From positions 868,001 to 932,000 of the forward strand of contig OZ237750.1 in NCBI GenBank assembly GCA_965178125.1: a stretch of DNA of 64,000 nt, read 5' to 3'. Positions within the stretch are counted from its first letter, which is position 1. Each line of letters starts with the position of its first letter. Both the position numbers and the translations under genes were made by a program. The notes beneath the pieces are model-generated. The model was not told where the DNA came from, did no database searches, and saw nothing but the letters and a program-made list of their open reading frames with translations. Below are positions 1 through 64,000 of the stretch, one piece after another. The DNA is from Bilabrum cf. latius. Its lineage: Eukaryota.

Positions 1-1
1 C

Positions 2-3000
2 TGTCGATTCAGGGCAGAGGGTGACGTGCTGGCGAGGTAGCGGCGCGCGGGCGCTCCCGGTCACAGCACCCCCGCCGGCTCGCCCCGCACTGCGGCCCGT
101 GGCTCTTCCAGCGCGGTGGTACGAGGAATCCCTGGGGTGGGCAGCTCCTTCTAGGATGAGCAGGCCCTTCGCCACTTCGAGACGAGGCAGAGGCAGGAGT
201 CCTCTGCCTCGCTCGCTGGGGCCGCCGCCGCGACCATGCACCCGCATGGGCACGGTGGCAGCGCGGGCAGCAGCATCGGCTCGCCCCCCGGCCTGGCCGC
301 GGCCGAGTCCGTGACCCAGGCCGATCTCGGCATGGCGGTCTCTCCGCCGCAAGGGCGAGTAGGAGGCGGGGACCGGGCGCCGCCAGGCCCTGGTGCAGTC
401 CAGAGGCAGGGTACCCTTGGCATGAAGATGGACGCGGCAGCGGACGACGGCTCCTCCTCCACGAGGAGCAGCCGGGCCCCGTCCTTCGACAATGTACTGC
501 CTGATTTTGCCGTGCAGCAGATGGCCGCCGCGAGCGGGCAGCCCCATGCACCTGGGGTTCCAGCGAGCGGCAGCACTCCTGGCAGGCACCGCGCCTCGGG
601 CAGCTCAGGCAGCTGGACCAACGCGGCTGCGCATGCCACTGGGCTCCCACCCGGCTTGATTCTCCGGCGCAACGACTCGACCGCAAGCGAGGAGTCGCTG
701 GAGGCTATGGCGGAGATCGGCGGCATCCGCGTGGCGCGGGACGGGACCCTCACCTTCGACATGGATGGCGACCTGGACTTCGGTGATCGGGGTGCCGGGA
801 CGCAGTCGCAATCGATGGCTGATACGCACACATCCAACGCGCTAGGTATGGGTGAAGCCGGCCCAGTCGGTGCTGGAGCAAGGCGTGCGCAAGGTAGCAA
901 CGGCGTCGGGTCTGGCGATGAGGACGCAAGTCGAGGGTCATTCCAAGATCGCTTGCTCGGTGCTGCCATGGGAGCAGGCGGCTCGCCCACGGTCGGGAGC
1001 AGCAGTGATGACGATGACGGCGGCGCGTCGGGGCGTGCCGAACCGCGGCTTCGAGACCCGCGGATGGCCGTGGGTGGGGGCGGACTCGCGTCGGTGCGTG
1101 CCGCTGGTGACTTCGAGTCTTCGGATGCCGGCACACCGGTGGATGGTGTCGCGCTACCAAGCTGCCAGCCAGCCGAGGCAGACACGCTAGCGGTCACTGG
1201 CAGTGGTCCCGCCTCCGGTACAGCGCGTCGCAAGAAAGTCCCCGCCGATTTCCGGTTGGACGAGCTGCGCGAGCACGACGAGGCCAAGCGCCGCGCGGTG
1301 GCTCGCATGGCCGACATGGAGAGGAGCCGCGAGGTGGAGCCTGTCCTGCCGGTGGAGGGCCTGGGAGGCATCGTGCCCGAGGACCTTCTGGGCTCGGCCA
1401 GGGCCTCTCTCGTGCTGGACCGCTGCAAAGCGGTGCATGCAGATAGGCAGGCGGCGGGCCGCGCGCTGGTGTCGAGGAGGTACTACGGCGTGCTGGACCT
1501 TCTGCCGCCCCCTGCCGACGTGGATGCCGGCCACTGGCAGCTGTACTCGCACGAAGCGGGCAGCAGCTAGGAGGGGGTGCGGGCAGACGATGCGCCGCTG
1601 CTCCCAGTGGCTACTGGTCGGTGGCAGCCCTGGTCCGACTTTGATGCCGTGCTGGCCATTCGGCGCCAGGAAACCGACGAATTCTACGACTAGCTGCAGC
1701 CGCTATGCCTGTCGGATGACGACAGGCTGATCCAGCGGCAGGCGCTCGCAGGAATGATCTGGTCCAAAAAGTTCTACCACTTCGGAGTCGACATGTGGCT
1801 GCGCGGGGACCCTTCCTACCCCGCCCCTCCGTCCGACCGGGGTAAGGGAGGCAACGCCGAGTGGAGACACTTCTACTGCGACGCAGTGGTGAGTCTCCCG
1901 GCTCCGTGGGAGTACCCGTGGCCTGCCTGCTGGGACCTGTGCCTGCACACTCCCGCGCTGTGCCTCTTCGACCCCGAGTGGACCAAGCGGCAGCTGCTGC
2001 TGTTCACCCGAGAGTGGATGATGCACCCGAACGGGTCCCTGCCGGCTTACGAGTACAACTTCCAGGACAGCAACCCGCCGGTGCACGCGTGGGCCAGTCT
2101 CCGCGTGTACAACATCTCGAGGGCCATGACTGGCACCGCCGACGTCAAGTTCCTGGAGCGGTGCTACCACAAGAACCTGCTCTACTTCACGCACTTTGCC
2201 AACCGGTTCGATCTGGACCGAAACGACCTCTTCCAGGCCGGGTTCCTCGGGCTGGACAACATCCAGATCATCGACAGGTCTCGCTTCGACGAAGAGCCCG
2301 CCCTGAAGGACGTGCGGCTTGAGCAGGCCGACGCGACCGCGTGGATGGCCTTCTTCGCCCTCACCATGCTGCAGATGTCTCTCGAGCTCGCGCTGCACAA
2401 CCGGGCCTACGAGGACATGGCGAGCAAGTTCCTCGAGCATTTCCTGCGCATCAAGCACGCCATCTTTGGGGGGGACTTGTTCTCCGACGATGCGGAGGAA
2501 ATTGCGGAGCAGACGGTCGGCCAGCGCGGTGATGCTGGTGGCACTGATGCTGACGCCAGGGATGCATTGGCTGCACGTGCTAGCTCTGCGTCTGGGTGTG
2601 ACACCACGACCGGGAGCGCAGGCTCTAGAGGCAGCAGCGGTGCTGGCCGTGCTGCCGCTTCCCGCAGCACTCGCCAGATGGGGCTCTGGGACGATCGGGA
2701 CGGATTTTTCTACGACGCGATCCGCGTGACCAAGGACGATCTGGTGGAAGAGGCAGCGAGGGCAGAGATGCGGCAGCTGACGGACAGGGCCGAGCGAGCC
2801 AGGGCGAGGGCTCTCCGCGGCGGGGCCACCAGCGAGCAAGCCGAGCAGGCGCATGCCGGGGAGCTGGAAGGGTGTTCCTGGGAACAGGTGCTGGCCAGGG
2901 TGCGGAAGCGAAGGCGCGTGCTGCTTCGCGTCAAGTCGTACGTCGGTCTCATCCCTCTGCTCGCAGTGGCCGTGGTCCGGGCCGACACGCTTCGGAGGCT

Positions 3001-3931
3001 GCCTGCCTTCCGCCGCAGGATGAAGTGGTACTTGGACCATCGGCCCGACGTCATCGGCAGGGAGCACCTGTCGCTCGTCAGAGGCACGTGGCACAAGGAG
3101 AGGCGCGCCTGGCTCGATGGAGAGGCGACTAGGGCAGGAGCAGGGGCAGGAGCAGGGGCAGGGGCAGGAGCAGGGGCAGGCCGCGGTGACGGCGACGTGC
3201 TGCTTAGCCTCGTAGACCCTGATCAGCTGCGGAGGGTGGTGACCCGGGTCATGGACGAGGATCAGTTCCTCAGCGCCTTCGGAGTCAGGTCTGTGTCTAA
3301 GGAACACGAGGCCAGGGAGGGTGCGGGTGCCGGGGCGGGCGGGTTTCGTTTCGAGTTCAACGGGTTCAAGGCGGGCCTGCAGTACACCCCCGCTGAAAGT
3401 GACTCGGCGATGTTCGGGGGGAACAGCAACTGGAGGGGGCCCATCTGGATGCCCATCTGCTACCTGCTTGTGGAGGCCCTGTAGCAGTACGACGCATTCT
3501 TCGGCGATGCCATGCAGGTGCCGCTGCCGGCCACCACGGCCACTGCCACGGCCACTGCCACGGCCGGTGCCCAGGCCACAACGGCGGGTGCCGAGGCCAG
3601 CGGGGTCGGTGAGGGGGGGCCAGGGCCCGCAGTGAGGAGACAGGGGTCTCTCTGGACGGCCGCCTCGGAGATCTCCCAGCGGCTCATCGGCATGTTCCGC
3701 ACCGCGGCGCCGGGGTCACCAGCGGCAAATAGTTCCGTGCTCGGCGCTGGACACAGGCCCGTCTTTGGGGGTCTCAGGGTCCACGGGGACGACCCTGTGC
3801 TCAGAAGGCTAGTGCTCTTCTACGAGTACTTTCACGGCGACCTGGGAGCGGGTCTGGGCGCGTCCCACCAGACCGGTTGGACGGGGCTCGTTGCGAAATT
3901 GATCCAGCAGCAGAGCGCGACACCTAGCTGA
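2..3931 (+). CDS. MGH1-like / GH63-family glycoside hydrolase (yeast YMR196W-like), 5' partial, about 1309 aa in the window, read with TAG=Gln
   Basis: One frame from nt 2 to TGA 3929-3931, interrupted only by TAG at 38, 152, 1568, 1691 and 3482. Family motifs: RRQETDEFY..IQRQALAGMIWSKKFY, WEYPW..WDL, REWMMHPNGSLPAYEYNFQDSNPPVHAW, FLGLDNI, EQADATAWMAFF, FGGNSNWRGPIW, FYEYFHGDLGAGLGASHQTGWTGLVAKLI. Confidence 0.88.
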
Positions 3932-4168
3932 GACGTCTCGCTGACGGCTCGAAGAGCTGCAATTGCAGTGAATTTTGATTCAGATCTTCTGGAGCGCGTG
4001 AGCTCATGCGCTGGCGTATCTGCTTTTATGAGCCACCCTTTTTTTGGCACCCATGATGACGTGCTGGCGCCGCGCAAAGATTCGGATCCCTCTGCCGGTT
4101 CCGCTACTAGGGTGACGTGGCCTCACCAGCCCGATGCAAGCGTCACATATAAGATACTTCGCCGCTCC

Positions 4169-6811
4169 ATGAAGTCCACGCTAGCTGTCTTAGCCGTTGC
4201 TGCAGCAACCATTGCTCGCGGTGCAAACGTGTACGAAGCCCTGACGACGGAAAATGGTCTCGCAGACCTGAAACAGCTGGTCGATGCGGCAAGCGCATCC
4301 GTGAAAACCCAGCTCACTGCCAATGGCAACCAGACCGTGTTCGCCCCTGAAGACCCATTGAGTGCAGACGATTTCCCTGCGTTCTTAAATTTTGCCCTGA
4401 ACAAGCCATCGTCGCCGGTGACCGACGTGCTTCTGTAGCACGTAATCAGTGAGTCTGGAAGCAATCCCGCATGTTTGGGTGCTTCGACAATCTGATCAGT
4501 ACTGCTCGAAGTGATGCTTTGTATATTGCATGCCTTGGATTGTTGTAGCTTCTTGAGGTATGCTGAAAAATGGTCTGATTCCGTGACTACACACCTCGTT
4601 CGCTTCGCGCTACGGCGCCACGGCGCGTGCGTGACGTGGCTCGAATTGAACGCGGTGTGGCGTGGCAATGCAGGCTTGACTTGCACTGCACCAACATCAC
4701 CGTGGTTAAGAAGAACCAAACAGCTACTGTGGATATGTCACGGTGCCCTCTGGGATGTTGTGGTTGTCAGCCCTTCCTGTTGTAGCACACGGATAGACTG
4801 TCACCATCTTGCAAAGCTGCCGCGCTGATTTGCCTCACTGTGGCAGTAGAGTTTGACCAAACTGTACCATTGGGAGTAGTTCCGTTTGAAACATAACTGT
4901 TTGGACGGGTTGTTTCGTGCACGAGCCTATCCAACGACGTGCGGGGATTCGACCTGCGGGGATTCGGCCTGCATGATGCTGACGATGCGGATCTGGCCTC
5001 GCCATCATCAGTACGGGCCATACCGTCAATATTCGCTCGACCACTCCATTCATCTCGCAGACGGCTAGAGAATTAGCAGTTCGGGTATCACGACGACGAA
5101 GACGTCCGTGGACTCCCTACTAGATAGCAACCCGATCGATGTGCAGCTGGATGGCAGCAACGTGCGAGTGGGGACCACCAACACCTTCCCGCAGGCCACC
5201 GTCACCACGGCAGACATCTCGCTGGACAACGGCATCGTGCACAAGGTGGACAAGGTCATCGTCCCGGATTCCCTCGCGGGAGCCCTCCCCACGCAGACTC
5301 TGGCCGGGCTGGCGCAGGATACCCCCAGCCTCTCCACCCTCGCCTCGCTCGTGCAAGGGGCCTCCGACGGGGTCCGCGATGCCCTGACTACCGGATCCGT
5401 GACCCTGCTGGCACCCACGAACGATGCCTTCATGAAGGTCGAGACTGCAGCTGTGCAGTACCTGCAGGACACCGCCAACAAGGCCGTCCTGGATCAGGTG
5501 TTGCTGTTCCACGCCATCCCCAGCTCGTACGCTTACTCCTCCGGGCTCACCGATAGGATGGAGCTCGGCACTGCGCAGGGATCGGGTGCCACCCAGGGCA
5601 TGCTGACCGTGTCCATCTCTGACGACATGGTCAAGTTCCAGCCCGCCTACACTGGGGCTGCCACGGTCGAGACGCCCGACCAGGAGTCCACCTCCGGGAT
5701 CGCTCACCTCGTGTCCGACGTGCTGATGCCCGTGGCCGTGCTGGACAGCGTGCCCACCACCGTGCAGAAGTCCATCGTGGAGCCGTCCGCCGCCGTAAGC
5801 ACCCTCCGGACGCTCATCGACCTGGCCCCGGGAGCCAAGAGCGTGCTCGAGGGCACCCCCGCCGACGGGAAGAAGCTCACCGTCTTCGCGCCTAGCAACG
5901 ACGCCTTCACCGCGCTGACCACCAACTTCCCCGCCGCCGTCAAGTTCCTGACCAACCCGAACGTGGACAAGCTGGAGGCAGTGCTGGCCCTGCACGTGGT
6001 GCAGGCAGACACCCGCTACTCCGCCGCCGACCTGGCCATACAGGGTCTGGCCAAGGCGACCCAGATCCCCTATGGGGAGACCACTAGCGTGCCGGCTCTC
6101 GGCAATGGCACCCTCGCCGTGACCAGGGGCTCTGAAGCGTCAGGCGGGGCCGTCTCGGTGGCCAGCGGCTCGCAGACCGCCGTCAACGTGGCGGTGGCAG
6201 ACTTGGCTGCGGGCAACGGCGTGGCGCACGTGGTGGACGGAGTGATCCTCAGCGACGCGCTGGCAGGACTGCTGCCCACGCAGACCGTTGTGCAGGTGGC
6301 TGGGGCCACGGGCTCGCTGTCCACGCTCACCGCCCTGGTGGGCCTCGCTTCTGACGGGGTGCAGGAGGCGCTGGTGGGCGCCGGGGTGACCCTGTTCGCG
6401 CCCAGCAACGACGCCTTCGCTGCCCTGTCCGCCAGCCAGGTGGCGTACCTGCAGGACCCAGCCAACCAGGCAGACCTGGATGCCGTGCTGCTGTACCACG
6501 TCATCGGGGACAGCTACACGTACGCCGAGAGCCTGACCGACGGGATGACCCTGACCACGGCGCAGCCTGGAGCACCGGGCCTGGCCGTGTCTGTCAGCAA
6601 CGGCATGGTCACTGTCAACGGGGCCAAGGTGACGACCGCCGACGTGGAGACCACGACCGGCATCGTGCACATCACCGATGCGGTCTTCGTGCCTCCCTCG
6701 GTGGCCGACAAGCTCCCCTCGAGCGGTGCTTCGGAGCAGGCCGCCGCCATGGCTGGAGCTGGGGTCCTGGCTGCGGCCGTGGCTGCCGCTGCTGCCACCA
6801 TGCGCGCATGA
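4169..6811 (+). CDS. Secreted, probably GPI-anchored fasciclin (4x FAS1) protein; exons 4169-4448 and 5061-6811, about 676 aa
   Basis: Signal peptide MKSTLAVLAVAAATIARG. Four FAS1 repeats (TVFAP/TLLAPTNDAF/TVFAPSNDAF/TLFAPSNDAF, LLxHV, NGIVHKVDKVI-type H2 motifs). Hydrophobic C-terminal GPI-like tail. In-frame TAG at 4436 and 5066; ends at TGA. Confidence 0.85.
4449..5060 (+). other. Spliceosomal intron (612 nt) in the fasciclin gene
   Basis: GTGAGT donor at 4449 and catctcgcAG acceptor at 5060. The phase-1 join restores HVI-N-G*RISS within the first FAS1 domain. Confidence 0.75.
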
Positions 6812-6996
6812 GCTTTGAAGATGTATGTGACTGCCTATCAGTCCTCCTGGTGTTATTGCAAAGGGAGACGGGCGCCGTGGCGAGGCTCTCTGGCTGCGAC
6901 TGCTCCCGTCACCTTGTGGTTCCGGTTTACGTAGTGTGCGACGAAAAGATCTTTCCTGAACCGTTCTCCCACAATCTTGCTACCCAGAAGAACGTC

Positions 6997-9900
6997 ATGA
7001 TGCGTCTGATGCCAGCATCTCATATTTTAGTTGTTATTGCACTTGTCTAGGCTGCCCGTGAGTGCTTGGATCCTTGCAGAGTTGCGGTGTTCTTTTCGGA
7101 CGAGTCGATCGGTTCCCCATCTGAGCTTCCTTGTTCCTCCCATCATTGTCTCTTCTCTCAGTGGCTGGATTCAACCCACAAGTATGCACCAACAATGGCT
7201 CCCTATCCCTAGGCCGCGATACTGAGTGGAAATGCTCCGCTGGTACCATCTCGGAGGGTGGATTCAAGGTAAGTTCGTGGCCGGGTGCGGATTGCCCCCG
7301 TTCGCAGGCCCCATGCTTGTTGATACCATGCACCCTGTAGACCCAAACAGGTGTAACTTAATCTCTTAATGATGCGTGTGATACTCGTCTGGGTGAATAA
7401 CGGACAGTTTTGAGGCCACAGGGCACCTGTCTACCCTGCCGCGTGCACCGTAGACGCCACGATGATGGCTTGCAACACGTTTCGTCGGAAGATCTTTCGC
7501 GTCAAGTCTCACAGCCTATCTCAAATTCATGTATTCTTTTGTTCCTACCTGACGCGCAGGAGATCTCTATGTCGATCACGATCGATGGCACCGCTCTCGC
7601 CACCGCTGGCACCGCTCACGAACTGCAGGTCCTTTTCTTCAATAAAGACGCCCAGAACCACACGAGTTGGAACAAGCTCGCCGACAACGCGTTTAACGAC
7701 CTGCTGAGCGCACAGGGTACTTCTCTGGAATTCTACCTGATCCCGCCCACGGGCGATCGCACCGTCGACGTGAACCTGAACGAGGACGCCGTGCTGGGCC
7801 CGAGGCCCGTTCGCACCAGGGACTGGATCCCGCAGCCGCCCGGTGGCGGCAATCCGACCATTCCCGCAGTTGACGCCGTGTCTGGTACCGGCTGCGGCAA
7901 CCAGGCGGCGTCCCCCGCCACCCGCTTCGCCTACTCGGCCATCCGCCAATTCGGCGGGGACAGCGGCCCGGGCAACCGCACGGCGCTCTACGCCATCGCA
8001 GGCGCCGTCCCCACCCCCGCTTCCGGCAAATGGAGCGTGGTGGTCAGCCTACCCGTGACCAAGTACCCCTTCGCCTAGGGCGAGGGCGACTTCAGCTTCG
8101 CCGTGGCTGCCCGCTGGACCCAGCAGCGCGCCGACCGGCCTAGGTTGCAGCGCAGCGCCGTCATGGAGGGCGGTGACTTGCTCCCCTCCCAGGGCCACTT
8201 CGTGCAGGGCTCCATCTCTGCGGGGTCCGGTCCCCAGCAGACCCTGGGCACCGTGCTCCCAGGGGAGGTGGTGTGCGCCGTGCTGGAGGACGAGTACGCG
8301 GTGCAGTAGTACATGGTGCGCAACGTGACCTCCCGAGTGCAGTCCGTCAGCCCGCCACCCGCCCAGGGGCTGCTGAGAAGCACGGTTTTCAAGGCTGAGA
8401 ACCTTGCTCTCGCCGGGTTTGCACCCGTGGCCCAGACCGAGTTCACCGTGCAGGGCACAGTGTTCAACTGGCAGAATCAGACTGTCGCTGGCACACCCTA
8501 CGGCGACCAGGGCTACCAGACGATCCAGCTGGACGACAACTTCGTGGAGTCCTTTACAGAGGAGGAGTACGGCCAAGATGACAACTTTGTGGAGTCCTAC
8601 ACGGAGGAGGAGGATGGCCAAGCTGACAACTTCGTGCAGACCTACACGGAGACCGAGGGCGCCACCGTGACTGCAAACTACCTCGGGCTGGTCGCCCCTG
8701 CTGTTACCTTTTAGCCGCGGTCCGTGATTGTGACCATGCCCACCTTGCTCGAGTCCGAATACTTCCCCACGTCCACGTCCTCCGGGTGGCCCATCGACTG
8801 GACCACAACAGGCCCATTCTTCGACATCACCGTAGAGTCTGTGGAGGTGAACAAGTTTCCCAACATCTACGACAGCGAGAACGGCGCGACAACCTTTGAG
8901 GACATGAAGCTGGACACGGTGGCTGCGGGTGACCGCAATCTTACCTGGGACCAGGACTTCAAGGTCTTCGAGGTCGTGCACCGCGACCCCTTCTACTGGA
9001 AGACCTCTATCAAGTTCTCCAACGTGAGGGACAACACCGGCATGATGCACGACGACCCCTACCAGACCTTTGACGTCTTCATGGTGGCCGCCACGAGCTT
9101 CACACCGGCACCGCCCGCCAACCCAACAACCGTGACGCCCCCTACCGGCGTGGAAGCTGTAGCGCACAACTTCATGCCCCTGGGCCAGGGAAACACCATT
9201 GTGCGGCCTGACGACGACCAGATGAACTTCTACAACAACCGCTGGTTCTAGTACAACCCGGCGATCCCCGGGCGGTCGTTCACCATCCAGCCCCTTACGG
9301 GCACTGCCGTCGAGCTGCTCGACAACCGCATGCCCGCGATCCCGGAGCGCATGTTCCTGTTCGTCCGCTCCAAGCCCATCGTGAGCGCTCGCAGCCAGGG
9401 CGGGGAGGCAGTGACCAACTCGGCTGGCATCTCCCAGGTCACCTTTGACGTCTCCGTCGAGGTGCAGAAGATCTCCGGCGAGTGCAAGGGCATGCAGGAC
9501 TGCGCCAAGAAGATCGGAAAGCCTGCCAAGGAGCTGACCGCGCCGTACTGCCTAGTGAAGAACGGTGGGTCCGACTTTGCCCTGCAGCCGACGACTGTGT
9601 GCAGCAACTGCCTGCCAGGGAACAACGATAACGCCCGGGACGTGAGGTGCCCGGAGGAGTACTACTGCCAGGGTAACGACCAGGGGTACTGCCAGAACGA
9701 GCTGGGCTTCTACGTGTGCGATGGGTATGCCGCCGGCTCGCTGGGGCGGTGCAAGGAGAAGGACCCGGAAGGTGTCATCTTGGACAAGTACTGCCGGGAC
9801 TTCCCGACCGGGTCGCCCGTCTCGGGCGGGGGCGAGCAGTACGCTCCTGGGTACGGCTCGTGCGGCCTCACTCGGTTCTACAACTCGTCTGCCCCTCAGG

Positions 9901-10544
9901 ACACCGTGGTGAACAACCCGTACACTCCACTCGCCGACACCGTGCGGGCCGTGCACTGGACCGGGGTGTGCATGCAGGGACGCTGCATGGAGTGCAACCC
10001 CAACTCGAACGCGTGGTATGGAAGCAACCAGGGCCAGCTAGGCAAGACCTGCCTGAACGGACGCATCGTGGCCACTGCCACCTCGGACGGCACCGTTCGC
10101 TCGCTGCGTCACAACTCCGTGGCTGCCGGTGCCATCACGGCTGCCACGTTCATCGGCGTGCTTGTGGTTGGTTTCTTCATCTACACCATGTACGACGCCA
10201 ACAGGCACCGCGCCATGTTCGGGAAGCCGCCGCTGTCATGCTTGGAGCTGCTTGTGGACACTTGCCAGGTGTGGCAGTGCTGCAAGTGCTGCGGTGCCTC
10301 TGAGGAGCACCGGTCCGGAGTGACCGTGCGCATGATGGGCAGCTCGGGCGGAGCAGTCACCAACAACCCCGTGGCTGACTGGGATGGCCACCGCAGGGCC
10401 AGCGCTGCCAAGTCGGCGGACGCGTCTAGCCCGCATCCCCCGATGCAGTCTGGCGTGCCAAACCAGCAGCCCCTCGTGCAGAATGAGGGGGGCAGCTACG
10501 GTGCGGTCCCGCCGGCCACCGCGCCGGGGGCGGGCTTCCACTGA
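6997..10544 (+). CDS. Type I membrane / cell-surface protein with a Cys-rich ectodomain, unknown family; exons 6997-7057, 7162-7268, 7560-10544, about 1050 aa
   Basis: Signal peptide MMRLMPASHILVVIALV*AA. Introns 7058-7161 (GTGAGT..ctcAG) and 7269-7559 (GTAAGT..cgcAG) give matching phases. ORF-track pieces 7410/8103/8313/8724/9330 share one frame and are joined by TAG at 8076, 8307, 8712 and 9249 (plus 7048 in exon 1). Single TM AAGAITAATFIGVLVVGFFIYTMY; ends at TGA. Confidence 0.75.
8532..8660 (+). repeat. Three degenerate 45-bp coding repeats (DDNFVESFTEEEYGQ / DDNFVESYTEEEDGQ / ADNFVQTYTETEG)
   Basis: Read directly in the sequence and its translation. Confidence 0.85.
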
Positions 10545-10798
10545 GGCCGCAGGTGCCGGCCTACGTAGACCTACTGCCCGACGTCAGCACTCTGGCAGAT
10601 TGAATTGATGTGTCCATACAGCTTTATTTGGCTTTGTCGACGTAGCATGTGGCAGCCAGGTTTGGTGTCAAGATTCTGCATGCATGGCAAAAACGAAACT
10701 TGTTGCTACCGTTTAAACCTACCCTGTTCTATTTCTTATTCAGCAGCTGAAATCCGGGATTGAATGGTTGATCCCATCCTGGATCCGGCGGATCAGGA

Positions 10799-13700
10799 TC
10801 AGAACGGCAGGCTCGTCTAGCGAAGCACTTGCGATATCCCATGAACTTCCTCCAAGTGGCGAATTGAGGCCTCAACGCTGGAGGACCGCTATAACAGCCC
10901 ATCTGCTGCTGCTCGTACGCTGGAGGGGGCATGCCCGAGGCCACCAGCAGGCCTCACACCGGCCGGCACCCCCGTACCACTGCTTCTGTGGTCCAAGGCT
11001 CCTCCATCAGTTAGCCTCTCTCCTCGGCGCCCTGACTCGCCTGATTCCCCTCGGCCATCGCGCGATAGCAAGATGGCGCTGCCTTGCAGCAAATGAGCGA
11101 CTGCTTGCGGCTGCGCCCGGAACCTACAGCGGAGCACCCTCCCATCAGAAGTGCCCAGCGCAATCAATGCGAGCGCAGGACCCCCTCCCAGAGCAGCAGA
11201 GGCGATGCCCGCGCTCTGCGTGAGCCCTCGCTCCGCAGCTACCGAGGCACCCTGGGGGGGTGGCACTCGCACGGTGCCCAGCACACGTCCCGCCTAGTGT
11301 CCAAACACATCGTACACCCTGCACGCGCCGTCTGCCCCCGCACTGATGGCTCTGTAGCTGTCGATGGCAAGGCAAGTCACCCTCGCATCATGGCTTTGCA
11401 GAGCTTTCTCCTCCGCCACATACCTCGAGGGCGGCTTGCTCCCGCCATCCGACGGAGCCCCGCTGCCTGACTCGGCACGAGAACCAGCTGGCTCGCCTTC
11501 AAGGTGCTCTTCTCGTACCACCCACAGTGACACGCGACCCGCTCCACCACCGCTGAGCAGCACGGGAGCAACGCCCGGAGCACGTTCGTACGATGCGCCA
11601 GCCTCGTCAATACCCCTTTCTGACGTCCACAGTGGCAGGCGAGGCGTGGGTCTGGGGTCAGAGGGCAGGGCCAGACTTCGAACGATTGTATGCGCCTGCA
11701 GTTTGCGTATCACGGGCACTGGGGCAAACTCGCGTGGATGTCGCTTGCGAGCCCAAATGCCCAGAGTCCCGTGGGCACCTCCCGCAGCGATCAGACGGGA
11801 GTTTACGGCAACAGCAGTGACAGGTTCGTTGCTGCTGCTGCCGCGCGTGCCCTCTCCTTGCGCCCCGATAGAAAGGAACAGTGTGGCTATCCTGCCGCCG
11901 TGCGGGCCTACGGGCATCCACACGTGCACATGTCCGGCCATATCACCCGACACGACCAATGGATTAGCAGCTGGTGTGACATTGGCGTGACCGTGCTACT
12001 TGCCCAGAGCTGACTTATATGGTGACATCCCGGGCGCACGTGCACCATTCCCGGCTCGCTTGCGCCTCATTGCGCCCCCTAGCCGACTCCTCAGCGCCTC
12101 GCCGCTGTCCGTCCCAAACTGTGCCACATTCGCCACCCAGGCGCCTTCTTCTTCGGGACCGGGACCCCCTGCGCTCGCCGCAGCTAAATTCTGGTCTTGC
12201 TGGAACGGGGTAATGACCCAGTCTCGCACCACGTCGATGCACGTGACTGCTGCTCTGTGATCCCTGTAGCAAGTGCTAAGCTTGACGTCTGCTCCATGGC
12301 TGCTGGTTCCATCCTCCGACACTGGCCACACCGCGACTGACTTGCCAATCGCTCCGAAGACCAGGCTACCTGCGTTTGACCCTGGTGGGGCGGGCAGGGC
12401 CTTCACGAATGCCACGCCTGCACGCACGTCACCCACCGGCCGCTCGAACCAACGAATACCGGTGTGCAGCCACGGCTCCGACTCGGTAACGCAGGCCAGC
12501 CTGTCCTCGTCCAAGGCCTGATCGACGGAAGCACCGGGGTCCAGTGGGACAGCAGGCGTTTCCGCTTGCGGCCCGCTTGCATCGCCTGCCTTGGCTGTGA
12601 CTGGCCCGGCCACTGGCTCTGTAGGACCGTCTGCGCCTGGCCCCTCTTGCCCTCTGTGGCGGCGCGGCCCACCCTGCCTCCTCTGCGCCTTCTGTTCCCT
12701 GCGGGACAGGAGGTCCACCAGTGCCCGCTGTGTCAGCTCGGGCTGCACCACCACGGTGCGAGGCACCCCCTCGGCGAATCGACCAGACAGATCATCGAAG
12801 GGCTAGCCGGACTCGCCCCTCAGCTCCTCGTGCCAGGCGTCGAGCGAGCAGGCCGCCACGTCCGTGGAGCGCAGTGGCACCCCCATCCTAATCATCTTGT
12901 GTCGCACAGCCAGCAGAGCCTGCGCACCGCTCATGCTGCGGGAAGTGCGCCTTGCCTGTGATCTGCGGTAGTTGGACCGCCTGCGCTGGCGCTTGCGCTG
13001 GCTTCCTCGCGCGGCTGCCTTGCTGGGCATGGCCGCCACTTCAATGGCGCTGCTTTCCTCACGCGCGCGCGCGTCCTGCTCCTCAGCGGTCCCAAGCTCG
13101 CCGGCATCGTCCAAGAAGCGCACGCAGCTTGCAGCACCCATGCTGCTAGCCATGGTGCATAGGGCCTGCCTCACAACCCGAGCAGGAGGCAGCGGAGGCA
13201 GCTGGTCGGGCTGCGAGCGCGCTGTCGGCTTGGCCATCCCGGTCGCATCGAAATCCTCGGGCATCACCAGGGCCAAAGAGCCCTCCCTGAAGGCCACCAC
13301 GGCACGCAGCCTGCGGAGCGGGGTGCCGCCATGCACGGTCTCGCGCGGCATTTCCTCTACCCAGCTCGCAGCGTACCAAGCCCCGTCCCTGCGAGGCAAC
13401 ACCACCTGCTTGCCGTCTCGATGCAGACCCGACGAGATACGGCCACCTCCCGTGGCAGTGCTTGCGCTGGCACTCCCCGAATCGTCCGGCTCAGACATCG
13501 CCGAGAGCGCGGGGCTCGGGGGCGCTGGCGGGTCAGGCGGAGCTTCTGACCTGCCGTGGCTCTGGCTTGGGGTGCGAGCAGGGCTCGAGAGAGCCCGCGG
13601 GATACCAGTACCACCCATCTAGTCGGCTGGTACACCCTTGGTGGTCGGGATCGCGCTCGTGTCCGATGACAAACGAGGAATCTGGCTCCTCTGCGGCATG

Positions 13701-16700
13701 CCTTCGTTTCGCATAGGCTCCGGCCTCCCCCGCTTCTGGGCTCTAGCAGCTCGCTTCGCGTGCTTTCTGGACTTGCGGCGGCCCCCACCAGACGTTGACC
13801 CTTTACCTTTCCCATATGCGGAACCCTTTTTGCCGCCAGCCGATCGGCGGCGCTGTTTCTATGGCGTGAGAGGACCGCTGGCGGCCGATCGTGCGTCGTC
13901 GTCGCCGTCGCACATCTCGGCAGAACCTTCAGTCGCCTGCGCCACCAGAGCCGCAGCCATGTCTCCCAGCGGTGGAAGATCGTCCCCTGCGGCCTCAGTG
14001 GCGTCTGCGTCGACTTGCCCCGTGCTAGGTGCAACCAGACTGGTCCCAACAATCGCGGATGCCTCATCTGGGGCCGAGCCCTTTCTCGCTGCCTGCCTTG
14101 CCTCTCTGCGGCGCTGCTGCTGGGCCTTTCGCTTCGCTTTCTTGTCAGCCTTGCGTTGCTCGGCAGTCATATCGCCGGACTTCCTGCGATTCTTCGCGTT
14201 CCGTAGCGCCTGCTTGACCCTGTCCTCTGGAGACCAGAGCGCCTTGCCCCCTGACGTATCCGTGACCGCCCGCCGGGCAATTGCGTTCTCATCTAGGTCG
14301 TCGTCTGCTTGCTATGAGAGCATCAGGGGCGGCGGCAGGCTACTAACTGCCACTCCCAGCATGGGCGGAGACGGCGATGGCATGGCGCGCGCTGCCGGAG
14401 ACTGGCCCGGGGTGGCGCTGCCGCCGCCAACTGAAGAGGACCGGCGGTCGGATGATGCGCCCAGCCCTGAGGACGGACGCCGCCCTGGCGTCCTGGAACG
14501 CGCGTCCTCCTCGGCTGCCTGCTCAGCAGCGATGGCCTCCCTCTCTTCAAGCGTCCCAAACTGCGCCTGGATCTCACGCTCCCTCTCTCTTTGCTAGTCT
14601 CTCAGCTTCTGCTGCGCGCGCTCGGCGGCTCGCCTATCCCGCTCACGCCGCCGCGCCCCTTTCACTTTCTTCTTCGCTGCCTTGCCTCTCCCTTGCTTGC
14701 CGTGGCTACCTGGCGCGCCGTGAGTGCGGCTGCCTTCATCGCTGAAGACGTCCACATGCTTAGCGAGTCCAGTGTCAGGCCAAAGTCGCAGCTGCCAGTC
14801 ACGGTGCCTTCCAAGCACCATGTCGACGTCGCCCGCAGACTTGCTGTCTCGATAGCTTCTAGCTCCATCTCCGTCACCAATACCCCCCTCCTTTGCAGAG
14901 CCGCTCGATGCAGAGGACTGCGATTCCGTGCTATACTTGCGGCGGGCTCTGAGCGGCAAACCATCGTCCAGTCGGCTGCCAGTGGGGTGGCGCGAACTGG
15001 GTCCAGCGCTGCGGTCGCTGTCTGGCTCGCTCAGAGACATCGTATCCGATAGCCCTGGGGCGTTCGATCTCGCAGGCGCCAATGCTAGCCCACCCGTGCC
15101 TTCTTCACTGCCACCTGCCGATGCCGTTGAGCGCGGGTCTGTAGCGACTGTTGACGATGCACTCATGCTGGTAGTTGTATCCTGCCTGTCTTCCTCCAGC
15201 GCCAGCATGACGCTGCGCAGCCTGGAGTGCCCGTGCAGCGCGACACCACTCGCCATTGGCCTGAACTCAGCGGCGGCAAGCAACGCCGCTTGCGAGGCTG
15301 CAGACTCGGCCTTTGCCGTTGCTATTGTATCTGCCTGCGCCTCGATGGAGCCTGAGCGCAGTGACTCAACGTGCTAGTCAGCACGCCTGTCTAGCGTGCG
15401 CCGCAGTCTCTTCAGTCTGTCCATCGTGCGCTTGGGGAGGCCAGCCGGAGGCGAAGTACCCGGTGTCGACGACAACCCGATAGGTGCGGCCAGCGCCAGG
15501 TGAGATTGCTCCGCCCATTCGAAATCGGGCTTGTTCATTGCACCGTGGGACGACCTTTGCGGAATATCTCCATCGACTGCCCGGCTTCCATCTCCTGCTG
15601 CAGGCGACTTTTGGCTTGCGACAGACACCGATGCGAGCCTGTGAGAGTGCTACTGCTCTGCGCGGAAGGCTGCCGTGGGATGGAGCTCTCCCAGCTAAAA
15701 CTCGGTGGCATCCTGCAGCGACTGGGGCAGCGGAGCGCGCAGGTCTGCGATATCTCCAGACTGAGCTCGCCCAGTCGGTGGCCCCTGCGCGGCCTCCGAT
15801 GGGGTTGCAGATGGAGCCGCCGCTTTCCCGCCCTCTGACCCACTCGAGTCGTCGCTGTCTCCGTCAGAGTCCATGGTAAGAAAGTAGGCCATGCCCGACT
15901 CTTGCCTCCGAGGGTCAGTGTACTGCTGCCGGAGCCCCCGCTGTCGCTTGGCCTCGATCGCGGAGGAGAGAAGGTCGCTCTGCAGCGAGGGAACACGGCC
16001 AATGCGCTCCGCCTAAAATCGAAGGAGTGATTGACGGACGAGCGCGCGGCCGCCCGAGTCCAGCCGGCGACGTTGAGAGCTGCCGTCGCCAGACACAGCA
16101 GAGTCTGCCGACATTTTCCTGCGCCTGTCCTTCCTACCAGAATGCCCCTGCGAATGCCCCAATCTATCCGCCATTCTGCTGTGGCCCCCTCCACAATCGA
16201 TCGAGCTGCTAGTCCCGGACCCCTGGCGGTAATAGCCAAACGCTGCTCCGATTCGAGGCACAGCCGGAGCTACCGCCACCGGGGTGCTCTGTCCGCTGGG
16301 GTGGCAGGCCATCTCGGGATCAATGCTCGGCGCATCGCCTGCGTGTGACGAGTGCTGATCCGACCCGCCACCGCCGGCATGACTCGCTGCAATGGCTGCA
16401 TCTCGCTTCAGCGCGAGCCAGCTGGCGTGGCCCGGCCTGTAGCGCGGCCACGGCTGGCTCCTTAGACGCATGGCGGCCTTGCGCTGCTTCCCGGACAAGC
16501 TAGTTGACGCTCGGTGAGGCCGCTCCGTTGAGGGTGGCAGTGTGCTCGCGAGCACGCTGGATTGTTCCTGTGGGGTGCTCGACGCGGGAAGGCTTGGGGG
16601 TATTTGGCTGTCCCGCATCGCCAGCACGGATCCTCGCGCGACGTGGGCCTCCGCAAGGCCCGGGCAATTCGGCGGCTCCGACGGCCACACACCAGCTTGG

Positions 16701-17254
16701 CCCTTGGATGACAGACCTACGATGGTTCCATCATCGAATAAGTGAATGCGGGGAAATGCCCCCGCAAATGGTGCAGGCTGAACCGATGCACCAAGGGCGA
16801 TGTCGAGCGACGGAATGGCATCAGCGTGTTCCGAAGTGGGGTCCTCATGTGGCCTCGAGCGTGATGGTTGCAGCAAGCGAACTGGATCAGCCCCAAGGCT
16901 ATCAATCGATACATCTCCTCTCAGGAGCAGCCGAAACGCTTTCCTAGAAACCTGCAATGAGGCCAAGGTGCACAGGACGACAGCAGTGCATCTCCGCTGC
17001 CGGTGCAGGGGCAGTAGCTTGGCACCAGAAATCACGCTCACGAATTGATATGCAGATAAGTTTCGAATCAGAGGTGCCGAATCTACGATCCGTCTGTGGA
17101 ATCGCGAGCAAGAAATCAAGTCCCAGATTCGACTGTCTCCGAGCACCGTTCTCGCGAATGCTGTGCACGTGGATCCTACATTTCCGAGAGACACAGGGTC
17201 AAGATACTCCAATATTGAATATGCTAGCTCCGTCTGCCCAAATATTCCCTCCAT
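10799..17254 (-). CDS. Large F-box / WD40-repeat protein, about 2151 aa, apparently intronless
   Basis: N-terminal F-box-like segment (ELAYSILEYLDPVSLGNVGSTCTAF..IW). C-terminal WD40 repeats (YRDHRAAVTCIDV, VVSGDMAGHVHVW, IAAGGAHGTLGIW, QSHDARVTCLAIDSYRAISAGADGACRVYD). One frame with TAG at 16013, 15695, 15650, 15374, 14594, 14312, 13859, 13619, 12803, 11996, 11294, 10889 and 10817; ends at TGA 10799-10801. Confidence 0.78.
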
Positions 17255-17352
17255 TTTGAATGGAAAGGCTCGGTATTCTCGGCAACCCCAACTGCTTTCA
17301 GAACCGCACCCAACAAAAGCAACAGTTGCAGGAGGGCATTTTTTGCCTCTAA
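17255..17352. promoter_or_regulatory. Putative bidirectional promoter between the F-box/WD40 and TPC genes
   Basis: 98-bp AT-richer gap between divergent start codons; no specific motif identified. Confidence 0.45.
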
Positions 17353-20300
17353 ATGGATGAAGATAGCCCTATCGAATGGTGTGGCAGGCATGGGCTTGAC
17401 TTATTGTGCTCATGCTGTCGCAAACCATCCCAATCGAGCCCTTCTAGGGTGCGGAAGGCTGTTCTTTTCATTCGGAATGCCCATCACGGCAGGCCCCCAG
17501 CAGAGCCAACTGCACTGTCACTGCAGGCCCGATCCGTCTATCATCACGCCGCATACCGACTAATTTATATGCTTGTTGCCGCGCTTCATTGTGCTTTGGC
17601 ATTCGTTGAACCGCCAGGCCCAAGACGATCGGTGTTTCCAGCATGGTCGTTGCTATTGCTGGAATTTGCAGCGCTAGCTGTGTATGCTTTCGACCTCGTG
17701 ATTTAGCGGCTCTATTTAGGGCACGACCTGTTCATGTAGAAGCGGTGAGGTGCTATTTGAGGTCGTCTTTGTTTCGTCTTCAGCACATGAAGCGTATCTG
17801 CTCCTGGCTCCTGCATTGTGTTGAGTTTCATTTCGCAGCTGGGCTGTCGCGAAGATGGCTCTGATTCCAGTCCTAGCAATTAATGCCGTAATTGTGGCTA
17901 GTGTTCCGTCCGGTAGCTACGTGAACATCGTCCGGGCGGTGCGGCCGGTAATGCTCATTGAGAGGATGCGAAATGTTCGCCGCATTTGTGGGAACATAAT
18001 TAACATGATACCGAAAGTGACGAACGTCGGTATTTTGCTGGCGATGCACAACATTTTCTTCGGAATCATGGCCTACGTTTTGTTCGCGGGCATAGATGGC
18101 GACAATTGCCAGGCATTCCCCGATGTGAGGCGGGTACAGCAGCGCGGGGCGTTTGGCCGAGACGGGCCCCCTTGCTCCACGTTCCTGCCGGCGAGCTGCT
18201 CCGATTACTTCTCCAGCCTCACCGAGAGCATGTGGCAACTGTTCGTCTTGACCACGACTGCGAATTTCCCCGACGTCATGCTGCCCGTGTACTCGTGCAA
18301 CCCCCTCTCGGCGTGGTTCTTCGTCGTGTACTTCCTCATAGGCGCCTCATTCCTCCTCAACCTCACGCTGGCGGTGGCTCTGGACGAATTCAAAGCCCTG
18401 ACGAAGCGCAAGGTGCTTGATCGGTACGACAGCATGTTCCTCGGCTTCGACATGGGCTACAGGGAGCTGCTCCTAGAGGCGGGGGCAATCGGGGGGCCCG
18501 CACACAGGCCCAGGGCGAGCAACCCGGAGCCGAAAGAAAGCAAGAGGAACGCCTCCAGGCTGATGTCCTCTCGTGTGCTGGACGACCTGGAGAAGAAGGT
18601 GGACGGCGAGATCGCGAAGGAGGCCTCGTCCTCGTCCCTGTCGGGAGGCAGCCGGGGCCGGAGCAGTGCAGGCAGTGGCAGTAGTGGCGGGGCGGATCAA
18701 AGAGGTGTTGCGGGGGAGGCCTCCGCGAGCGCAAGCACGAGCACGCACAATCCCGTAAACGGCGCAATGGGCGGTCAGCAGCACGAACCGCGGAATCCGG
18801 GCCAGAACCGTCCTCCGCTCGAGTCCGTGGCATCGATGGGCTCCACCCTGTCGAGAAGCACTCCGAGGCAGCAGCTCGACCCAGGGCTCGAGAGAGATCA
18901 GTTCGTGCGATTTTTCACGGAGCTGAGGCAGGAAGCATCGAGCGATTTTGCGGGCCTTCTGTTCGATGCCGTTGACGAGAGGAAAGAAAGGAGGATATTC
19001 GTGCATCAGTTCCGGCGGATGATGCTGTGGTTTGCACCGTTGTCGTTCAAGGAGGCGCCCAAAGCGTCTCCGAGGCGGGCGGGGGCTGCATGTGGTGCGA
19101 GTGGTGCAGATACGGCTGGGCAGCAGCAGAGCGATCTGAGCGAGTAGAAGAGTGCGACTTCTAGTAGCAGCGGCGTTGCTGCGAGGCCGCCCCAGTTGCC
19201 GAAATAGTCAGTGCGAGCCGGTGCCAGCGTGCAGGAGTGGGGCCCCAGGAGTCCGCGAAAGGCTGCGCAGGTTGCACGTGCTGGAGGTGCGGCGGAGGCT
19301 TCATCGTTGGCTGGCCATGGTCACGCGCCCTAGAATGCAGCATCGGCTGACTGCAAGCCCGGCATGGTGGAGAAAGAGCGAGATAGCCGTGTCCGCGGTG
19401 CAGCGGGGGTGCTCGAGATTGGCAGGGTCGACAGCCTGCACTTGGAAGGGGAAGGACAGGGCGCATAGTCGGCTGCATCGGGTAGACAGGGGTGCTTTGG
19501 TGCCGTTTGGAGCAGGATCTACCGCGCTGCTACGTCGCCATCGTACAGCGACACTGGGATCGGCGAGGACGCGGCCTTTGGAGGACCTCTGGTGGGGTAC
19601 GAATCTGCCGTGGCGGCAGTGTATGGCACGTGCAGCCTTCCGTGGTTCCGAGCTGTCCTGTCGCAAAGGTGGGTCATGTGGTTCTTCGACTTTTTCGTTC
19701 TCTTGAATGGGATCTCTGTGGTAGTAGAGCTGGGTCTAGAGCGGGATGTTGACGCGTAGGATTCTGCGCAGCAGCGTACTCTAGACGGGCTGCAGGCACT
19801 GCAGTACTTTACGCTTGCAATTTTCCTGTTTGAGGTGACGCTTGGGCTTGTGGTTTGGTCTCCGCTGCGGTACTGGAAGCTGAGCAACTTCAACAAGCTT
19901 GATGTTTGCCTCGCAATCGGCTCGCTGGGTGTCCTCATTTACGAAGCCTCCCGGGGCGACGAGGGGCAGGCGAGCCAGGTGTCCGGTGGGCTGACCTTCT
20001 TCCGCATGCTGCGCCTGCTGCGGGCTCTGCGCGTGCTGCCTGGATTCATGCTCATGGTGGAGAGCCTGTGGGACATCACGACCGTGATCATGCACTACAT
20101 GCTGGTGATAGGCGCTGTGTACTACGTGTTCATTATCATCGGAATGGAGTGCTTTTCCGGTGCGCTTACTAGCGAGAACCCCGACGTGGCAGCCAGCGCG
20201 TACGGGCAGGATGGGTTTGAAACGCTCACCTTCGACTCTGTGCCGGAGGCGTCGGTGGTGCTCTTCTACCAGATGGTGGTCAACAACTGGGTCATCATCG

Positions 20301-21154
20301 CAGATGGGTTGTGTGCCGCATTCCAGAACAGGTGGCCGAGGCTGTATTTTTCGGCATTTTATGTGGTGACGGTCGTAATCGTGCTCAACATGCTCCTGGC
20401 GTTCATCATCGAGAGTTTCAGCGTGCAGAAAGAGAGGCGAGAACGAGCCAGGCAGTATTTTGGACGGAAGGCGCTGCAGAAGCTCGATCGCTTGCACCGG
20501 CTCTTGTACAAGCTGCAGCGAGCCAAGGACGACCGTTCAGAGCCGGCCACTAGGTCTCTCCAGTCGCAGCGGCAGGTTGAGGTGCTCGCGGAGCGTCTGG
20601 CAGACGCCACCACGGACTACTACGGCGCGACCTCGATGGAGCCGCCCACGGTGGGTAGCACAGAGACATTCCCGGACCCCGAGTCTGACAACTGGCCCTC
20701 CATCCGACCCAGGGATGACGAGGGTGGCCTTGAAGACGATGCGGACGACGGTGATAGCACGATGGCCATCCGCCCCGCGAGGCCCACTGCACTCTCTGCG
20801 CCAGTCGGTGGCGGCCACGGTCAGCCGCAGCTGCGGCGCGCGGTGTCCAAGGACGACATGCTGCGGATGCTGAGGAGGCCCTCGGTGCAGCCCAGCAAGG
20901 TGGACGGGTCCGGATTCATCCCGCTGCGGCGCACGCAGAGCTCCGCCACGGAGGAGGCAGAGCAGCTCAATGCCGCCGTGCTGGCCGCGCAGGAGGAGAA
21001 GACGGGGGAGGAGTGGCGCGTGGTGCTCTCTCGATCCGGCCTGGATTTCTCCGGGTGGCGCATCTGGAGGGAGCCGCGGCCTTTCGACTTGTACGACTCT
21101 CTCTTCCGAGAGACGATCCGTACCAAGTACCCGCAGACCTTCGGGAAGTTGTGA
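17353..21154 (+). CDS. Two-pore cation channel (TPC family); exons 17353-17744 and 17839-21154, about 1235 aa
   Basis: Two 6-TM domains. Pore motifs LFVLTTTANFPDVMLP and LFYQMVVNNWVII; S4 segments VRAVRPVMLI and FFRMLRLLRALRVL. Intron 17745-17838 (GTGAGG..cgcAG). In-frame TAG at 17704, 17737, 19145, 19205, 19331, 19466 and 19757; ends at TGA. Confidence 0.9.
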
Positions 21155-21367
21155 GGGTGGCACTTTGATCCGATGCGGGGACAGGCTGCCCGCTGGATGA
21201 GCGGCCCGACCTGGATCTAGCTAGTCTGGTCGGCGCGGCACGGACTTGTCGAACCATCCTACTGCTCGCTGGTGTGCTGCTTTTGCATGGGCATGTGGGT
21301 GGATGACTGCGTGATCCGTCATATTGGAATTGTTGTCAGACGCTTGTGCTCGGTGCATGGATCCAAT

Positions 21368-23029
21368 TCATGAAAACCACTCTGACCCTGCCTTGACCGC
21401 CCATGAGACCGCGTCTTGCGCCGCTGCTCCCACCAATGCAACAGGGTCATCCGGGTCTGCTTCAGCTGGCCTTGCAGCGCCACTTCTCCTGCCTTGATCT
21501 CCACCACCCTCGCCGCTGGCACCCCTTTCCGCGCTGGCGGTTCTCGGCTTCGAACCTCCCGCGCTGGCCCTTGCCCCCTCTGTTCCAGGATACGGAAGCG
21601 GGCTACCGACCCCGGCACTGGGATCCTGCTCGCCGCCCCTCGCCGCGCCCCCTGCTCCATCTCGCCGCAGAGCCTCGGCCATGAATGCCCTGGTCACCCC
21701 CAGCTTCCTCGCCGCCTGCACCAGGCCGCGCCTAGGCTGCATGGCGAAGGTGGTGGTGCTGGCCGCCGCAATCTCTGCCTCCCTAGACACGGCAACTGGA
21801 CTCGAAGCTGGGCTTGATCCCGCGACTCCTGCGGCACCAGCAGCGCCCCCGCGTGCAGAAGCAGCAGATGCAGCCGCTCCCACCCGGGAGTCCGGTCCGC
21901 CCCTAGCTGCTCCGCCCCCGCCCCTGCCGCCTCGGAGCTCGGCGGCCGACTCTGCCCGCCTAGCGTCCACGCGATCGACGACGGACCAGTGCTGCATGAA
22001 CGACTTTATGACCATCATGGTCTCGGAGAAGTCTTTGCCCTCCATGCAGGGCCACAGCTCGATCATCATCTGGGTCGCGATGGCGTAGGCGGCGGGCCAG
22101 CCCCCCTCTAGCATGTAGGTCCACGCGTCGTCCAGCTCCTCGCCGCGGAGTGGGAGGCCGAACAGCGACAAGAACCACTCCACGTACAATGCGGGCCTGA
22201 TTTCTAGCCGGTCGAAGTGGGCGGCGATCCTCGGCGCCACAGCGCGCAGCACTGCCGCGTGCTCGCGGTACAGCCGCTCAACTCCACACAGATTGGCACC
22301 AACGACCGAGCGAAGATTCAGGCCTGGACCGTGCATGATCCTACAGAACAGCGCAAATGCCATCATTTGCTGTGACTCGTCTGCTTTGTCGCCGCCGAAA
22401 GCTTGCAAGCACCTTGCTGCAACGAAGGACATCCCTTGCACGTAGCCCACTTCTGGGTCGTGCTTTGCGTAAATTCGCAGCAAGTGTCGGACGCGATCAC
22501 GACCTGCCACGGTATCCATGCTACTACAGGGTGCAGTGCGTGGTACGTCCCGCTCAATCGTCTCGAGCGAGCTCTTGAATGCTGCCAATGCTTCTGCACT
22601 TAAATCTCCTTCTCGTGTCCAAGCAGCCCTTTCGAGGCGTGGAAGAGACAGTTCGCTGCTTGGAGAAGCTGGTACATCTGCTTCAAGTCCCACTGCAATG
22701 ATTTCACGGTGCCTTTTTGCAAGCGCATCGATGGGTGGGCCACCTTTGACGGTGAGATCAAGCCAAACAGAAGCTCTCCCTCGCCCGACGTCACGCTAGA
22801 CTTCTGCCTCCGTAGCGTCTCTTGTTCTATGCTTTGATGCTTCGCTAGGGCGCGATTCAACCGCCCCAGGCCTCACTGCTCCGCTGCGTCGCTGCCTGCT
22901 ACGAGAACGGCGAGGTTTTCTGGGGTTTCCTGCGAACGCAAAAGCTGCCAATGCAGTGCCTACTACGGCGGCGGCACCAACCACACCAATGGCAATCAGT
23001 TTACCCGTATTATCACGCCGACCGCTCAT
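21368..23029 (-). CDS. TBC-domain Rab GTPase-activating protein with an N-terminal hydrophobic anchor, about 553 aa
   Basis: Catalytic motifs IERDVPRT (IxxDxxR) and GYVQGMSFVA (YxQ), plus YVEWFLSLF. ORFs 22796..23029 and 21368..22693 are in frame and joined by TAG 22796; ends at TGA. Confidence 0.88.
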
Positions 23030-23139
23030 TGCTCTTTTCTAGGTGTGAGGGACTGGCCCGGATTGACCGGTCGCGCCCGGAACTCACCGCGAAAGCTCGA
23101 AAACTTTCTTCATCTTCATAGTTGATTTGGACATAACCC

Positions 23140-23187
23140 CGTCCGGGCACCCGGGGGGAGCCATGGCTCCCCCCGGGTGCCCGGACG
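23140..23187. repeat. Perfect 48-bp palindrome (24-bp arms, no spacer), intergenic
   Basis: cgtccgggcacccggggggagcca | tggctccccccgggtgcccggacg; the right arm is the exact reverse complement of the left. Confidence 0.95.
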
Positions 23188-23399
23188 ACGAAGCGGGCGA
23201 ATCGAAGACGAGGCAGCTTGGATCCCGCTCGCCAACCCCGACTCGGTATCACCGCGCCTCGCCTCGGGGTCCCCCTCTCGTGCCGAACCGTGGGAACCCC
23301 CCCCCTAAAAAAGCTTTGCCAGATGTTAGTATTCAGAATTGAAGTAGTATGGTATCAAACAGATGGCACTGCAGTCCCCGCAATGAAAAGTAGAGACCC

Positions 23400-28742
<5,343 letters not shown>

Positions 28743-28879
28743 ATTCGGCAGCTTTGGGAGGCGAGCGTTTGCCGCCAAACCGAAACAATGCATTTCATCG
28801 TTTTGCACCTTACAAAAGTGTACGGACAAGCAATCTTCGATTCAAATTTAGAAAGCACTGCTTCGCCCTTGGACTAAAG
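28743..28879. promoter_or_regulatory. Putative bidirectional promoter between the formin and DNAAF4 genes
   Basis: AT-rich gap of 137 bp or less between divergent start codons; no specific motif identified. Confidence 0.45.
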
Positions 28880-31205
28880 ATGCCAATTAAACCTAAGTAT
28901 GAGTGGACGCAGTCGGAGAGGGAAGTGGTAATTAGCGTTTTTATTCCCGGGGCTTCTCCCGATACCACATCCGTTGAATGTGAGTTGCAGTTGGACCGAA
29001 CCCTCACGACTACGACGTTGTGTCCGTTGCGCGCGATCAAAGTTAGATGTACTTATATGTATGTGCACTGCAGGCGGCGATGTGGCTCTGAAGGTGAACT
29101 CTCCCCCGAGTTACTTGCTCGTGGTGGACCTCCTCGAACCTGTGGACGCCAACGCGGCATCAGTTGAATTCTAGGGAGGTACCGTTCGAATAACACTGGC
29201 AAAACGCAACGTGGTTGCGTGGTCTGACTTGTCAATGAAAGGTTTAAGTCCAGCTGATCTTCGCGAGCGCCGGACAGCCTCGCTTGAGAAGGCCAGGCTG
29301 GCCCAGCTGGCTGAGGCAACGGCGCGACGCACTAGGAAACGTGCTGAGAAGGACTTGGCCTTTCGGGAGCAAATGGAGGTAGAAAGAAAGGAGAGAGATC
29401 ATTTGGACGAAGAGAAGCGTATCGAGAAGAGTCGGGCAGAGGCCGAGGTCTTTGAGACTCTCGGCAGCAGGGGCGCAGCCATCGGAGGGGAGACAACCTC
29501 GCGAGAAGCCTCGTCAACCAAATCCGGCAGAGACATATTTAAATCGGATGAAACTGCGCACGCACATGGGGGCTCGTAGTCGGCATCCGTTGCCGAGCAG
29601 CAGGATGCAACCGCTGACGACGTGGTGTACATCCCGGCGCCCCGCGGGGCTTCGGCTGCCGGCAATGCTGCGGTCACGACCCGCAAGGTAGCGATCGGAT
29701 TCTCTCGCCGCGTGTTCCCCACACCCCAGCGCGCCTCCCGGGCCAGACAGGAGGCGGACTGGCTCGCGCGGAACCAGCACCTTATCGATGCGCGGCGCCG
29801 CGCCGAGGCCGCCAGGCGCGGCGAGATCACGGACGGCGGCACCAAGTTTGTCAATGGATCCGAAAGTGCATCCGCATCTGGCTCAACGGACATATCACAC
29901 AGGGATCCCGCCTGGCTGAAGGACAAGGGCGACGACCTGCTGCGGGGAGGGGACGCGAGGAGCGCGGTGAACGCATACACGGCTGCCCTCGACATCGACC
30001 CTGCCCTCAGGGCTGCACTCGGCAACCGGGCGGCCGCCTGCCTGCGGCTAGGGCTGGCTGAGGCGGCTGCCAGGGACTGCACCACCGCAATGATGCTCTT
30101 GCCCACCCCGAGGGAGCCCCCCGCTCCCCCACTTCCTCCAGTTAGCCTGCCCGCGCTGTCCCTGCCTAGCCCTGCCACCGGAGAGGAAGAGAGCAAGGGC
30201 AAGAGCAGTGGCAGTGGAAGCGGCAGTGCCAGCACACCCGCACCCACCCCCGAGCTGCTCTGGGAGCGCGAGGCCCTAGACCGCGCGCAGCGGGCGGCGG
30301 ACTGCCTCGAGGCTCTGCTGGATGGAGCCGAGCAGGAGGTGGTCGGGAGAGGCAGCGGACAGGGCGGTTCCGGGGTGCCCGGTGGGCTGCGGCGTCCAGG
30401 CGTGCTAGGGGCTGACTCTGTGGAATCGGAGAAGCTGGGGCTGGTGAAGCTGCTGGCTCGGCGAGGCACGGCCCACTGCAAATGCGGTGATTTCTTGCGC
30501 GCGCAGGCGGATTTCCACGCGGCCTCAGACGTGGCGGGGCGGTGTGAGGCTGAGGAGGTGCGCGCCAAGGGTCCCATCTTGGAGGAGGACGCGAGGAGGA
30601 TGGGCGTGCTGGCCGACTGTTCCCTGCAGAAGGGCGAGGGAGACGCGGCGCTGAGGAGGGGGGCCGTGGCGGAGGCGGAGCAGGCGTACGCCAAGGCCCT
30701 GGAGCTGGAGCCCGCCTTCGTTCCCGCGCTGGTGAACCGGAGTGTGCTTCGGTCGCGGCATGGGGCCTGGGAGGAGTGCAGGGTGGATTGCACCGGGGCG
30801 CTCCGGGCACTGGGGGTGTCTTCGGACGACAGGCCACTGGCGGTGCAGTTGGAGGCCAGTGGGAAGGAAGGCACGCGGGCGGATTTCGTCCCGGGCCCCG
30901 GCTCCACCCGGCTGCGTGCGTGGCTCCTTGGGGCCCTGCTGAGGCGGGCGCAGGCACTGGTGAAGCTGGGTGAGCTAGCCGAGAGCCTGAGCGACTTCCG
31001 TCGGGCTCTGGAGCTGGATCCTTTGAATCCTAAGGTGCAGGCGGACATGCAGAGGGTGTAGGGCGCCATGGTGGTGGAGGAGGAGGTCTCCGAGGAGATG
31101 CTGCAGAGGATGAAGCAGCAGGAAGGGGAGGGAAGCGAAAGTGGTGGGAAAGGGACAGGGACTGGCTTGTCTGGGGCTGCTGCAGGGTTTGCAACGGCTA
31201 GTTGA
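28880..31205 (+). CDS. DNAAF4: Dynein axonemal assembly factor 4 (DYX1C1-like; CS domain plus TPR); exons 28880-28979 and 29074-31205, about 743 aa
   Basis: N-terminal CS domain (MPIKPKYEWTQSE..LKVNSPPSYLLVVDL), coiled coil, signature IPAPR...IGFSRRVFPTP.R....QEADWL, DPAWLKDKGD and TPRs. Intron 28980-29073 (GTGAGT..tgcAG). TAG at 29172, 29577 and 31059; TGA at 31203-31205. Confidence 0.88.
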
Positions 31206-31560
31206 TTGAGCCATTCATAAAAGTCCCGGGAAATAATTCAAATCAACCACGCAATTTAAGCGGCAGTCGTCGAGACGAACCACGATTCTGACCGTTAGCG
31301 TGTGGTTTCAATTTAATCGGAAATCAACGGACACGAGACCCACCGAATACGTCGTGATTCGGTGTCATTCCGTGAAGCGTTTGCCGACGAAAACATTTAA
31401 TTTCAGTATTTGTAGATCTTGATTCCGGCAAAGTCTCTTCAGACGGATCTGGAAGGGAGCAGCGGTGATAGTTTGGTGCACCGGGGACGTTACCCTCAGT
31501 TGCATTCCATACCTGAATACGGCAGACTTTTTTACCAAACGCTTATCCAGCGCGTGAATC

Positions 31561-34500
31561 ATGTCTAAAGTATTGGAAGCTCTCATTGCACGGGGGCGCA
31601 GGGTACGGCGAGAGGCTGAGCAGCGAGAGGTTGCGTTTGGACTTGCTGATCTGTCTACGCACCCGGAAACCCACGTCAAGATGGTGCGAAAGGGTGCTGT
31701 CCGAACGCTGATGCATTTGGTGGAGAACTCTGGAGACGCGGAAGCCCAGCGATTTGCCGCTCTTGCTCTGGGAAACGTAGCTGCCAGCGAGGACAATAGG
31801 ATCCCGATCGCCGAGGAGGGCGTGATACCCCCGCTGTGTGCTGTGGTGCTGAATCCAGACCGCCCACTCGCAGGTCGATAGTACTGTGCCTTAGTTCTAG
31901 GCAATCTGGCCAGCGAGGCCGAGAACCACGACGAGCTGGTGAAGGCCGGGGCGATTGCGGCGTGCGTGGAGCTGATGCGGAGCGAGGAGGACCTGCCGGG
32001 CCGGTATGCCGCCTTCTGCCTGTCCAATATTGCGTCCAACCCGGAGCACAGGGCTCAAATCGTTGCCGAGGGCGCAGTCGCGCCCCTCGTCGGCGTGGCC
32101 TGCTGCGAGACCCTGGACGCCCAGCGGGCCGCCCTCACCGCCCTGCGCGCCATCGGCATCACGCCCGAGTACCGCCCCAAGATCGTCGCGGAGGGCGTGC
32201 TGGATGCGCTCATCGTGCTGGGGAACATGCGCATCAAGGAGGTCAGCAGGGAGGTGGCCGCCTCCATGAACTCGCTCAGCGCGGTCGAGGAGAACAAGGC
32301 CGAGATCGCCGACAGGTGCATCCGGACCATGACGGACCTTGCCCTCAGCGCGGACTTGGAGACGGAGCGACAGGTCGTGTGCGCGCTGGCCAACCTGTGC
32401 GAGGCTCCAGACCTGCACGAGCGGCTGGTGGACGAGGACCTCCTCACCACCACCACACCGCTGATCCGATCCGACGACTTGCACACCAGGGGGGAGGCAT
32501 GCAGGCTGCTGGCCAACCTGGCCGCCAACGCCGACATGCAGAGGGGCATCATGACATCGGTCGGCGTGGAGCCGCTCGTGGGCGCGCTGGGCACCCCCGA
32601 CCCCCTATGCCACCGCTTCGCGGCGCTGGCGCTGGCCAACTTGTCCACTAACATCACGCACCAGATCAAGATCGTGTCCGAGGGGGCAGTGCGGGCCATC
32701 GTGGAGCTGGCGGGTGGGGCCGACAGGGAGCTGGAGGCGCGGCGCTACGCCGTGCTGGGCATGGCCAACCTGGCGGCCACCACGGGCAACCACCCCGCCC
32801 TACTCGACGAGGGCGCGCTGCACGCACTCTTTGCGATGAGCAACGCAGCGGACGAATTGTCCCAGTACTACGTGGCCTTTGCGCTGTCCAATCTGGCTTC
32901 CAACCCGGACAATCACGTGGCCATTGTGGAGGAGGGCGGGCTGTAGCCCCTCATCGCCCTCTCCTACTCAGACGACCCGGAGACGCACCACCAGGCCGTG
33001 GCCGCACTGCGAGGCCTCTCCGTGAACGACGACAACAAGCTCAAGATCGTTCAGGAGGGAGGGCTCGAGCCGCTGGCCATGCTGCTGCGGTCCACGGACG
33101 TCGAGACGCAGCGCGAGGTGACGGCCTCGCTCTGCAACCTGGCCCTGTCGGACGAGAACAAGTACGAGTTGTCCAAGAGCGGGGCCATCCCTGCACTCAT
33201 TGCGAGGGCGCAGAGCGAGGACTCCGAGGTGGCCAGGCAGGCGTGCGCCGCACTCGCCAACATGTGCGAGATGCCGGAGATCCAGTCCAGGGTGGCCGAG
33301 GAGGGCGCCGTGCAGCCCGTGATCGCCGTCATGCGATCGCCTTTCGTAGAGGTGCAGAGGGAGGCGGGCAGGTGCCTGGCGAACTTGGGGGCGCACCGCG
33401 GGAACCACCCCCAGATCGTGCAGGAGGGCGGGCACCAGCTCCTGATCAGCTACCTGCTGTCGCCCGACACGGCATGCCAGCGGGTGGGTGCCCTTGGCAT
33501 CGAGAACCTCGCCACGAACCCCGAGCTGCGCGTTCTGCTGGTGGACGCCGGGTGCCTGGAGCCGCTCATGAGTCTTGCCCGCAGCGAGGACGTGGAGGTG
33601 GAGATCCAGCGGTTCTCCGTGCTGGCGCTGGCAAACATTGGGACTGCTCCTGCGAACCACGAGTCGATGCTGGAGGAGGGCACGCTGCCGCTGCTCATCT
33701 CGCTGTCCAGCCATCCGGACGAGGAGATCCGGCAGTACGCGGCGTTTGCCCTCGTCAAGATCGGGCACAACGCCGAGGTGCGCAGGCGCATCACCGAGGA
33801 GGGCGGGCTGGAGCCCGTGCTGTACCTGGCCCGCACGGACGACGCCGAGGTGCACCTCGAGGTGCTCCCGGCCATCACCACGCTCTCGTTCGCGGACGCC
33901 AACAAGATTGAGATCGCCAAGAGCGGGGGCCTGGATCCGATCGTGTCGCTGATGAGGCACCCGGAACCCTCCGTGCTGCGGCAGGCGTGCGCCGCACTGG
34001 CCAACCTGGCCGAGGTGGTGAGCAATCAGGTCCGGATCGTGGAGGCTGGAGGGCTGCCCCCGCTCGTGGAGTGCCTGCACTCGGACGAGGACGTGGTGCT
34101 GCGGGAGGCGGCTCGCGCCGTGGGCAACCTTGCTGCCAATTGCGATTTCGGGCGCGTGTTCTTCAAGCTGGGCGTTGTCCCGCTGCTGCTGCGCATGGCT
34201 CGTTCTGACGACGTGGGTTCGCAGAGGATGGGCTGCTTCGCGCTGTCAAATGTCGCTACCAACGTGCGCAACCAGGGCCCCATGATCGAGCAGGGCGTGC
34301 TGGACCCGCTCGTGGAGATCGTGAAGCGCGGCTTGGACCCGGCCGCGGCTGGGGACAGCGAGGCAGAGAGGTACGCGCTGCTGTGCCTGTCCAACCTGTG
34401 CGCCACGCCCGAGAACCACGCCCGGGTGATGGAGGCCGCGCTGGACCACATGGTGGCGTATACCAAGGGGGCAGATCTCAGGTCGAGGCACCACGCGGTC

Positions 34501-37500
34501 TTCGCTCTGGGCAACCTGGCTTCTCAGCAGGCGCACGCGGATGCCATGGTGGAGCGGGGCGTGGTGCACGCGGGCGTGAGCTTCTCTTTCCCTGGCGACC
34601 TGAACGCGCAATTCCAGGCGGTTGCCATGATCCGAGGACTCAGCGTGCTGCCGCACCTGCGCGTGGAGATTATGCGCGCGAACGCCCTGGAGCCGCTCAT
34701 CCTGGCCGCCGACAGCGAGAGCATCGAGGTGCAGAGGGAGGTGGCGGCGGCCCTGGCCAACCTAGCAATGGCCGAGGAGAACAAGATCAGCATCGCGGAG
34801 AGGGGAGGGCTCCCGGCCCTTGTCAAGCTGGCGCGGTCCAGGGACAGGGAGAGGGAGCGGTTCAGCACGGCGGCCATCGCCAACGTGGCAGAGATGCTGG
34901 ACGGCAGGGCCCACGGGCTGCTCATCAACGAGGGCGGGCTGGATGCAGTCCTTGGGCTAGTGGAGACTCCCCTCGAGGAGGTCAAGCGGGAGGTGGCCCG
35001 CACCCTCGCCCTGTTCGCTTCAAGGGAGGACTCGCACCAGGCTCTGATGCGGGCCGGCGGTCACGAGCGTCTCATGAGCTTCCTGCGATCCAAAGACACG
35101 CTGTGCGCGCGCTTTGCGGCTCTAGGGGTGGGAAACCTCGCCCTGGTGCCCGCAGCGCACGCCCACATCCTGCACCGGCCAGCCATGGCTGCGTTGGTGT
35201 CGCTCGCGGACGCGGATGATGTGGAGACGCGCCGGTGCGTCGCATTCGCGCTCAACAACCTGTCCACGAACGAGGCGAACCACGGCCTTCTGGAGCGAGT
35301 GGGCGTGGCAAAGCCGCTCATCTCACTGGCCGCTCGCTTCGACGACACGGACACGCACCTGCAGGCTGTGATCGGGCTGCGGCACCTCGCACTGCACCCC
35401 AAGTGCCGTGTGGACGTCGTGGCGATGGGCGGGCTGGCCCCGCTCCTCGAGCTGGCTTCGTTGGCGAGCGCTCCTCTGGAGGTGGGCAGGGAGGTCACCT
35501 GCGCGCTGCGGAACATATCGCTGAGCGAGTCTGGGAAGGTGGCCCTACAGCGGGCGGGTCTGCTGCCTGTCCTGCTGGCCCTCGCCAGGCAGGGAGACGT
35601 GGAGATGGCGCACCAAGCCCTCGGCGTGGTTGCCAACATGGCCGAGGTCCTGGAGAACCAGACACCCATGGTGGAGGCGGGCACCCTGCAGCACCTCAAG
35701 TTCATGCTTGCCCACGAGAGCATGGAGGTGCAGCGCGAGGCTGCGCGCGCGCTGGGCAACCTGTCGGCAGAGTTCGCTCAAACGCAGCAGCTGGCGGCCA
35801 CGGGCGCATTCCCACCGCTGGTCCGCGCGCTGGCGTGTCCTGATGCCTTGGTGCAGCGGTACGCCACCATGGGCATCGCCAACCTGGCGGCCACGCAGGC
35901 CAACCAGCGGCGGATCATAGACGAGGGCGCGCTTCCCGCTCTCATCGACCTGGCGCAGCTCAAGAACGGAGACCAGGACAGCTAGCGGTACGCCACCATT
36001 GCCCTGTGCAATGTGGCCGCCAACCCTGAGACACACGGCGCGCTCATACAGAGCGGTGCACACGTCCTGCTGGTATCGGCGTGCGGCGCGGACGACGTGG
36101 AGTGCCGGAATGCGGCCGTGCATGGGGTGGCCAACCTGGCCTCGGTGCCCACAAACCACCAGGAGATCATGGCGCAGCAGCCGCTCATCAACCTCATCCG
36201 GTGCGCGGGGCTCACGGACGACGAGTGCAAGCTGTACGCCATTGCGGCCCTCCGCGGGCTCTCGATCACGTCCGAGATCAGGGACGACATCGTGAGCGCG
36301 GGCGGGATGGACGCTCTGCTGCAGCTGACGCACCACGACGATGCCGCGCTGCAGAAAGAGGTGCTCGCCTGCCTCTGCAACCTGTCCCTGTCCGGGTACG
36401 TGGGGGCGCAGGCGGAGAGGTTTGTGGCGTCCACGCCGGTGGCTTCGATGGTCAACTTCCTCTGTAGCGCGGACGCGACCTACCGGCTGTTCGGCGCGCT
36501 TACTCTCGGTAATGTGGCGTCCAAGGAGGACGCCGGCGAGGAGATCATGGGCATGGGCGCGCTGGCGTCGCTCGTGTCGGTGGCAAACGCGTCGGACGCG
36601 GAAACGCAGCGGTGCATCGCGTACTCGCTGTGCAACCTTGCGGCCACGGACAGCCACCGCCGCTCCATCGTCACGGAAGGCGGACTGGTGCCCATCGTGG
36701 CACTGGCTTGTTGCGAGGATGAGGGTGACCAGCTGGCCGCGCACAGCACCCTCCGTGCCCTGGCCAGCGACCCTCTAAACCGCGTGGCAATCGTGCGGGA
36801 GGGTGCCATGGAGGCGCTCTGCGAGTCTGGCTCCAAGTGCACAGACGTGAACGTGCTCATCGAGGTGGCGCAGTGCGCCTGCGCTCTCGGGCTGGCCGAG
36901 AAGAACAAGACCACCATGTCAGAGTCGGAGCTGCTGCCGGTGCTCGTGCGCCTGGCCTCGCACACGGACCCGAGGGTTGCCTCGTTCGCGGCCGGTGCGC
37001 TCGCAAACCTGGCCGAGAACGTGACCACGCACGCATCCATTGTCGGCGACACGCGCTGCGTGGAGCGGTTTTGCATGCTGGTGGACCCGGCTGCCCGGCG
37101 GGGCCGCCTGATGGAGTGGCTCCAGCGCGCATCCGCGGGCTGCGGTGCCATCGAGGGCATGCTCAAGGAGAGGGAGGACGCGGGTGGGCTGGCGAGGCCC
37201 GGAGGACCTGGCGCCAAGGTGGTGGACAACGTGGCAGAGGCTGAGACTGCTGTGCAGAGGCTGCAGGCCGCTCTGGTGGGGCAGGCCACAGCCGGGGGCT
37301 CGGCCTCGGCGGCTCGTGCGGGCAGGTCGGCCTCCGGGGCTGCCTCTGGGGATAGGGCCGACGTGGCTGCGCTGGCGATCGCCTCGGGCGAAGAGGCCAA
37401 AGCAGGTGCGGCCGAAGCCATGAGCGGGCTGGATCCTACTCGGCCTGGCATTGGGGAGTCGGAGCTGGGTGCGTCCATGACGCCGGATGAGACCAGACAG

Positions 37501-40500
37501 GCCGTGTGGGCGGCGGCAGACATGGACGACCTACAGATCATCATCGCTGCGGCTGCGGACACAAACTACGCCGCCAATGTGGTGTTGCTGCGTCGCGAGT
37601 GCGCCCGGTGCATCGCCAACCTCGCCACGAGACACCCCACCCACGGGCACCTTGTGGCCAAGGGCGTCTTCGACGCGGTGGCCCTGGCGCTGGGAGATGG
37701 TGACCCGGGCGTGCGTCATTTCGCGGCCATGGCTGCGTCCAACCTGACTACCCGCAAGACGCACCACGAGCGGGCGTGCGACCCTCGCTGCGAGCTGGTG
37801 GAGAAGCTTGTGGGACAGGCAATCGGCTTCTAGCCGCCGGCCCCCAGCAATATGGAGGGGGAGCCATCCCCTATGGCAAGGCGGTACGCGTGCCTGGCCC
37901 TGGGCAACCTGGCCATGCGTGGCGAATTCAACGTTCACCTTCGCGAGGCCGGCTGCGTAGAGTCGCTCGTCTCCTCCCTCGCCGAGGAGCACGAGATCGA
38001 GACGAGGTTCCACGCGGCCTACGCGCTCGCCAAGCTGGGTCAGGATCCTTCCGTGCACGAGGACATCGCCACGGACGAGCACGCCATCCCTAGGCTCGTC
38101 GCGCTCATGGATGCTGATGACGCGCCTGCCACGTGCCAGGCAATTTCTGCCCTTCGGAGGCTGGCTGAGAACGCCGTCGTGCGGCCAAGGATCGTGGAAC
38201 AAGGCATATTGGACTCGCTGGTGCGCAGCGCCAAGCTCAAGGCCGTGGAGATCCAGCGAGAGACGGCTGGCTGCATGAGCAACCTAGCTCTGGACGACAG
38301 CAACAAGGCGGCCATGGCCAGGCACCCCGTGCTCAAGTCGTGCATCTCTTTGTGCAAGGTGGCCGACATCGAGGCCTCGAGGCACGCCACGGGCTGCCTT
38401 GCAAATCTGGCGGAGGACGCCGTGACGCACGACGCTCTGTGCGAGGAGGCCGGCGTGCACTTCTTGGTGCAGCTGATGTGGTCCAAGCACCTCAGCACTT
38501 ACAGGGAGGCCACGCGAGCAGTCGCAAATGTGCTGGCCACGCAGAATCCCGTCCACCGGCTGTTTCGTGACGAGGGTGGCGCAAGGGCGCTGGTCAGGGT
38601 AGCGCGCATCAGCGACGACCCGCCGCTCCGGTACTGCGTGGCGCTCGCGTACAGAAACCTGTGCTGCAACCCTGAGAACCACCCGACGCTGGTGACCAAC
38701 AGCGCCGCAGAGCCGCTCATGGGCATCTGCGTGGAGGGTGCGCACGTCAGCACCAGGGTGCATGCCGCCACTGCGCTGCGTGATCTCTGCAGCAACCCGG
38801 CCTTCAAGCTCAAGCTCGAGGAGGCGGGTGCCCCGCACGCCCTCACCTCGCTCATGGAGGCGGACGAGGTGGCGCTCCGAGCTCTGGGAGCCGCGGGCGT
38901 GCGGTACCTGTCGCTCAAGCCGGTGCTCAAATCGAAGCTCGTGCGCGCAATGCCGGACTGGAAGGGATTCGGCGCCGCGGGGGCAAAGGATGGCAGTGGC
39001 GCCATGGTCGCGACTGCAGGGGCGCGCAGGCCTAGGGCCAGCTCCGTGCTGCTCGCGCTGCTTGGCTGCGCAGACGCTGCCCTGGCCACGACCCCTCACG
39101 GGACCGACCTGCAGATCCATACGGCCGGCGCCATCGCCTCGCTGGCCGAGCGCACCGACCTGCACGAGGAGCTCCTCGAGGGCGGCGCCTTCCTGGCACT
39201 GGCTGCGCTGGCCAGGGTGCCGCACGAGTCGTGTCGCCGAGAGGCTGCCTGCGCCTTTGCCCGGCTTAGCACGAACGGCGAGCTGCACCCCCTCGGCGTG
39301 ATCCCCGAGGAGGCCCTCAAGGCCTTGTGCAACCTCCTGACCTCCCCCGAGCAGCTCTGTGGGAGGTACGCCGCCATGGCCATGGGCAACCTGGCCGTGC
39401 TGCGAGACAACCAGCTCGCGTTCGCCAGGCTCGGAGCCGTGCCCCCGCTCGTGTCGCTGTTGTCCTCGCCGTACGCCGACGTGCAGCACTACTCGGCCAG
39501 GGCACTGGCTCGGCTGGGCGGATGCCTAGAGAACGCCGCGCTCATTCGGGTAGAGGGCTCTATACGGCCACTGTGCGAGATGCTTGCCAGCCGGCACGAA
39601 CCGACGCAGCGCTCGGCTGCCATGGCACTGTGCAACTTGTGCTGCGATGCGAACAACTGCGCGGCGCTGGCGCACTACGGGGGCCTCGAGGCGATGGCGG
39701 TACTGGTGAAGGCACCTCTACCTGGCACGCTGTAGAACCCCAACTTCGATGAGGATGATGATGATGATGATGAGGACGAGCGATAGGGCGGAGCTGCTGC
39801 GGCTGCTGGTGCGGGCGAGACGGAAGGGAAGGGTGGCGCGGGCGCTTCGGAAAGCAAAGATGCAGACGAGGAAGCCGCCGCCGATGGTTCAGATGAACAA
39901 TCTGGCGCGCAGGAGAAATCAATCGCGGATCGGATCAAGTACAGCTCCGTGGCAGTCAAGCGGTACGCCGTGATGGCCATGAGCAACCTGTCCGCCGAGC
40001 GGGACATGCAGCCGCTGGTCGTGCAAGCCGAGTGCATCCGCCCCATGGTGCACCTGTGCAACACCACGGCTGACCCGGACACGCGCCGCTTCGCCGCCAC
40101 GACTTTGGCCAACCTGGGCTCGCACGAGAAGAACCGCCGTCGGCTGGTCCTGGCAGGCGCCCTCGAGGCGCTGGTGCACCTGTCCAAGTCGGGGAGCATC
40201 GAGTGCCAGCGGGCAGCGGCCATGGGTCTGTACAACCTCAGTAGGGAGGCCTCCAACCTCCGGGACATGGTGCGCGAGGGCGGCAGCCAGGCGCTCATCA
40301 GCAGGGCGGGCTCGCCCGACCTGGACGTGCGGCGCTACTCTGTGATGACCCTGTGCAACCTCGCGGCCAACGAGGACACGCGCATGGGGGCCACGCGAGG
40401 GGGCGGCCTGCAGGCCATGTCGGTGGCGGCCACGGACGACGACGACGAGGTGCGGCGTTACGCCCTCGTGGGCCTCTGCAACATGGCCATCTCGGAGGAG

Positions 40501-43500
40501 ATGCAGGTGCAGGTGGTGGTGCACGGGGGCCTCAAGGCCATCCTAGAGGGCGCCAACGCAGAGGACGACGACGACCTGAACCGGCATGCGCTCATGGCTC
40601 TGGGTAACATCAGCTCGAATGAGGAGAATCTGGACGAGCTGCTTGACAGGAACGTGATCGGAACGTGCATCCGCCACGGCCTGCCCGCCACGCAGGTCGA
40701 GCCGGACACAAGGCAGTACGCAGGCTTCGTGCTTGCCAACCTCACAGCCCACTCGTATTTGCTGGAGGAGCTGGGGGAACAAGGAGCCATCGGGTGCCTC
40801 GCGGAGCTGGCCAGCGCCGACGACGGCAACGTGCGGTGCTTGGGCGTGACCGCTCTGCGCCGCATGGCGGACACGGGCCGCAACCGCCGGCGCATCATCA
40901 AGGAGCACGGCGACATGGTCCGCGAGGCCCTGTCTCGGGCCAGTCGGTCGGCTCACGTGGAGACGCAGCGCGAGACGGCTGCCTGCGCCAGCAACCTGGC
41001 TCTGGACGAAGAGAACAAGGCGGACCTGGCGGCGCATGAGGGCCTCCTCAGGGGCATCATTGGGCTGTGCCAGAGCCCCGACCAGGAGGCCGCCCGGTTC
41101 GCGTGCTCTGCGCTGGCCGGCATATCGGAGGATCTGTCGACGCACGACGCGGTGACGAGGTGCGGAGGCGGCTCGTTCATGATCGGCCTCATCCACCACG
41201 AGGGCGTGGATGTGCACAGGGAGGCCTCGCGGGCGCTGGCCAACCTCATGTCATCCTTCGATACGCACCCTGACGTGATTGCTGCCGCGCTGCCCGGCCT
41301 CGTGGTCCTTGCCCAGAGCACCGACGAGGAGTGCCGTAGGCACGCAGCGCTGGCCTACCGCAAGCTGGCCCCCAACCTGGCCTCCCACGAGGGCGTGGCC
41401 AAGACAGGGGGCCTCGCGGCGGTGCTGGCGCTCACCGCGGTTCGAGACCATGGCACCCGTCGGCAGGCCGCCATCGCCCTTAGGGACCTGTGCGCGAACC
41501 CGGACCTCAAGCCGAGGCTGGCGCAGGAGGGCGCCACTGGCTCTCTGTTTGCGCTGGCGAGGGACCCTTCCCCCGAGCTGCAGTGCGCGGCCATGGCTGG
41601 CCTGCGGCACCTGTCAATGGACGACAGGCTCAAGGGAGGGATCGTGCACGAGGGGGCCGCCTCGGTCGTGCTGCGGGTGGCCGACACGAACGTGCCGGAC
41701 ATCCAGGCGCAGGTGTGCGGGCTTCTGGCCAACCTGTCTGAGGACCTCGAGAGCCAGGCATCGCTGGTGGAGGACGGACTCGTGCCCCCGCTGGTGACCC
41801 TGGGCCGCCTGGAGAACGACGAGATCCAGCAGGACGTGGCTCGCGCGCTGGCCAACCTTGCTTCCAACGAGGAGAACCACGTGCCCATGTACCAGCAGGG
41901 CGCCCTGCAGCGCATGTTCTCGCTCACCGACTCGCCCGACGACGTGACCCAGCGGTACGCGGCCATGGGCATCCGGTTCCTCTGCAGCAACGCCATATGC
42001 AGGGTCAGCATCGTGCAGGACGGCGGTAACCTCCGCGCGTTCGTCAACCTCGCGCAGACGCCACTCATCGACTTCCAGCGCACCGCCGCCGTGGCCTTCT
42101 CGAGCTTCTCGCTGGCTCCGGAGAACAGGGCGCTGCTGGTGCGGGAGGGTGGGCTGGCGCAGATACTCGCGTGCCTGCTGTTCCCCGACCTGCAGGTGCA
42201 GCGCGACTGCGCCTTTGCGCTGGCCAACGTGTGCGACTCGGTCGAGCTCCAGGACGCCGTGGTGCGGGAGGGGGCCGTGCCCGTGCTGGTGCAGATCGGG
42301 CTCTCTGACGACGCCAGGGTGCAGCGGGAGGCGGCGAGGTCCTTCAGCTGCCTGTCGCTCACGGACGGACTGAGGAAGCCGCTCGTGGACGCGGGGTCTC
42401 TGGAGACGATCTTCGCCCTGTCGCGGTCCATGGACCTCGCGTGCCAACGGTTTGCGAGCCTGAGCGTCGCAAACCTGGCGGCGGGTGACATCCGGGCCAG
42501 GCTGGTGACGGAGGGTATGACGGGCCCGCTGGTGTTCCTGGCCAGGTTCCCGGACGCGGACGTGCAGAAGTATGCCGCGCTGGCCATGGCGGCCCTGGCC
42601 CTCGGAGACCACGGCGGCAACAAGACGAGGCTGGTGGACGAGGGCGTGGTCAAGCCGCTGGTGGAGCTGTGCAGGTTTCCCAACGTGGAGGTGCAGCGGA
42701 GCGCCACGCTGGCGGTTGCCGCGCTGACGGTCGGTCCCAAGGAGAAGCCCAAGCTGTCGCTCATGGGCGAGGAGGGGCTGCTTCCACTCATCGCGCTCGC
42801 TGCCAGCCAGGACGTGGAGGTGCAGCGCGCCAGCACGTTCGCGGTGGGCTCCCTCGGCGAGTGCAAAGAGGTCCGCGCGAAGCTGGTGGAGCTCGGTGCG
42901 GTCGGGACCATGGTGGAGCAGGGCAGGTTGGCGGGCGACATCGAGACGCGCCGCAACTGCGGGTACTTTCTGGCGGAGATCTCCGAGTCGCCCGAGTTCC
43001 ACGACGAGCTGGTGCACGAGGGCGGGCTCAAGACGCTCGTGTACCACGCCGGCCTCGAGGACGACGAGGTGCAGGAGTACGCCGCCTTTTCCCTCGCGCA
43101 CGTGGCCTCCAACCGGGAGTACCAGGTGCCTGTGGTCAAGGCCGGCGCACTGGAGCCGCTCGTTTCCATGATGAGCGTGCACGCCAAGCCTAGGAACTAC
43201 GCGGGGCTGGCGCTCCTCAAGCTGGCAGACAACTTCGAGTGCCACCTGCCCATTGCAGAGGCGGGCGGCGTGCAGGCGCTGCTCCGTCTGGCTCGGTCCA
43301 AGAGCAGCGACTCGGAGCTGGCCTACAAGGCAGCCCTGTCCGTGGGGCACCTGGCCACCAACGCGGTCAGGCTGCTGCCCAAGGGGGTGCTCGCGCCCAA
43401 GGGGGGCTTCGCGGGGGATGGGAACACCGGGCCCGGGAGCACGGGGGGGGATGCCATGGAGGTTCGCACAGCGGGGCCCAGGCGGAGGGGAGGGGCAGCG

Positions 43501-43710
43501 CGCCGCGAGGAAGACGCAGAGTTTGCTGGGGAGAGGCTGCAGTCCGCCCCTGGCATGGGTGCCATGGGTGGTGCAGGAGATGAAAGTGGCGATGGCGCAG
43601 CGGCCGGCGGTGCGGCGGACCTGCCCGTTGGCTCGATCGTAAGAACACACGCCGAGGAGCGCGCCAAGGATTTCCTCGACCGGGCGACTTCCAGGGTCGG
43701 TGGGAGTTGA
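31561..43710 (+). CDS. Giant armadillo-repeat protein (Vac8-like annotation class), about 4049 aa, intronless
   Basis: Dozens of ARM repeats (GGLxPLxxL...QRxAxxALxNL). Six ORF-track pieces in one frame joined by TAG at 31879, 32944, 35983, 37831, 39733 and 39784; ends at TGA. Confidence 0.9.
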
Positions 43711-43907
43711 GATCGGGATGAAGCATGCGTGAAGCCATTGAAGTGACTGTGTGTGCGTTATCGCGTAAAAACAGGCAGTAGACTACTACTTTTCACTCCT
43801 GTTTCACTCCTGTGCAAGTGTGAGTTATGCATTAGTAACCTCTAGTCGAATTGAACCTCGACAGCATCCTTGCCAGTGGTGACTACTTCCCGAACCATAT
43901 TGTTACA

Positions 43908-45307
43908 TCAAGGGCTGTGCTCGAATTGGTTCCAGACTACACTGCCTAGATCCCCGCTGCGACCGCCAGCCAGAGAGATCGTCCTGACAGTATTCTCTGG
44001 CACGAATCCATTGGCGCCGATTGAAGCCATTTCCTCTCTCTCTACGCGCCTGGCAAATAGTACAATTCCTTCCATTTCTCTTGCTGACATGACATCAGCG
44101 CCGTCTTCTACAAAAGAGCTCGAGCTCTAGCTGCTGAGCTGGCTGCTCCGACGCGTGCCAAGAGATGGTCGCTAGGTCTACCCTGGGGCACGAAAGCCCT
44201 ACCCAACGTAAGGAGCCGCGTGATCGAGATGTCCCGATTGAGCATCCTACTTGGCGGAAATGTGGGCCTCCACCGGCGGGCTAACCCGCTCTCTCATTGC
44301 ACCCTGCAGTCCTGCGAAGGGGTCGCCCGACGGCCGTGCGACTCTCACGGAGCCCGTCACGGAGAACTTGCGGTATATCGGGAGGAGAGGGCTGCGGCGG
44401 TGCAGCACATGCTATAGCTGCATGGACTTCGACTGCCTTACGATGCTAGGGGACTCATCTGCGACTCGAAGGGGGCCACCACGGCCCTGCCGCCCGGCAG
44501 AGACGGGGCGTCCTCCCCACCTGGTCATCCCTGTAATGCCACTGGCACTGGCGCTGGCACTGGCAGCCCCCCTCGCAATGGGTACAATTCTCGCTATGAT
44601 ACGATCTGGTCCGTCAAGGTATGGGCTACCAACGATGCCTGCGCCGCTACCGCCACCCTCGCTGCCCTCTGCCAGCGAACCCTATCGGCCAGCGGTCACC
44701 GGCGGACGGTCGGGCGTCTCGCCTCCGCTGCCATTCGAAGCCCCGGCGGCAACCCACGTGTGCTGCCCGGGGCGGAGAGACGGCAATACATGCATGGGTA
44801 GCATGACCAGCTGCTTGCTGTTTGTCTTCGCACGCCTACACTCATCAGCCTCAACGAGCGAAATGCCTGACGAGGACCCGGCAGGGACGGGGATATCTGG
44901 CGTTGCACGAGAAACCCTATCGAGAGCTTCAGGATGCAGCTGATTCAAAGAAGGGCGTCGAGGCATGAACCCAAGAGCTCTTCGTGTGACAAAATCCTTC
45001 GGGCATGCCTTCCTGCGGCTATCGTGCCCGCATGGCTCCGTCCACCTCTTGCCCGGCACGATATCGGCACTAACATCTCGCGCGGAAGTATCGCCGACCC
45101 CTGCTGTGCCCCGCGATTCGGATGTAATCGCCAGATTCTCCGTGGACGAAGATCTGTATGCTGGAAGTTCACCGAGTGGTTTCTGCTAATTGCCTTGATT
45201 TTGCCAACCGAAGGAATCTGCACTATCGCGACCCTCGTCTGGTGGCGACGGTCGCAACCTGGAATTCGCTTGCCTGGCTAAAACACTCTCCGCACACTAC
45301 ACCCCCC
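43908..45307 (-). CDS. Orphan low-complexity protein A (terminal exon; 5' exons unresolved) with the shared C-terminal motif
   Basis: Candidate acceptor ctttcAG at 45308-45310. Frame open to TGA 43908 except TAG at 45297, 45186, 44682, 44412, 44247, 44199, 44178, 44172 and 44127. Ends MEGIVLFARRVEREEMASIGANGFVPE...GDLGSVVWNQFEHSP. Confidence 0.55.
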
Positions 45308-46072
45308 CTGAAAGATAGAAGTAAGTTGAAACATATATTATGGTGGTTGTGCTGGGCATCGTCTGCCGCTTTTCGCGGTAGCAATCCAGTGTTCTTGTAC
45401 TGGCCTGCAGTATGAATCCACAATTCTTGTCGATGTCGCCAGCCACCCGATTGCACAAGCCGTCAAAATATGATGATATTAACCAATATTGCTAGAATAC
45501 TTATCTCACTTGCATCTGGCCCGTTTAGCTGTCGAGGTGCACTACCTGGCTGCGATGTATGGTTGAGAGCCGCTACTTGGTGCTCCTCATCGCTAGCAAT
45601 CATCGAAATTTGAGCCAATCGCGCAATAGATAATGATTATGACTCACGTTTACTGAACGTTGAATGCCACATTGATCAGTCGCTTGTGGTAGCATCTATC
45701 CGACATGCTCCTAGTGGTCGGTGGGAGGCACACGCAGCTGGCCTGTCTGCTGCTGTGAATCGGACTGTCCTTCAGACGCTGGTCCGTCAAGCTTAGAAAG
45801 TGGGACGACTGGGTGTATACAAGCGCGGCACGATGTGCAACTTCCCATCTGTTTGGCTTGGAAAGTTGCCTGCTTAGTGCACGGCAGCGCCGCAGCGGGA
45901 CGCGTGTACTGAAGGCGAAGTTCGCTGCAGTGCCGAACTTGAATGCAAAAAATGAAGATGATCGTCGATCTAGGTATAACCTATAAACTTTGTGCGGTGC
46001 ACGATGACCTGATGCAACATGCAATAATCAAGACAAGACGAAGCCTATCACAGCTACCGGTCAACATGGACA

Positions 46073-48484
46073 TTACCCGATAGTGCGCTCGTCCTCGATC
46101 TGGCTCCACGCCACGCTCTCGACGTCCCCGCCGATGCCCCCTAGCAGGCTCGACAGCCTGCCTCTCCGCTCCGGTGCGAAGCCCCCGGCCCCAACAGAGG
46201 CCCTCTCCTCCCTCTCCACCCTTTTGGCGTACTCCAGGATGCTGGCCAGTCCCTCGGGAGAGATGCCCTCCGTGCGCGTGTATATGTGCGAGCCGCCGTC
46301 ACTGGGCTGACTGCTGCGCCGGGCGTGCACGTGAAGAGGGTGCGGCCTCCTGGAGCGGGGCGTGTGCACCCCAGGAAACTCATCTGAGTACGCTCTAGGC
46401 TCTTGCCTCGGCCCACTGGCACTGATTGCGCCGCGAATGACCCCCCGGGGAGATGGAGCGTCCTCGGTGTGGTGCCTGCCAGCAGCCTGAGAGCCCTGCA
46501 GCTTGCCAGTCACTGAGATGGTCCTAGGAACGCTAGGACCGGCCATTCCTAGCAGTTGGCCTACCTGCACTGTGTTTGAGTGCCTAATCACTCCGGATGG
46601 GGCTCGCTCTGCTGCTGGGCCTGCGCCCGCTAACCTCCTTCTTCTTCCATCAGCAAGCGGGGCATGGGGTCCGCCGCGACGCATCGAGCCCGATCTGGCG
46701 CCACTCGCTGCGAGTCTATGTACTACGGAGTGTTTCATCATGACGTGGTCTCTGAGTGGCAGCGGCAGCGGCGGCACGATCGGACGCGCCTGACCTTGAA
46801 CTGGCGATGCCGCCTGCCCTTGAATTGGCGATGCCGCCGCGTGCTGGCGCAGGGTGTGTGCCAGCTCACCGCTTCGTTTGCTGGTGGTGCGGGTGAGTGA
46901 TTTCTAGACCGGCTGGAGATGGATAGAGCCAGCCGTGGCCTCTCCTTCCGCCCTCTACCCGTGCTCTTCATGCTCCTGCTGCTCCTGACCCCCCTCGCTC
47001 TGCTCGTTGCTGGAGCTGTTCCGATCGAGGTCCATGTGGTCAGCCACTATGGATCGATGCGTCGAGTGGTGCTGCTCCGGCTGCATGTCTGCGTACAACT
47101 CACCTGCCCACCGGGATTGGTCCCCGCGTCTCCCTATACCGAACCACTTGGTGCGTCCATGTCGCACCCTCGCGACCTGAACCCCCCGCACGTGCCCACC
47201 CCTGGGGTCTCGCCGGGCTGGGCTCAGCAACCCGCCGGTTGGAGAGTCGTCGTCGTGGTAGTCCATCCGTGAGATAGAATCAGCATCGCTGAGGCGTGCA
47301 CGAGATCGAACCGCTTGCCCGTCCGGACCAGAGCCCCCGCCCTTCAAGTTGCCCCCAGTTCGCGCACCATCATTGCTTCCCACTGCAGGCTAGGCGGCGA
47401 TGTGCTGCTCCAACTCCGGCTTTGGCACTGGTCCCACCTCTAGACTCATTGCGACAAATCCAGGAGCATCCATGGCAGAGCCATTCACGTCGGACTGGGA
47501 GGAGAGCATCATCAATCCCTTCAAGTTGCCCGCGCTGCCACTGGCGTTCGAGGTGGACAGGGGGGCAAGCTGCATGGACCTCTGGGAGACCTTGGCCCCC
47601 AGCGGTCCGCTGCTCGTGCAGTCCAGAGCCGCAGCAGCAGAAGTAGCCGAGCTGCCCTATGCTACTGCACAAACTCCGCCCATGGGCCCTGTAACTTTCA
47701 AGCGCTGCAGCTGTCTGCGCTTGTCAAGGTTGGGCACTGCCCCACCGGTGCATCCATTTGCTGGAGCACATTCTGGGATTCGCTGAACTGTTTCATGGCT
47801 CTTGGCCTGCAATTTTGCAGTATAATCCGGTGCTGCAGCTTGCTGCCCCCCTGGCTCTTGTTCTACGGCAGCATGCCAACCGCAAGTTGATGGAGTTGCA
47901 CGCGAGCAGTCCGCTCCGGTAGATTGCCCTGTCGGCGACACGTTGGCATTTCTATGCACGCAGGGTTGTGATAATGATCCGACTTTTGAACCTGCTGGAA
48001 CTTGGGTGCTATTGTAGAAGCATTGGGAAGTTGCAAGGGGTTGCCTGGCGGTGATGCGGAACGCACCTCAGGCTCATCAGGCATATCAAGCGACAGTAGA
48101 AGCCCCATTGGATGCAATAATTGCTCTCACTGGAGTTCACACTGTGATTTTTATCGTGGCATTGTAAAGCACTGTTATTTTGTGCCTGCAAATATGGTGA
48201 AGTGGGAGGCAGGTTGATTCTCAGAGAAAAATGCAACTCAACCAATCATTAAGACATGTAGTGGCAGCGCATCTCAGCTGCAAAACGGTATTTTCAAGGC
48301 TCACATCGGGGTAACAGTCTTCGCTTGCAATTCCTTGGCCTGCGCCGTGGGCACGTGCACCACATTCCGAGCCTCCAACGCCCAACTTGTACCCGGAGTT
48401 CGGTACGCCGCCGTCGTGCAGAATGTCAGGCATGGAAGGCTGCACTTGGCTACTTTGCGATTCATCCCCTAAACAATTTCCCAT
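46073..48484 (-). CDS. Orphan low-complexity protein B with the shared C-terminal motif; possible MGNC- lipidated N-terminus; 5' splicing unresolved
   Basis: Frame open from about 48067 to TAA 46073 except TAG at 47657, 47390, 46955 and 46904. Candidate first exon MGNCLGDES (ATG 48484) ends at a GTGAGC donor (48304). I could not close all splice phases by hand. Confidence 0.55.
46095..46294. repeat. 200-bp direct repeat, copy 1 (copy 2 at 48661-48860)
   Basis: Manual comparison shows 2 mismatches in 200 nt. Confidence 0.93.
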
Positions 48485-48632
48485 TTCGACTTCTGCCAAC
48501 ACGAAACAAGAAGCAAGTTGTGTGGGCTGCGGTGGCTAGCGGTGGTTGCGACCGCCCGTGAGGTTGATGATCGCAACCGGCAATCGATGGGTTGGTCGCA
48601 GAGAGTTGAATACGGTTACCAGTTTGCCACAA

Positions 48633-50190
48633 TCACATCGACCCAGAATCTACACCCTCTTCGATCTGGCTCCACGCCACACTCTCGACGTCCCCTCCGA
48701 TGCCCCCTAGCAGGCTCGACAGCCTGCCTCTCCGCTCCGGTGCGAAGCCCCCGGCCCCAACAGAGGCCCTCTCCTCCCTCTCCACCCTTTTGGCGTACTC
48801 CAGGATGCTGGCCAGTCCCTCGGGAGAGATGCCCTCCGTGCGCGTGTATATGTGCGAGCCCGACCCGCTCCCACTCCTGCTGCGCGTGTCCCAGCTCTCA
48901 ACGCGGCGTTCCCGCCGCACCGTTTGTCCCCCCGGGGCCCGCCCCTGCTGCGCGTGGGGGACCGGTGACTCCTTCTATCGCTGGACGGCTCTTCGGGCCC
49001 ACATCCGCCTCTCCAGGCTCGCTCCTGCGGGAGAACCCCTCGATCGAGTAGCCCCAGCCACAGACACAGACACGGCGTGTCTCACGGCAGAGGCACTGAC
49101 CCCCAGCGCGGCCTGGTGCTGGTGCAGCTGAACACTACCTGACTGCCCCCGATACGGACTAGCACCAGCTGGCATTTGGGTCAACACCATGGGTGCAGCG
49201 GGCAACGGCAATGGCAGCGCCCTCCTGCAGCCGAGGTCCCCTGTGCCGCTGGTGTCCTCACTAGATCCACTATCAGGTCCACCTGCATACTCCGAGTCAT
49301 TCCCACCTTCTTCTTCTGCTTCCTCTTCATCGTCCTCCTCATCCTGACGACCAAAACTGCAGCCAGCCTGTGCACTGCCGTTGCGCTGCATGCTACTAGT
49401 GCGGGTCTAATCAGCACTCTGCGGCCCTGCAGCACCAGTGGAGCGCGAGCTGCTCGTTCTGCTGCCCCTGCTGCTGCCCCTGCTGCTGCCTTCGCGATCC
49501 TGATGATCCTGCTCTTGTTCCTGCTCGTGCTCGTGCTCCTGGATGGGGTGCCATTTCGATGACAGCCGCTGGTTCCTTGCTGCAACTGTATCACTAGTGG
49601 GCTCTGGCGCCTCCTTGTGCTCACGCGCATTCGTCACATCGAAGGCCGTTTCGTCGCAAAGGCTCCTCGAGATTCGGCTCCCATAGTTACCTGAGCACCC
49701 AGTCAGCTTAGAGCTGCCTGTCATGCCCCTTGCAATGTCCCCCCCTTGGCTCAGCCCCGGCTCCAGGCTCTGCCAGTGCTGCAGGCTGCCAGTCTGGCGG
49801 TGCTGGGGCGTGCTCTGCATGCTGCGGGTGGCCGACATGCCCGCGCTCCCGCTAGCAGCCTATGACTCGCTGGAGGAGAAGTGTCTGGCACAACCCGCTG
49901 TTTCGGGGCCACATCCACCAGGGGATAGAAACATCTGCCGCGTTAAGCTGCCAAGAGAGCGCTTGCTTGAGGCAGATGAGCCCCGAGAACTCATCTGGAA
50001 GCTGCCGCGCTCTGGCCTCGAATGGCGGGCCTCTTGAGCAGCTTCTAAACTTCGATGATGCGGTTGCGCCCTACGAATTTGCGCCGACGTGCTTGGCCCG
50101 GGTCGAAATTCGCCTTCAAGTTGCCCAGTCCTTTGATCGAAGCAGAAGCTCACTGCAGTTCCGTGGGTTTGCGGACATTCAGACAGGGTC
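48633..50190 (-). CDS. Orphan low-complexity protein C (terminal exon; 5' exons unresolved) with the shared C-terminal motif
   Basis: ORFs 49860, 49407, 48975 and 48633 share one frame and are joined by TAG at 49860, 49407 and 48975; TGA at 48633. Candidate acceptor ttgcAG at 50191-50193. Confidence 0.58.
48661..48860. repeat. 200-bp direct repeat, copy 2 (copy 1 at 46095-46294)
   Basis: Manual comparison shows 2 mismatches in 200 nt. Confidence 0.93.
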
Positions 50191-50736
50191 CTGCAATAGA
50201 CTTCCTTGCAGTGCGCATTCCATCAATACCACCAACTTACCATGCTACTTGGAGCAATCAGCTCCTGGGTTGCAATCACCTGTTGATTTAGACTGCAAAT
50301 ACGGAGGAACGCGGTATCAATCACGGGCCAGTCAAAAAATAGAAGGAGAAGTATAAGTGAAGCATAGACTAAGCTCAACCTTGCCGAATTCAAATCGACT
50401 GAAATTATACATTTGATACCAATAATTACCTAAATTCGCAGTAGATATTTAGGAAACAAGGTTTTATCCTTGCCTTACCGTACGAACAATCCCACGCTAC
50501 TATTCTTGTTCCTTTGGAACGTAAACTCCCATGTCAAGACGACCATCTTCGGTGTGTACTTGATGATGTACTGCGCTCGCACCACATGGCGAATTTCCCA
50601 TCGAGCTTAGGCCAAAAATGCCGCACTTCACCTCGGCACAATTATATTCCGAGTTGCTTTATCGAACGTTCGCTATTTCGCTCCTTTTTTTCCGAAGCCG
50701 TTGTTGAAGCAGTGTACATGGCAATCCAGTGCAGCG

Positions 50737-53025
50737 ATGGGAGCTGCTTGCTGCTGTGAATGTTGTGATCCATCTCCAATGGCGTGGACACCGCTGACTA
50801 CTCCCGGATCTTCGGCTGAAATCGACCAATTTGGAGCGCAGAACTTTGTAACAGCGCTGCGTTGGATCGCCGGGGAGCTGAAGAAGAAGCAAGGGCTCTC
50901 CACGATAAAGCCCGACGAAACGGCTGAAGAAATGGCGAAGCGTCTCAGGGGAGACAAGATTCTTAGGCGGCACATATCGCTGCAGCTGGCAGACGGAACC
51001 GAGTTGACCCGAGCGGCCGCCCCTGAGGATCTTCTCAAGGCCTCGGCTCGTCTAGCCGGTGCTAGAAACGACATACCACTAACAGTTTTCAACACGTTAT
51101 TGCGAGACGAGGTGATTCGTCTCGGCATAGCCACCGTGTTGTGGAACCGTCGGCAGCTGCGGGCCAGCAGCGGCAAGACCTTTGCGGGCCAGATCGACGT
51201 GCGCTCCATCGCCACAGCAGACCCTCCAATGGAAGTTTGGCGGCTAAAGTACTTGGTGCGCAGCTTTGCGCAGGTGAACCAGTCTGGGAGCGGCGAGGCT
51301 AGCCTGTTCGAGCTGGACTACTGGCTCTCCGAGGTGCTCACCGGGATGCACGGCATGGCGCTGACCATCTGCTCCTCTCTGCTCGCGGCCATCGCGCAGG
51401 GGAAAACGAGGCACAGGCTTAACGTCAGGGAGTTCGTCCGCGGCATCGAGCTGCTGTGCACGAGCACGGACGAGGACCTGCTCCGCTTCACCTTTATGGA
51501 GATGAGCACCGTGGGAGACTACGCGAGGGGCAGGGCCAGGCCGGTGGTGCACGAGGGAGCAGTGCAGCGCAAGCGGAGCAGGGCGGTGGAGAAGGCGGGC
51601 AGGCACCTCGTGGACTCGGGGCTGCCGGCAGCTGCTCGCAAAGAGGTCGCAACTAGGATCAGGGACCAGCAGCTCTACCCCAGCCTGGACGGTGCCGGTG
51701 CCGGGGGGGCTGCGGCCCCTGGGGGCGCGGGGGGCCGCCGGGGCTCTGCCACTGGCCCCATGCAGCTGGAGGGGCCACAGCCCTACCTGGCCGTGTACGA
51801 GGTGCAGCGAAGGTGGGAGGATCTGTCGGCAGCGGAGCAGGACTCGGCCCACCCCATGGCGCCCATGCTGCAGGAGCTGCGGAGGGCCGCCCAGCAGCAG
51901 TCCAACCTGCCGGCGGGGCCCGCTCGTGCGAGGGCAGAGGCGCGGTTCCAGGCGGCCGTGGGCTGCGGGGATGTCGTGGGCCAGCGCGCGGGGGCGGGTG
52001 CCAAGGGGATGGACGGGAAGCGGCGCAGGAAGGGCGGGCCCAAGGAGGGAAGGGGTTCCGCTTGGGGCAGCAGGAAGGGGTCTCCGTCCCACGTGGGGGC
52101 TTGGTGGGAGCTGATCCACTGGGGGCTGTTCCGAGAGGTATTCCGCCGGAGCGAGATGATCCGCTTCCCGCTTGTGTGGCTCCGTGACACGCTCCGTGGG
52201 GCCACCTTCGGGGGTGCCTACTGGGACAAGAGAAGGGAGGAGATGGACGCGGCGCTGGCCGCTCGAATCGTGGAGAAGGGCAGTGGCAAGGGCCTCTAGA
52301 GCGGGGAGTCGGATGCGGGCAAGGGCAGGGGGATGCCTTCGAGCCAGCGACAGGTCAGTCCCACCGAGCCCGGGGGGTTCACAGTCACCGCGATCGCGGC
52401 CCTTCCGGCAGGCGGCAAGAAAACCAGGGGCGGCAAGGTGCACCCGTGGATGACGCCCTGGGAGCGCTTCTACAGGGGGGCCTCGGCCTGGAGGCACCGG
52501 TGGAAGCAAGCGGTGCAGGCGATGCGAGCCTCGGTGGGCACAGGGGGCACAGGGAGCGCCGCCACAAGCGGGGGGGCCGGGGAGGCAGGGGCGTTGCACG
52601 AGCCCAAGCTGCCCCCTGTGGTCCCCGTGGAGTGGCTGCGCGCCCGCGCCTCGCCCTCGGAGCTCCGGCGGCTGGCCGAGGCAAAGAGGCAGCATCCGTC
52701 GGTGCGCGGGAGGCGCAGCGGTGCGGGCGCAGCGGGCGCAGCGGACTCTGAGGCGGAGGACACGGGCTCGGAGATCACGGAGGATGGGATGGAGAGCAGC
52801 AGCAGCGACGAGGACGATGGGCACGAGGACGCGGGGAAGGGCAAGGGCAAGGGGGGCGTGCACTTGGCCTCAGGGGAGGGCGGCGGTGGGGCTGACTTCG
52901 GCAAAGGAGGGGCTGACTTCGGCAAAGGAGGGGCTGACTTTGGCAAAGGAGGGGCTGACTTCGGCAAAGGAGGGGCTGACTTTGGCAAAGGAGGCGGGGC
53001 GGGCGGTGCGGCTGCGTATGCGTGA
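50737..53025 (+). CDS. Putative N-myristoylated/palmitoylated protein with degenerate EF-hands (calcineurin-B/NCS-like region), about 762 aa
   Basis: Start MGAACCCECC. EF-hand-like segments FAQVNQSGSGEASLFEL and LNVREFVRGIELLC...LLRFTF. ORFs 50701 and 52333 are in frame and joined by TAG 52297; ends at TGA. Confidence 0.62.
52888..52992 (+). repeat. 21-bp coding tandem repeat x5 (GADFGKG)
   Basis: ggggctgactt(c/t)ggcaaagga repeated five times. Confidence 0.95.
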
Positions 53026-53122
53026 CTGCATGCCTGGATCCCATGTGTGCTGAGCTGGGCGAGCGCCTGCAATGTGTTGAGTGGTGAGTATATACTATGG
53101 ATCTGCTGAGTCCGTCCGCCAG

Positions 53123-55051
53123 TCAGTCTTCGCTACCTGCCTCCTCAAGCGGACAGTGCAACCACTGCAGCTCCAGCGGCCACGCAGCATTGACCCCGCT
53201 ACTACACCGGGGGTGGGCCAGCACCCACTCCAGCTCTGCCTGGCCCCAGCTGACGAGGCCGCCGATCCGGAGCCCTGCGTGCAACTGCTCGTTGCCTAGC
53301 CCAAAGCTGCCGTCAGCATTCACTGTCCCACTCATCCCGAGCGAGATTCCGAGCCCGAGACCCCCGCCCAAGGCCTCAGCACCTCTTGATGCTGGTTGAG
53401 TGCCTCCCCGTGCCTCGTCTCGCGCACCACCGGGTGGCGCCCTGTCAGCCGTGCTGACCCTAACCCTGAACCTGCTCTGCAGCAGCCAAAGGAAAGGATC
53501 TGCAGCGCTACAAGCCTGCGTCAGCTGTATCTCCCACACGGTGGCTCGATCTCCTGCTTTATCAGCATCCCCTTGCCTCTGCAGGCCTAGGATGGCCCAC
53601 ACCACCTGCAGCTAGTCCGGCCGCAGCACTGCCTCCAGCCGCTCGATCATTTTGGGTGTCAGCTGCGAGGGAATGTCCACCCGGAACACCACCTCGAGAT
53701 CGCCCATGGGCCGCTCGTCTCCGGCAGATGCATTGAACTGCGGCGGAGGCGGGCGGTTCGCTGCCTTGGCCGCAGCCGCCTCCATCTCCTGCTTCTGCTG
53801 CAGGGCTTCTGGTGACAGAGGCAGCCCGCCCCTCGGTACCGTGACGATCTGCCCGCTGAACGTGATGCCAGCCCTCCGAATAGGCACGCGCGTGCCGTTC
53901 AGTAGCGTGAGCGAGCGGTTGAAGCCGCTCAGAGCTTCGACCAGCCCGATCGTCGCTTGGAACTGCAGGTTGGCAGGCGTGTGCGGGTTCCACCCGAACC
54001 TGTCGTGCGGCAGCCGGTGCACGACCACGATCGCATCCCCGTTCTTCATGCCCAGTTCCTGGTGGCCTTGGCCTTCCAACGGGTGCGTGTATCCGTGAAG
54101 CGCCCCTGCTGGGACCACGAACGGCAGCGACGCCTCCTGTTCCACCGTGCCCGTCCCGTGGCAGTGCTCGCACGGCTCTGACCACACGAATCCCCGCGCC
54201 CCGCAGCGGGGGCACGGCCGCCTCTCTGCATGCTCGTAGGGCTTCTTCGGGCGCTCTGTGGTCACGCAGGAGCGCGAGCCAGCGGCACGGTCTTCTTCTT
54301 CTTCCTCCTCTGCCCCCCCCTCTTCCTCTGCGTGGCCCGGATGGGAGTGGGCTTCCTTGCAGCTGTGGGCGGCTTGCTGGCTGAACACCGAGTCCTCCAC
54401 CTTGCGGTCTTGCATCAGGTACCAGGCAAGCCCGCTTCCCCCGCAGCGAGAACACACGTGGACATGGTCGGGAGACAGGGCCCCGAGGCCGCTGCATTCA
54501 GCGCAAAGCTGCTGCCGCTTGAACTGCACTTGACGCATTTGCGGCTGCTACAGCTCTTCCAAGGTCAGCTCCAGCACAGCTAGCACCGATCCGGCTTTGT
54601 CAGCCTTCGGTGGAGTGTGGTACAGCTCGAATGCGCCGAACGAGAGTCGTGCCACCATGCTGAAATGTTGCAAGCCCAAGTCAGGCACGACTGATCCGGA
54701 CTGCGATCCCGGTCCTGCCGACTGCGTGCTACCACCGCCCGTCCAAGCCGAATGCCCCATTTCATCGTAACTCGCCTTCTTATCTGCATCGCCCAGAACC
54801 TCGTACGCGGCCTGGATTCGGAGGAACTAGTCGGCCAATTCCTGGCTTGAATTGCTGCCCAGCTTGTCCGGATGTAACTCGAGCATGAGCTTGCGATACG
54901 CTCGCTTGATAGCCCTAGCATTGGACTTTTCTGGAATTCCTAGTTCTTGGTAGAACGTCAACGCCCCAGCGAACGATACGAGCAAAGCCAATGCCAACGC
55001 TACCGAGAAAACCAGGGCCCAACGAACCGCGGGCATCTTGCGCACAGGCAT
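53123..55051 (-). CDS. ER-targeted type I DnaJ/Hsp40 (Scj1/ERdj3-like), up to about 642 aa
   Basis: Signal peptide, J domain with HPD (LHPDK...AYEVLGD..K...YD), four CxxCxGxG-type zinc motifs (CAECSGLG, CSRCGGSG, CPRCGARG, CEHCHGTG) and DnaJ C-terminal domain. TAG at 54827, 54548 and 53612; TGA at 53123. Confidence 0.85.
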
Positions 55052-55311
55052 GATGCGCACTGGGCAGCCAAGACAATATACGATGGTTATTATCTGGAGA
55101 TTATTATCATTTTTGGGGATCCCTTGGTCGCGTAGTGTAACCAAGTGATTACGTCCGCAGACTGGTTGGCTCCGAGTTTCGTCCGGGCGCCTGCCCAGCC
55201 TGTGTGTGGAAAGGTGTGTGTGCGGTGGTGTTGGGCACACCAGTAACAAGAGGCTACAGATTGAATAGAATTGAATCTTCCGTGGCTACAGATGCGCAAA
55301 GCCCCGCCCCG

Positions 55312-58300
55312 TCACTCGGGCAGGGACAGCAGCAGCGCCGCCGACCGGCACACCCAGTGCTTGGGCTCGAAGGCCGTCGGCAGCCGCACGCTCACCACAA
55401 AGTTCGTGCTGATGCCAGTCGTGCTCAGGGTCCCCGCCCTCTCCGGTGTCTTGTACACGGGGCACTCATACCGGAACAGCCCATCCCTCGCGGGGATGGG
55501 GGCCTCCACGGAGGACGCCCTAATGTCCTCCGCAGCCTCCTCGGCCTCGACGATGCCAGCAGCCGCAGCGGCGCGAGCCGCCTGCACGTCCATCGCAGAC
55601 ATCCTTCCGCCGGCCCCGCCGTGGCCAACCAAGCCAGCCCCGCCGCGAGGAGTCACCCCAGGCACGGCCCCAGCGAAAAACACCCTCCGGCCTCCACCGC
55701 GACGAGTGCTGGCGCCGCCCGCGATGCCTCCCGCCTTGCCGGTGGCTGCACCCCCTCCCGCGGTGTTGATGATGTTGGCTGCGGCCGTGCTGTCTGGAAC
55801 CGCCAGTCCCGCCGCGCGCGCGGTGCGTAGGGCGCGGATGTTGCGGGTCGTCTGAGGCGGTTTGTTGGGTGGTTTGGGCCTGCCCGCCTCCCCGCCGGCG
55901 CCCGGCGTCTCCCCTCCCGTCCCGTCCAAATTCAAGCCGGCCGCCTCCGCCATCTCGTCCAGCTCGGCTTCTCTGCGCTTGGCCTCCCCCGCTTCGTCGT
56001 GGTCGTCCTCCTGCCCCGGCAAGGCGGCCATCCCCGACGTCCCGGCCTTGGGGATGCCGTCGCCGGCACCCTGCGGCAGGCCCGCGGGGTCTACCACGCG
56101 GGGGATGAAGAAGACAGCTGGCATCTTCGAGTAGAGCTGCCCGGGGCGCGCCTCCACGAGACAAGACTCCGCCTCGTTCCACGCGGCTCCTCCGTCCAGG
56201 TACAGCCCAGTGACGATGACGCCGTCGCCCCCCACTGCATCCGGGTCCTCGCTCTCGTCGTCCTCCGCCTCGAAGTCGTCGCTGTCCTCCGAGTCGGACT
56301 CGATCTCGAGGGGCTCGCTGCCCCGCTGCTCGTCGGCCTGCTGCGCTTCCAGCACCTCCTTCTTGCGCAGCACGCGGAACTTGAACGAGAAGTCCAGCGT
56401 GTTGATCGGCAGCATGTACCGCCGCGCGTGCCTCTGCAGCACCGCCGTCAAGAAGCCCTGGGGGAAGAAGAGCGCGCCCAGCTGGAACACCCTCGGCTGG
56501 CCGCGGGTCAGCCACAGCCGCAGGAAATGCACGCGAGACTGCAGGTCCGCGAGCCACGAGGCAAGCGGCTTGAGGGACGGATAACCCACATCCTTCCACT
56601 GCTGAGGCACAGCGTTGTTGCTCACGCACTCCAGCGCGCTCTCGAGCTCCGGTGACAGAGCCACCATGCCGCGCAGCGCTCCCTTCAGCTGAGCAAGCAC
56701 CTCGCGGACGGCCCCAAGCAGCGTGTTGTACTTGGTCAGCTCCTGCAACAGCACCACGGTCAGCGAGCCGTAGAGGCCACGCCTGCTCCTCCGCAGCACC
56801 ACGGGAGAGGCCTCGTCCAGGTCGAGGTCCTCGGGGAGCCTCTCTTCAAGGGAGACCAGGGCCTGCCACAGCACGGGGTCCGCGTCAGGCGGGGCCTCGT
56901 TCGGGTTCTCCTTCTTCGACCTCGCGCGGGAGGACCCCCCTCGAGGACTCGACGGGCCGCCGGCCCCGCTCCGTGCCCCACCTCGTGTACCGGACGCAGC
57001 CGCCGACGCGTGCTCGTCCGCGTCGGCAGCCGCCTGCCCGATGAACCCCATGGCCAGCGTGGTCTCGCAGAGATAACCGGCCTCACGGGTGCGGAACCGA
57101 ACAGCGGCATTCGCGTGCAGGCCAAACACCGAAGGCTCATCGTCGTCCGGCAGGCCCGCGAGATAGGCCCGCAGAACCCTGTGGTCGTCCTTACCCTCCA
57201 CAGACTGCACCCTCACGCCAGGGTGCCCCTCCGGGTCCGTGGAGCTCCGGCGAATGGCCCCTGTCGCCGCCGCAGCGTCCATCCCGTCATCGTCGTCATG
57301 CTCACCGCCGTGACTGCCATCCTCCTCGTCGCCAAACCCGAGGCCCACGGCACCGGAGAGCCCCGCAATCTCGCTGCTGCTCTTGCGCCTCTCTCGTGCC
57401 GCAGAGAAAACCTCCGCAGCCTTCGCCTTGGAAACCACCTCCCGGTCGTGCGCTGCAGGCGTGAATTCGTAGTCCTCCTCGCACACGGCATCCTCCCGCA
57501 TCACGTATCCCAGCAGCGTCAGGAGCAGCCGCCTATCCCAGTCGTCCGTCACCCGACCGCCGTACGAGATGTGCCCGATGACGTGCTTGGAGGCATCGAA
57601 GGGTACGCGGTCCACCACCTTGCTCAGGGCAGCCATGCCCGCCCTCTCCATCCGCTCGCGGGCCAGCATGGAGGGTGGATACCCCTCTGCCTGCTGCAGC
57701 AGCGACCGCAGCACCTCCAGGCCAGTCTCTAGATCTGAGTCGTTGAACTCGTACCGGATGTTCCACCCGAGAGGCCCGAACTTGCGCCGCTCCTACACCA
57801 CAGCGTGGAAGAAGCACAGCCCAAAAGCCAGTCGCTTCCAGACCTTCTCCAGCGGCAGCACATCGTGCGGAGGAAGCGCGGGCTTGATGTCCTGATCATC
57901 CATAGACACGCTCTCGCGGCGGGCCCGACGCGCCTTGCCACTCGGTGTGGGGGCCAGCTGCTGGGCAGGTGTCGCTGCAGAGACGTCGTCGTCCGCCCCG
58001 GCTCCGCTGGCTGCGGCATCGTCCCCGCCTTCCTGCGTTGAGACTCGGGGTCGCTTGGGAGCCGCGGGCCCTCCCTTGGGAATGGGCGCGAGGGTGCACT
58101 CCTCGAGCGCGTCAGGGGTGAGCATGAGCTGGAGGGAGCGCTGTAGATTGGCGCGCAGGCCCTTGGGCGGCTCGTTGGTCATCTTTACTGAGTTCTGCAG
58201 CACGCTCGTTGGGAAGTATGGCACTGGGAAGGAGGTGAGGAACACCCTGTAGCGAGGGTGCAAGGTGGCAGCCTTGCGCCGCTGCGAGGTCAGGATGCCC

Positions 58301-61300
58301 TCCAGACGGGGCAACCACGACTTGGCCAAGTGGCAGTTCTGCAGCAGCACCCAGTTCCCATCGGTGGCAGACTTTTGCAGCAGCACCTCAGCGCTGTGCC
58401 CCTGTCCCGCACCCAGCGATACGACGTGCGTGCGCGATGACATGCCCTCTGCCTCCGCGAACGCCAGCAGCCGCGAGGTGGGGTCAGCTCCCTGCGAGAG
58501 GATGAACACGCAAGGCGTCACGTTGTCTGTGTCCTTAAACACAGCAGCCATCGAGGTGGCGGGCGGGTTGACGAACTGCGGGCCCAGCACAGCACGCACC
58601 AGCATGGAAAGCGTGCGGAGTGCCCGGCTGGGCTGCAGCGCCCGAATTATCACCAGGCGACAGACCTCGTCCAGTCGAGTCGACCACCCGTCGGGTAGCA
58701 CGGGGACGGACGAGGCGTCGTGCTCGACGGAGGCGCGCCCGTTCGCACCCCTTCCTGCAGAATCTGCCCCTCGAATGCCTTCGAAGGGGTTGCCCCGCTC
58801 CGCCCACGCGTTCCACTCCAAAAATTTCTCGCGCATGCTAAGACTGAGGCCCTGCAGGCCTCGCAACCTGGCCCCATCGCTGGGCAGTTCCGTCATGACC
58901 TTGTGCCCGGCAGAGGCCTCTAGGGCAGCGATCATGTCCCAGGCTGCGTGTGACACCATCGCGCGCCCGTGCCTGCGCTTGCTCGCGCTGACGGGAGTGG
59001 CAGCAGCCGAGGGGGCGGACGATGCCTCTGGAGATCGAGGAGACGCGGGTGCCGATGCCGCCGCCCCGGTGGCCTTCGGACTGGATGGCTTGGGGCTTTC
59101 TGTCTATGCTTCCACGTCAGGAGACAGGCCAGGCCGCAGCGGGATCTTGCTGCGGTCCACCACGGCACCGCCGCGCAGCAGCAGCGCGGTCTGCTCCGGC
59201 CTGGCCCTCTTCGAGTCCAGCAGCAGCCGCAGCGAGGCGGCGAGAGCAAGCAGAATCTTGTCGCGCTCGAAAAGCCCCCTGCAGATGTTGAAGAAGACGG
59301 CCTCCGTCACGGCGCGCTGCAGCGCAGAGCACCTCTCCGCAGCGAGCGCCGCTCCCGCGCCGAAGTGCGGTACCGACGGGTCCCGCAGCGCCTTGCCGAA
59401 CAGGTTCACGAAAGACGGCAGGCTCACCTGGTACATGGGATCCACGGAGGCCATGTCCGAGGCACAGAAGAACAGAAGGGAGCCTCTGCGCGCCACCACC
59501 CTGTACCTGTCCCTGGCTTCGGCGATGTCCTGCTGGATCTGCTTGGAGTCCATCAACCTATCCCGGATGTACTTGCTCACGGTCTTGGCCTGGCTGAGGC
59601 TGTCAATGAGGACTTCGTCGTCCAGGATATCGTCGCCGGCCTCGCTGATCTGCTTGAGCACCGTGTCTTCCAGCTGCTGCCGCTCCCTTGAATCGCTGGC
59701 CAGTCGCTCCAGCACCTCACCCCTCCGCTTCTCCACCTCGGGCCGCTCGTGCTCCACAGTGATGGCCAGCAGCTGCTCCTCCAGCCCGCTCACGGTGACG
59801 CCAAAGTCGACCACGTTCACGGTGGTGCTCATCTCCGGCAGCAAGTGCGGGTTGGAGTGCCGAGTGGTGATGTACAGCCTGAAGTTGCCACTCACCAGCA
59901 CGTCTGTCTCACCCACTCGGATCGTGGCAGGGCCCATGGCTTCCCCGCCATCGTCGCCGCCACCACCGCCGGCGAGTGCGGCGGCCAGTCCCAGCGCGGC
60001 GCGCTCGCTGCCGCCCGTTGCGCCTACACTGGCCGCCGGCCGCGCCAGCACCGGTCCGAGGACGGAAGGCAGTGCAGTGCTGGCGTCCTCCAGCAAGAGC
60101 GCGCTACCGTGCTCCATGCACTGCTTGAGCACCTCGCCAAGGGCATTCTCTGCCGCCTCCACCGCAGATCGACCGCCCCCGCCACCTCGCCCTCCTCTCT
60201 TCTTCCTGGACCCTTTGCCCTTACCCGACTTGCCGCTCACCCCAGCTGCCACAACTCCACCCCTAGTTGAAGCCCCGGCTCCGCTCCCGTGGCCGCCAGC
60301 GCCCTTGCCTGAGTCCTCGGCCAGCGACACCACGACTACGTCTTGCCTGCCATCGCCGGCGGGCACCGACTCCATGTTGCGGATCCACCGCACGGCCTGT
60401 CCCTGCGGGTCGATGAGATAGGGCCAGCGAGAGATGCCCAGCGCCACAGAGTCGCCGGCCACTCCGCCAGACTGCTGCCCGAGCCCACCGGTGAGGCTGA
60501 TCCCAGAGATGCCAGGGTCTAGCGGGGGCAGCAGGTGCTGGAAAGATGGGGTGAAGTTCACCGCAGTGCCTGCCGCCTCAAGCGCCGCCAGCTGAGAGGC
60601 AGGCAGCGTGGCCACGATCTCTCTAGCTTCCTGGCTCTACAGCATCTCGGCCGCCGTTAGATTCTCCGCATCACCTTGGATGGCGCCTGCAGCACGCAAG
60701 CGATCCTCGGTCGCCCGGAAGGCCGCGCCGCTGACAACCCCGCGAGGCAAGCGCGGCAGCATGAGTACCTCATCATCCCCTGCAGCGGGGCCGATCAAGC
60801 CAGCTCCGGGAAGAGGGGGACCCAGCGACTGTGACGCCATCGCGATGATGCCGGAATCCGAGGACACGCTGTCGGCAGGCAGACCCTGCACGCCCCATGA
60901 CCGTATCTGCACGTCGGAGGCCAGCACGGTTCGCAGAGAGAAGTCTGCGCGCACTGGCAGCCCCCTTGCTCGCACTGCACTCAGCAATCCTCGCAGCATG
61001 GACGTCCGGCGGGCGCCGTCTAGTGGGCCGGCATAGACAATCATGGCAGTGGCCACGAGCATGTCTCCCACGGAAAGGTCGATTTCCCTCTTCATGACCT
61101 CGACTTCGTTGCGCCAGCGCTCGCCCTCCGATGAGATGCCCTCGGTCAGGCGCCCGGCACGCTGCAGCTTCTGCTTGATGGAAGCCAGCTCTGCTTGCAG
61201 CAGCTGCTTCTTCTCCTCGGCCTAGTCCACCTTGCGCCTGAGCGCCGCCACCGCGTCCTCCACCTCCCTCAGCTTGCCCTGCTTTTCGTCCAAGGCGCGG

Positions 61301-64000
61301 TTGGCGGCCCGGAGCTGCTCATTCAGCACGCGAACTTTCTCCTGCTTCGGCTTAACGTCGGCCGCGACTCGAGTGTAGTTCTCGATGGCGCGAGCCCACA
61401 TGCACAGACTCAGCGCGGCAGTTGACACTGTGCGCACCCTCTCCGGGTCGATGCGCCCGGCTGCAATCGCCTGTCTCACGATGCGCAACCGGCCGGCTGG
61501 GATATTGTCACGGTCATACGACCTGCGGAAACACAACGGCAGAGTGTATACGCAAGCATAAAGTAGGAGAACAGACGCATGCAGTGCTTTGTTGCGTACA
61601 ATAGCTTCATGAACTCACTCAAGACCTTTCAGGAATCCCTGTTTGCCGAGTACCTTCTTAGCAGTGTCCCAGCCCTGTGGTTCCCCTAGCAGCGCGTTCA
61701 CGGCATCCATCACGTTTCGCACGCCCTCTGGCGGCGAAGGGAATGATCGCAGCTCCACGATGTCCTTTGGCTCCAGAGCGTTGAGCGCCTACACGGCGGC
61801 CTGCGATAGAAATGAGATGGGCTCAGCAGTCGATATCAACATGGGTCAAGTTCGATGCGCGCAATCAAGGGCTCGGGCAAAGTAGGCTACGCTGCGAACG
61901 TCACACCGCATACACTTGGCAATCGGTGGGTCTATCGCCATGTCTATCTTACCTCAAGCTCTGGTAGCGCCTGATCCAGCTACCGCTGCGCCTCCTGCTG
62001 CACCATGGCAACCTGCTCGGCCTTGCCACGGACCACCTGCTCCTCGCGTGACACGATGGCGCGCTTCTCGGCAACGGACTCACTCTACTTTGCAAGTTGA
62101 GCTAGAAGCTCCTGCGTAGACCGCGCATTCTCCGCTAAAATGGGCTGTGTCTCGGTCATCTGGTCGCGCAGACGTACCACGGTCTCCTCCACGTTCTCCA
62201 GGCGGTGAATACCAAGAGTCAGGCGGTAGATAGCCGCGCGCTGCTCGCTACAGCGGTGGCTCAGCCTCGCAGCAAACATCTGCACCAGGTCAAGGAAGGC
62301 ACGCGGCGTCACGTACACACGCCGCTGCCGCCCGCCTTTCGCGGCGTCCCCACCGCCGGCGGTCTCACCGCGCAGACTCGCAGCCAGGTCAGCCGCTCGC
62401 GTGTGAATAGCCACGCAGGCGTCCACGAGCACGTGCCGCAGCCTCTCGTTGATTTCACTGCTAGATCGGAGGCCCTGTGCGAAGGGGGGCAGCAGCTCGG
62501 GTCGCTACAGCGTGTACTCGTCGTCCTCGAGCATCTCGCTGCTACCCATGTCCAGGCCCGTGGCGGCCGCGCTGCCAGCACCGAGCCCGGCAGCGAGCTC
62601 GCCCTTGCCCGCGTCTCGACTTTGGGCCTCTGGCTGCGCCCCGGGAATGTGAGGAGCAGGAATCGTAGAAGGGAGGCACACGAGGCGCAGCAGCCTCGTC
62701 CCGACCGACGACAGGGCTGCGCGCGGCCATTGCTCGAACCAGTCGATGCTGCAGCAGCTGAGCAGCGACGGGAAGGTCCTCAGTCGCCTCCTGAGCGTGG
62801 CGCCCACGGGAGAGGTGGCCAACAATATGTGAAGGTTGGCCCGCAGCCTCTCCACAAACGTAGCGTAGAGGTCGTTCTTCGCCGCTGCTTTGGCAAAGGC
62901 ATCCTCCTCGTCCTCATCGTCGTCGTCATCACCAATGTCATCGACCTTGCCTGCTGCGGCAGCCGCCTCCTCCTCAGCCTGCACCTTTTCCTCCAGCAGC
63001 TGCTACTCGTCCGCCAGCACCTGCCCCATGCGGCCGTAGATCATCTCCAGCTCATCCTGCTCCCACAGCCCGGGCACCTCGCCCTGATTCAGCACGCAGT
63101 TCACATCCTCAAAGAGCGCCTCCTCGCCCACCATGGCGTCAGGCAGCAGCATAACCGTCTTCTGCTTCTCCACCCCGGCCTTGAGCATCGCTGTCTTGAG
63201 CGACTCGCGGAAGGTTTCCACCGTGTACGGCACGCCACCTTCTCCTTGCACCACATCGCAACGAGCAATGTATGCGGCGAGGCGAGCCAGCGACTGCTTC
63301 CCGCTGCCTGCCACGCCCACGAGCATGGCATGCCCGCGCGGCTGCGACAGCACGCGGCACAGCCGCACCACGTGCTCGATGGCCCCCCGGAAAAACACCA
63401 ACTGCATGGGACTGCGCGGGTAGTCCAGGTTGTGATCCTGCAGGTAGGCATCCAGCAGTCGACCGAGCCGGCTGGGGTCCGGACACTCCTCGTACCTCAT
63501 CTGTGACTCGTCTTCACCCGGAGTGAAGAAAGACCCGAACACGAGAGGACCGATGGTCGCGCGCTGCGTCTCACCGGGCCTTCCCTTCCCGTGCGGTAGC
63601 TGCACGGAGCTCATCCCCGACACGGACGTGGCGGCGATGGATGCGCCATCTCCCATCGACCTCGGCTCAGCCTCCGAGCCTCCGTCGCCGGCACCCGGCT
63701 GGTCTCCAAGTACACCGAGTGCCTCGGGGCCGAAGAGATCCTCCCAAGTCCACGGGAGTCGGAAATACCGATGTAGCGTCTGGACGAGGGTCGTGGTGAA
63801 CCACGTACGGTCTTTCTCGCTGGCGAGCCTGTCGTGGAACAGCCTCATGCACTCGTGCATCCACAGTCGGGCCTGCACGGGGCCAGTCCCGCACTTTTCC
63901 GGCTGCCCCATCAAGATGCCCTTGAACACACCAGCCACGTCACGCAGGTTGAACATATAGTGTGCCTTGCTGGGCGTAGGCTTCATCTCTGCCGTTACCC
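55312..64000 (-). CDS. Axonemal dynein heavy chain, 3' part (AAA3 lid, AAA4, stalk/MTBD, AAA5, AAA6, C-terminal domain); 5' partial; introns 61801-61952 and 61523-61618
   Basis: PTPSKAHYMFNLRD, AAA4 P-loop GVAGSGKQS, FPSLLSCCSIDWF..WP, RWPYLIDPQGQA, FILSQGADP, GNWVLLQNCHL, TNEPPKGLRANL, YGGRVTDDWDRR, YECPVYKT..R.G.LSTTG.STNFV. TAG at 63003, 62505, 62085, 61980, 61789, 61222, 60637, 59104 and 57793; ends at TGA. Confidence 0.95.
61523..61618 (-). other. Spliceosomal intron (96 nt) in the dynein MTBD
   Basis: GTGAGT donor and tccgcAG acceptor. The phase-2 join gives FLKGLE-SYDRDNI. Confidence 0.85.
61801..61952 (-). other. Spliceosomal intron (152 nt) in the dynein stalk region
   Basis: GTAAGA donor and atcgcAG acceptor. 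The phase-0 join gives ALPELE-AAV*ALNAL. Confidence 0.85.

Follow-up and report, generated by a model that had tools for sequence, protein, structure and literature searches.

UAG very probably encodes glutamine in nuclear genes of a GC-rich, stramenopile-like eukaryote

The 64-kb stretch of DNA analysed here (the window) very probably comes from the nucleus of a eukaryote, GC-rich and probably belonging to the stramenopiles, in which UAG is read as glutamine (Gln) and the only terminators are UGA, which is used mostly, and UAA (NCBI table 15). The central claim of the original prediction, that UAG is a sense codon for Gln, is borne out by ORF statistics, codons of orthologues, conserved alignment columns, and spliced transcript contigs. 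The code itself is of a type already described (UAG=Gln, found in Iotanema and Protocruzia), whereas the lineage is probably new: no report of this rare variant seems to exist for this eukaryote branch. Moreover, the analysis adds that the change concerns UAG only, that it is common to at least two related organisms, and that more distant orthologues are without in-frame TAG.

Gene Models and In-Frame TAG Codons

The 15 gene models of the window (19,021 codons; GC content 59-68% per 4-kb window) contain 79 TAG, 0 TAA, and 0 TGA codons in frame, the two zeros arising partly by construction because the ORFs are delimited by TAA and TGA. About 80 in-frame TAGs, spread over all 15 genes, had been predicted, and our count agrees, with the single TAGs of the fasciclin and RabGAP models and two N-terminal TAGs of the GH63 model depending on the choice of presumed start codons. 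The counts previously given for individual genes stand for the F-box/WD40 protein, formin, dynein (in the spliced CDS), and the ARM protein, whereas the two-pore channel has five TAGs and not seven.

Ten models have Pfam support, and Pfam matches extend across the TAGs. On the plus strand, a GH63-like glucosidase (2..3931; 5' end open, TGA end; Pfam PF22422/PF03200) carries five TAGs (38, 152, 1568, 1691, and 3482), and a fasciclin-domain protein (4973..6811; presumed start 4973, TGA end; Pfam Fasciclin, four stretches, E 3.5e-70) carries one (5066). The same strand encodes a two-pore-channel-like protein (17855..21154; TGA end) with two Ion_trans domains (Pfam, two stretches, E 1.2e-46) and TAGs at 19145, 19205, 19331, 19466, and 19757; a TPR protein, called DNAAF4-like in the original prediction, that matches Pfam TPR families only (29061..31205; TGA end; TAGs at 29172, 29577, and 31059); and a giant armadillo-repeat (ARM) protein of 4049 codons (31561..43710; TGA end; Pfam Arm, E 1.6e-190, 83 repeats recovered) with six TAGs (31879, 32944, 35983, 37831, 39733, and 39784). 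The minus strand encodes an F-box/WD40-like protein of 2151 codons (10799..17254; TGA end; Pfam WD40) with 13 TAGs (16015, 15697, 15652, 15376, 14596, 14314, 13861, 13621, 12805, 11998, 11296, 10891, and 10819), a RabGAP-TBC protein (21368..23029; TGA end; Pfam PF00566, E 9.7e-25; TAG 22798), and a formin of 1797 codons (23400..28793; TAA end; Pfam FH2, E 1.3e-20) with 11 TAGs (28544, 28505, 28202, 27698, 27305, 27221, 25943, 24674, 24662, 24515, and 24437). Also on this strand are a DnaJ protein of 642 codons (53123..55051; TGA end; Pfam DnaJ, DnaJ_C, and DnaJ_CXXCXGXG), laid out as J domain, Cys-rich domain, and C-terminal domain, with TAGs at 54829, 54550, and 53614, and the 3' part of an axonemal dynein heavy chain (55312..63998), which runs off the window and is identified by Pfam dynein domains and a best PDB match at E 1.3e-216.

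The five models without Pfam support are a cysteine-rich membrane protein of 991 codons on the plus strand (7569..10544), which is a TAG-sense ORF with a GC3 of 0.83, a TGA end, and TAGs at 8076, 8307, 8712, and 9249; an ORF of 820 codons without known family on the plus strand (50563..53025; TGA end; TAGs at 50608 and 52297); and three tandem ORFs on the minus strand. The first of these (43908..45359, 483 codons, nine TAGs, TGA end) shows weak coding evidence (GC3 0.59), and the second (46073..47683, 536 codons, four TAGs, TAA end) and third (48633..49994, 453 codons, three TAGs, TGA end) are 99% identical over 200 nt; a C-terminal domain is common to all three.

The dynein model consists of three exons (61953-63998, 61619-61800, and 55312-61522) that form one frame of 2812 codons ending in TGA. 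The window is therefore not free of introns: GT..AG introns of 96 nt (61523..61618) and 152 nt (61801..61952) interrupt this gene. The spliced CDS has TAGs at 63005, 62507, 62087, 61982, 61791, 61224, 60639, 59106, and 57795, and three others (61946, 61934, and 61889) lie in the larger intron and are in frame only if it is unspliced.

Stop Codons

A strong gain in ORF length is obtained only when TAG is read as sense. The longest ORFs then reach 4050, 2222, 2100, and 1813 aa, compared with a maximum of 1307 aa under the standard code, 1307 aa with TAA as sense, and 1352 aa with TGA as sense, and no major ORF is longer with TAA-sense. Off frame, the same DNA contains 15.5 TGA and 1.8 TAA per 1000 codons; thus, frames of 2000-4000 codons free of both would not be expected by chance. 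UAG makes up approx. 10% of Gln codons. A UAR=Gln code (table 6) was rejected: if UAA were used as Gln at the CAA:CAG ratio, 14.8 in-frame TAAs would be expected in the 15 models of this window, and none is observed; moreover, TAA ends genes both here and in the relative L002, whose TPR orthologue terminates with TAA five codons past the end of the alignment. In the window, UAA and UGA are terminators and neither is used as sense. Since UAA is not reassigned, the change affects UAG only.

Stop codons of dual meaning have been described for Condylostoma, karyorelictids, and Blastocrithidia. A comparable context-dependent UAG, read as Gln inside genes and as a terminator at some gene ends, is unlikely here, even though a gene truly ending at UAG would be unrecognisable among TAG-sense ORFs from sequence alone and some TAGs lie near 3' ends, such as those five codons before TGA in the F-box gene and seven before TAA in the L002 TPR orthologue. 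However, no gene model needs a TAG stop, as 13 end at TGA and two at TAA, although rare dual use might escape notice in a sample of 15 genes; the 3'-proximal TAG of the F-box gene corresponds to Gln in a relative, and the last five residues after it are conserved. The continuation of homology in the same frame across TAGs, asserted previously, holds for dynein, GH63, ARM, F-box, and DnaJ, and in each of them extends past the last TAG. Furthermore, neither TAA nor TGA serves as sense in the window, unlike in the known ambiguous codes.

The Amino Acid at UAG

Among all 55 TAG-versus-sense pairs, Gln occurs 26 times, followed by Ser, Asn, Ala, and Glu (four each). Where the flanks are identical at 8 or more of 12 positions, the proportion of Gln is 19/24, and at 10 or more of 12 it is 14/15, with Glu in the remaining pair; these best-flanked pairs represent 14 distinct sites, 13 with Gln and one with Glu (F-box aa 1052). 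One further Glu pair has flanks identical at 9/12 positions. In particular, the ARM gene and its L002 orthologue (96% amino-acid identity over 792 aa) differ by TAG<->CAG/CAA changes in 5/5 cases, and three ARM TAG sites face Gln in 14 of 16 orthologue comparisons. In the TPR gene, the exchange runs in both directions, in near-identical contexts: our TAG 31059 corresponds to CAG in L002, and three L002 TAGs correspond to our CAA, CAG, and CAG.

Conserved columns agree at several sites. The column aligned with dynein TAG 57795 has Gln in 116/117 homologues, that of GH63 TAG 3482 has Gln in 97/120 (the best 120 of 3947 homologues with E<=0.001), and Gln is the commonest residue (33/82) in the ARM repeat column at TAG. 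Other columns are dominated by different residues, namely Asp (105/120), Asp or Glu (69+39/120), and Lys (56/120) in the dynein stalk and Lys (85/145) and Tyr (71/148) in DnaJ; the positions concerned are variable or lie at the surface, and Gln occurs in most of them. If distant homologues were the only guide, dynein would hardly discriminate between Gln and Glu. Such columns, dominated by Asp/Glu, Lys, or Tyr, together with pairs from relatives that show Glu (two) or Leu (two), are what speaks for UAG encoding Glu, Leu, Lys, or Tyr instead. Nevertheless, the predominance of Gln in well-flanked pairs, the 5/5 ARM changes, and the occurrence of TAG at two strongly conserved Gln columns (dynein and GH63) leave an amino acid other than Gln close to refuted and very improbable.

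UAG in Transcripts

Whether UAG is present in mature mRNA was checked in the interval 50401-64000. Both dynein introns are absent from contigs of three runs from two studies (X5, X6, and X7), X6 and X7 having both splice joints of X5, and the spliced frame is open; the DNA-like run X1, which also covers the region, retains both introns and is identical at every letter. The supposed RNA runs are labelled 'RNA?' and X5 'probably DNA', and their transcript content is shown by the splice joints. A spliced X5 contig of 9079 nt matches 57793-64000 letter for letter and therefore carries all nine dynein UAGs. Similarly, all three DnaJ TAGs lie inside X5 and X7 contigs, and the 820-codon ORF is covered by an X5 contig (50719-52817) and an X7 contig (50739-52821), again with no differing letter. 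For the dynein and DnaJ region, an assembly or editing artefact is thus refuted, and the question of whether the TAGs are edited or spliced around in mRNA is answered for dynein: 9/9 exonic TAGs are unchanged. That the TAGs are untranslated, as sequencing or assembly errors, pseudogenes, or codons edited or spliced out of mRNA, can be dismissed as extremely improbable, because, although the three intronic dynein TAGs are indeed removed, the same letters recur in four runs (X1, X5, X6, and X7), the spliced contig keeps the exonic TAGs, relatives keep the same TAG positions, and the 15 genes, which have no frameshifts, contain just one of the three stop codons in frame.

Relatives and Phylogenetic Placement

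The UAG=Gln code is common to at least two related organisms. Formin TAG 28544 is also present in L002, and protein fragments of relatives end exactly before the F-box TAGs at aa 698, 958, 1203, and 2058 (numbered in the stop-to-stop reading of the window's gene); the organisms concerned are one approx. 90% identical and one 55% identical. At six other F-box TAG sites, relatives have Gln (four), Glu, and Leu. In DnaJ, two fragments from relatives (P0272 and P0241) break off immediately ahead of codons that are CAG in the window. ARM orthologues were compared in L001-L010; no in-frame TAG was found in the more distant orthologues, and the relatives with TAG-free orthologues are L003, L001, L009, and L010.

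Two dynein gene trees support the description of the organism as stramenopile-like; they comprise one gene, with the window row on a long branch and of odd composition and with many rows unnamed, and therefore do not amount to a phylogenomic placement. In the FastTree phylogeny, the window falls in a clade of 58 rows (support 99), and each of the 21 named ones is a stramenopile; in the quick IQ-TREE phylogeny, it falls in a 24-row clade (SH-aLRT 99) whose 12 named rows are all stramenopiles. Full-text literature searches found no described case of nuclear UAG reassignment in stramenopiles, and the cases compiled in PMC11687900, in its accessible part, likewise agree with the original prediction on this point.

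Comparison with Known Codes

According to the accessible parts of the sources, UAG alone has been reassigned to Gln, while UAA and UGA still terminate, in Iotanema spirale of the Fornicata (Panek et al. 2017, PMC5304391) and, among ciliates, in two phyllopharyngean lineages as well as in Protocruzia tuzeti (PMC11687900). This type, formally NCBI table 15, shares with the present case the codon, the amino acid, and the two remaining terminators and, as far as those texts extend, in-frame UAG at Gln-conserved positions and nearby relatives that appear to be without the change. In contrast, the window belongs to a different eukaryote branch, grouping among stramenopiles in the two dynein trees, and its GC-rich genome ends genes mostly with UGA (13/15), whereas UAA is given as the predominant terminator of Iotanema in the available text of Panek et al. 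(2017, PMC5304391).

The UAR -> Gln codes (NCBI table 6), listed in the consulted part of PMC11687900 for many ciliates, Ulvophyceae, Hexamita, Streblomastix, and Amoeboaphelidium, share UAG = Gln and a suppressor-type tRNA-Gln as the likely route, but differ in that UAA has not changed its meaning in the window. UAG is uncoupled from UAA, as here, in codes for other residues, which the excerpts of PMC5304391 and PMC11687900 report as Leu in the rhizarian exLh and a phyllopharyngean, Ser in Scotinosphaera, and Glu in an oligohymenophorean ciliate; in the window, the residue is Gln.

Proposed Decoding and Evolutionary Implications

By analogy with studied nuclear stop-to-Gln codes, as presented in the available portion of Panek et al. 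(2017, PMC5304391), UAG would be decoded by a putative tRNA-Gln(CUA) derived from tRNA-Gln(CUG). That UAA is still a stop would be accounted for by the CUA anticodon, which does not pair with this codon. Recognition of a third-position G by eRF1 may have been lost or weakened, with UAA and UGA still being read. No tRNA gene was found in the 64-kb window or in 11 related loci, and the window contains no Rfam match and no eRF1 gene.

We lean slightly towards an independent UAG-to-Gln reassignment of fairly recent date, within a clade of marine stramenopiles that are GC-rich. If true, it would extend nuclear code changes to stramenopiles for the first time. AT pressure is the usual explanation for stop-codon capture; here, a stop codon would have been captured in a GC-rich, UGA-preferring genome that is not under such pressure. 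It would also become possible to reconstruct, step by step, how the tRNA and eRF1 changed across the boundary. Both the species that use the new code (this organism, L002, and Logan/ENA fragments) and the TAG-free relatives can be reached in public data.

Gene content of the window

Large eukaryotic genes are densely packed across the window, whose GC content is 59–68% per 4 kb. With the standard set of stop codons, the longest open reading frame (ORF) comprises 1307 aa. Treating TAG alone as a sense codon yields ORFs of 4050, 2222, 2100, and 1813 aa; treating TAA alone as sense changes nothing (no ORFs are joined, and the longest still comprises 1307 aa), and treating TGA alone as sense gives a longest ORF of only 1352 aa. 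Counted on both strands, TGA triplets (1415) are more numerous than TAG (768) and TAA (262) triplets. The long frames opened by sense TAG are real genes. In particular, the gene at 31561–43710 (plus strand, 4049 codons) encodes an armadillo-repeat protein (ARM; Pfam Arm, E = 1.6e-190), and the region 55312–61522 (minus strand) holds part of an axonemal dynein heavy chain gene (Dynein_C, AAA_9, AAA_lid_11, D6 P-loop, MT stalk, and AAA_8; best PDB match, E = 1.3e-216). The other genes encode a formin with an FH2 domain, a two-pore-type channel with two Ion_trans domains, and, as assigned by Pfam, a fasciclin protein, a RabGAP-TBC protein, a TPR protein, a GH63-like glucosidase (2–3931, plus strand), DnaJ, and an F-box/WD40-like protein, while five ORFs have no Pfam family. 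The window has no rRNA or tRNA gene and no match to any other Rfam family.

The 15 gene models (19,021 codons, with presumed starts) contain 79 in-frame TAG codons, which confirms that in-frame TAG extends across genes, and no in-frame TAA or TGA; the terminal codon is TGA in 13 models and TAA in two. Off frame, this DNA has 15.5 TGA and 1.8 TAA per 1000 codons; thus, the long frames free of TAA and TGA are far beyond chance. The TAG counts of the original prediction were reproduced for the F-box (13), formin (11), dynein (9), and ARM (6) genes, but the channel gene contains five TAGs instead of the seven claimed.

From the ARM protein (4049 aa), 83 repeats were recovered, and its orthologues at the metagenome loci L001, L003, L009, and L010 align over approx. 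3650–3900 residues. Several long Gly/Ala/Ser-rich low-complexity insertions lie between the conserved motor domains of the dynein (55312–61522), the formin frame includes a tract of approx. 200 aa of GTG/GMG repeats that derives from a microsatellite-like repeat (approx. 26500–27200, minus strand), and five tandem GGADFGK units (approx. 52900–53020) close the ORF at 50563–53025 (plus strand). On the minus strand, 43908–50222 holds three ORFs in tandem, none with a Pfam family, that have a common C-terminal domain of approx. 65 aa and are unusually rich in TAG (9, 4, and 3). Copies two and three are 99% identical over 200 nt; the paralogues could not supply TAG–CAG pairs, as these 200 nt are all that they share and contain no TAG. 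Most of the best listed matches of the GH63-like glucosidase (2–3931) are 50–59% identical over approx. one-third of the query; the named few among the matches listed are 'glucosidase' records of bacteria, and a eukaryote protein set contributes a single listed match. This gene may have been horizontally acquired.

TAG codons in DNA and spliced transcripts

Seven public sequencing runs from three studies contain 50% or more of the words sampled from 53100–63000, and four of these runs (X1, X5, X6, and X7) were compared with the window over 50401–64000. The DNA-like run X1 retains introns and shows no differing letters over this region. In X5, X6, and X7, which come from two studies other than that of X1, contigs skip 96 nt and 152 nt of the dynein gene, corresponding to two GT..AG introns on the minus strand at 61523–61618 and 61801–61952, respectively (coordinates after the shift stated by the tool). 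Because both introns are skipped, these contigs come from spliced transcripts, a reading decided by the splice joints and not by run labels; none of the runs containing this region is recorded as RNA. Without the two introns, the dynein gene forms one open frame of 2812 codons that ends in TGA. A single X5 contig of 9079 nt covers 57793–64000 without a differing letter and keeps all nine exonic dynein UAGs, and all three DnaJ TAGs lie within X5 and X7 contigs that likewise show no differing letters. Three additional dynein TAGs (61946, 61934, and 61889) are intronic, being in frame only in the unspliced sequence. The matching DNA and spliced contigs therefore exclude assembly error, editing, and splicing around the TAGs for these 13.6 kb (50401–64000).

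A single difference was seen between runs: at 57772, the X5, X6, and X7 contigs have C, and the window and X1 have A; X1 contigs are broken at 57760–57793. This position may be a polymorphic site.

Amino acid encoded by UAG

Columns of distant homologues give a mixed picture. One dynein TAG falls at a column with Gln in 116 of 117 homologues, and a GH63 TAG at a column with Gln in 97 of 120 (the best 120 of 3947 homologues, E ≤ 0.001). Three of the six ARM TAGs lie within the internal repeats of the protein; at these columns, Gln is the commonest residue in one (33/82), Arg dominates the second (54/82), which adjoins an ambiguous insert, and the third is mixed, so that the repeat profile alone would be weak support for Gln. 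At dynein stalk columns, TAG is aligned with Asp (105/120), Asp or Glu (69 + 39 of 120), and Lys (56/120), and at DnaJ columns with Lys (85/145) and Tyr (71/148). Assignment from distant dynein and DnaJ columns alone was thus equivocal between Gln and Asp, Glu, Lys, or Tyr, and close relatives decided the matter.

Searches for short proteins recovered, from other assemblies annotated with the standard code, pieces of these same genes. The F-box fragments comprise six from an organism 88–93% identical to that of the window and a seventh from one with 55% identity. Five of them stop exactly one residue short of a window TAG (aa 698, 958, 1203, and 2058 in the stop-to-stop reading), with fragment ends from two organisms at aa 2058, and fragments that read through window TAG sites carry Gln four times, Glu once, and Leu once. 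Two DnaJ fragments end right before window CAG codons.

Scanning metagenomes with the ARM protein yielded 11 loci. One of these, L002, is syntenic with the window (formin, TPR gene, and ARM) and also needs TAG as a sense codon, since it contains three TAA-bounded ORFs with 7, 7, and 3 TAGs. Over 792 aligned ARM codons (96% identity), all five differences between TAG and a sense codon are exchanges with CAG or CAA, in both directions; the TPR gene adds further well-flanked differences (four Gln and one Glu). Among all pairs of TAG and a sense codon (n = 55), Gln is found in 26, a share that changes to 19 of 24 when at least 8 of 12 flanking residues are identical and to 14 of 15 (with one Glu) when at least 10 of 12 are identical, the last set representing 14 distinct sites (13 Gln and one Glu). 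The background frequency of Gln in window proteins is 3.8%. Moreover, in more distant ARM orthologues, three window TAG sites correspond to Gln in 14 of 16 comparisons. By sequence comparison, then, the Gln identity of UAG is settled by close relatives, and the 14 of 15 well-flanked pairs bear out, with high confidence, the claim that UAG is a Gln sense codon. TAG makes up 9.9% of the Gln codons.

Stop codons retained

If UAA encoded Gln at the observed CAA:CAG ratio (113:604), 14.8 in-frame TAA codons would be expected, and none was observed. TAA terminates two window genes, and the L002 orthologue of the TPR gene ends in TAA five codons past the end of the alignment. UAA is not reassigned and remains a stop codon. 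Judged on 15 genes, UAG may in addition terminate some genes, an unlikely dual role; the sequence past the last TAG is conserved wherever this can be checked. The code thus has UAG as Gln and UAA and UGA as the stops, which is formally NCBI table 15.

Distribution among relatives

In-frame use of TAG or shared stop positions were found in the window organism, the approx. 90%-identical organism of the Logan fragments, L002, and the source(s) of the ENA fragments (P0396 and P0241). The ARM orthologues of L001, L003, L005, L009, and L010 (45–66% identity) contain no TAG in 2606–3908 aligned codons; they include those of the AT-richer L001 (39% GC) and L009 (49% GC), in which TAG, were it a sense codon, should be frequent. 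L003 (66–70% identical) has no TAG in 3908 ARM-aligned codons or in the coding parts of five neighbouring ORFs; this absence is less telling because GC3 is approx. 0.95 and every L003 ORF ends in TGA. In L008 and L010, a TAG lies seven codons beyond the end of the ARM alignment, in low-complexity tails, and could be their stop codon. The distribution suggests that the code change arose inside the group after the lineages of L001, L003, L005, L009, and L010 had split off. The L003 ARM orthologue is located at 2594–15241 of a contig with 73% GC, and here too the TPR gene adjoins ARM, although, unlike in the window, it is encoded on the other strand.

Placement of the organism and comparison with known codes

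The best named dynein matches are oomycetes and the labyrinthulomycete Hondaea. In a FastTree dynein tree of 105 rows (16 of 120 homologues, all mammalian DNAH7 duplicates, were removed), the window row and its partner P0001 belong to a clade of 58 rows (support 99) in which all 21 named rows are stramenopiles, with alveolates and Plasmodiophora outside. A quick IQ-TREE analysis of 40 chosen rows agrees (24-row clade, SH-aLRT 99, 12 of 12 named rows stramenopiles). This placement is that of one gene, with a long branch and deviant composition in the window row; named rows, identified by the source labels of the homologue listing, form only part of the clades. P0001, the nearest tree partner, is likewise unusually long (4995 aa).

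Nuclear genetic-code changes are rare, and those separating UAG from UAA are rarer. PMC11687900 lists only a few changes that uncouple the two codons. Like the window organism, Iotanema spirale, Protocruzia tuzeti, and two phyllopharyngean ciliate lineages are described in PMC5304391 and PMC11687900 as having reassigned UAG only, to Gln; the same papers give UAG-only changes to Leu, Ser, or Glu for a rhizarian, Scotinosphaera, and certain ciliates. UAR is given as Gln in many ciliates, ulvophytes, Hexamita, Streblomastix, and an aphelid (PMC11687900). A full-text search of the main text of open literature, mostly at the level of listings and abstracts, found no nuclear stop-codon reassignment in stramenopiles; as far as openly searchable literature goes, the prediction that no UAG reassignment had been described for this group holds. 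The code variant is of a known kind, and the lineage that carries it is probably new. By analogy with known systems, UAG would be decoded by a tRNA-Gln(CUA), and eRF1 would no longer recognise the G of UAG; for Iotanema, Panek et al. (PMC5304391) describe a T32G change in the GTS motif of eRF1, an example of a change that faces the third base of the stop codon. The related metagenome loci yielded no tRNA gene.

If UAG = Gln arose anew and independently here, beyond ciliates and metamonads, the case would be a data point on the frequency of stop capture and on the genome composition under which it occurs. Genes of these organisms, and those in their metagenome bins, need to be called with table 15. 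In public protein sets, genes of the group are chopped at TAG, and the fragment records P0241, P0247, P0272, and P0393–P0399 end at window TAG/Gln positions.

What the first reader, a model, noticed from the sequence alone, without database searches (positions are those of the whole stretch)
31861..36030. Self-contained proof from ARM repeats: TAG aligns with Gln in sister repeats of the same protein
Seen: DQDS*RYATIALCNV (TAG 35983) parallels LV-Q-RYATMGIANL, VT-Q-RYAAMGI, EA-Q-RFAALALGNV and EI-Q-RFSVLALAN. AGR*YCALVLGNL (TAG 31879) parallels EIR-Q-YAAFAL and DTR-Q-YAGFVLANL. EEGGL*PLIAL (TAG 32944) parallels EGAV-Q-PVIAV and EGGL-E-PL. The assignment therefore needs no external database.
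Basis: seen in the sequence. Interest (0 to 1): 0.8.

Follow-up and report, generated by a model that had tools for sequence, protein, structure and literature searches.

The report
TAG read as glutamine, eukaryote gene
A 4,049-codon armadillo-repeat gene of a GC-rich protist carries six in-frame TAG codons that are read as glutamine, but this is shown by orthologues and a sister species rather than by the protein's own repeats.

Summary
The quoted strings and TAG coordinates are all real. One frame (31561-43710, +) is open for 4,049 codons, ends in TGA, and holds six TAG but no TAA or TGA.

I aligned the protein's 86 ARM repeats formally. Only TAG 35983 falls in a Gln-dominant column (Q 34 of 85). 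TAG 31879 falls in an Arg column (R 54, Q 3 of 85). TAG 32944 falls in a mixed column (E 16, P 15, Q 7 of 85). Taken together, the repeat profile prefers Arg over Gln 14-fold.

The outside evidence is decisive:
- Collinear stramenopile orthologues have Q at the three sites in 7 of 7, 7 of 7 and 8 of 11 sequences.
- In metagenome loci of a sister species (about 80% nt, 94-96% aa identity), all 14 TAG-containing codon pairs are TAG against CAG or CAA, in both directions.

In this window TAA and TGA still end genes, which matches NCBI table 15.

The organism is probably a deep-branching stramenopile. Seven literature searches found no nuclear code change reported for that group. No tRNA, eRF1 or RNA evidence was available.

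The parts
31561..43710 (+). Single-exon gene for a 4,049-residue armadillo-repeat protein (P0001). It starts at an ATG two codons after an in-frame TGA at 31555 and stops at TGA 43708-43710.
   Evidence: Similarity to the sister-species loci starts at 31560. Residues 1-1828 are collinear with stramenopile orthologues.
31879..31881 (+). In-frame TAG, residue 107 (AGR-TAG-YCALVLGNL).
   Evidence: Own-repeat column: R 54, Q 3 of 85. Orthologues: Q 7 of 7. Sister species: CAG in L001 and L003.
32944..32946 (+). In-frame TAG, residue 462 (EEGGL-TAG-PLIAL).
   Evidence: Own-repeat column: E 16, P 15, Q 7 of 85. Orthologues: Q 7 of 7. Sister species: CAA in L001.
35983..35985 (+). In-frame TAG, residue 1475 (DQDS-TAG-RYATIALCNV).
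   Evidence: Own-repeat column: Q 34, R 24 of 85. Orthologues: Q 8, K 2, R 1 of 11. Sister species: CAG in L002.
37831..37833 (+). In-frame TAG, residue 2091, in a linker between repeat blocks.
   Evidence: Only one orthologue aligns there (D), in a gapped stretch, so the site is uninformative.
39733..39735 (+). In-frame TAG, residue 2725, at the edge of an acidic low-complexity insert.
   Evidence: The orthologue alignments are gapped here, so the site is uninformative.
39784..39786 (+). In-frame TAG, residue 2742, inside the acidic low-complexity insert.
   Evidence: The orthologue alignments are gapped here, so the site is uninformative.
31612..37092 (+). ARM repeat block 1 (44 repeats, residues 18-1844). 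This is the best conserved part and holds the three TAGs of the finding.
   Evidence: It is 43-50% identical and collinear with orthologues.
37582..38868 (+). ARM repeat block 2 (10 repeats, residues 2008-2436).
39103..39720 (+). ARM repeat block 3 (5 repeats, residues 2515-2720).
39949..43305 (+). ARM repeat block 4 (27 repeats, residues 2797-3915).

Best explanation
In this organism TAG is an ordinary sense codon for glutamine, while TGA (mostly) and TAA end genes. This is the pattern of NCBI translation table 15. The organism is a GC-rich, intron-poor, flagellated eukaryote, most likely a deep-branching stramenopile. The giant ARM-repeat gene is intact and under strong purifying selection, and its six TAGs are translated as Gln. 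What is shown: TAG sits inside conserved coding sequence, it corresponds to Gln in orthologues, and it swaps freely with CAG/CAA between close relatives. What is inferred from other UAG-to-Gln lineages, and not seen here: decoding by a tRNA-Gln with anticodon CUA, and a release factor eRF1 that no longer recognises UAG.
For: 1. Frame integrity. The frame runs 4,049 codons with six TAG, no TAA and no TGA, and ends in TGA. Across the window, 16 long ORFs hold 82 in-frame TAG. Of these ORFs, 14 end in TGA and 2 in TAA.
2. Orthologues. I compared 12 homologues (P0002-P0013), using an X-masked query and only collinear HSPs of at least 35% identity. Residue 107 is Q in 7 of 7, residue 462 is Q in 7 of 7, and residue 1475 is Q in 8 of 11 (K 2, R 1). 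At residues 107 and 462 Gln is conserved across orthologues even though the repeat consensus there is Arg and Glu/Pro.
3. Sister species. Loci L001-L003 align to the gene without gaps at 78-81% nt identity. In L001 plus L002, 1,668 codons compare as 814 identical, 768 synonymous and 86 non-synonymous. All three window TAGs are CAG or CAA in the relative. All 11 of the relative's own in-frame TAGs are CAG or CAA in the window. That is 14 of 14.
4. Neighbouring CS-TPR gene. Four of 9 aligned TAG pairs are TAG against CAR, all in well-aligned stretches.
5. Dynein heavy chain (DHC). TAG at residue 1203 of the C-terminal exon (FFHAVV-TAG-ERRKFGPLGWN) aligns with Q in 116 of 118 full-length dyneins. 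It also aligns with Q in the two DNAH6 chains (8j07_g5, 9d2f_T) whose alignment reached that residue, of the three shown.
6. Relatives' gene calls. Three protein fragments of relatives in the database look like bacterial-code calls (one starts with M where the window has a GTG codon). They carry Q where the window has TAG (residues 332, 498, 638). They also end exactly before window Gln codons 279, 573 and 668.
7. The TAGs are not errors of one assembly. Contigs from runs of three different studies reproduce the gene with 0 differences over the stretches they cover. X1 and X5 cover 31400-39740, and X8 covers 35812-39740.
8. TAA is not a sense codon here. Reading through TAA never extends a gene body. 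TAAs fall only in 5' flanks or at gene ends. The two TAA-terminated ORFs meet a TGA 15 and 4 codons later, in sequence of low GC3.
Against: Several TAGs fall in columns where distant homologues rarely have Gln:
- DHC residue 673: D 95 of 113.
- DHC residue 638: D 65, E 31, Q 11 of 115.
- DHC residue 60: E 33, D 28, A 25, Q 5 of 120.
- DHC mini-exon: K 68, Q 8 of 110 (all).
- DnaJ residue 75: K in 5 of 5 solved J domains shown.
- Two of the three ARM sites lie in non-Gln columns of the protein's own repeats.
- In the CS-TPR gene, 5 of 9 aligned TAG pairs face S, G, D, E or G, though in poorly conserved stretches.
No tRNA gene was found in the window or in the loci, and no whole genome is held. 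So neither the decoding tRNA nor eRF1 has been seen. No transcript or peptide evidence exists. Whether TAG also terminates some genes cannot be settled from 16 ORFs; in one ORF the last TAG lies 5 codons before the TGA.
Confidence: 0.92

Rival explanations
1. TAG encodes arginine, the residue that the protein's own repeat profile would predict.
For: The joint leave-one-out repeat profile favours R over Q 14-fold. R is 54 of 85 in the column of TAG 31879 and 24 of 85 in that of TAG 35983.
Against: Orthologues have R at only 1 of 25 aligned positions over the three sites, against Q at 22 of 25. None of the 14 TAG partner codons in the sister species is an Arg codon. The DHC residue 1203 column has Q 116 and L 2 of 118, with no R.
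Confidence: 0.01
2. TAG encodes an acidic residue (Glu or Asp), or is decoded ambiguously as Gln and Glu. By recall, TAR = Glu is known in peritrich ciliates and Blastocrithidia.
For: Four DHC TAGs lie in D/E-rich columns: D 95 of 113, D+E 96 of 115, and E+D 61 of 120. E is the top residue in the repeat column of TAG 32944. One GAG/TAG pair occurs in the CS-TPR gene.
Against: No GAG, GAA, GAT or GAC appears among the 14 partner codons in the ARM gene. Orthologues show no E or D at the three ARM sites. DHC residue 1203 is Q in 116 of 118. The D/E columns lie in the coiled-coil stalk, where charged and polar residues interchange.
Confidence: 0.03
3. The TAGs are genuine stops or errors: a pseudogene, an assembly artefact, or separate ORFs.
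For: Under the standard code the frame breaks into 7 pieces.
Against: Only TAG interrupts the frame, with no TAA, TGA or frameshift in 12.1 kb. Against the sister species there are 768 synonymous and 86 non-synonymous codon differences, which indicates strong purifying selection across the TAGs. Contigs from three studies reproduce the sequence exactly. The same pattern holds in 15 other ORFs, including dynein.
Confidence: 0.01
4. The genome has TAG but the mRNA is edited (U to C) to CAG, so the code itself is standard.
For: No run on record as RNA was available, so the transcript sequence has not been seen. Editing would give the same protein-level result.
Against: It would need site-specific editing at about 80 sites in 64 kb, and at different sites in the sister species. 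I recall no nuclear system of that kind. TAG and CAR interchange between relatives as synonymous codons do. Contigs of run X6, labelled only as a guess to be RNA, keep TAG at 37831.
Confidence: 0.03
5. [quoted passage not shown]
For: This cannot be excluded from 16 ORFs. In the 2,209-codon WD40 ORF the last TAG lies 5 codons before the TGA.
Against: All 16 ORFs reach a TGA or TAA. In 14 of 16 the last TAG lies 47 or more codons before the stop. One exception is the WD40 ORF (5 codons). The other is an intronic TAG 16 codons before the end of the dynein middle exon ORF. TAGs are spread along the gene bodies.
Confidence: 0.08

Closest known systems
[quoted passage not shown]
   Same: TAG is a sense codon that aligns with conserved Gln. 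TAA is not co-reassigned. TAA and TGA terminate genes. TAG is spread along gene bodies like a synonymous Gln codon.
   Different: The lineage differs: best named hits are all stramenopiles, not ciliates or metamonads. The genome is GC-rich (57-69% in 2-kb windows). TGA is the main stop here (14 of 16 ORFs), whereas UAA dominates in the ciliates (93.5-100% of C-terminal alignments; passage read). The tRNA and eRF1 have not been examined here.
UAR = Gln codes (NCBI table 6: many ciliates, Dasycladales and relatives, hexamitid diplomonads; recalled)
   Same: Stop-to-Gln reassignment, presumably through mutated tRNA-Gln anticodons.
   Different: TAA is not a sense codon here. No TAA lies inside any of the 16 gene bodies, and 2 ORFs end on TAA.
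Giant ARM-repeat proteins of stramenopiles (orthologues P0002 Phytophthora aleatoria, P0006 Leptocylindrus danicus, P0007 Platysulcus tardus, P0013 Heterococcus; one carries the automatic label 'Vacuolar protein 8')
   Same: The first 1,828 residues are collinear and 43-50% identical. All are proteins of about 3,700-4,700 residues built almost wholly of ARM repeats.
   Different: The window protein has long low-complexity inserts (residues about 1845-2007, 2437-2514 and 2721-2796). It lacks the kinase domain listed for the Phytophthora protein. The function of the family is unknown.
Giant viruses that read TAG as Gln, noted earlier in this scan (e1-5306704, e1-5483507, e1-5483497; AI notes) and alternative-code giant-virus MAGs (PMC13524828, passages read)
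   Same: Same codon table: TAG = Gln, with TAA and TGA as stops.
   Different: Those are viral genomes with unknown hosts. No link to this organism has been tested.

Membership tests
Table-15-type nuclear code (UAG = Gln; UAA, UGA = stop) | In-frame TAG inside conserved, selected coding sequence | tested here: met
   Six TAG in a 4,049-codon frame. 82 TAG in 16 ORFs. 768 synonymous against 86 non-synonymous codon differences to the sister species.
Table-15-type nuclear code (UAG = Gln; UAA, UGA = stop) | TAG positions correspond to Gln in homologues | tested here: met
   ARM orthologues have Q at 22 of 25 positions. DHC residue 1203 is Q in 116 of 118. 14 of 14 TAG/CAR swaps with the sister species. 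Exceptions: DHC residue 673 column is D 95 of 113, and DnaJ residue 75 is K in 5 of 5.
Table-15-type nuclear code (UAG = Gln; UAA, UGA = stop) | TAA and TGA keep their stop function | tested here: met
   14 ORFs end in TGA and 2 in TAA. No TAA lies inside a gene body. Sequence after the TAA stops has low GC3. The sample is one 64-kb window.
Table-15-type nuclear code (UAG = Gln; UAA, UGA = stop) | TAG no longer terminates genes | tested here: inconclusive
   All 16 ORFs run on to a TGA or TAA, but one has a TAG 5 codons before its stop. No transcript ends are available.
Table-15-type nuclear code (UAG = Gln; UAA, UGA = stop) | Cognate tRNA-Gln with anticodon CUA | not testable with these tools
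   No tRNA gene in the window or in L001-L003. No whole genome is held.
Table-15-type nuclear code (UAG = Gln; UAA, UGA = stop) | eRF1 with altered stop-codon recognition | not testable with these tools
   No eRF1 family among the Pfam hits of the 16 window proteins. No genome is held.
Table 6 code (UAA and UAG = Gln) | TAA also used as a sense codon | tested here: not met
   If TAA were used in the CAA:CAG ratio (115:610), about 15 in-frame TAA would be expected beside the 82 TAG. None was seen inside a gene body.
Armadillo repeat proteins (Pfam PF00514) | Tandem repeats of about 42 residues that match the Arm profile | tested here: met
   PF00514 matches at E 1.6e-190, 612 bits against a cut-off of 20.6. 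86 repeats, modal spacing 41 residues.

The most novel reading that the evidence does not exclude
This may be the first nuclear stop-codon reassignment seen in a stramenopile: a GC-rich, deep-branching heterotrophic lineage in which UAG alone became a Gln codon. At least one sister species shares the change, and TAG/CAG differences occur even between 99%-identical sequences. Such a lineage would also be a concrete candidate host group for the TAG = Gln giant viruses recorded elsewhere in this scan.
Probability: 0.4. Interest if true: 0.75.

Novelty: new member of a known kind. Interest (0 to 1): 0.6.

Why it matters
Nuclear code changes are rare. Cases in which UAG changes meaning while UAA stays a stop are rarer still: the passages of PMC11687900 read list a handful (an uncultured rhizarian, Iotanema, Scotinosphaera, a few ciliates). 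A further, independent case would add a data point for how UAG and UAA become uncoupled, especially in a GC-rich genome that mostly stops on TGA and probably belongs to the stramenopiles.

There is also a practical consequence. Standard-code gene callers chop this organism's genes at each TAG. The relatives' proteins in public databases are visibly cut at Gln positions. Annotation of this genome and of related metagenome bins therefore needs table 15.

There is a methodological lesson too. Sister repeats of one protein are a weak guide to a reassigned codon, because repeat-specific residues (here Q107 and Q462) depart from the family consensus.

Tried and rejected
- Whole genome for a tRNA or eRF1 search: none is held.
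- tRNA scan of the window and of L001-L003: 0 genes.
- RNA evidence: no RNA holder is listed among the 19 runs. All four runs laid are contigs, and the two 'RNA?' labels are guesses, so neither editing nor expression could be tested.
- A 137-nt skip in one X5 contig (43362-43498) was considered as an intron. None of the five possible cut positions gives GT-AG ends, and its length is not a multiple of 3. It looks more like an indel variant in the low-complexity tail.
- Own-repeat conditional contexts do not help. With R-x-[YF], x is R 5 and Q 2 of 10. With L-x-P, x is E 5 and Q 0 of 11. With x-R-[YF], x is Q 5 and R 5 of 18.
- The DnaJ J domain as a test site: the TAG aligns with K in the 5 of 5 alignments shown, at a variable surface position.
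- DHC stalk positions are variable or acidic columns and do not support Gln.
- Earlier notes of this scan hold nothing on this genome.
- Seven literature searches and two papers checked by term search (PMC12480563; PMC13768787) gave no report of a nuclear stop-codon reassignment in stramenopiles. PMC12480563 mentions only a plastid UGA = Trp.
- The single-gene ARM tree places the window with Platysulcus, apart from the oomycete/ochrophyte side (96/96 support, 8 rows, midpoint root only). That is too thin to name the lineage.


Full report
THE OBSERVATION

Under the bacterial/standard code, the + strand between 31561 and 43710 reads as a chain of same-frame ORFs. Translating the frame shows one continuous armadillo-repeat protein. 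The only in-frame stops between the ATG at 31561 and the TGA at 43708 are six TAG codons, at 31879, 32944, 35983, 37831, 39733 and 39784. There is no TAA, no TGA and no frameshift in 4,049 codons. Pfam Arm matches at E 1.6e-190.

I masked the TAGs as X and built a repeat profile by iterated HMM search, starting from one repeat. This found 86 repeats, spaced 41 residues apart in 51 of 85 intervals. I cut the protein into repeat units and aligned them with MAFFT.

Column counts, leaving out the repeat that holds the TAG:
- TAG 35983: Q 34, R 24 of 85. Q is top, at 12.5 times its 3.2% background.
- TAG 31879: R 54, H 5, L 5, Q 3 of 85.
- TAG 32944: E 16, P 15, R 8, A 8, D 8, Q 7 of 85.

Leave-one-out HMM emissions give Q probabilities of 0.350 (rank 1), 0.036 (rank 5) and 0.082 (rank 6). 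If a single residue must fill all three sites, Arg beats Gln 14-fold. Scored as P(columns | residue), Arg is 5.5e-4 and Gln is 3.1e-4, with Lys (6e-5), His (5e-5) and Glu (3e-6) far behind. Conditioning on the flanking residues does not rescue Gln.

So the repeats narrow the choice to Arg or Gln. They are not a self-contained proof.

WHAT SETTLES THE IDENTITY OF TAG

(a) Orthologues. A search with the whole protein returned 14 long ARM proteins. Twelve of them (P0002-P0013) were compared with the window protein. Those spanning the N-terminal half (P0002-P0008) are collinear with residues 1-1828 at 43-50% identity. I used an X-masked query and kept only HSPs of at least 35% identity. Residue 107 is Q in 7 of 7, residue 462 is Q in 7 of 7, and residue 1475 is Q in 8 of 11 (K 2, R 1). 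The three linker TAGs align poorly and say nothing. Residues 107 and 462 are repeat-specific glutamines, conserved across stramenopiles against the repeat consensus. That is exactly why the sister-repeat argument misses them.

(b) A sister species. A metagenome scan gave three loci that align without gaps to window 31560-33936 (L001), 33973-36602 (L002) and 31560-32197 (L003). Identity is 78-81% at the nucleotide level and 94-96% at the protein level. Over the 1,668 codons of L001 plus L002, 814 are identical, 768 differ synonymously and 86 differ non-synonymously. The gene is therefore under strong purifying selection across its TAGs. Window TAGs 107, 462 and 1475 are CAG, CAA and CAG in the relative. 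The relative has 11 in-frame TAGs of its own (residues 166, 517, 725, 823, 1017, 1019, 1330, 1344, 1432, 1449, 1540), and every one is CAG or CAA in the window. That makes 14 of 14 TAG-containing pairs, three of which differ at two bases.

(c) Other genes in the window.
- In the dynein heavy chain, TAG at residue 1203 of the C-terminal exon aligns with Q in 116 of 118 full-length dyneins. It also aligns with Q in the two DNAH6 chains (8j07_g5, 9d2f_T) whose alignment reached that residue, of the three shown.
- In the less conserved CS-TPR gene upstream (about 66% aa identity to L001), 4 of 9 aligned TAG pairs are TAG against CAR, in well-aligned stretches. The other five face S, G, D, E and G in divergent stretches.
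- Three database protein fragments of relatives are 81-99% identical to the dynein middle exon. They look like bacterial-code gene calls: one starts with M where the window has a GTG codon. They carry Q where the window has TAG (residues 332, 498, 638). They also end just before window Gln codons 279, 573 and 668.

EVIDENCE THAT DOES NOT FIT AS WELL

Several TAGs fall in columns where distant homologues seldom have Gln:
- DHC residue 673: D 95 of 113.
- DHC residue 638: D 65, E 31, Q 11 of 115.
- DHC residue 60: E 33, D 28, A 25, Q 5 of 120.
- Dynein mini-exon: K 68, Q 8 of 110 (all).
- DnaJ residue 75: K in 5 of 5 solved J domains shown.

Most of these are coiled-coil or surface positions. 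I read them as lineage-specific substitutions. They do show that distant-homologue columns alone would have given a mixed picture.

THE REST OF THE CODE

Sixteen long ORFs under TAG = sense cover most of the window. They hold 82 TAG against 610 CAG and 115 CAA. Fourteen end in TGA and two in TAA. Three of the 82 TAGs turned out to be intronic.

Reading through TAA never lengthens a gene body. TAAs fall in 5' flanks or at gene ends. The two TAA stops are followed by a TGA 15 and 4 codons later, in sequence of low GC3. This is the pattern of NCBI table 15. One window cannot show whether TAG also terminates some genes.

NOT AN ARTEFACT

Contigs from runs of three different studies reproduce the gene with 0 differences over the stretches they cover. 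X1 and X5 cover 31400-39740, and X8 covers 35812-39740. A fourth run (X6) covers TAG 37831.

WHO IT IS

The window is 57-69% GC in 2-kb windows. It is gene-dense and has few, short introns: two were found in the dynein gene, and the first begins GTGAGG. It encodes axonemal dynein, a formin, a RabGAP, a fasciclin-domain protein and an ion channel.

All four named orthologues of the ARM protein are stramenopiles: Phytophthora, Leptocylindrus, Platysulcus and Heterococcus. The first dozen organism-named dynein hits are also stramenopiles, being oomycetes, Hondaea, Ochromonas and Ascophyllum. The 720-residue dynein piece, however, also hit Colponema and others at similar identity. A single-gene tree puts the window with Platysulcus, apart from the oomycete/ochrophyte side. 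I read this as a probable deep-branching stramenopile. It is not proven.

COMPARISON WITH WHAT IS KNOWN

UAG-only to Gln is reported for Hartmannula sinica, Trochilia petrani, Protocruzia tuzeti and Iotanema spirale (PMC11687900, passages read; PMC5304391, title and abstract seen in the listing). Seven full-text searches found no report of a nuclear stop-codon change in stramenopiles. That library lacks most subscription journals, so this is not proof of absence.

Earlier AI notes of this scan describe giant viruses that read TAG as Gln and have unknown hosts. The codon table is the same, but I tested no link.

MECHANISM

Shown: TAG is translated within selected coding sequence, and it behaves as a synonym of CAG and CAA.

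Inferred, by analogy with other UAG-to-Gln lineages: a tRNA-Gln(CUA) and an eRF1 that spares UAG. Neither gene lies in the window or the loci, and no genome is held.

VERDICT

TAG = Gln is correct with high confidence. The claim of a database-free proof from the repeats is not supported. At the organism level, this is a new member of a known kind of code variant, in a lineage where none seems to have been described.

Noticed in passing
window 61250-62000 (- strand), inside the dynein gene 55312-63998: Two short introns flank a mini-exon that encodes part of the microtubule-binding region (…AAV-TAG-ALNALEPKDIVELRSFPSPPEGV…). The first intron begins GTGAGG directly after …ALPELE. The three last 'TAGs' of ORF 61836-63998 (residues 685, 689, 704) are therefore intronic, while the mini-exon carries one more in-frame TAG.
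   Followed up: partly
window 43908-45359, 46073-47683, 48633-49994 (- strand): Three tandem genes without Pfam matches share a C-terminal motif of about 60 residues. The last two are identical over that stretch, which suggests a recent duplication or gene conversion. The first has 9 TAGs in 483 codons and a GC3 of only 0.59.
   Followed up: no
window 23400-28793 (- strand), formin (FH2) gene: A run of roughly 200 residues of (GTGTGM)n-like low-complexity sequence lies inside the ORF. Similar simple-repeat inserts occur in the GH63-like gene and in ORF 50563-53025 (GADFGKG repeats).
   Followed up: no
window 43362-43498: One contig of run X5 skips these 137 bases in the low-complexity C-terminal tail of the ARM gene. 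No cut position gives GT-AG ends, and the length is not a multiple of 3. It is probably a strain indel that changes the tail's frame.
   Followed up: partly
window 29061-31205 (+) versus 31561-43710 (+), compared with L001: The neighbouring CS + TPR gene is only about 66% identical at protein level to the sister species, whereas the ARM gene is 94-96% identical. The giant ARM protein is therefore under unusually strong constraint. (By recall, CS + TPR is a DNAAF4/DYX1C1-like architecture; only the TPR repeats are in Pfam.)
   Followed up: partly
dynein ORF 61836-63998 (residues 638 and 668) versus P0036: P0036 is a 99%-identical protein fragment from another data set. It has Q where the window has TAG (residue 638), and it ends just before a window CAG (residue 668). 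This suggests TAG/CAG differences even between very close strains.
   Followed up: partly
window 29399-31069 (- strand): A 556-codon ORF with no TAG and no Pfam hit lies antisense to the CS-TPR gene. It looks like one of the long spurious antisense frames typical of GC-rich DNA.
   Followed up: no

Follow-up and report, generated by a model that had tools for sequence, protein, structure and literature searches.

Gene content of the locus

The window, a stretch of 64,000 nt from a GC-rich genome (63.5%), carries on its minus strand a dynein heavy chain gene with a DnaJ gene beside it. The dynein gene runs past the end of the window at 64000, and its upstream exon is cut there. The motor domain is represented by Pfam matches in the order AAA_lid_1, AAA_8, MT, AAA_9, Dynein_heavy, AAA_lid_11, and Dynein_C. 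The best matches among solved structures are DNAH12, DNAH6, DNAH7, and DNAH3, while the best database proteins bear the name 'dynein heavy chain 6, axonemal'. The predicted product is an intact axonemal heavy chain of the inner-arm type, single-headed and similar to DNAH6 and DNAH12. In a syntenic metagenome contig, L001, dynein and DnaJ follow each other in the same order, and the two dynein introns have counterparts at matching places. The dynein of L001 extends further upstream as an open frame. The features discussed below are the following.

3482..3484, plus strand: TAG in a GH63/MGH1-like glucosidase gene (LLVEAL-TAG-QYDAFFGD; Pfam PF22422, PF03200)
54827..54829, minus strand: TAG within the J domain encoded by the adjacent DnaJ gene (in frame, ELAD-TAG-FLRIQAAYEVL); Q in L001 (ELVDQFLRIQAAYQVL)
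55312..55314, minus strand: dynein stop codon TGA, directly after the conserved C-terminus ...AALLLSLPE
55315..61522, minus strand: last dynein exon (end of the stalk, AAA5, AAA6, lid, and C-terminal domain), with TAGs at 61222, 60637, 59104, and 57793
57730..57825, minus strand: conserved AAA-lid motif stretch, within a match to PF18198 (AAA_lid_11) and alignable with solved axonemal dyneins
57793..57795, minus strand: in-frame TAG, read as Gln from the sequence, the homologue columns, and the relatives L001 and P0121
61523..61618, minus strand: intron of 96 nt with GT..AG ends; a contig of run X6 departs from the genome at about 61520
61619..61800, minus strand: small dynein exon of 182 nt, with a TAG at 61789-61791 (AAV-TAG-ALNALEPKD); Q in L001 (AAVQALNSLEPKD)
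61801..61952, minus strand: intron of 152 nt with GT..AG ends; L001 has an intron at the matching place
61953..63998, minus strand: upstream dynein exon (AAA3 lid, AAA4, and stalk CC1), with TAGs at 63003, 62505, 62085, and 61980

TAG codons in open reading frames

The dynein coding sequence contains many TAG codons and no other internal stop codons. Its 2813 codons include nine in-frame TAGs, no internal TAA, and no internal TGA. Read in the other two frames, this stretch contains 4 and 5 TAA codons, 57 and 42 TGA codons, and 10 and 10 TAG codons. The coding frame thus shows no shortage of TAG (nine, versus 10 and 10 out of frame), and the absence of internal TAA and TGA, set against their numbers in the other frames, means that the in-frame TAGs are not there by chance. 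Every long open frame of the window contains TAGs, with 88 in the 19,740 codons of 16 frames.

It is hardly credible that these TAGs go untranslated, whether because the gene is a pseudogene, because the assembly is in error, or because the mRNA is edited to CAG. The dynein reading frame is free of frameshifts as well as of TAA and TGA, and TAGs are found in all long frames of the window. The protein is 81-84% identical to that of L001 at a DNA identity of about 70-74%, and the relative has in-frame TAGs of its own at other positions, indicating that purifying selection acts in both species. Seven sequencing runs from three studies contain at least half of the words of the stretch. Contigs of run X6, whose study differs from that of the runs with the best coverage of the stretch, are identical to the window letter by letter over 59935-61520, a range in which two of the TAGs lie (61222 and 60637). 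One of these contigs breaks away from the genomic sequence where the exon begins, as expected of a spliced transcript. Run X6 may therefore be RNA, although none of the runs that contain the stretch is recorded as such. Among the X6 pieces listed, none covers 57793. In comparisons with relatives that are 90-95% identical (runs X9, X11, and X12), none of the 40 differences listed out of 934 falls on a TAG site.

A TAG at a conserved glutamine position

The TAG at 57793-57795 lies at a position that is glutamine in most dyneins. It sits in a stop-to-stop frame of 2100 codons (55312-61614, minus strand) that matches the Pfam domains MT, AAA_9, Dynein_heavy (D6), AAA_lid_11, and Dynein_C. The AAA_lid_11 match (PF18198) covers residues 1259-1402 of the frame with an E value of 7.3e-40, and the TAG is residue 1274. 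The minus strand reads TGC TTC TTC CAC GCT GTG GTG TAG GAG CGG CGC AAG TTC GGG CCT CTC GGG TGG AAC, so the site given in the earlier sequence-only reading is correct to the letter. That reading had also held that orthologues mostly have Gln in this column, and this is borne out. Full-length dynein homologues have Q in 111 of 120 cases (L in five, H in three, M in one), and shorter dynein fragments have Q in 115 of 122 and L in seven. Solved dynein structures were matched in 71 cases, and Q is found in all five of the alignments listed. At this site L001 has CAG with flanking residues identical at 20 of 20 positions, and the protein P0121 of the relative has Q.

The glucosidase gene provides a similar case on the plus strand. 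The TAG at 3482 is present where it was reported, and its column has Q in 108 of 120 homologues, with R in nine and G, L, and W in one each. This agrees with the statement of the sequence-only reading that the position is often Gln in the family.

Other TAGs of the dynein gene are less informative when only distant homologues are considered. The column of the TAG at 62085 has D in 89, E in 21, and Q in five of 118 distant homologues, and that of the TAG at 61980 has D in 100, S in three, E in three, and A in one of 107. The flanking segments of the TAGs at 62505, 60637, and 59104 have no matching distant homologue in the dynein column test, and 107 of 116 homologue alignments stop short of the TAG at 63003. 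These four TAGs lie in lineage-specific insertions. The site at 57793 had been called decisive; its column is indeed dominated by Gln, but a single column does not decide the matter, since those of 62085 and 61980, considered by themselves, would have pointed to Asp or Glu.

Comparison with a close relative

The relative L001 has Gln codons opposite most of the TAGs. In the last dynein exon the two sequences form 2035 aligned pairs with 81% identity. Of 11 TAGs of the window that could be aligned, nine face Q in L001. The dynein gene accounts for eight of these, all CAG, out of nine; its ninth TAG faces S where low-complexity sequence is poorly aligned. Of the two DnaJ TAGs, one faces Q and the other L. 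The four TAGs of the upstream exon (63003, 62505, 62085, and 61980) are all CAG in L001, with flanking residues identical at 19 of 20, 14 of 18, 19 of 20, and 18 of 19 positions, respectively. In the reverse direction, TAGs of L001 face Gln codons of the window at 15 of 18 aligned sites. For dynein the number is 14 of 17 (12 CAG and two CAA), with AAG Lys at two sites and GCC Ala at one, and the single aligned TAG of the L001 DnaJ gene faces Gln. When both directions are pooled, Gln stands opposite TAG at 24 of 29 aligned positions (21 CAG, two CAA, and one without codon resolution), and the remaining five have K, K, A, S, and L. Gln itself is conserved at a fraction of 0.87 of well-aligned Gln positions between the window and L001, so the rate of non-Gln residues opposite TAG (5/29) is about the rate at which Gln differs between the two.

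A likelihood test gives the same result. It used 23 well-aligned TAG sites and a substitution pattern taken from the orthologues of the window and L001. The log-likelihood is -16.6 for Gln, -86.5 for His, -88.3 for Lys, and -97.3 for Glu, and the best alternative is thus about 70 units below Gln.

It is very improbable that TAG stands for a residue other than Gln, for example Glu, Leu, Tyr, Lys, Trp, or pyrrolysine. Codes in which UAG is Leu or Glu do exist in other protists (PMC5304391, PMC10553269), Leu occurs in the column of 57793 in five of 120 and seven of 122 homologues, and the Asp/Glu columns of the two stalk TAGs in distant homologues raised Glu as a candidate. However, the CAG codons of L001 bring 62085 and 61980 into agreement with Gln, and together with the CAG at 57793 they settle the question of Gln versus Asp or Glu. 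Glu is rejected on the basis of these codons and of the likelihood test. Among the 29 aligned positions there is no Glu, Tyr, or Trp, and the one Leu is in a variable stretch of DnaJ. The preference of the sequence-only reading for Gln over Leu, Tyr, Glu, Trp, and pyrrolysine agrees with these counts and with the likelihoods. The TAG at 57793-57795 therefore very probably encodes the conserved Gln of the AAA6-lid motif.

TAA and TGA as probable stop codons

The available counts suggest that the other two stop codons have kept their function. The dynein gene ends in TGA after the same conserved C-terminal peptide in both the window and L001. The 16 long frames of the window, which were defined with TAG as sense, end in TGA in 14 cases and in TAA in two. 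In the dynein genes of the two species (2813 and 4223 codons), TAA occurs 0 times and TAG 39 times, and internal TGA is likewise absent from both. The L001 counts were made per exon, and some intron sequence (about 25 codons, with one TAG) is among them. Given the CAA/CAG ratio of 0.19, a TAA that also encoded Gln should have appeared about 7.4 times (P about 6e-4, for one gene in two species). The absence of TAA therefore indicates that UAA is not Gln. Overall, these sequences make it very probable that TAG is an ordinary sense codon for Gln in the nuclear genes, with TGA and TAA remaining stops.

Possible use of TAG as a terminator

In a code with two meanings, a suppressor or near-cognate tRNA-Gln would insert Gln at TAGs within genes, and TAG would still terminate some genes, depending on context. 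Other protists have stop/sense codes of this context-dependent kind (PMC4967479). The DnaJ gene is the place where this might be seen, because its TAG at 53612-53614 stands just at the end of the DnaJ_C domain (...LEAVLRPD). For about 80 codons after this TAG, the usual pattern of low GC2 and high GC3 is lost, and the codons score about equally poorly in frame (-0.12) and out of frame (-0.16). Over the whole 162-codon tail, however, the reading frame scores best (-0.03 versus -0.27 and -0.47), so that the three frames rank as they do in the domain part, and in its second half the tail is clearly frame-specific (0.06 versus -0.36 and -0.47). The length differences listed for the tail in run X11 (+6, +1, +1, and +1) sum to +9, a multiple of three. 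The tail of the CS-TPR gene beyond its last TAG also scores as coding. No gene of the window has to end at TAG, and for dynein, where homologues show the true C-terminus, the stop codon is TGA in the window and in L001. Codon-usage scores in 40-codon windows around every TAG are too noisy in low-complexity proteins to tell whether the downstream sequence is coding.

A dual meaning of this kind is therefore quite unlikely. For the clade as a whole, a context-dependent stop/sense code limited to UAG, with DnaJ ending at 53612-53614 as an example, has a chance that is small and barely greater. The clade meant here is the probably stramenopile-related group of the window organism, its relatives of about 90-95% DNA identity in three public runs, and the metagenome relative of about 72%.

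Decoding of UAG

The decoding of UAG as Gln can be pictured by analogy with the account given for Iotanema (PMC5304391). A tRNA-Gln with anticodon CUA would read UAG and not UAA, and it probably would have arisen from a duplicated tRNA-Gln(CUG). In addition, eRF1 would have lost or weakened its recognition of UAG while keeping that of UAA and UGA, presumably by changes in its stop-codon recognition motifs (GTS, NIKS, YxCxxxF); for Iotanema the eRF1 change T32G is reported (PMC5304391). The window contains no eRF1 gene. No tRNA genes were found by ARAGORN in the 64,000-nt window or in contigs L001 and L002, and Rfam at gathering thresholds gave no match in the window.

Consequences for annotation and evolution

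A change of UAG by itself, in which UAA still acts as a stop codon, was long believed to be blocked. It has been described so far in only a few nuclear lineages, namely Iotanema, a rhizarian, and some phyllopharyngean ciliates (PMC5304391, PMC11687900). The flagellate studied here, which is rich in GC and poor in introns and has a dynein that groups with those of stramenopiles, appears to add a further, independent case. A search of the openly accessible literature found neither a nuclear code change in stramenopiles nor a description of the code of this lineage.

A relative of only about 72% DNA identity shares the change, which is therefore old, and the way it spread among genes can be traced. 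TAG makes up about 18% of the dynein Gln codons in L001 versus about 8% in the window. Gene calling with the standard code cuts the proteins of this lineage at each TAG. The database proteins P0121, P0241, and P0242 of the relative all end at ...HDREVVL, directly before a TAG of L001; by their sequences, these ends are the expected effect of standard-code gene calling on such a genome. Such cuts leave the genes of this lineage in pieces in public protein collections, and the genome has to be annotated with a code that changes only TAG, to Gln.

Comparison with known genetic codes

The position of the lineage is taken from a single-gene dynein tree (FastTree, 45 rows), in which the window and L001 sit together on a long branch and group with stramenopile sequences, a long-branch join that may be false. 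The lineage is probably related to stramenopiles, and this is only a lead. In the same tree the window sequence lies apart from the one ciliate sequence included.

The code of the window very probably matches, as judged from the codon comparisons, the pattern of NCBI table 15 in its Iotanema form, in which UAG is Gln and UAA and UGA are stops. Several related codes have been described. As in the window, the nuclear code of Iotanema spirale (Metamonada, Fornicata) has UAG alone reassigned, to Gln, while UAA and UGA still terminate, and its code was likewise inferred from conserved positions and a phylogeny-informed comparison (PMC5304391). Unlike Iotanema, the window lineage is an unrelated one, with a dynein that groups weakly with stramenopiles and a GC-rich sequence (63.5%), and its commonest stop is TGA (14 of 16 frames) whereas the primary stop of Iotanema spirale is UAA (PMC5304391). 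The phyllopharyngean ciliates Hartmannula sinica and Trochilia petrani also use UAG alone for Gln, a case that was mined from public genome data, as here (PMC11687900). They are ciliates that prefer UAA as a stop (PMC11687900), while the dynein of the window organism does not group with the ciliate sequence; the window differs from them further in its ordinary GT-AG introns of 96-152 nt and its very long, GC-rich genes.

Other codes share one part of the change. UAR is Gln (NCBI table 6) in many ciliates, hexamitid diplomonads, some ulvophyte green algae, oxymonads, and an aphelid (PMC5304391). The resemblance is the change of a stop codon to Gln, presumably through a mutated tRNA-Gln, but in those codes UAA is also Gln, whereas about 7,000 dynein codons here contain no TAA against 7.4 expected, and two long frames end in TAA. 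In the rhizarian exLh and a phyllopharyngean clade, UAG alone is reassigned, as here, but to Leu (PMC5304391, PMC11687900); in the present comparison Leu faces TAG at only one of 29 sites, and it is the residue of five of 120 and seven of 122 homologues in the column of 57793. The crAss-like phages that use code 15 show the same change of codon and residue, with TAG as Gln (PMC9523058). That case is a recoding of late phage genes inside bacteria, while the window belongs to the nuclear genome of a eukaryote and has spliceosomal introns and an axonemal dynein. Overall, the change of UAG to Gln is rare and of a kind already known, and the window lineage appears to be a further, independent case of it.

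The dynein gene

The TAG at the conserved Gln position of the dynein AAA6 lid lies in a long gene in which this triplet is used within the reading frame. Retranslation of the minus strand over 57700-57816 places it at 57793-57795, and the sequence-only reading had described the sequence and the TAG position correctly in every detail. With TAG read through, the minus strand has two open frames here, one of 2100 codons (55312-61614) and, upstream of it, one of 720 codons (61836-63998) that is cut by the window end. Across the two frames, the Pfam domains AAA_lid_1, AAA_8, MT stalk, AAA_9, Dynein_heavy D6, AAA_lid_11, and Dynein_C follow one another as in the motor of a dynein heavy chain. At residue 1274 of the longer frame, the TAG falls inside AAA_lid_11 (1259-1402), and the best matches among solved structures are to DNAH12, DNAH6, DNAH7, and DNAH3, all single-headed inner-arm dyneins. 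The following features were read from the DNA.

Dynein introns and small exon
61952-61801, minus strand: dynein intron, GT-AG
61800-61619, minus strand: small dynein exon with an in-frame TAG at 61789-61791
61618-61523, minus strand: dynein intron, GT-AG

The dynein coding sequence within the window, stop included, spans 2813 codons, with nine TAG and no internal TAA or TGA, and it terminates with TGA immediately 3' of the conserved C-terminus ...AALLLSLPE. The other two frames of this stretch contain 10 and 10 TAG, 4 and 5 TAA, and 57 and 42 TGA. TAG is thus about as frequent in frame as out of frame and behaves like a sense triplet, and the coding frame excludes TAA and TGA. The protein also bears large insertions rich in Ala, Gly, Ser, and Asp that are missing in distant homologues, at 57830-58150 (minus strand) and in several other stretches. 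One lies between the motif NEPPKGLRANL and a further motif, and they are partly common to L001, a syntenic metagenome contig of a close relative.

Distant homologues

Distant homologues favor Gln at the 57793 site, but this one column, which had been called decisive, is not so by itself, because other dynein TAG columns disagree with it. All 120 full-length homologues (local identity 33-50%) align at the site, and the column is dominated by Gln as predicted (Q 111, L 5, H 3, M 1). Shorter dynein fragments give Q 115 and L 7 (122 fragments), and Q is present in all five alignments listed, of 71 solved structures matched. The statement that Gln is frequent at the GH63-like site (TAG at 3482-3484, plus strand) also proved accurate, with Q 108, R 9, G 1, L 1, and W 1 among 120 homologues. 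The columns at 62085 (D 89, E 21, Q 5, A 1, K 1, gap 1; 118 homologues) and 61980 (D 100, S 3, E 3, A 1; 107 homologues) are acidic, however, and on distant homologues alone Glu is therefore a live rival. At 61222 the residues vary (D 27, A 26, E 21, S 15, K 7, R 5, T 5, N 4, Q 4, H 3, I 2, gap 1; 120 homologues). No distant homologues match at the TAGs at 62505, 60637, and 59104, which lie in lineage-specific insertions, and 107 of 116 homologue alignments end before the TAG at 63003.

Comparison with a close relative

The comparison with L001 appears to settle the meaning of TAG as Gln. A query of 221 residues around the 57793 site matched P0121, a metagenome protein of 267 residues that is 90% identical to it and has Q at the site. 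Its contig, L001 (14,320 nt examined), has dynein then DnaJ as in the window, with introns at the same two places; identity is about 70-74% for DNA and 81-84% for protein. The L001 dynein has about 29-30 in-frame TAGs in 4223 codons, mostly at positions differing from those of the window, and its stop is TGA after the same C-terminal peptide. Eight of the nine window dynein TAGs are opposite Q, encoded in every case by CAG. These include the 57793 site (flanks 20/20 identical) and both stalk sites with acidic columns (19/20 and 18/19). The ninth has S as its counterpart, in a low-complexity stretch that aligns poorly (flanks 7/11). In the reverse direction, 14 of 17 L001 dynein TAGs are opposite Q (12 CAG, 2 CAA), two are opposite AAG (Lys), and one is opposite GCC (Ala). 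For DnaJ, one window TAG is opposite Q and one opposite L, and the sole aligned L001 TAG is opposite Q.

With both directions pooled, Gln is opposite 24 of 29 aligned TAG positions, the value that a Gln codon would give, since the fraction of well-aligned Gln positions at which window and L001 both have Gln is 0.87. Under the substitution pattern observed between their orthologues, the log-likelihood over 23 well-aligned TAG sites is -16.6 for Gln, compared to -86.5 for His, -88.3 for Lys, and -97.3 for Glu. TAG thus very probably encodes Gln in the window's organism, supporting the interpretation made from the sequence. The window lineage would then carry Gln at two stalk positions, LAKQSESVAEK and EAQRQLDQALPEL, where Asp or Glu is found in 110/118 (62085-62087, minus strand) and 103/107 (61980-61982, minus strand) distant homologues. 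These two sites illustrate that inferring the meaning of a reassigned codon from a single column can mislead. Three database proteins of the relative (P0121, P0241, and P0242) all terminate at ...HDREVVL, immediately 5' of an in-frame TAG (L001 10802), and gene predictions in public databases stop short at TAG codons in this lineage.

Functional genes and the stop signals

The stretch is found in independent data: seven sequencing runs from three studies contain half or more of the words sampled from it. Contigs of run X6, from a study other than that of the best-matching runs, are letter-identical to the window over 59935-61520, a range with two of the TAGs (61222 and 60637). One X6 contig parts from the genome near 61520, where the last exon starts, and carries 211 letters more, the behavior expected of a spliced transcript; that X6 is RNA is the tool's guess. 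Purifying selection is evident in the dynein of both species: identity is far higher for protein than for DNA, no frameshifts occur, and the two genes have their TAGs at different places.

TAG might also have a dual meaning, Gln within genes and stop elsewhere, but this is quite improbable. A DnaJ TAG (53612-53614) falls directly after the C-terminal domain, and the coding signature is weak for roughly 80 codons past it. Over the whole tail of 162 codons, however, the reading frame scores highest (-0.03 versus -0.27 and -0.47), its second half shows a clear preference for that frame, and the length differences listed for run X11 sum to a multiple of three. The tail (53123-53614, minus strand) is Gly- and Trp-rich and starts right after DnaJ_C.

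The reassignment to Gln is limited to TAG. The two dynein genes together have 39 TAG and no TAA, while about 7.4 TAA would be expected from the CAA/CAG ratio of 0.19 if TAA also encoded Gln (P about 6e-4), which argues for a UAG-only variant and not the common UAR = Gln code. The window is intron-poor with 63.5% G+C, and its 16 long frames, delimited with TAG as sense, contain 88 TAG in 19,740 codons and end in TGA (14) or TAA (2).

Other genes

The GH63/MGH1-like glucosidase (2-3931, plus strand) has a long low-complexity N-terminal extension, and its best matches are 52-59% identical over the conserved third. The few source names among these are bacterial, for example glucosidases from metagenome-assembled genomes of Methylomirabilota, Anaerolineae, Acidobacteria, and cyanobacteria, and a bacterial origin of the gene is possible. 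One unbroken frame of 4050 codons (31558-43710, plus strand) with six in-frame TAG consists almost entirely of armadillo/HEAT repeats (Pfam Arm, E 1.5e-188). Three adjacent minus-strand frames (43908-45500, 46073-48067, and 48633-50222) have no Pfam matches. At the C-terminus all three have a conserved block (about 60 residues, ...EGISPEGLASILEYAKRVEREERASVGAGGFAPE...SVAWSQIE) that is nearly identical in two of them, and they look like a small tandem gene family. A formin (FH2) frame (23400-28841, minus strand) includes about 200 residues of GTGMGTG-type repeats (residues about 580-790), a microsatellite-like coding repeat.

Lineage and known parallels

In a FastTree phylogeny of 45 dynein sequences, the window and L001 form one long branch, with P0004, a full-length ENA protein for which the source gives 4995 aa, as sister. 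All three fall within a group holding Cladosiphon, a brown alga, and an oomycete paralogue. This long-branch join may be false according to the tool's warning, so stramenopile affinity is a lead, not a result. Runs X9, X11, and X12, labelled as three other organisms, contain contigs whose DNA matches most of 53100-64000 at about 90-95% identity, showing that several members of the lineage are already sequenced in public data.

The codon's meaning comes from comparison; for the decoding machinery, we infer that UAG would be decoded by a tRNA with anticodon CUA, reading UAG and not UAA, most simply derived from tRNA-Gln(CUG), and that eRF1 should have lost UAG recognition. Neither the tRNA gene nor the eRF1 gene was found within the window. 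The same anticodon argument was made for Iotanema: a tRNA reading UAG but not UAA must have CUA (PMC5304391, in part). A full-text literature search, mostly of articles outside subscription journals, found neither a stramenopile nuclear code change nor a GC-rich flagellate with UAG = Gln. UAG encodes Leu in one rhizarian and in ciliates other than the two named next (PMC5304391 and PMC11687900, in part). In Iotanema spirale (PMC5304391, in part) and in both Hartmannula sinica and Trochilia petrani (PMC11687900, in part), UAG encodes Gln while UAA and UGA remain stops. Like these three species, the window's organism very probably has UAG alone reassigned to Gln, and its code would add a further case to this already documented type.
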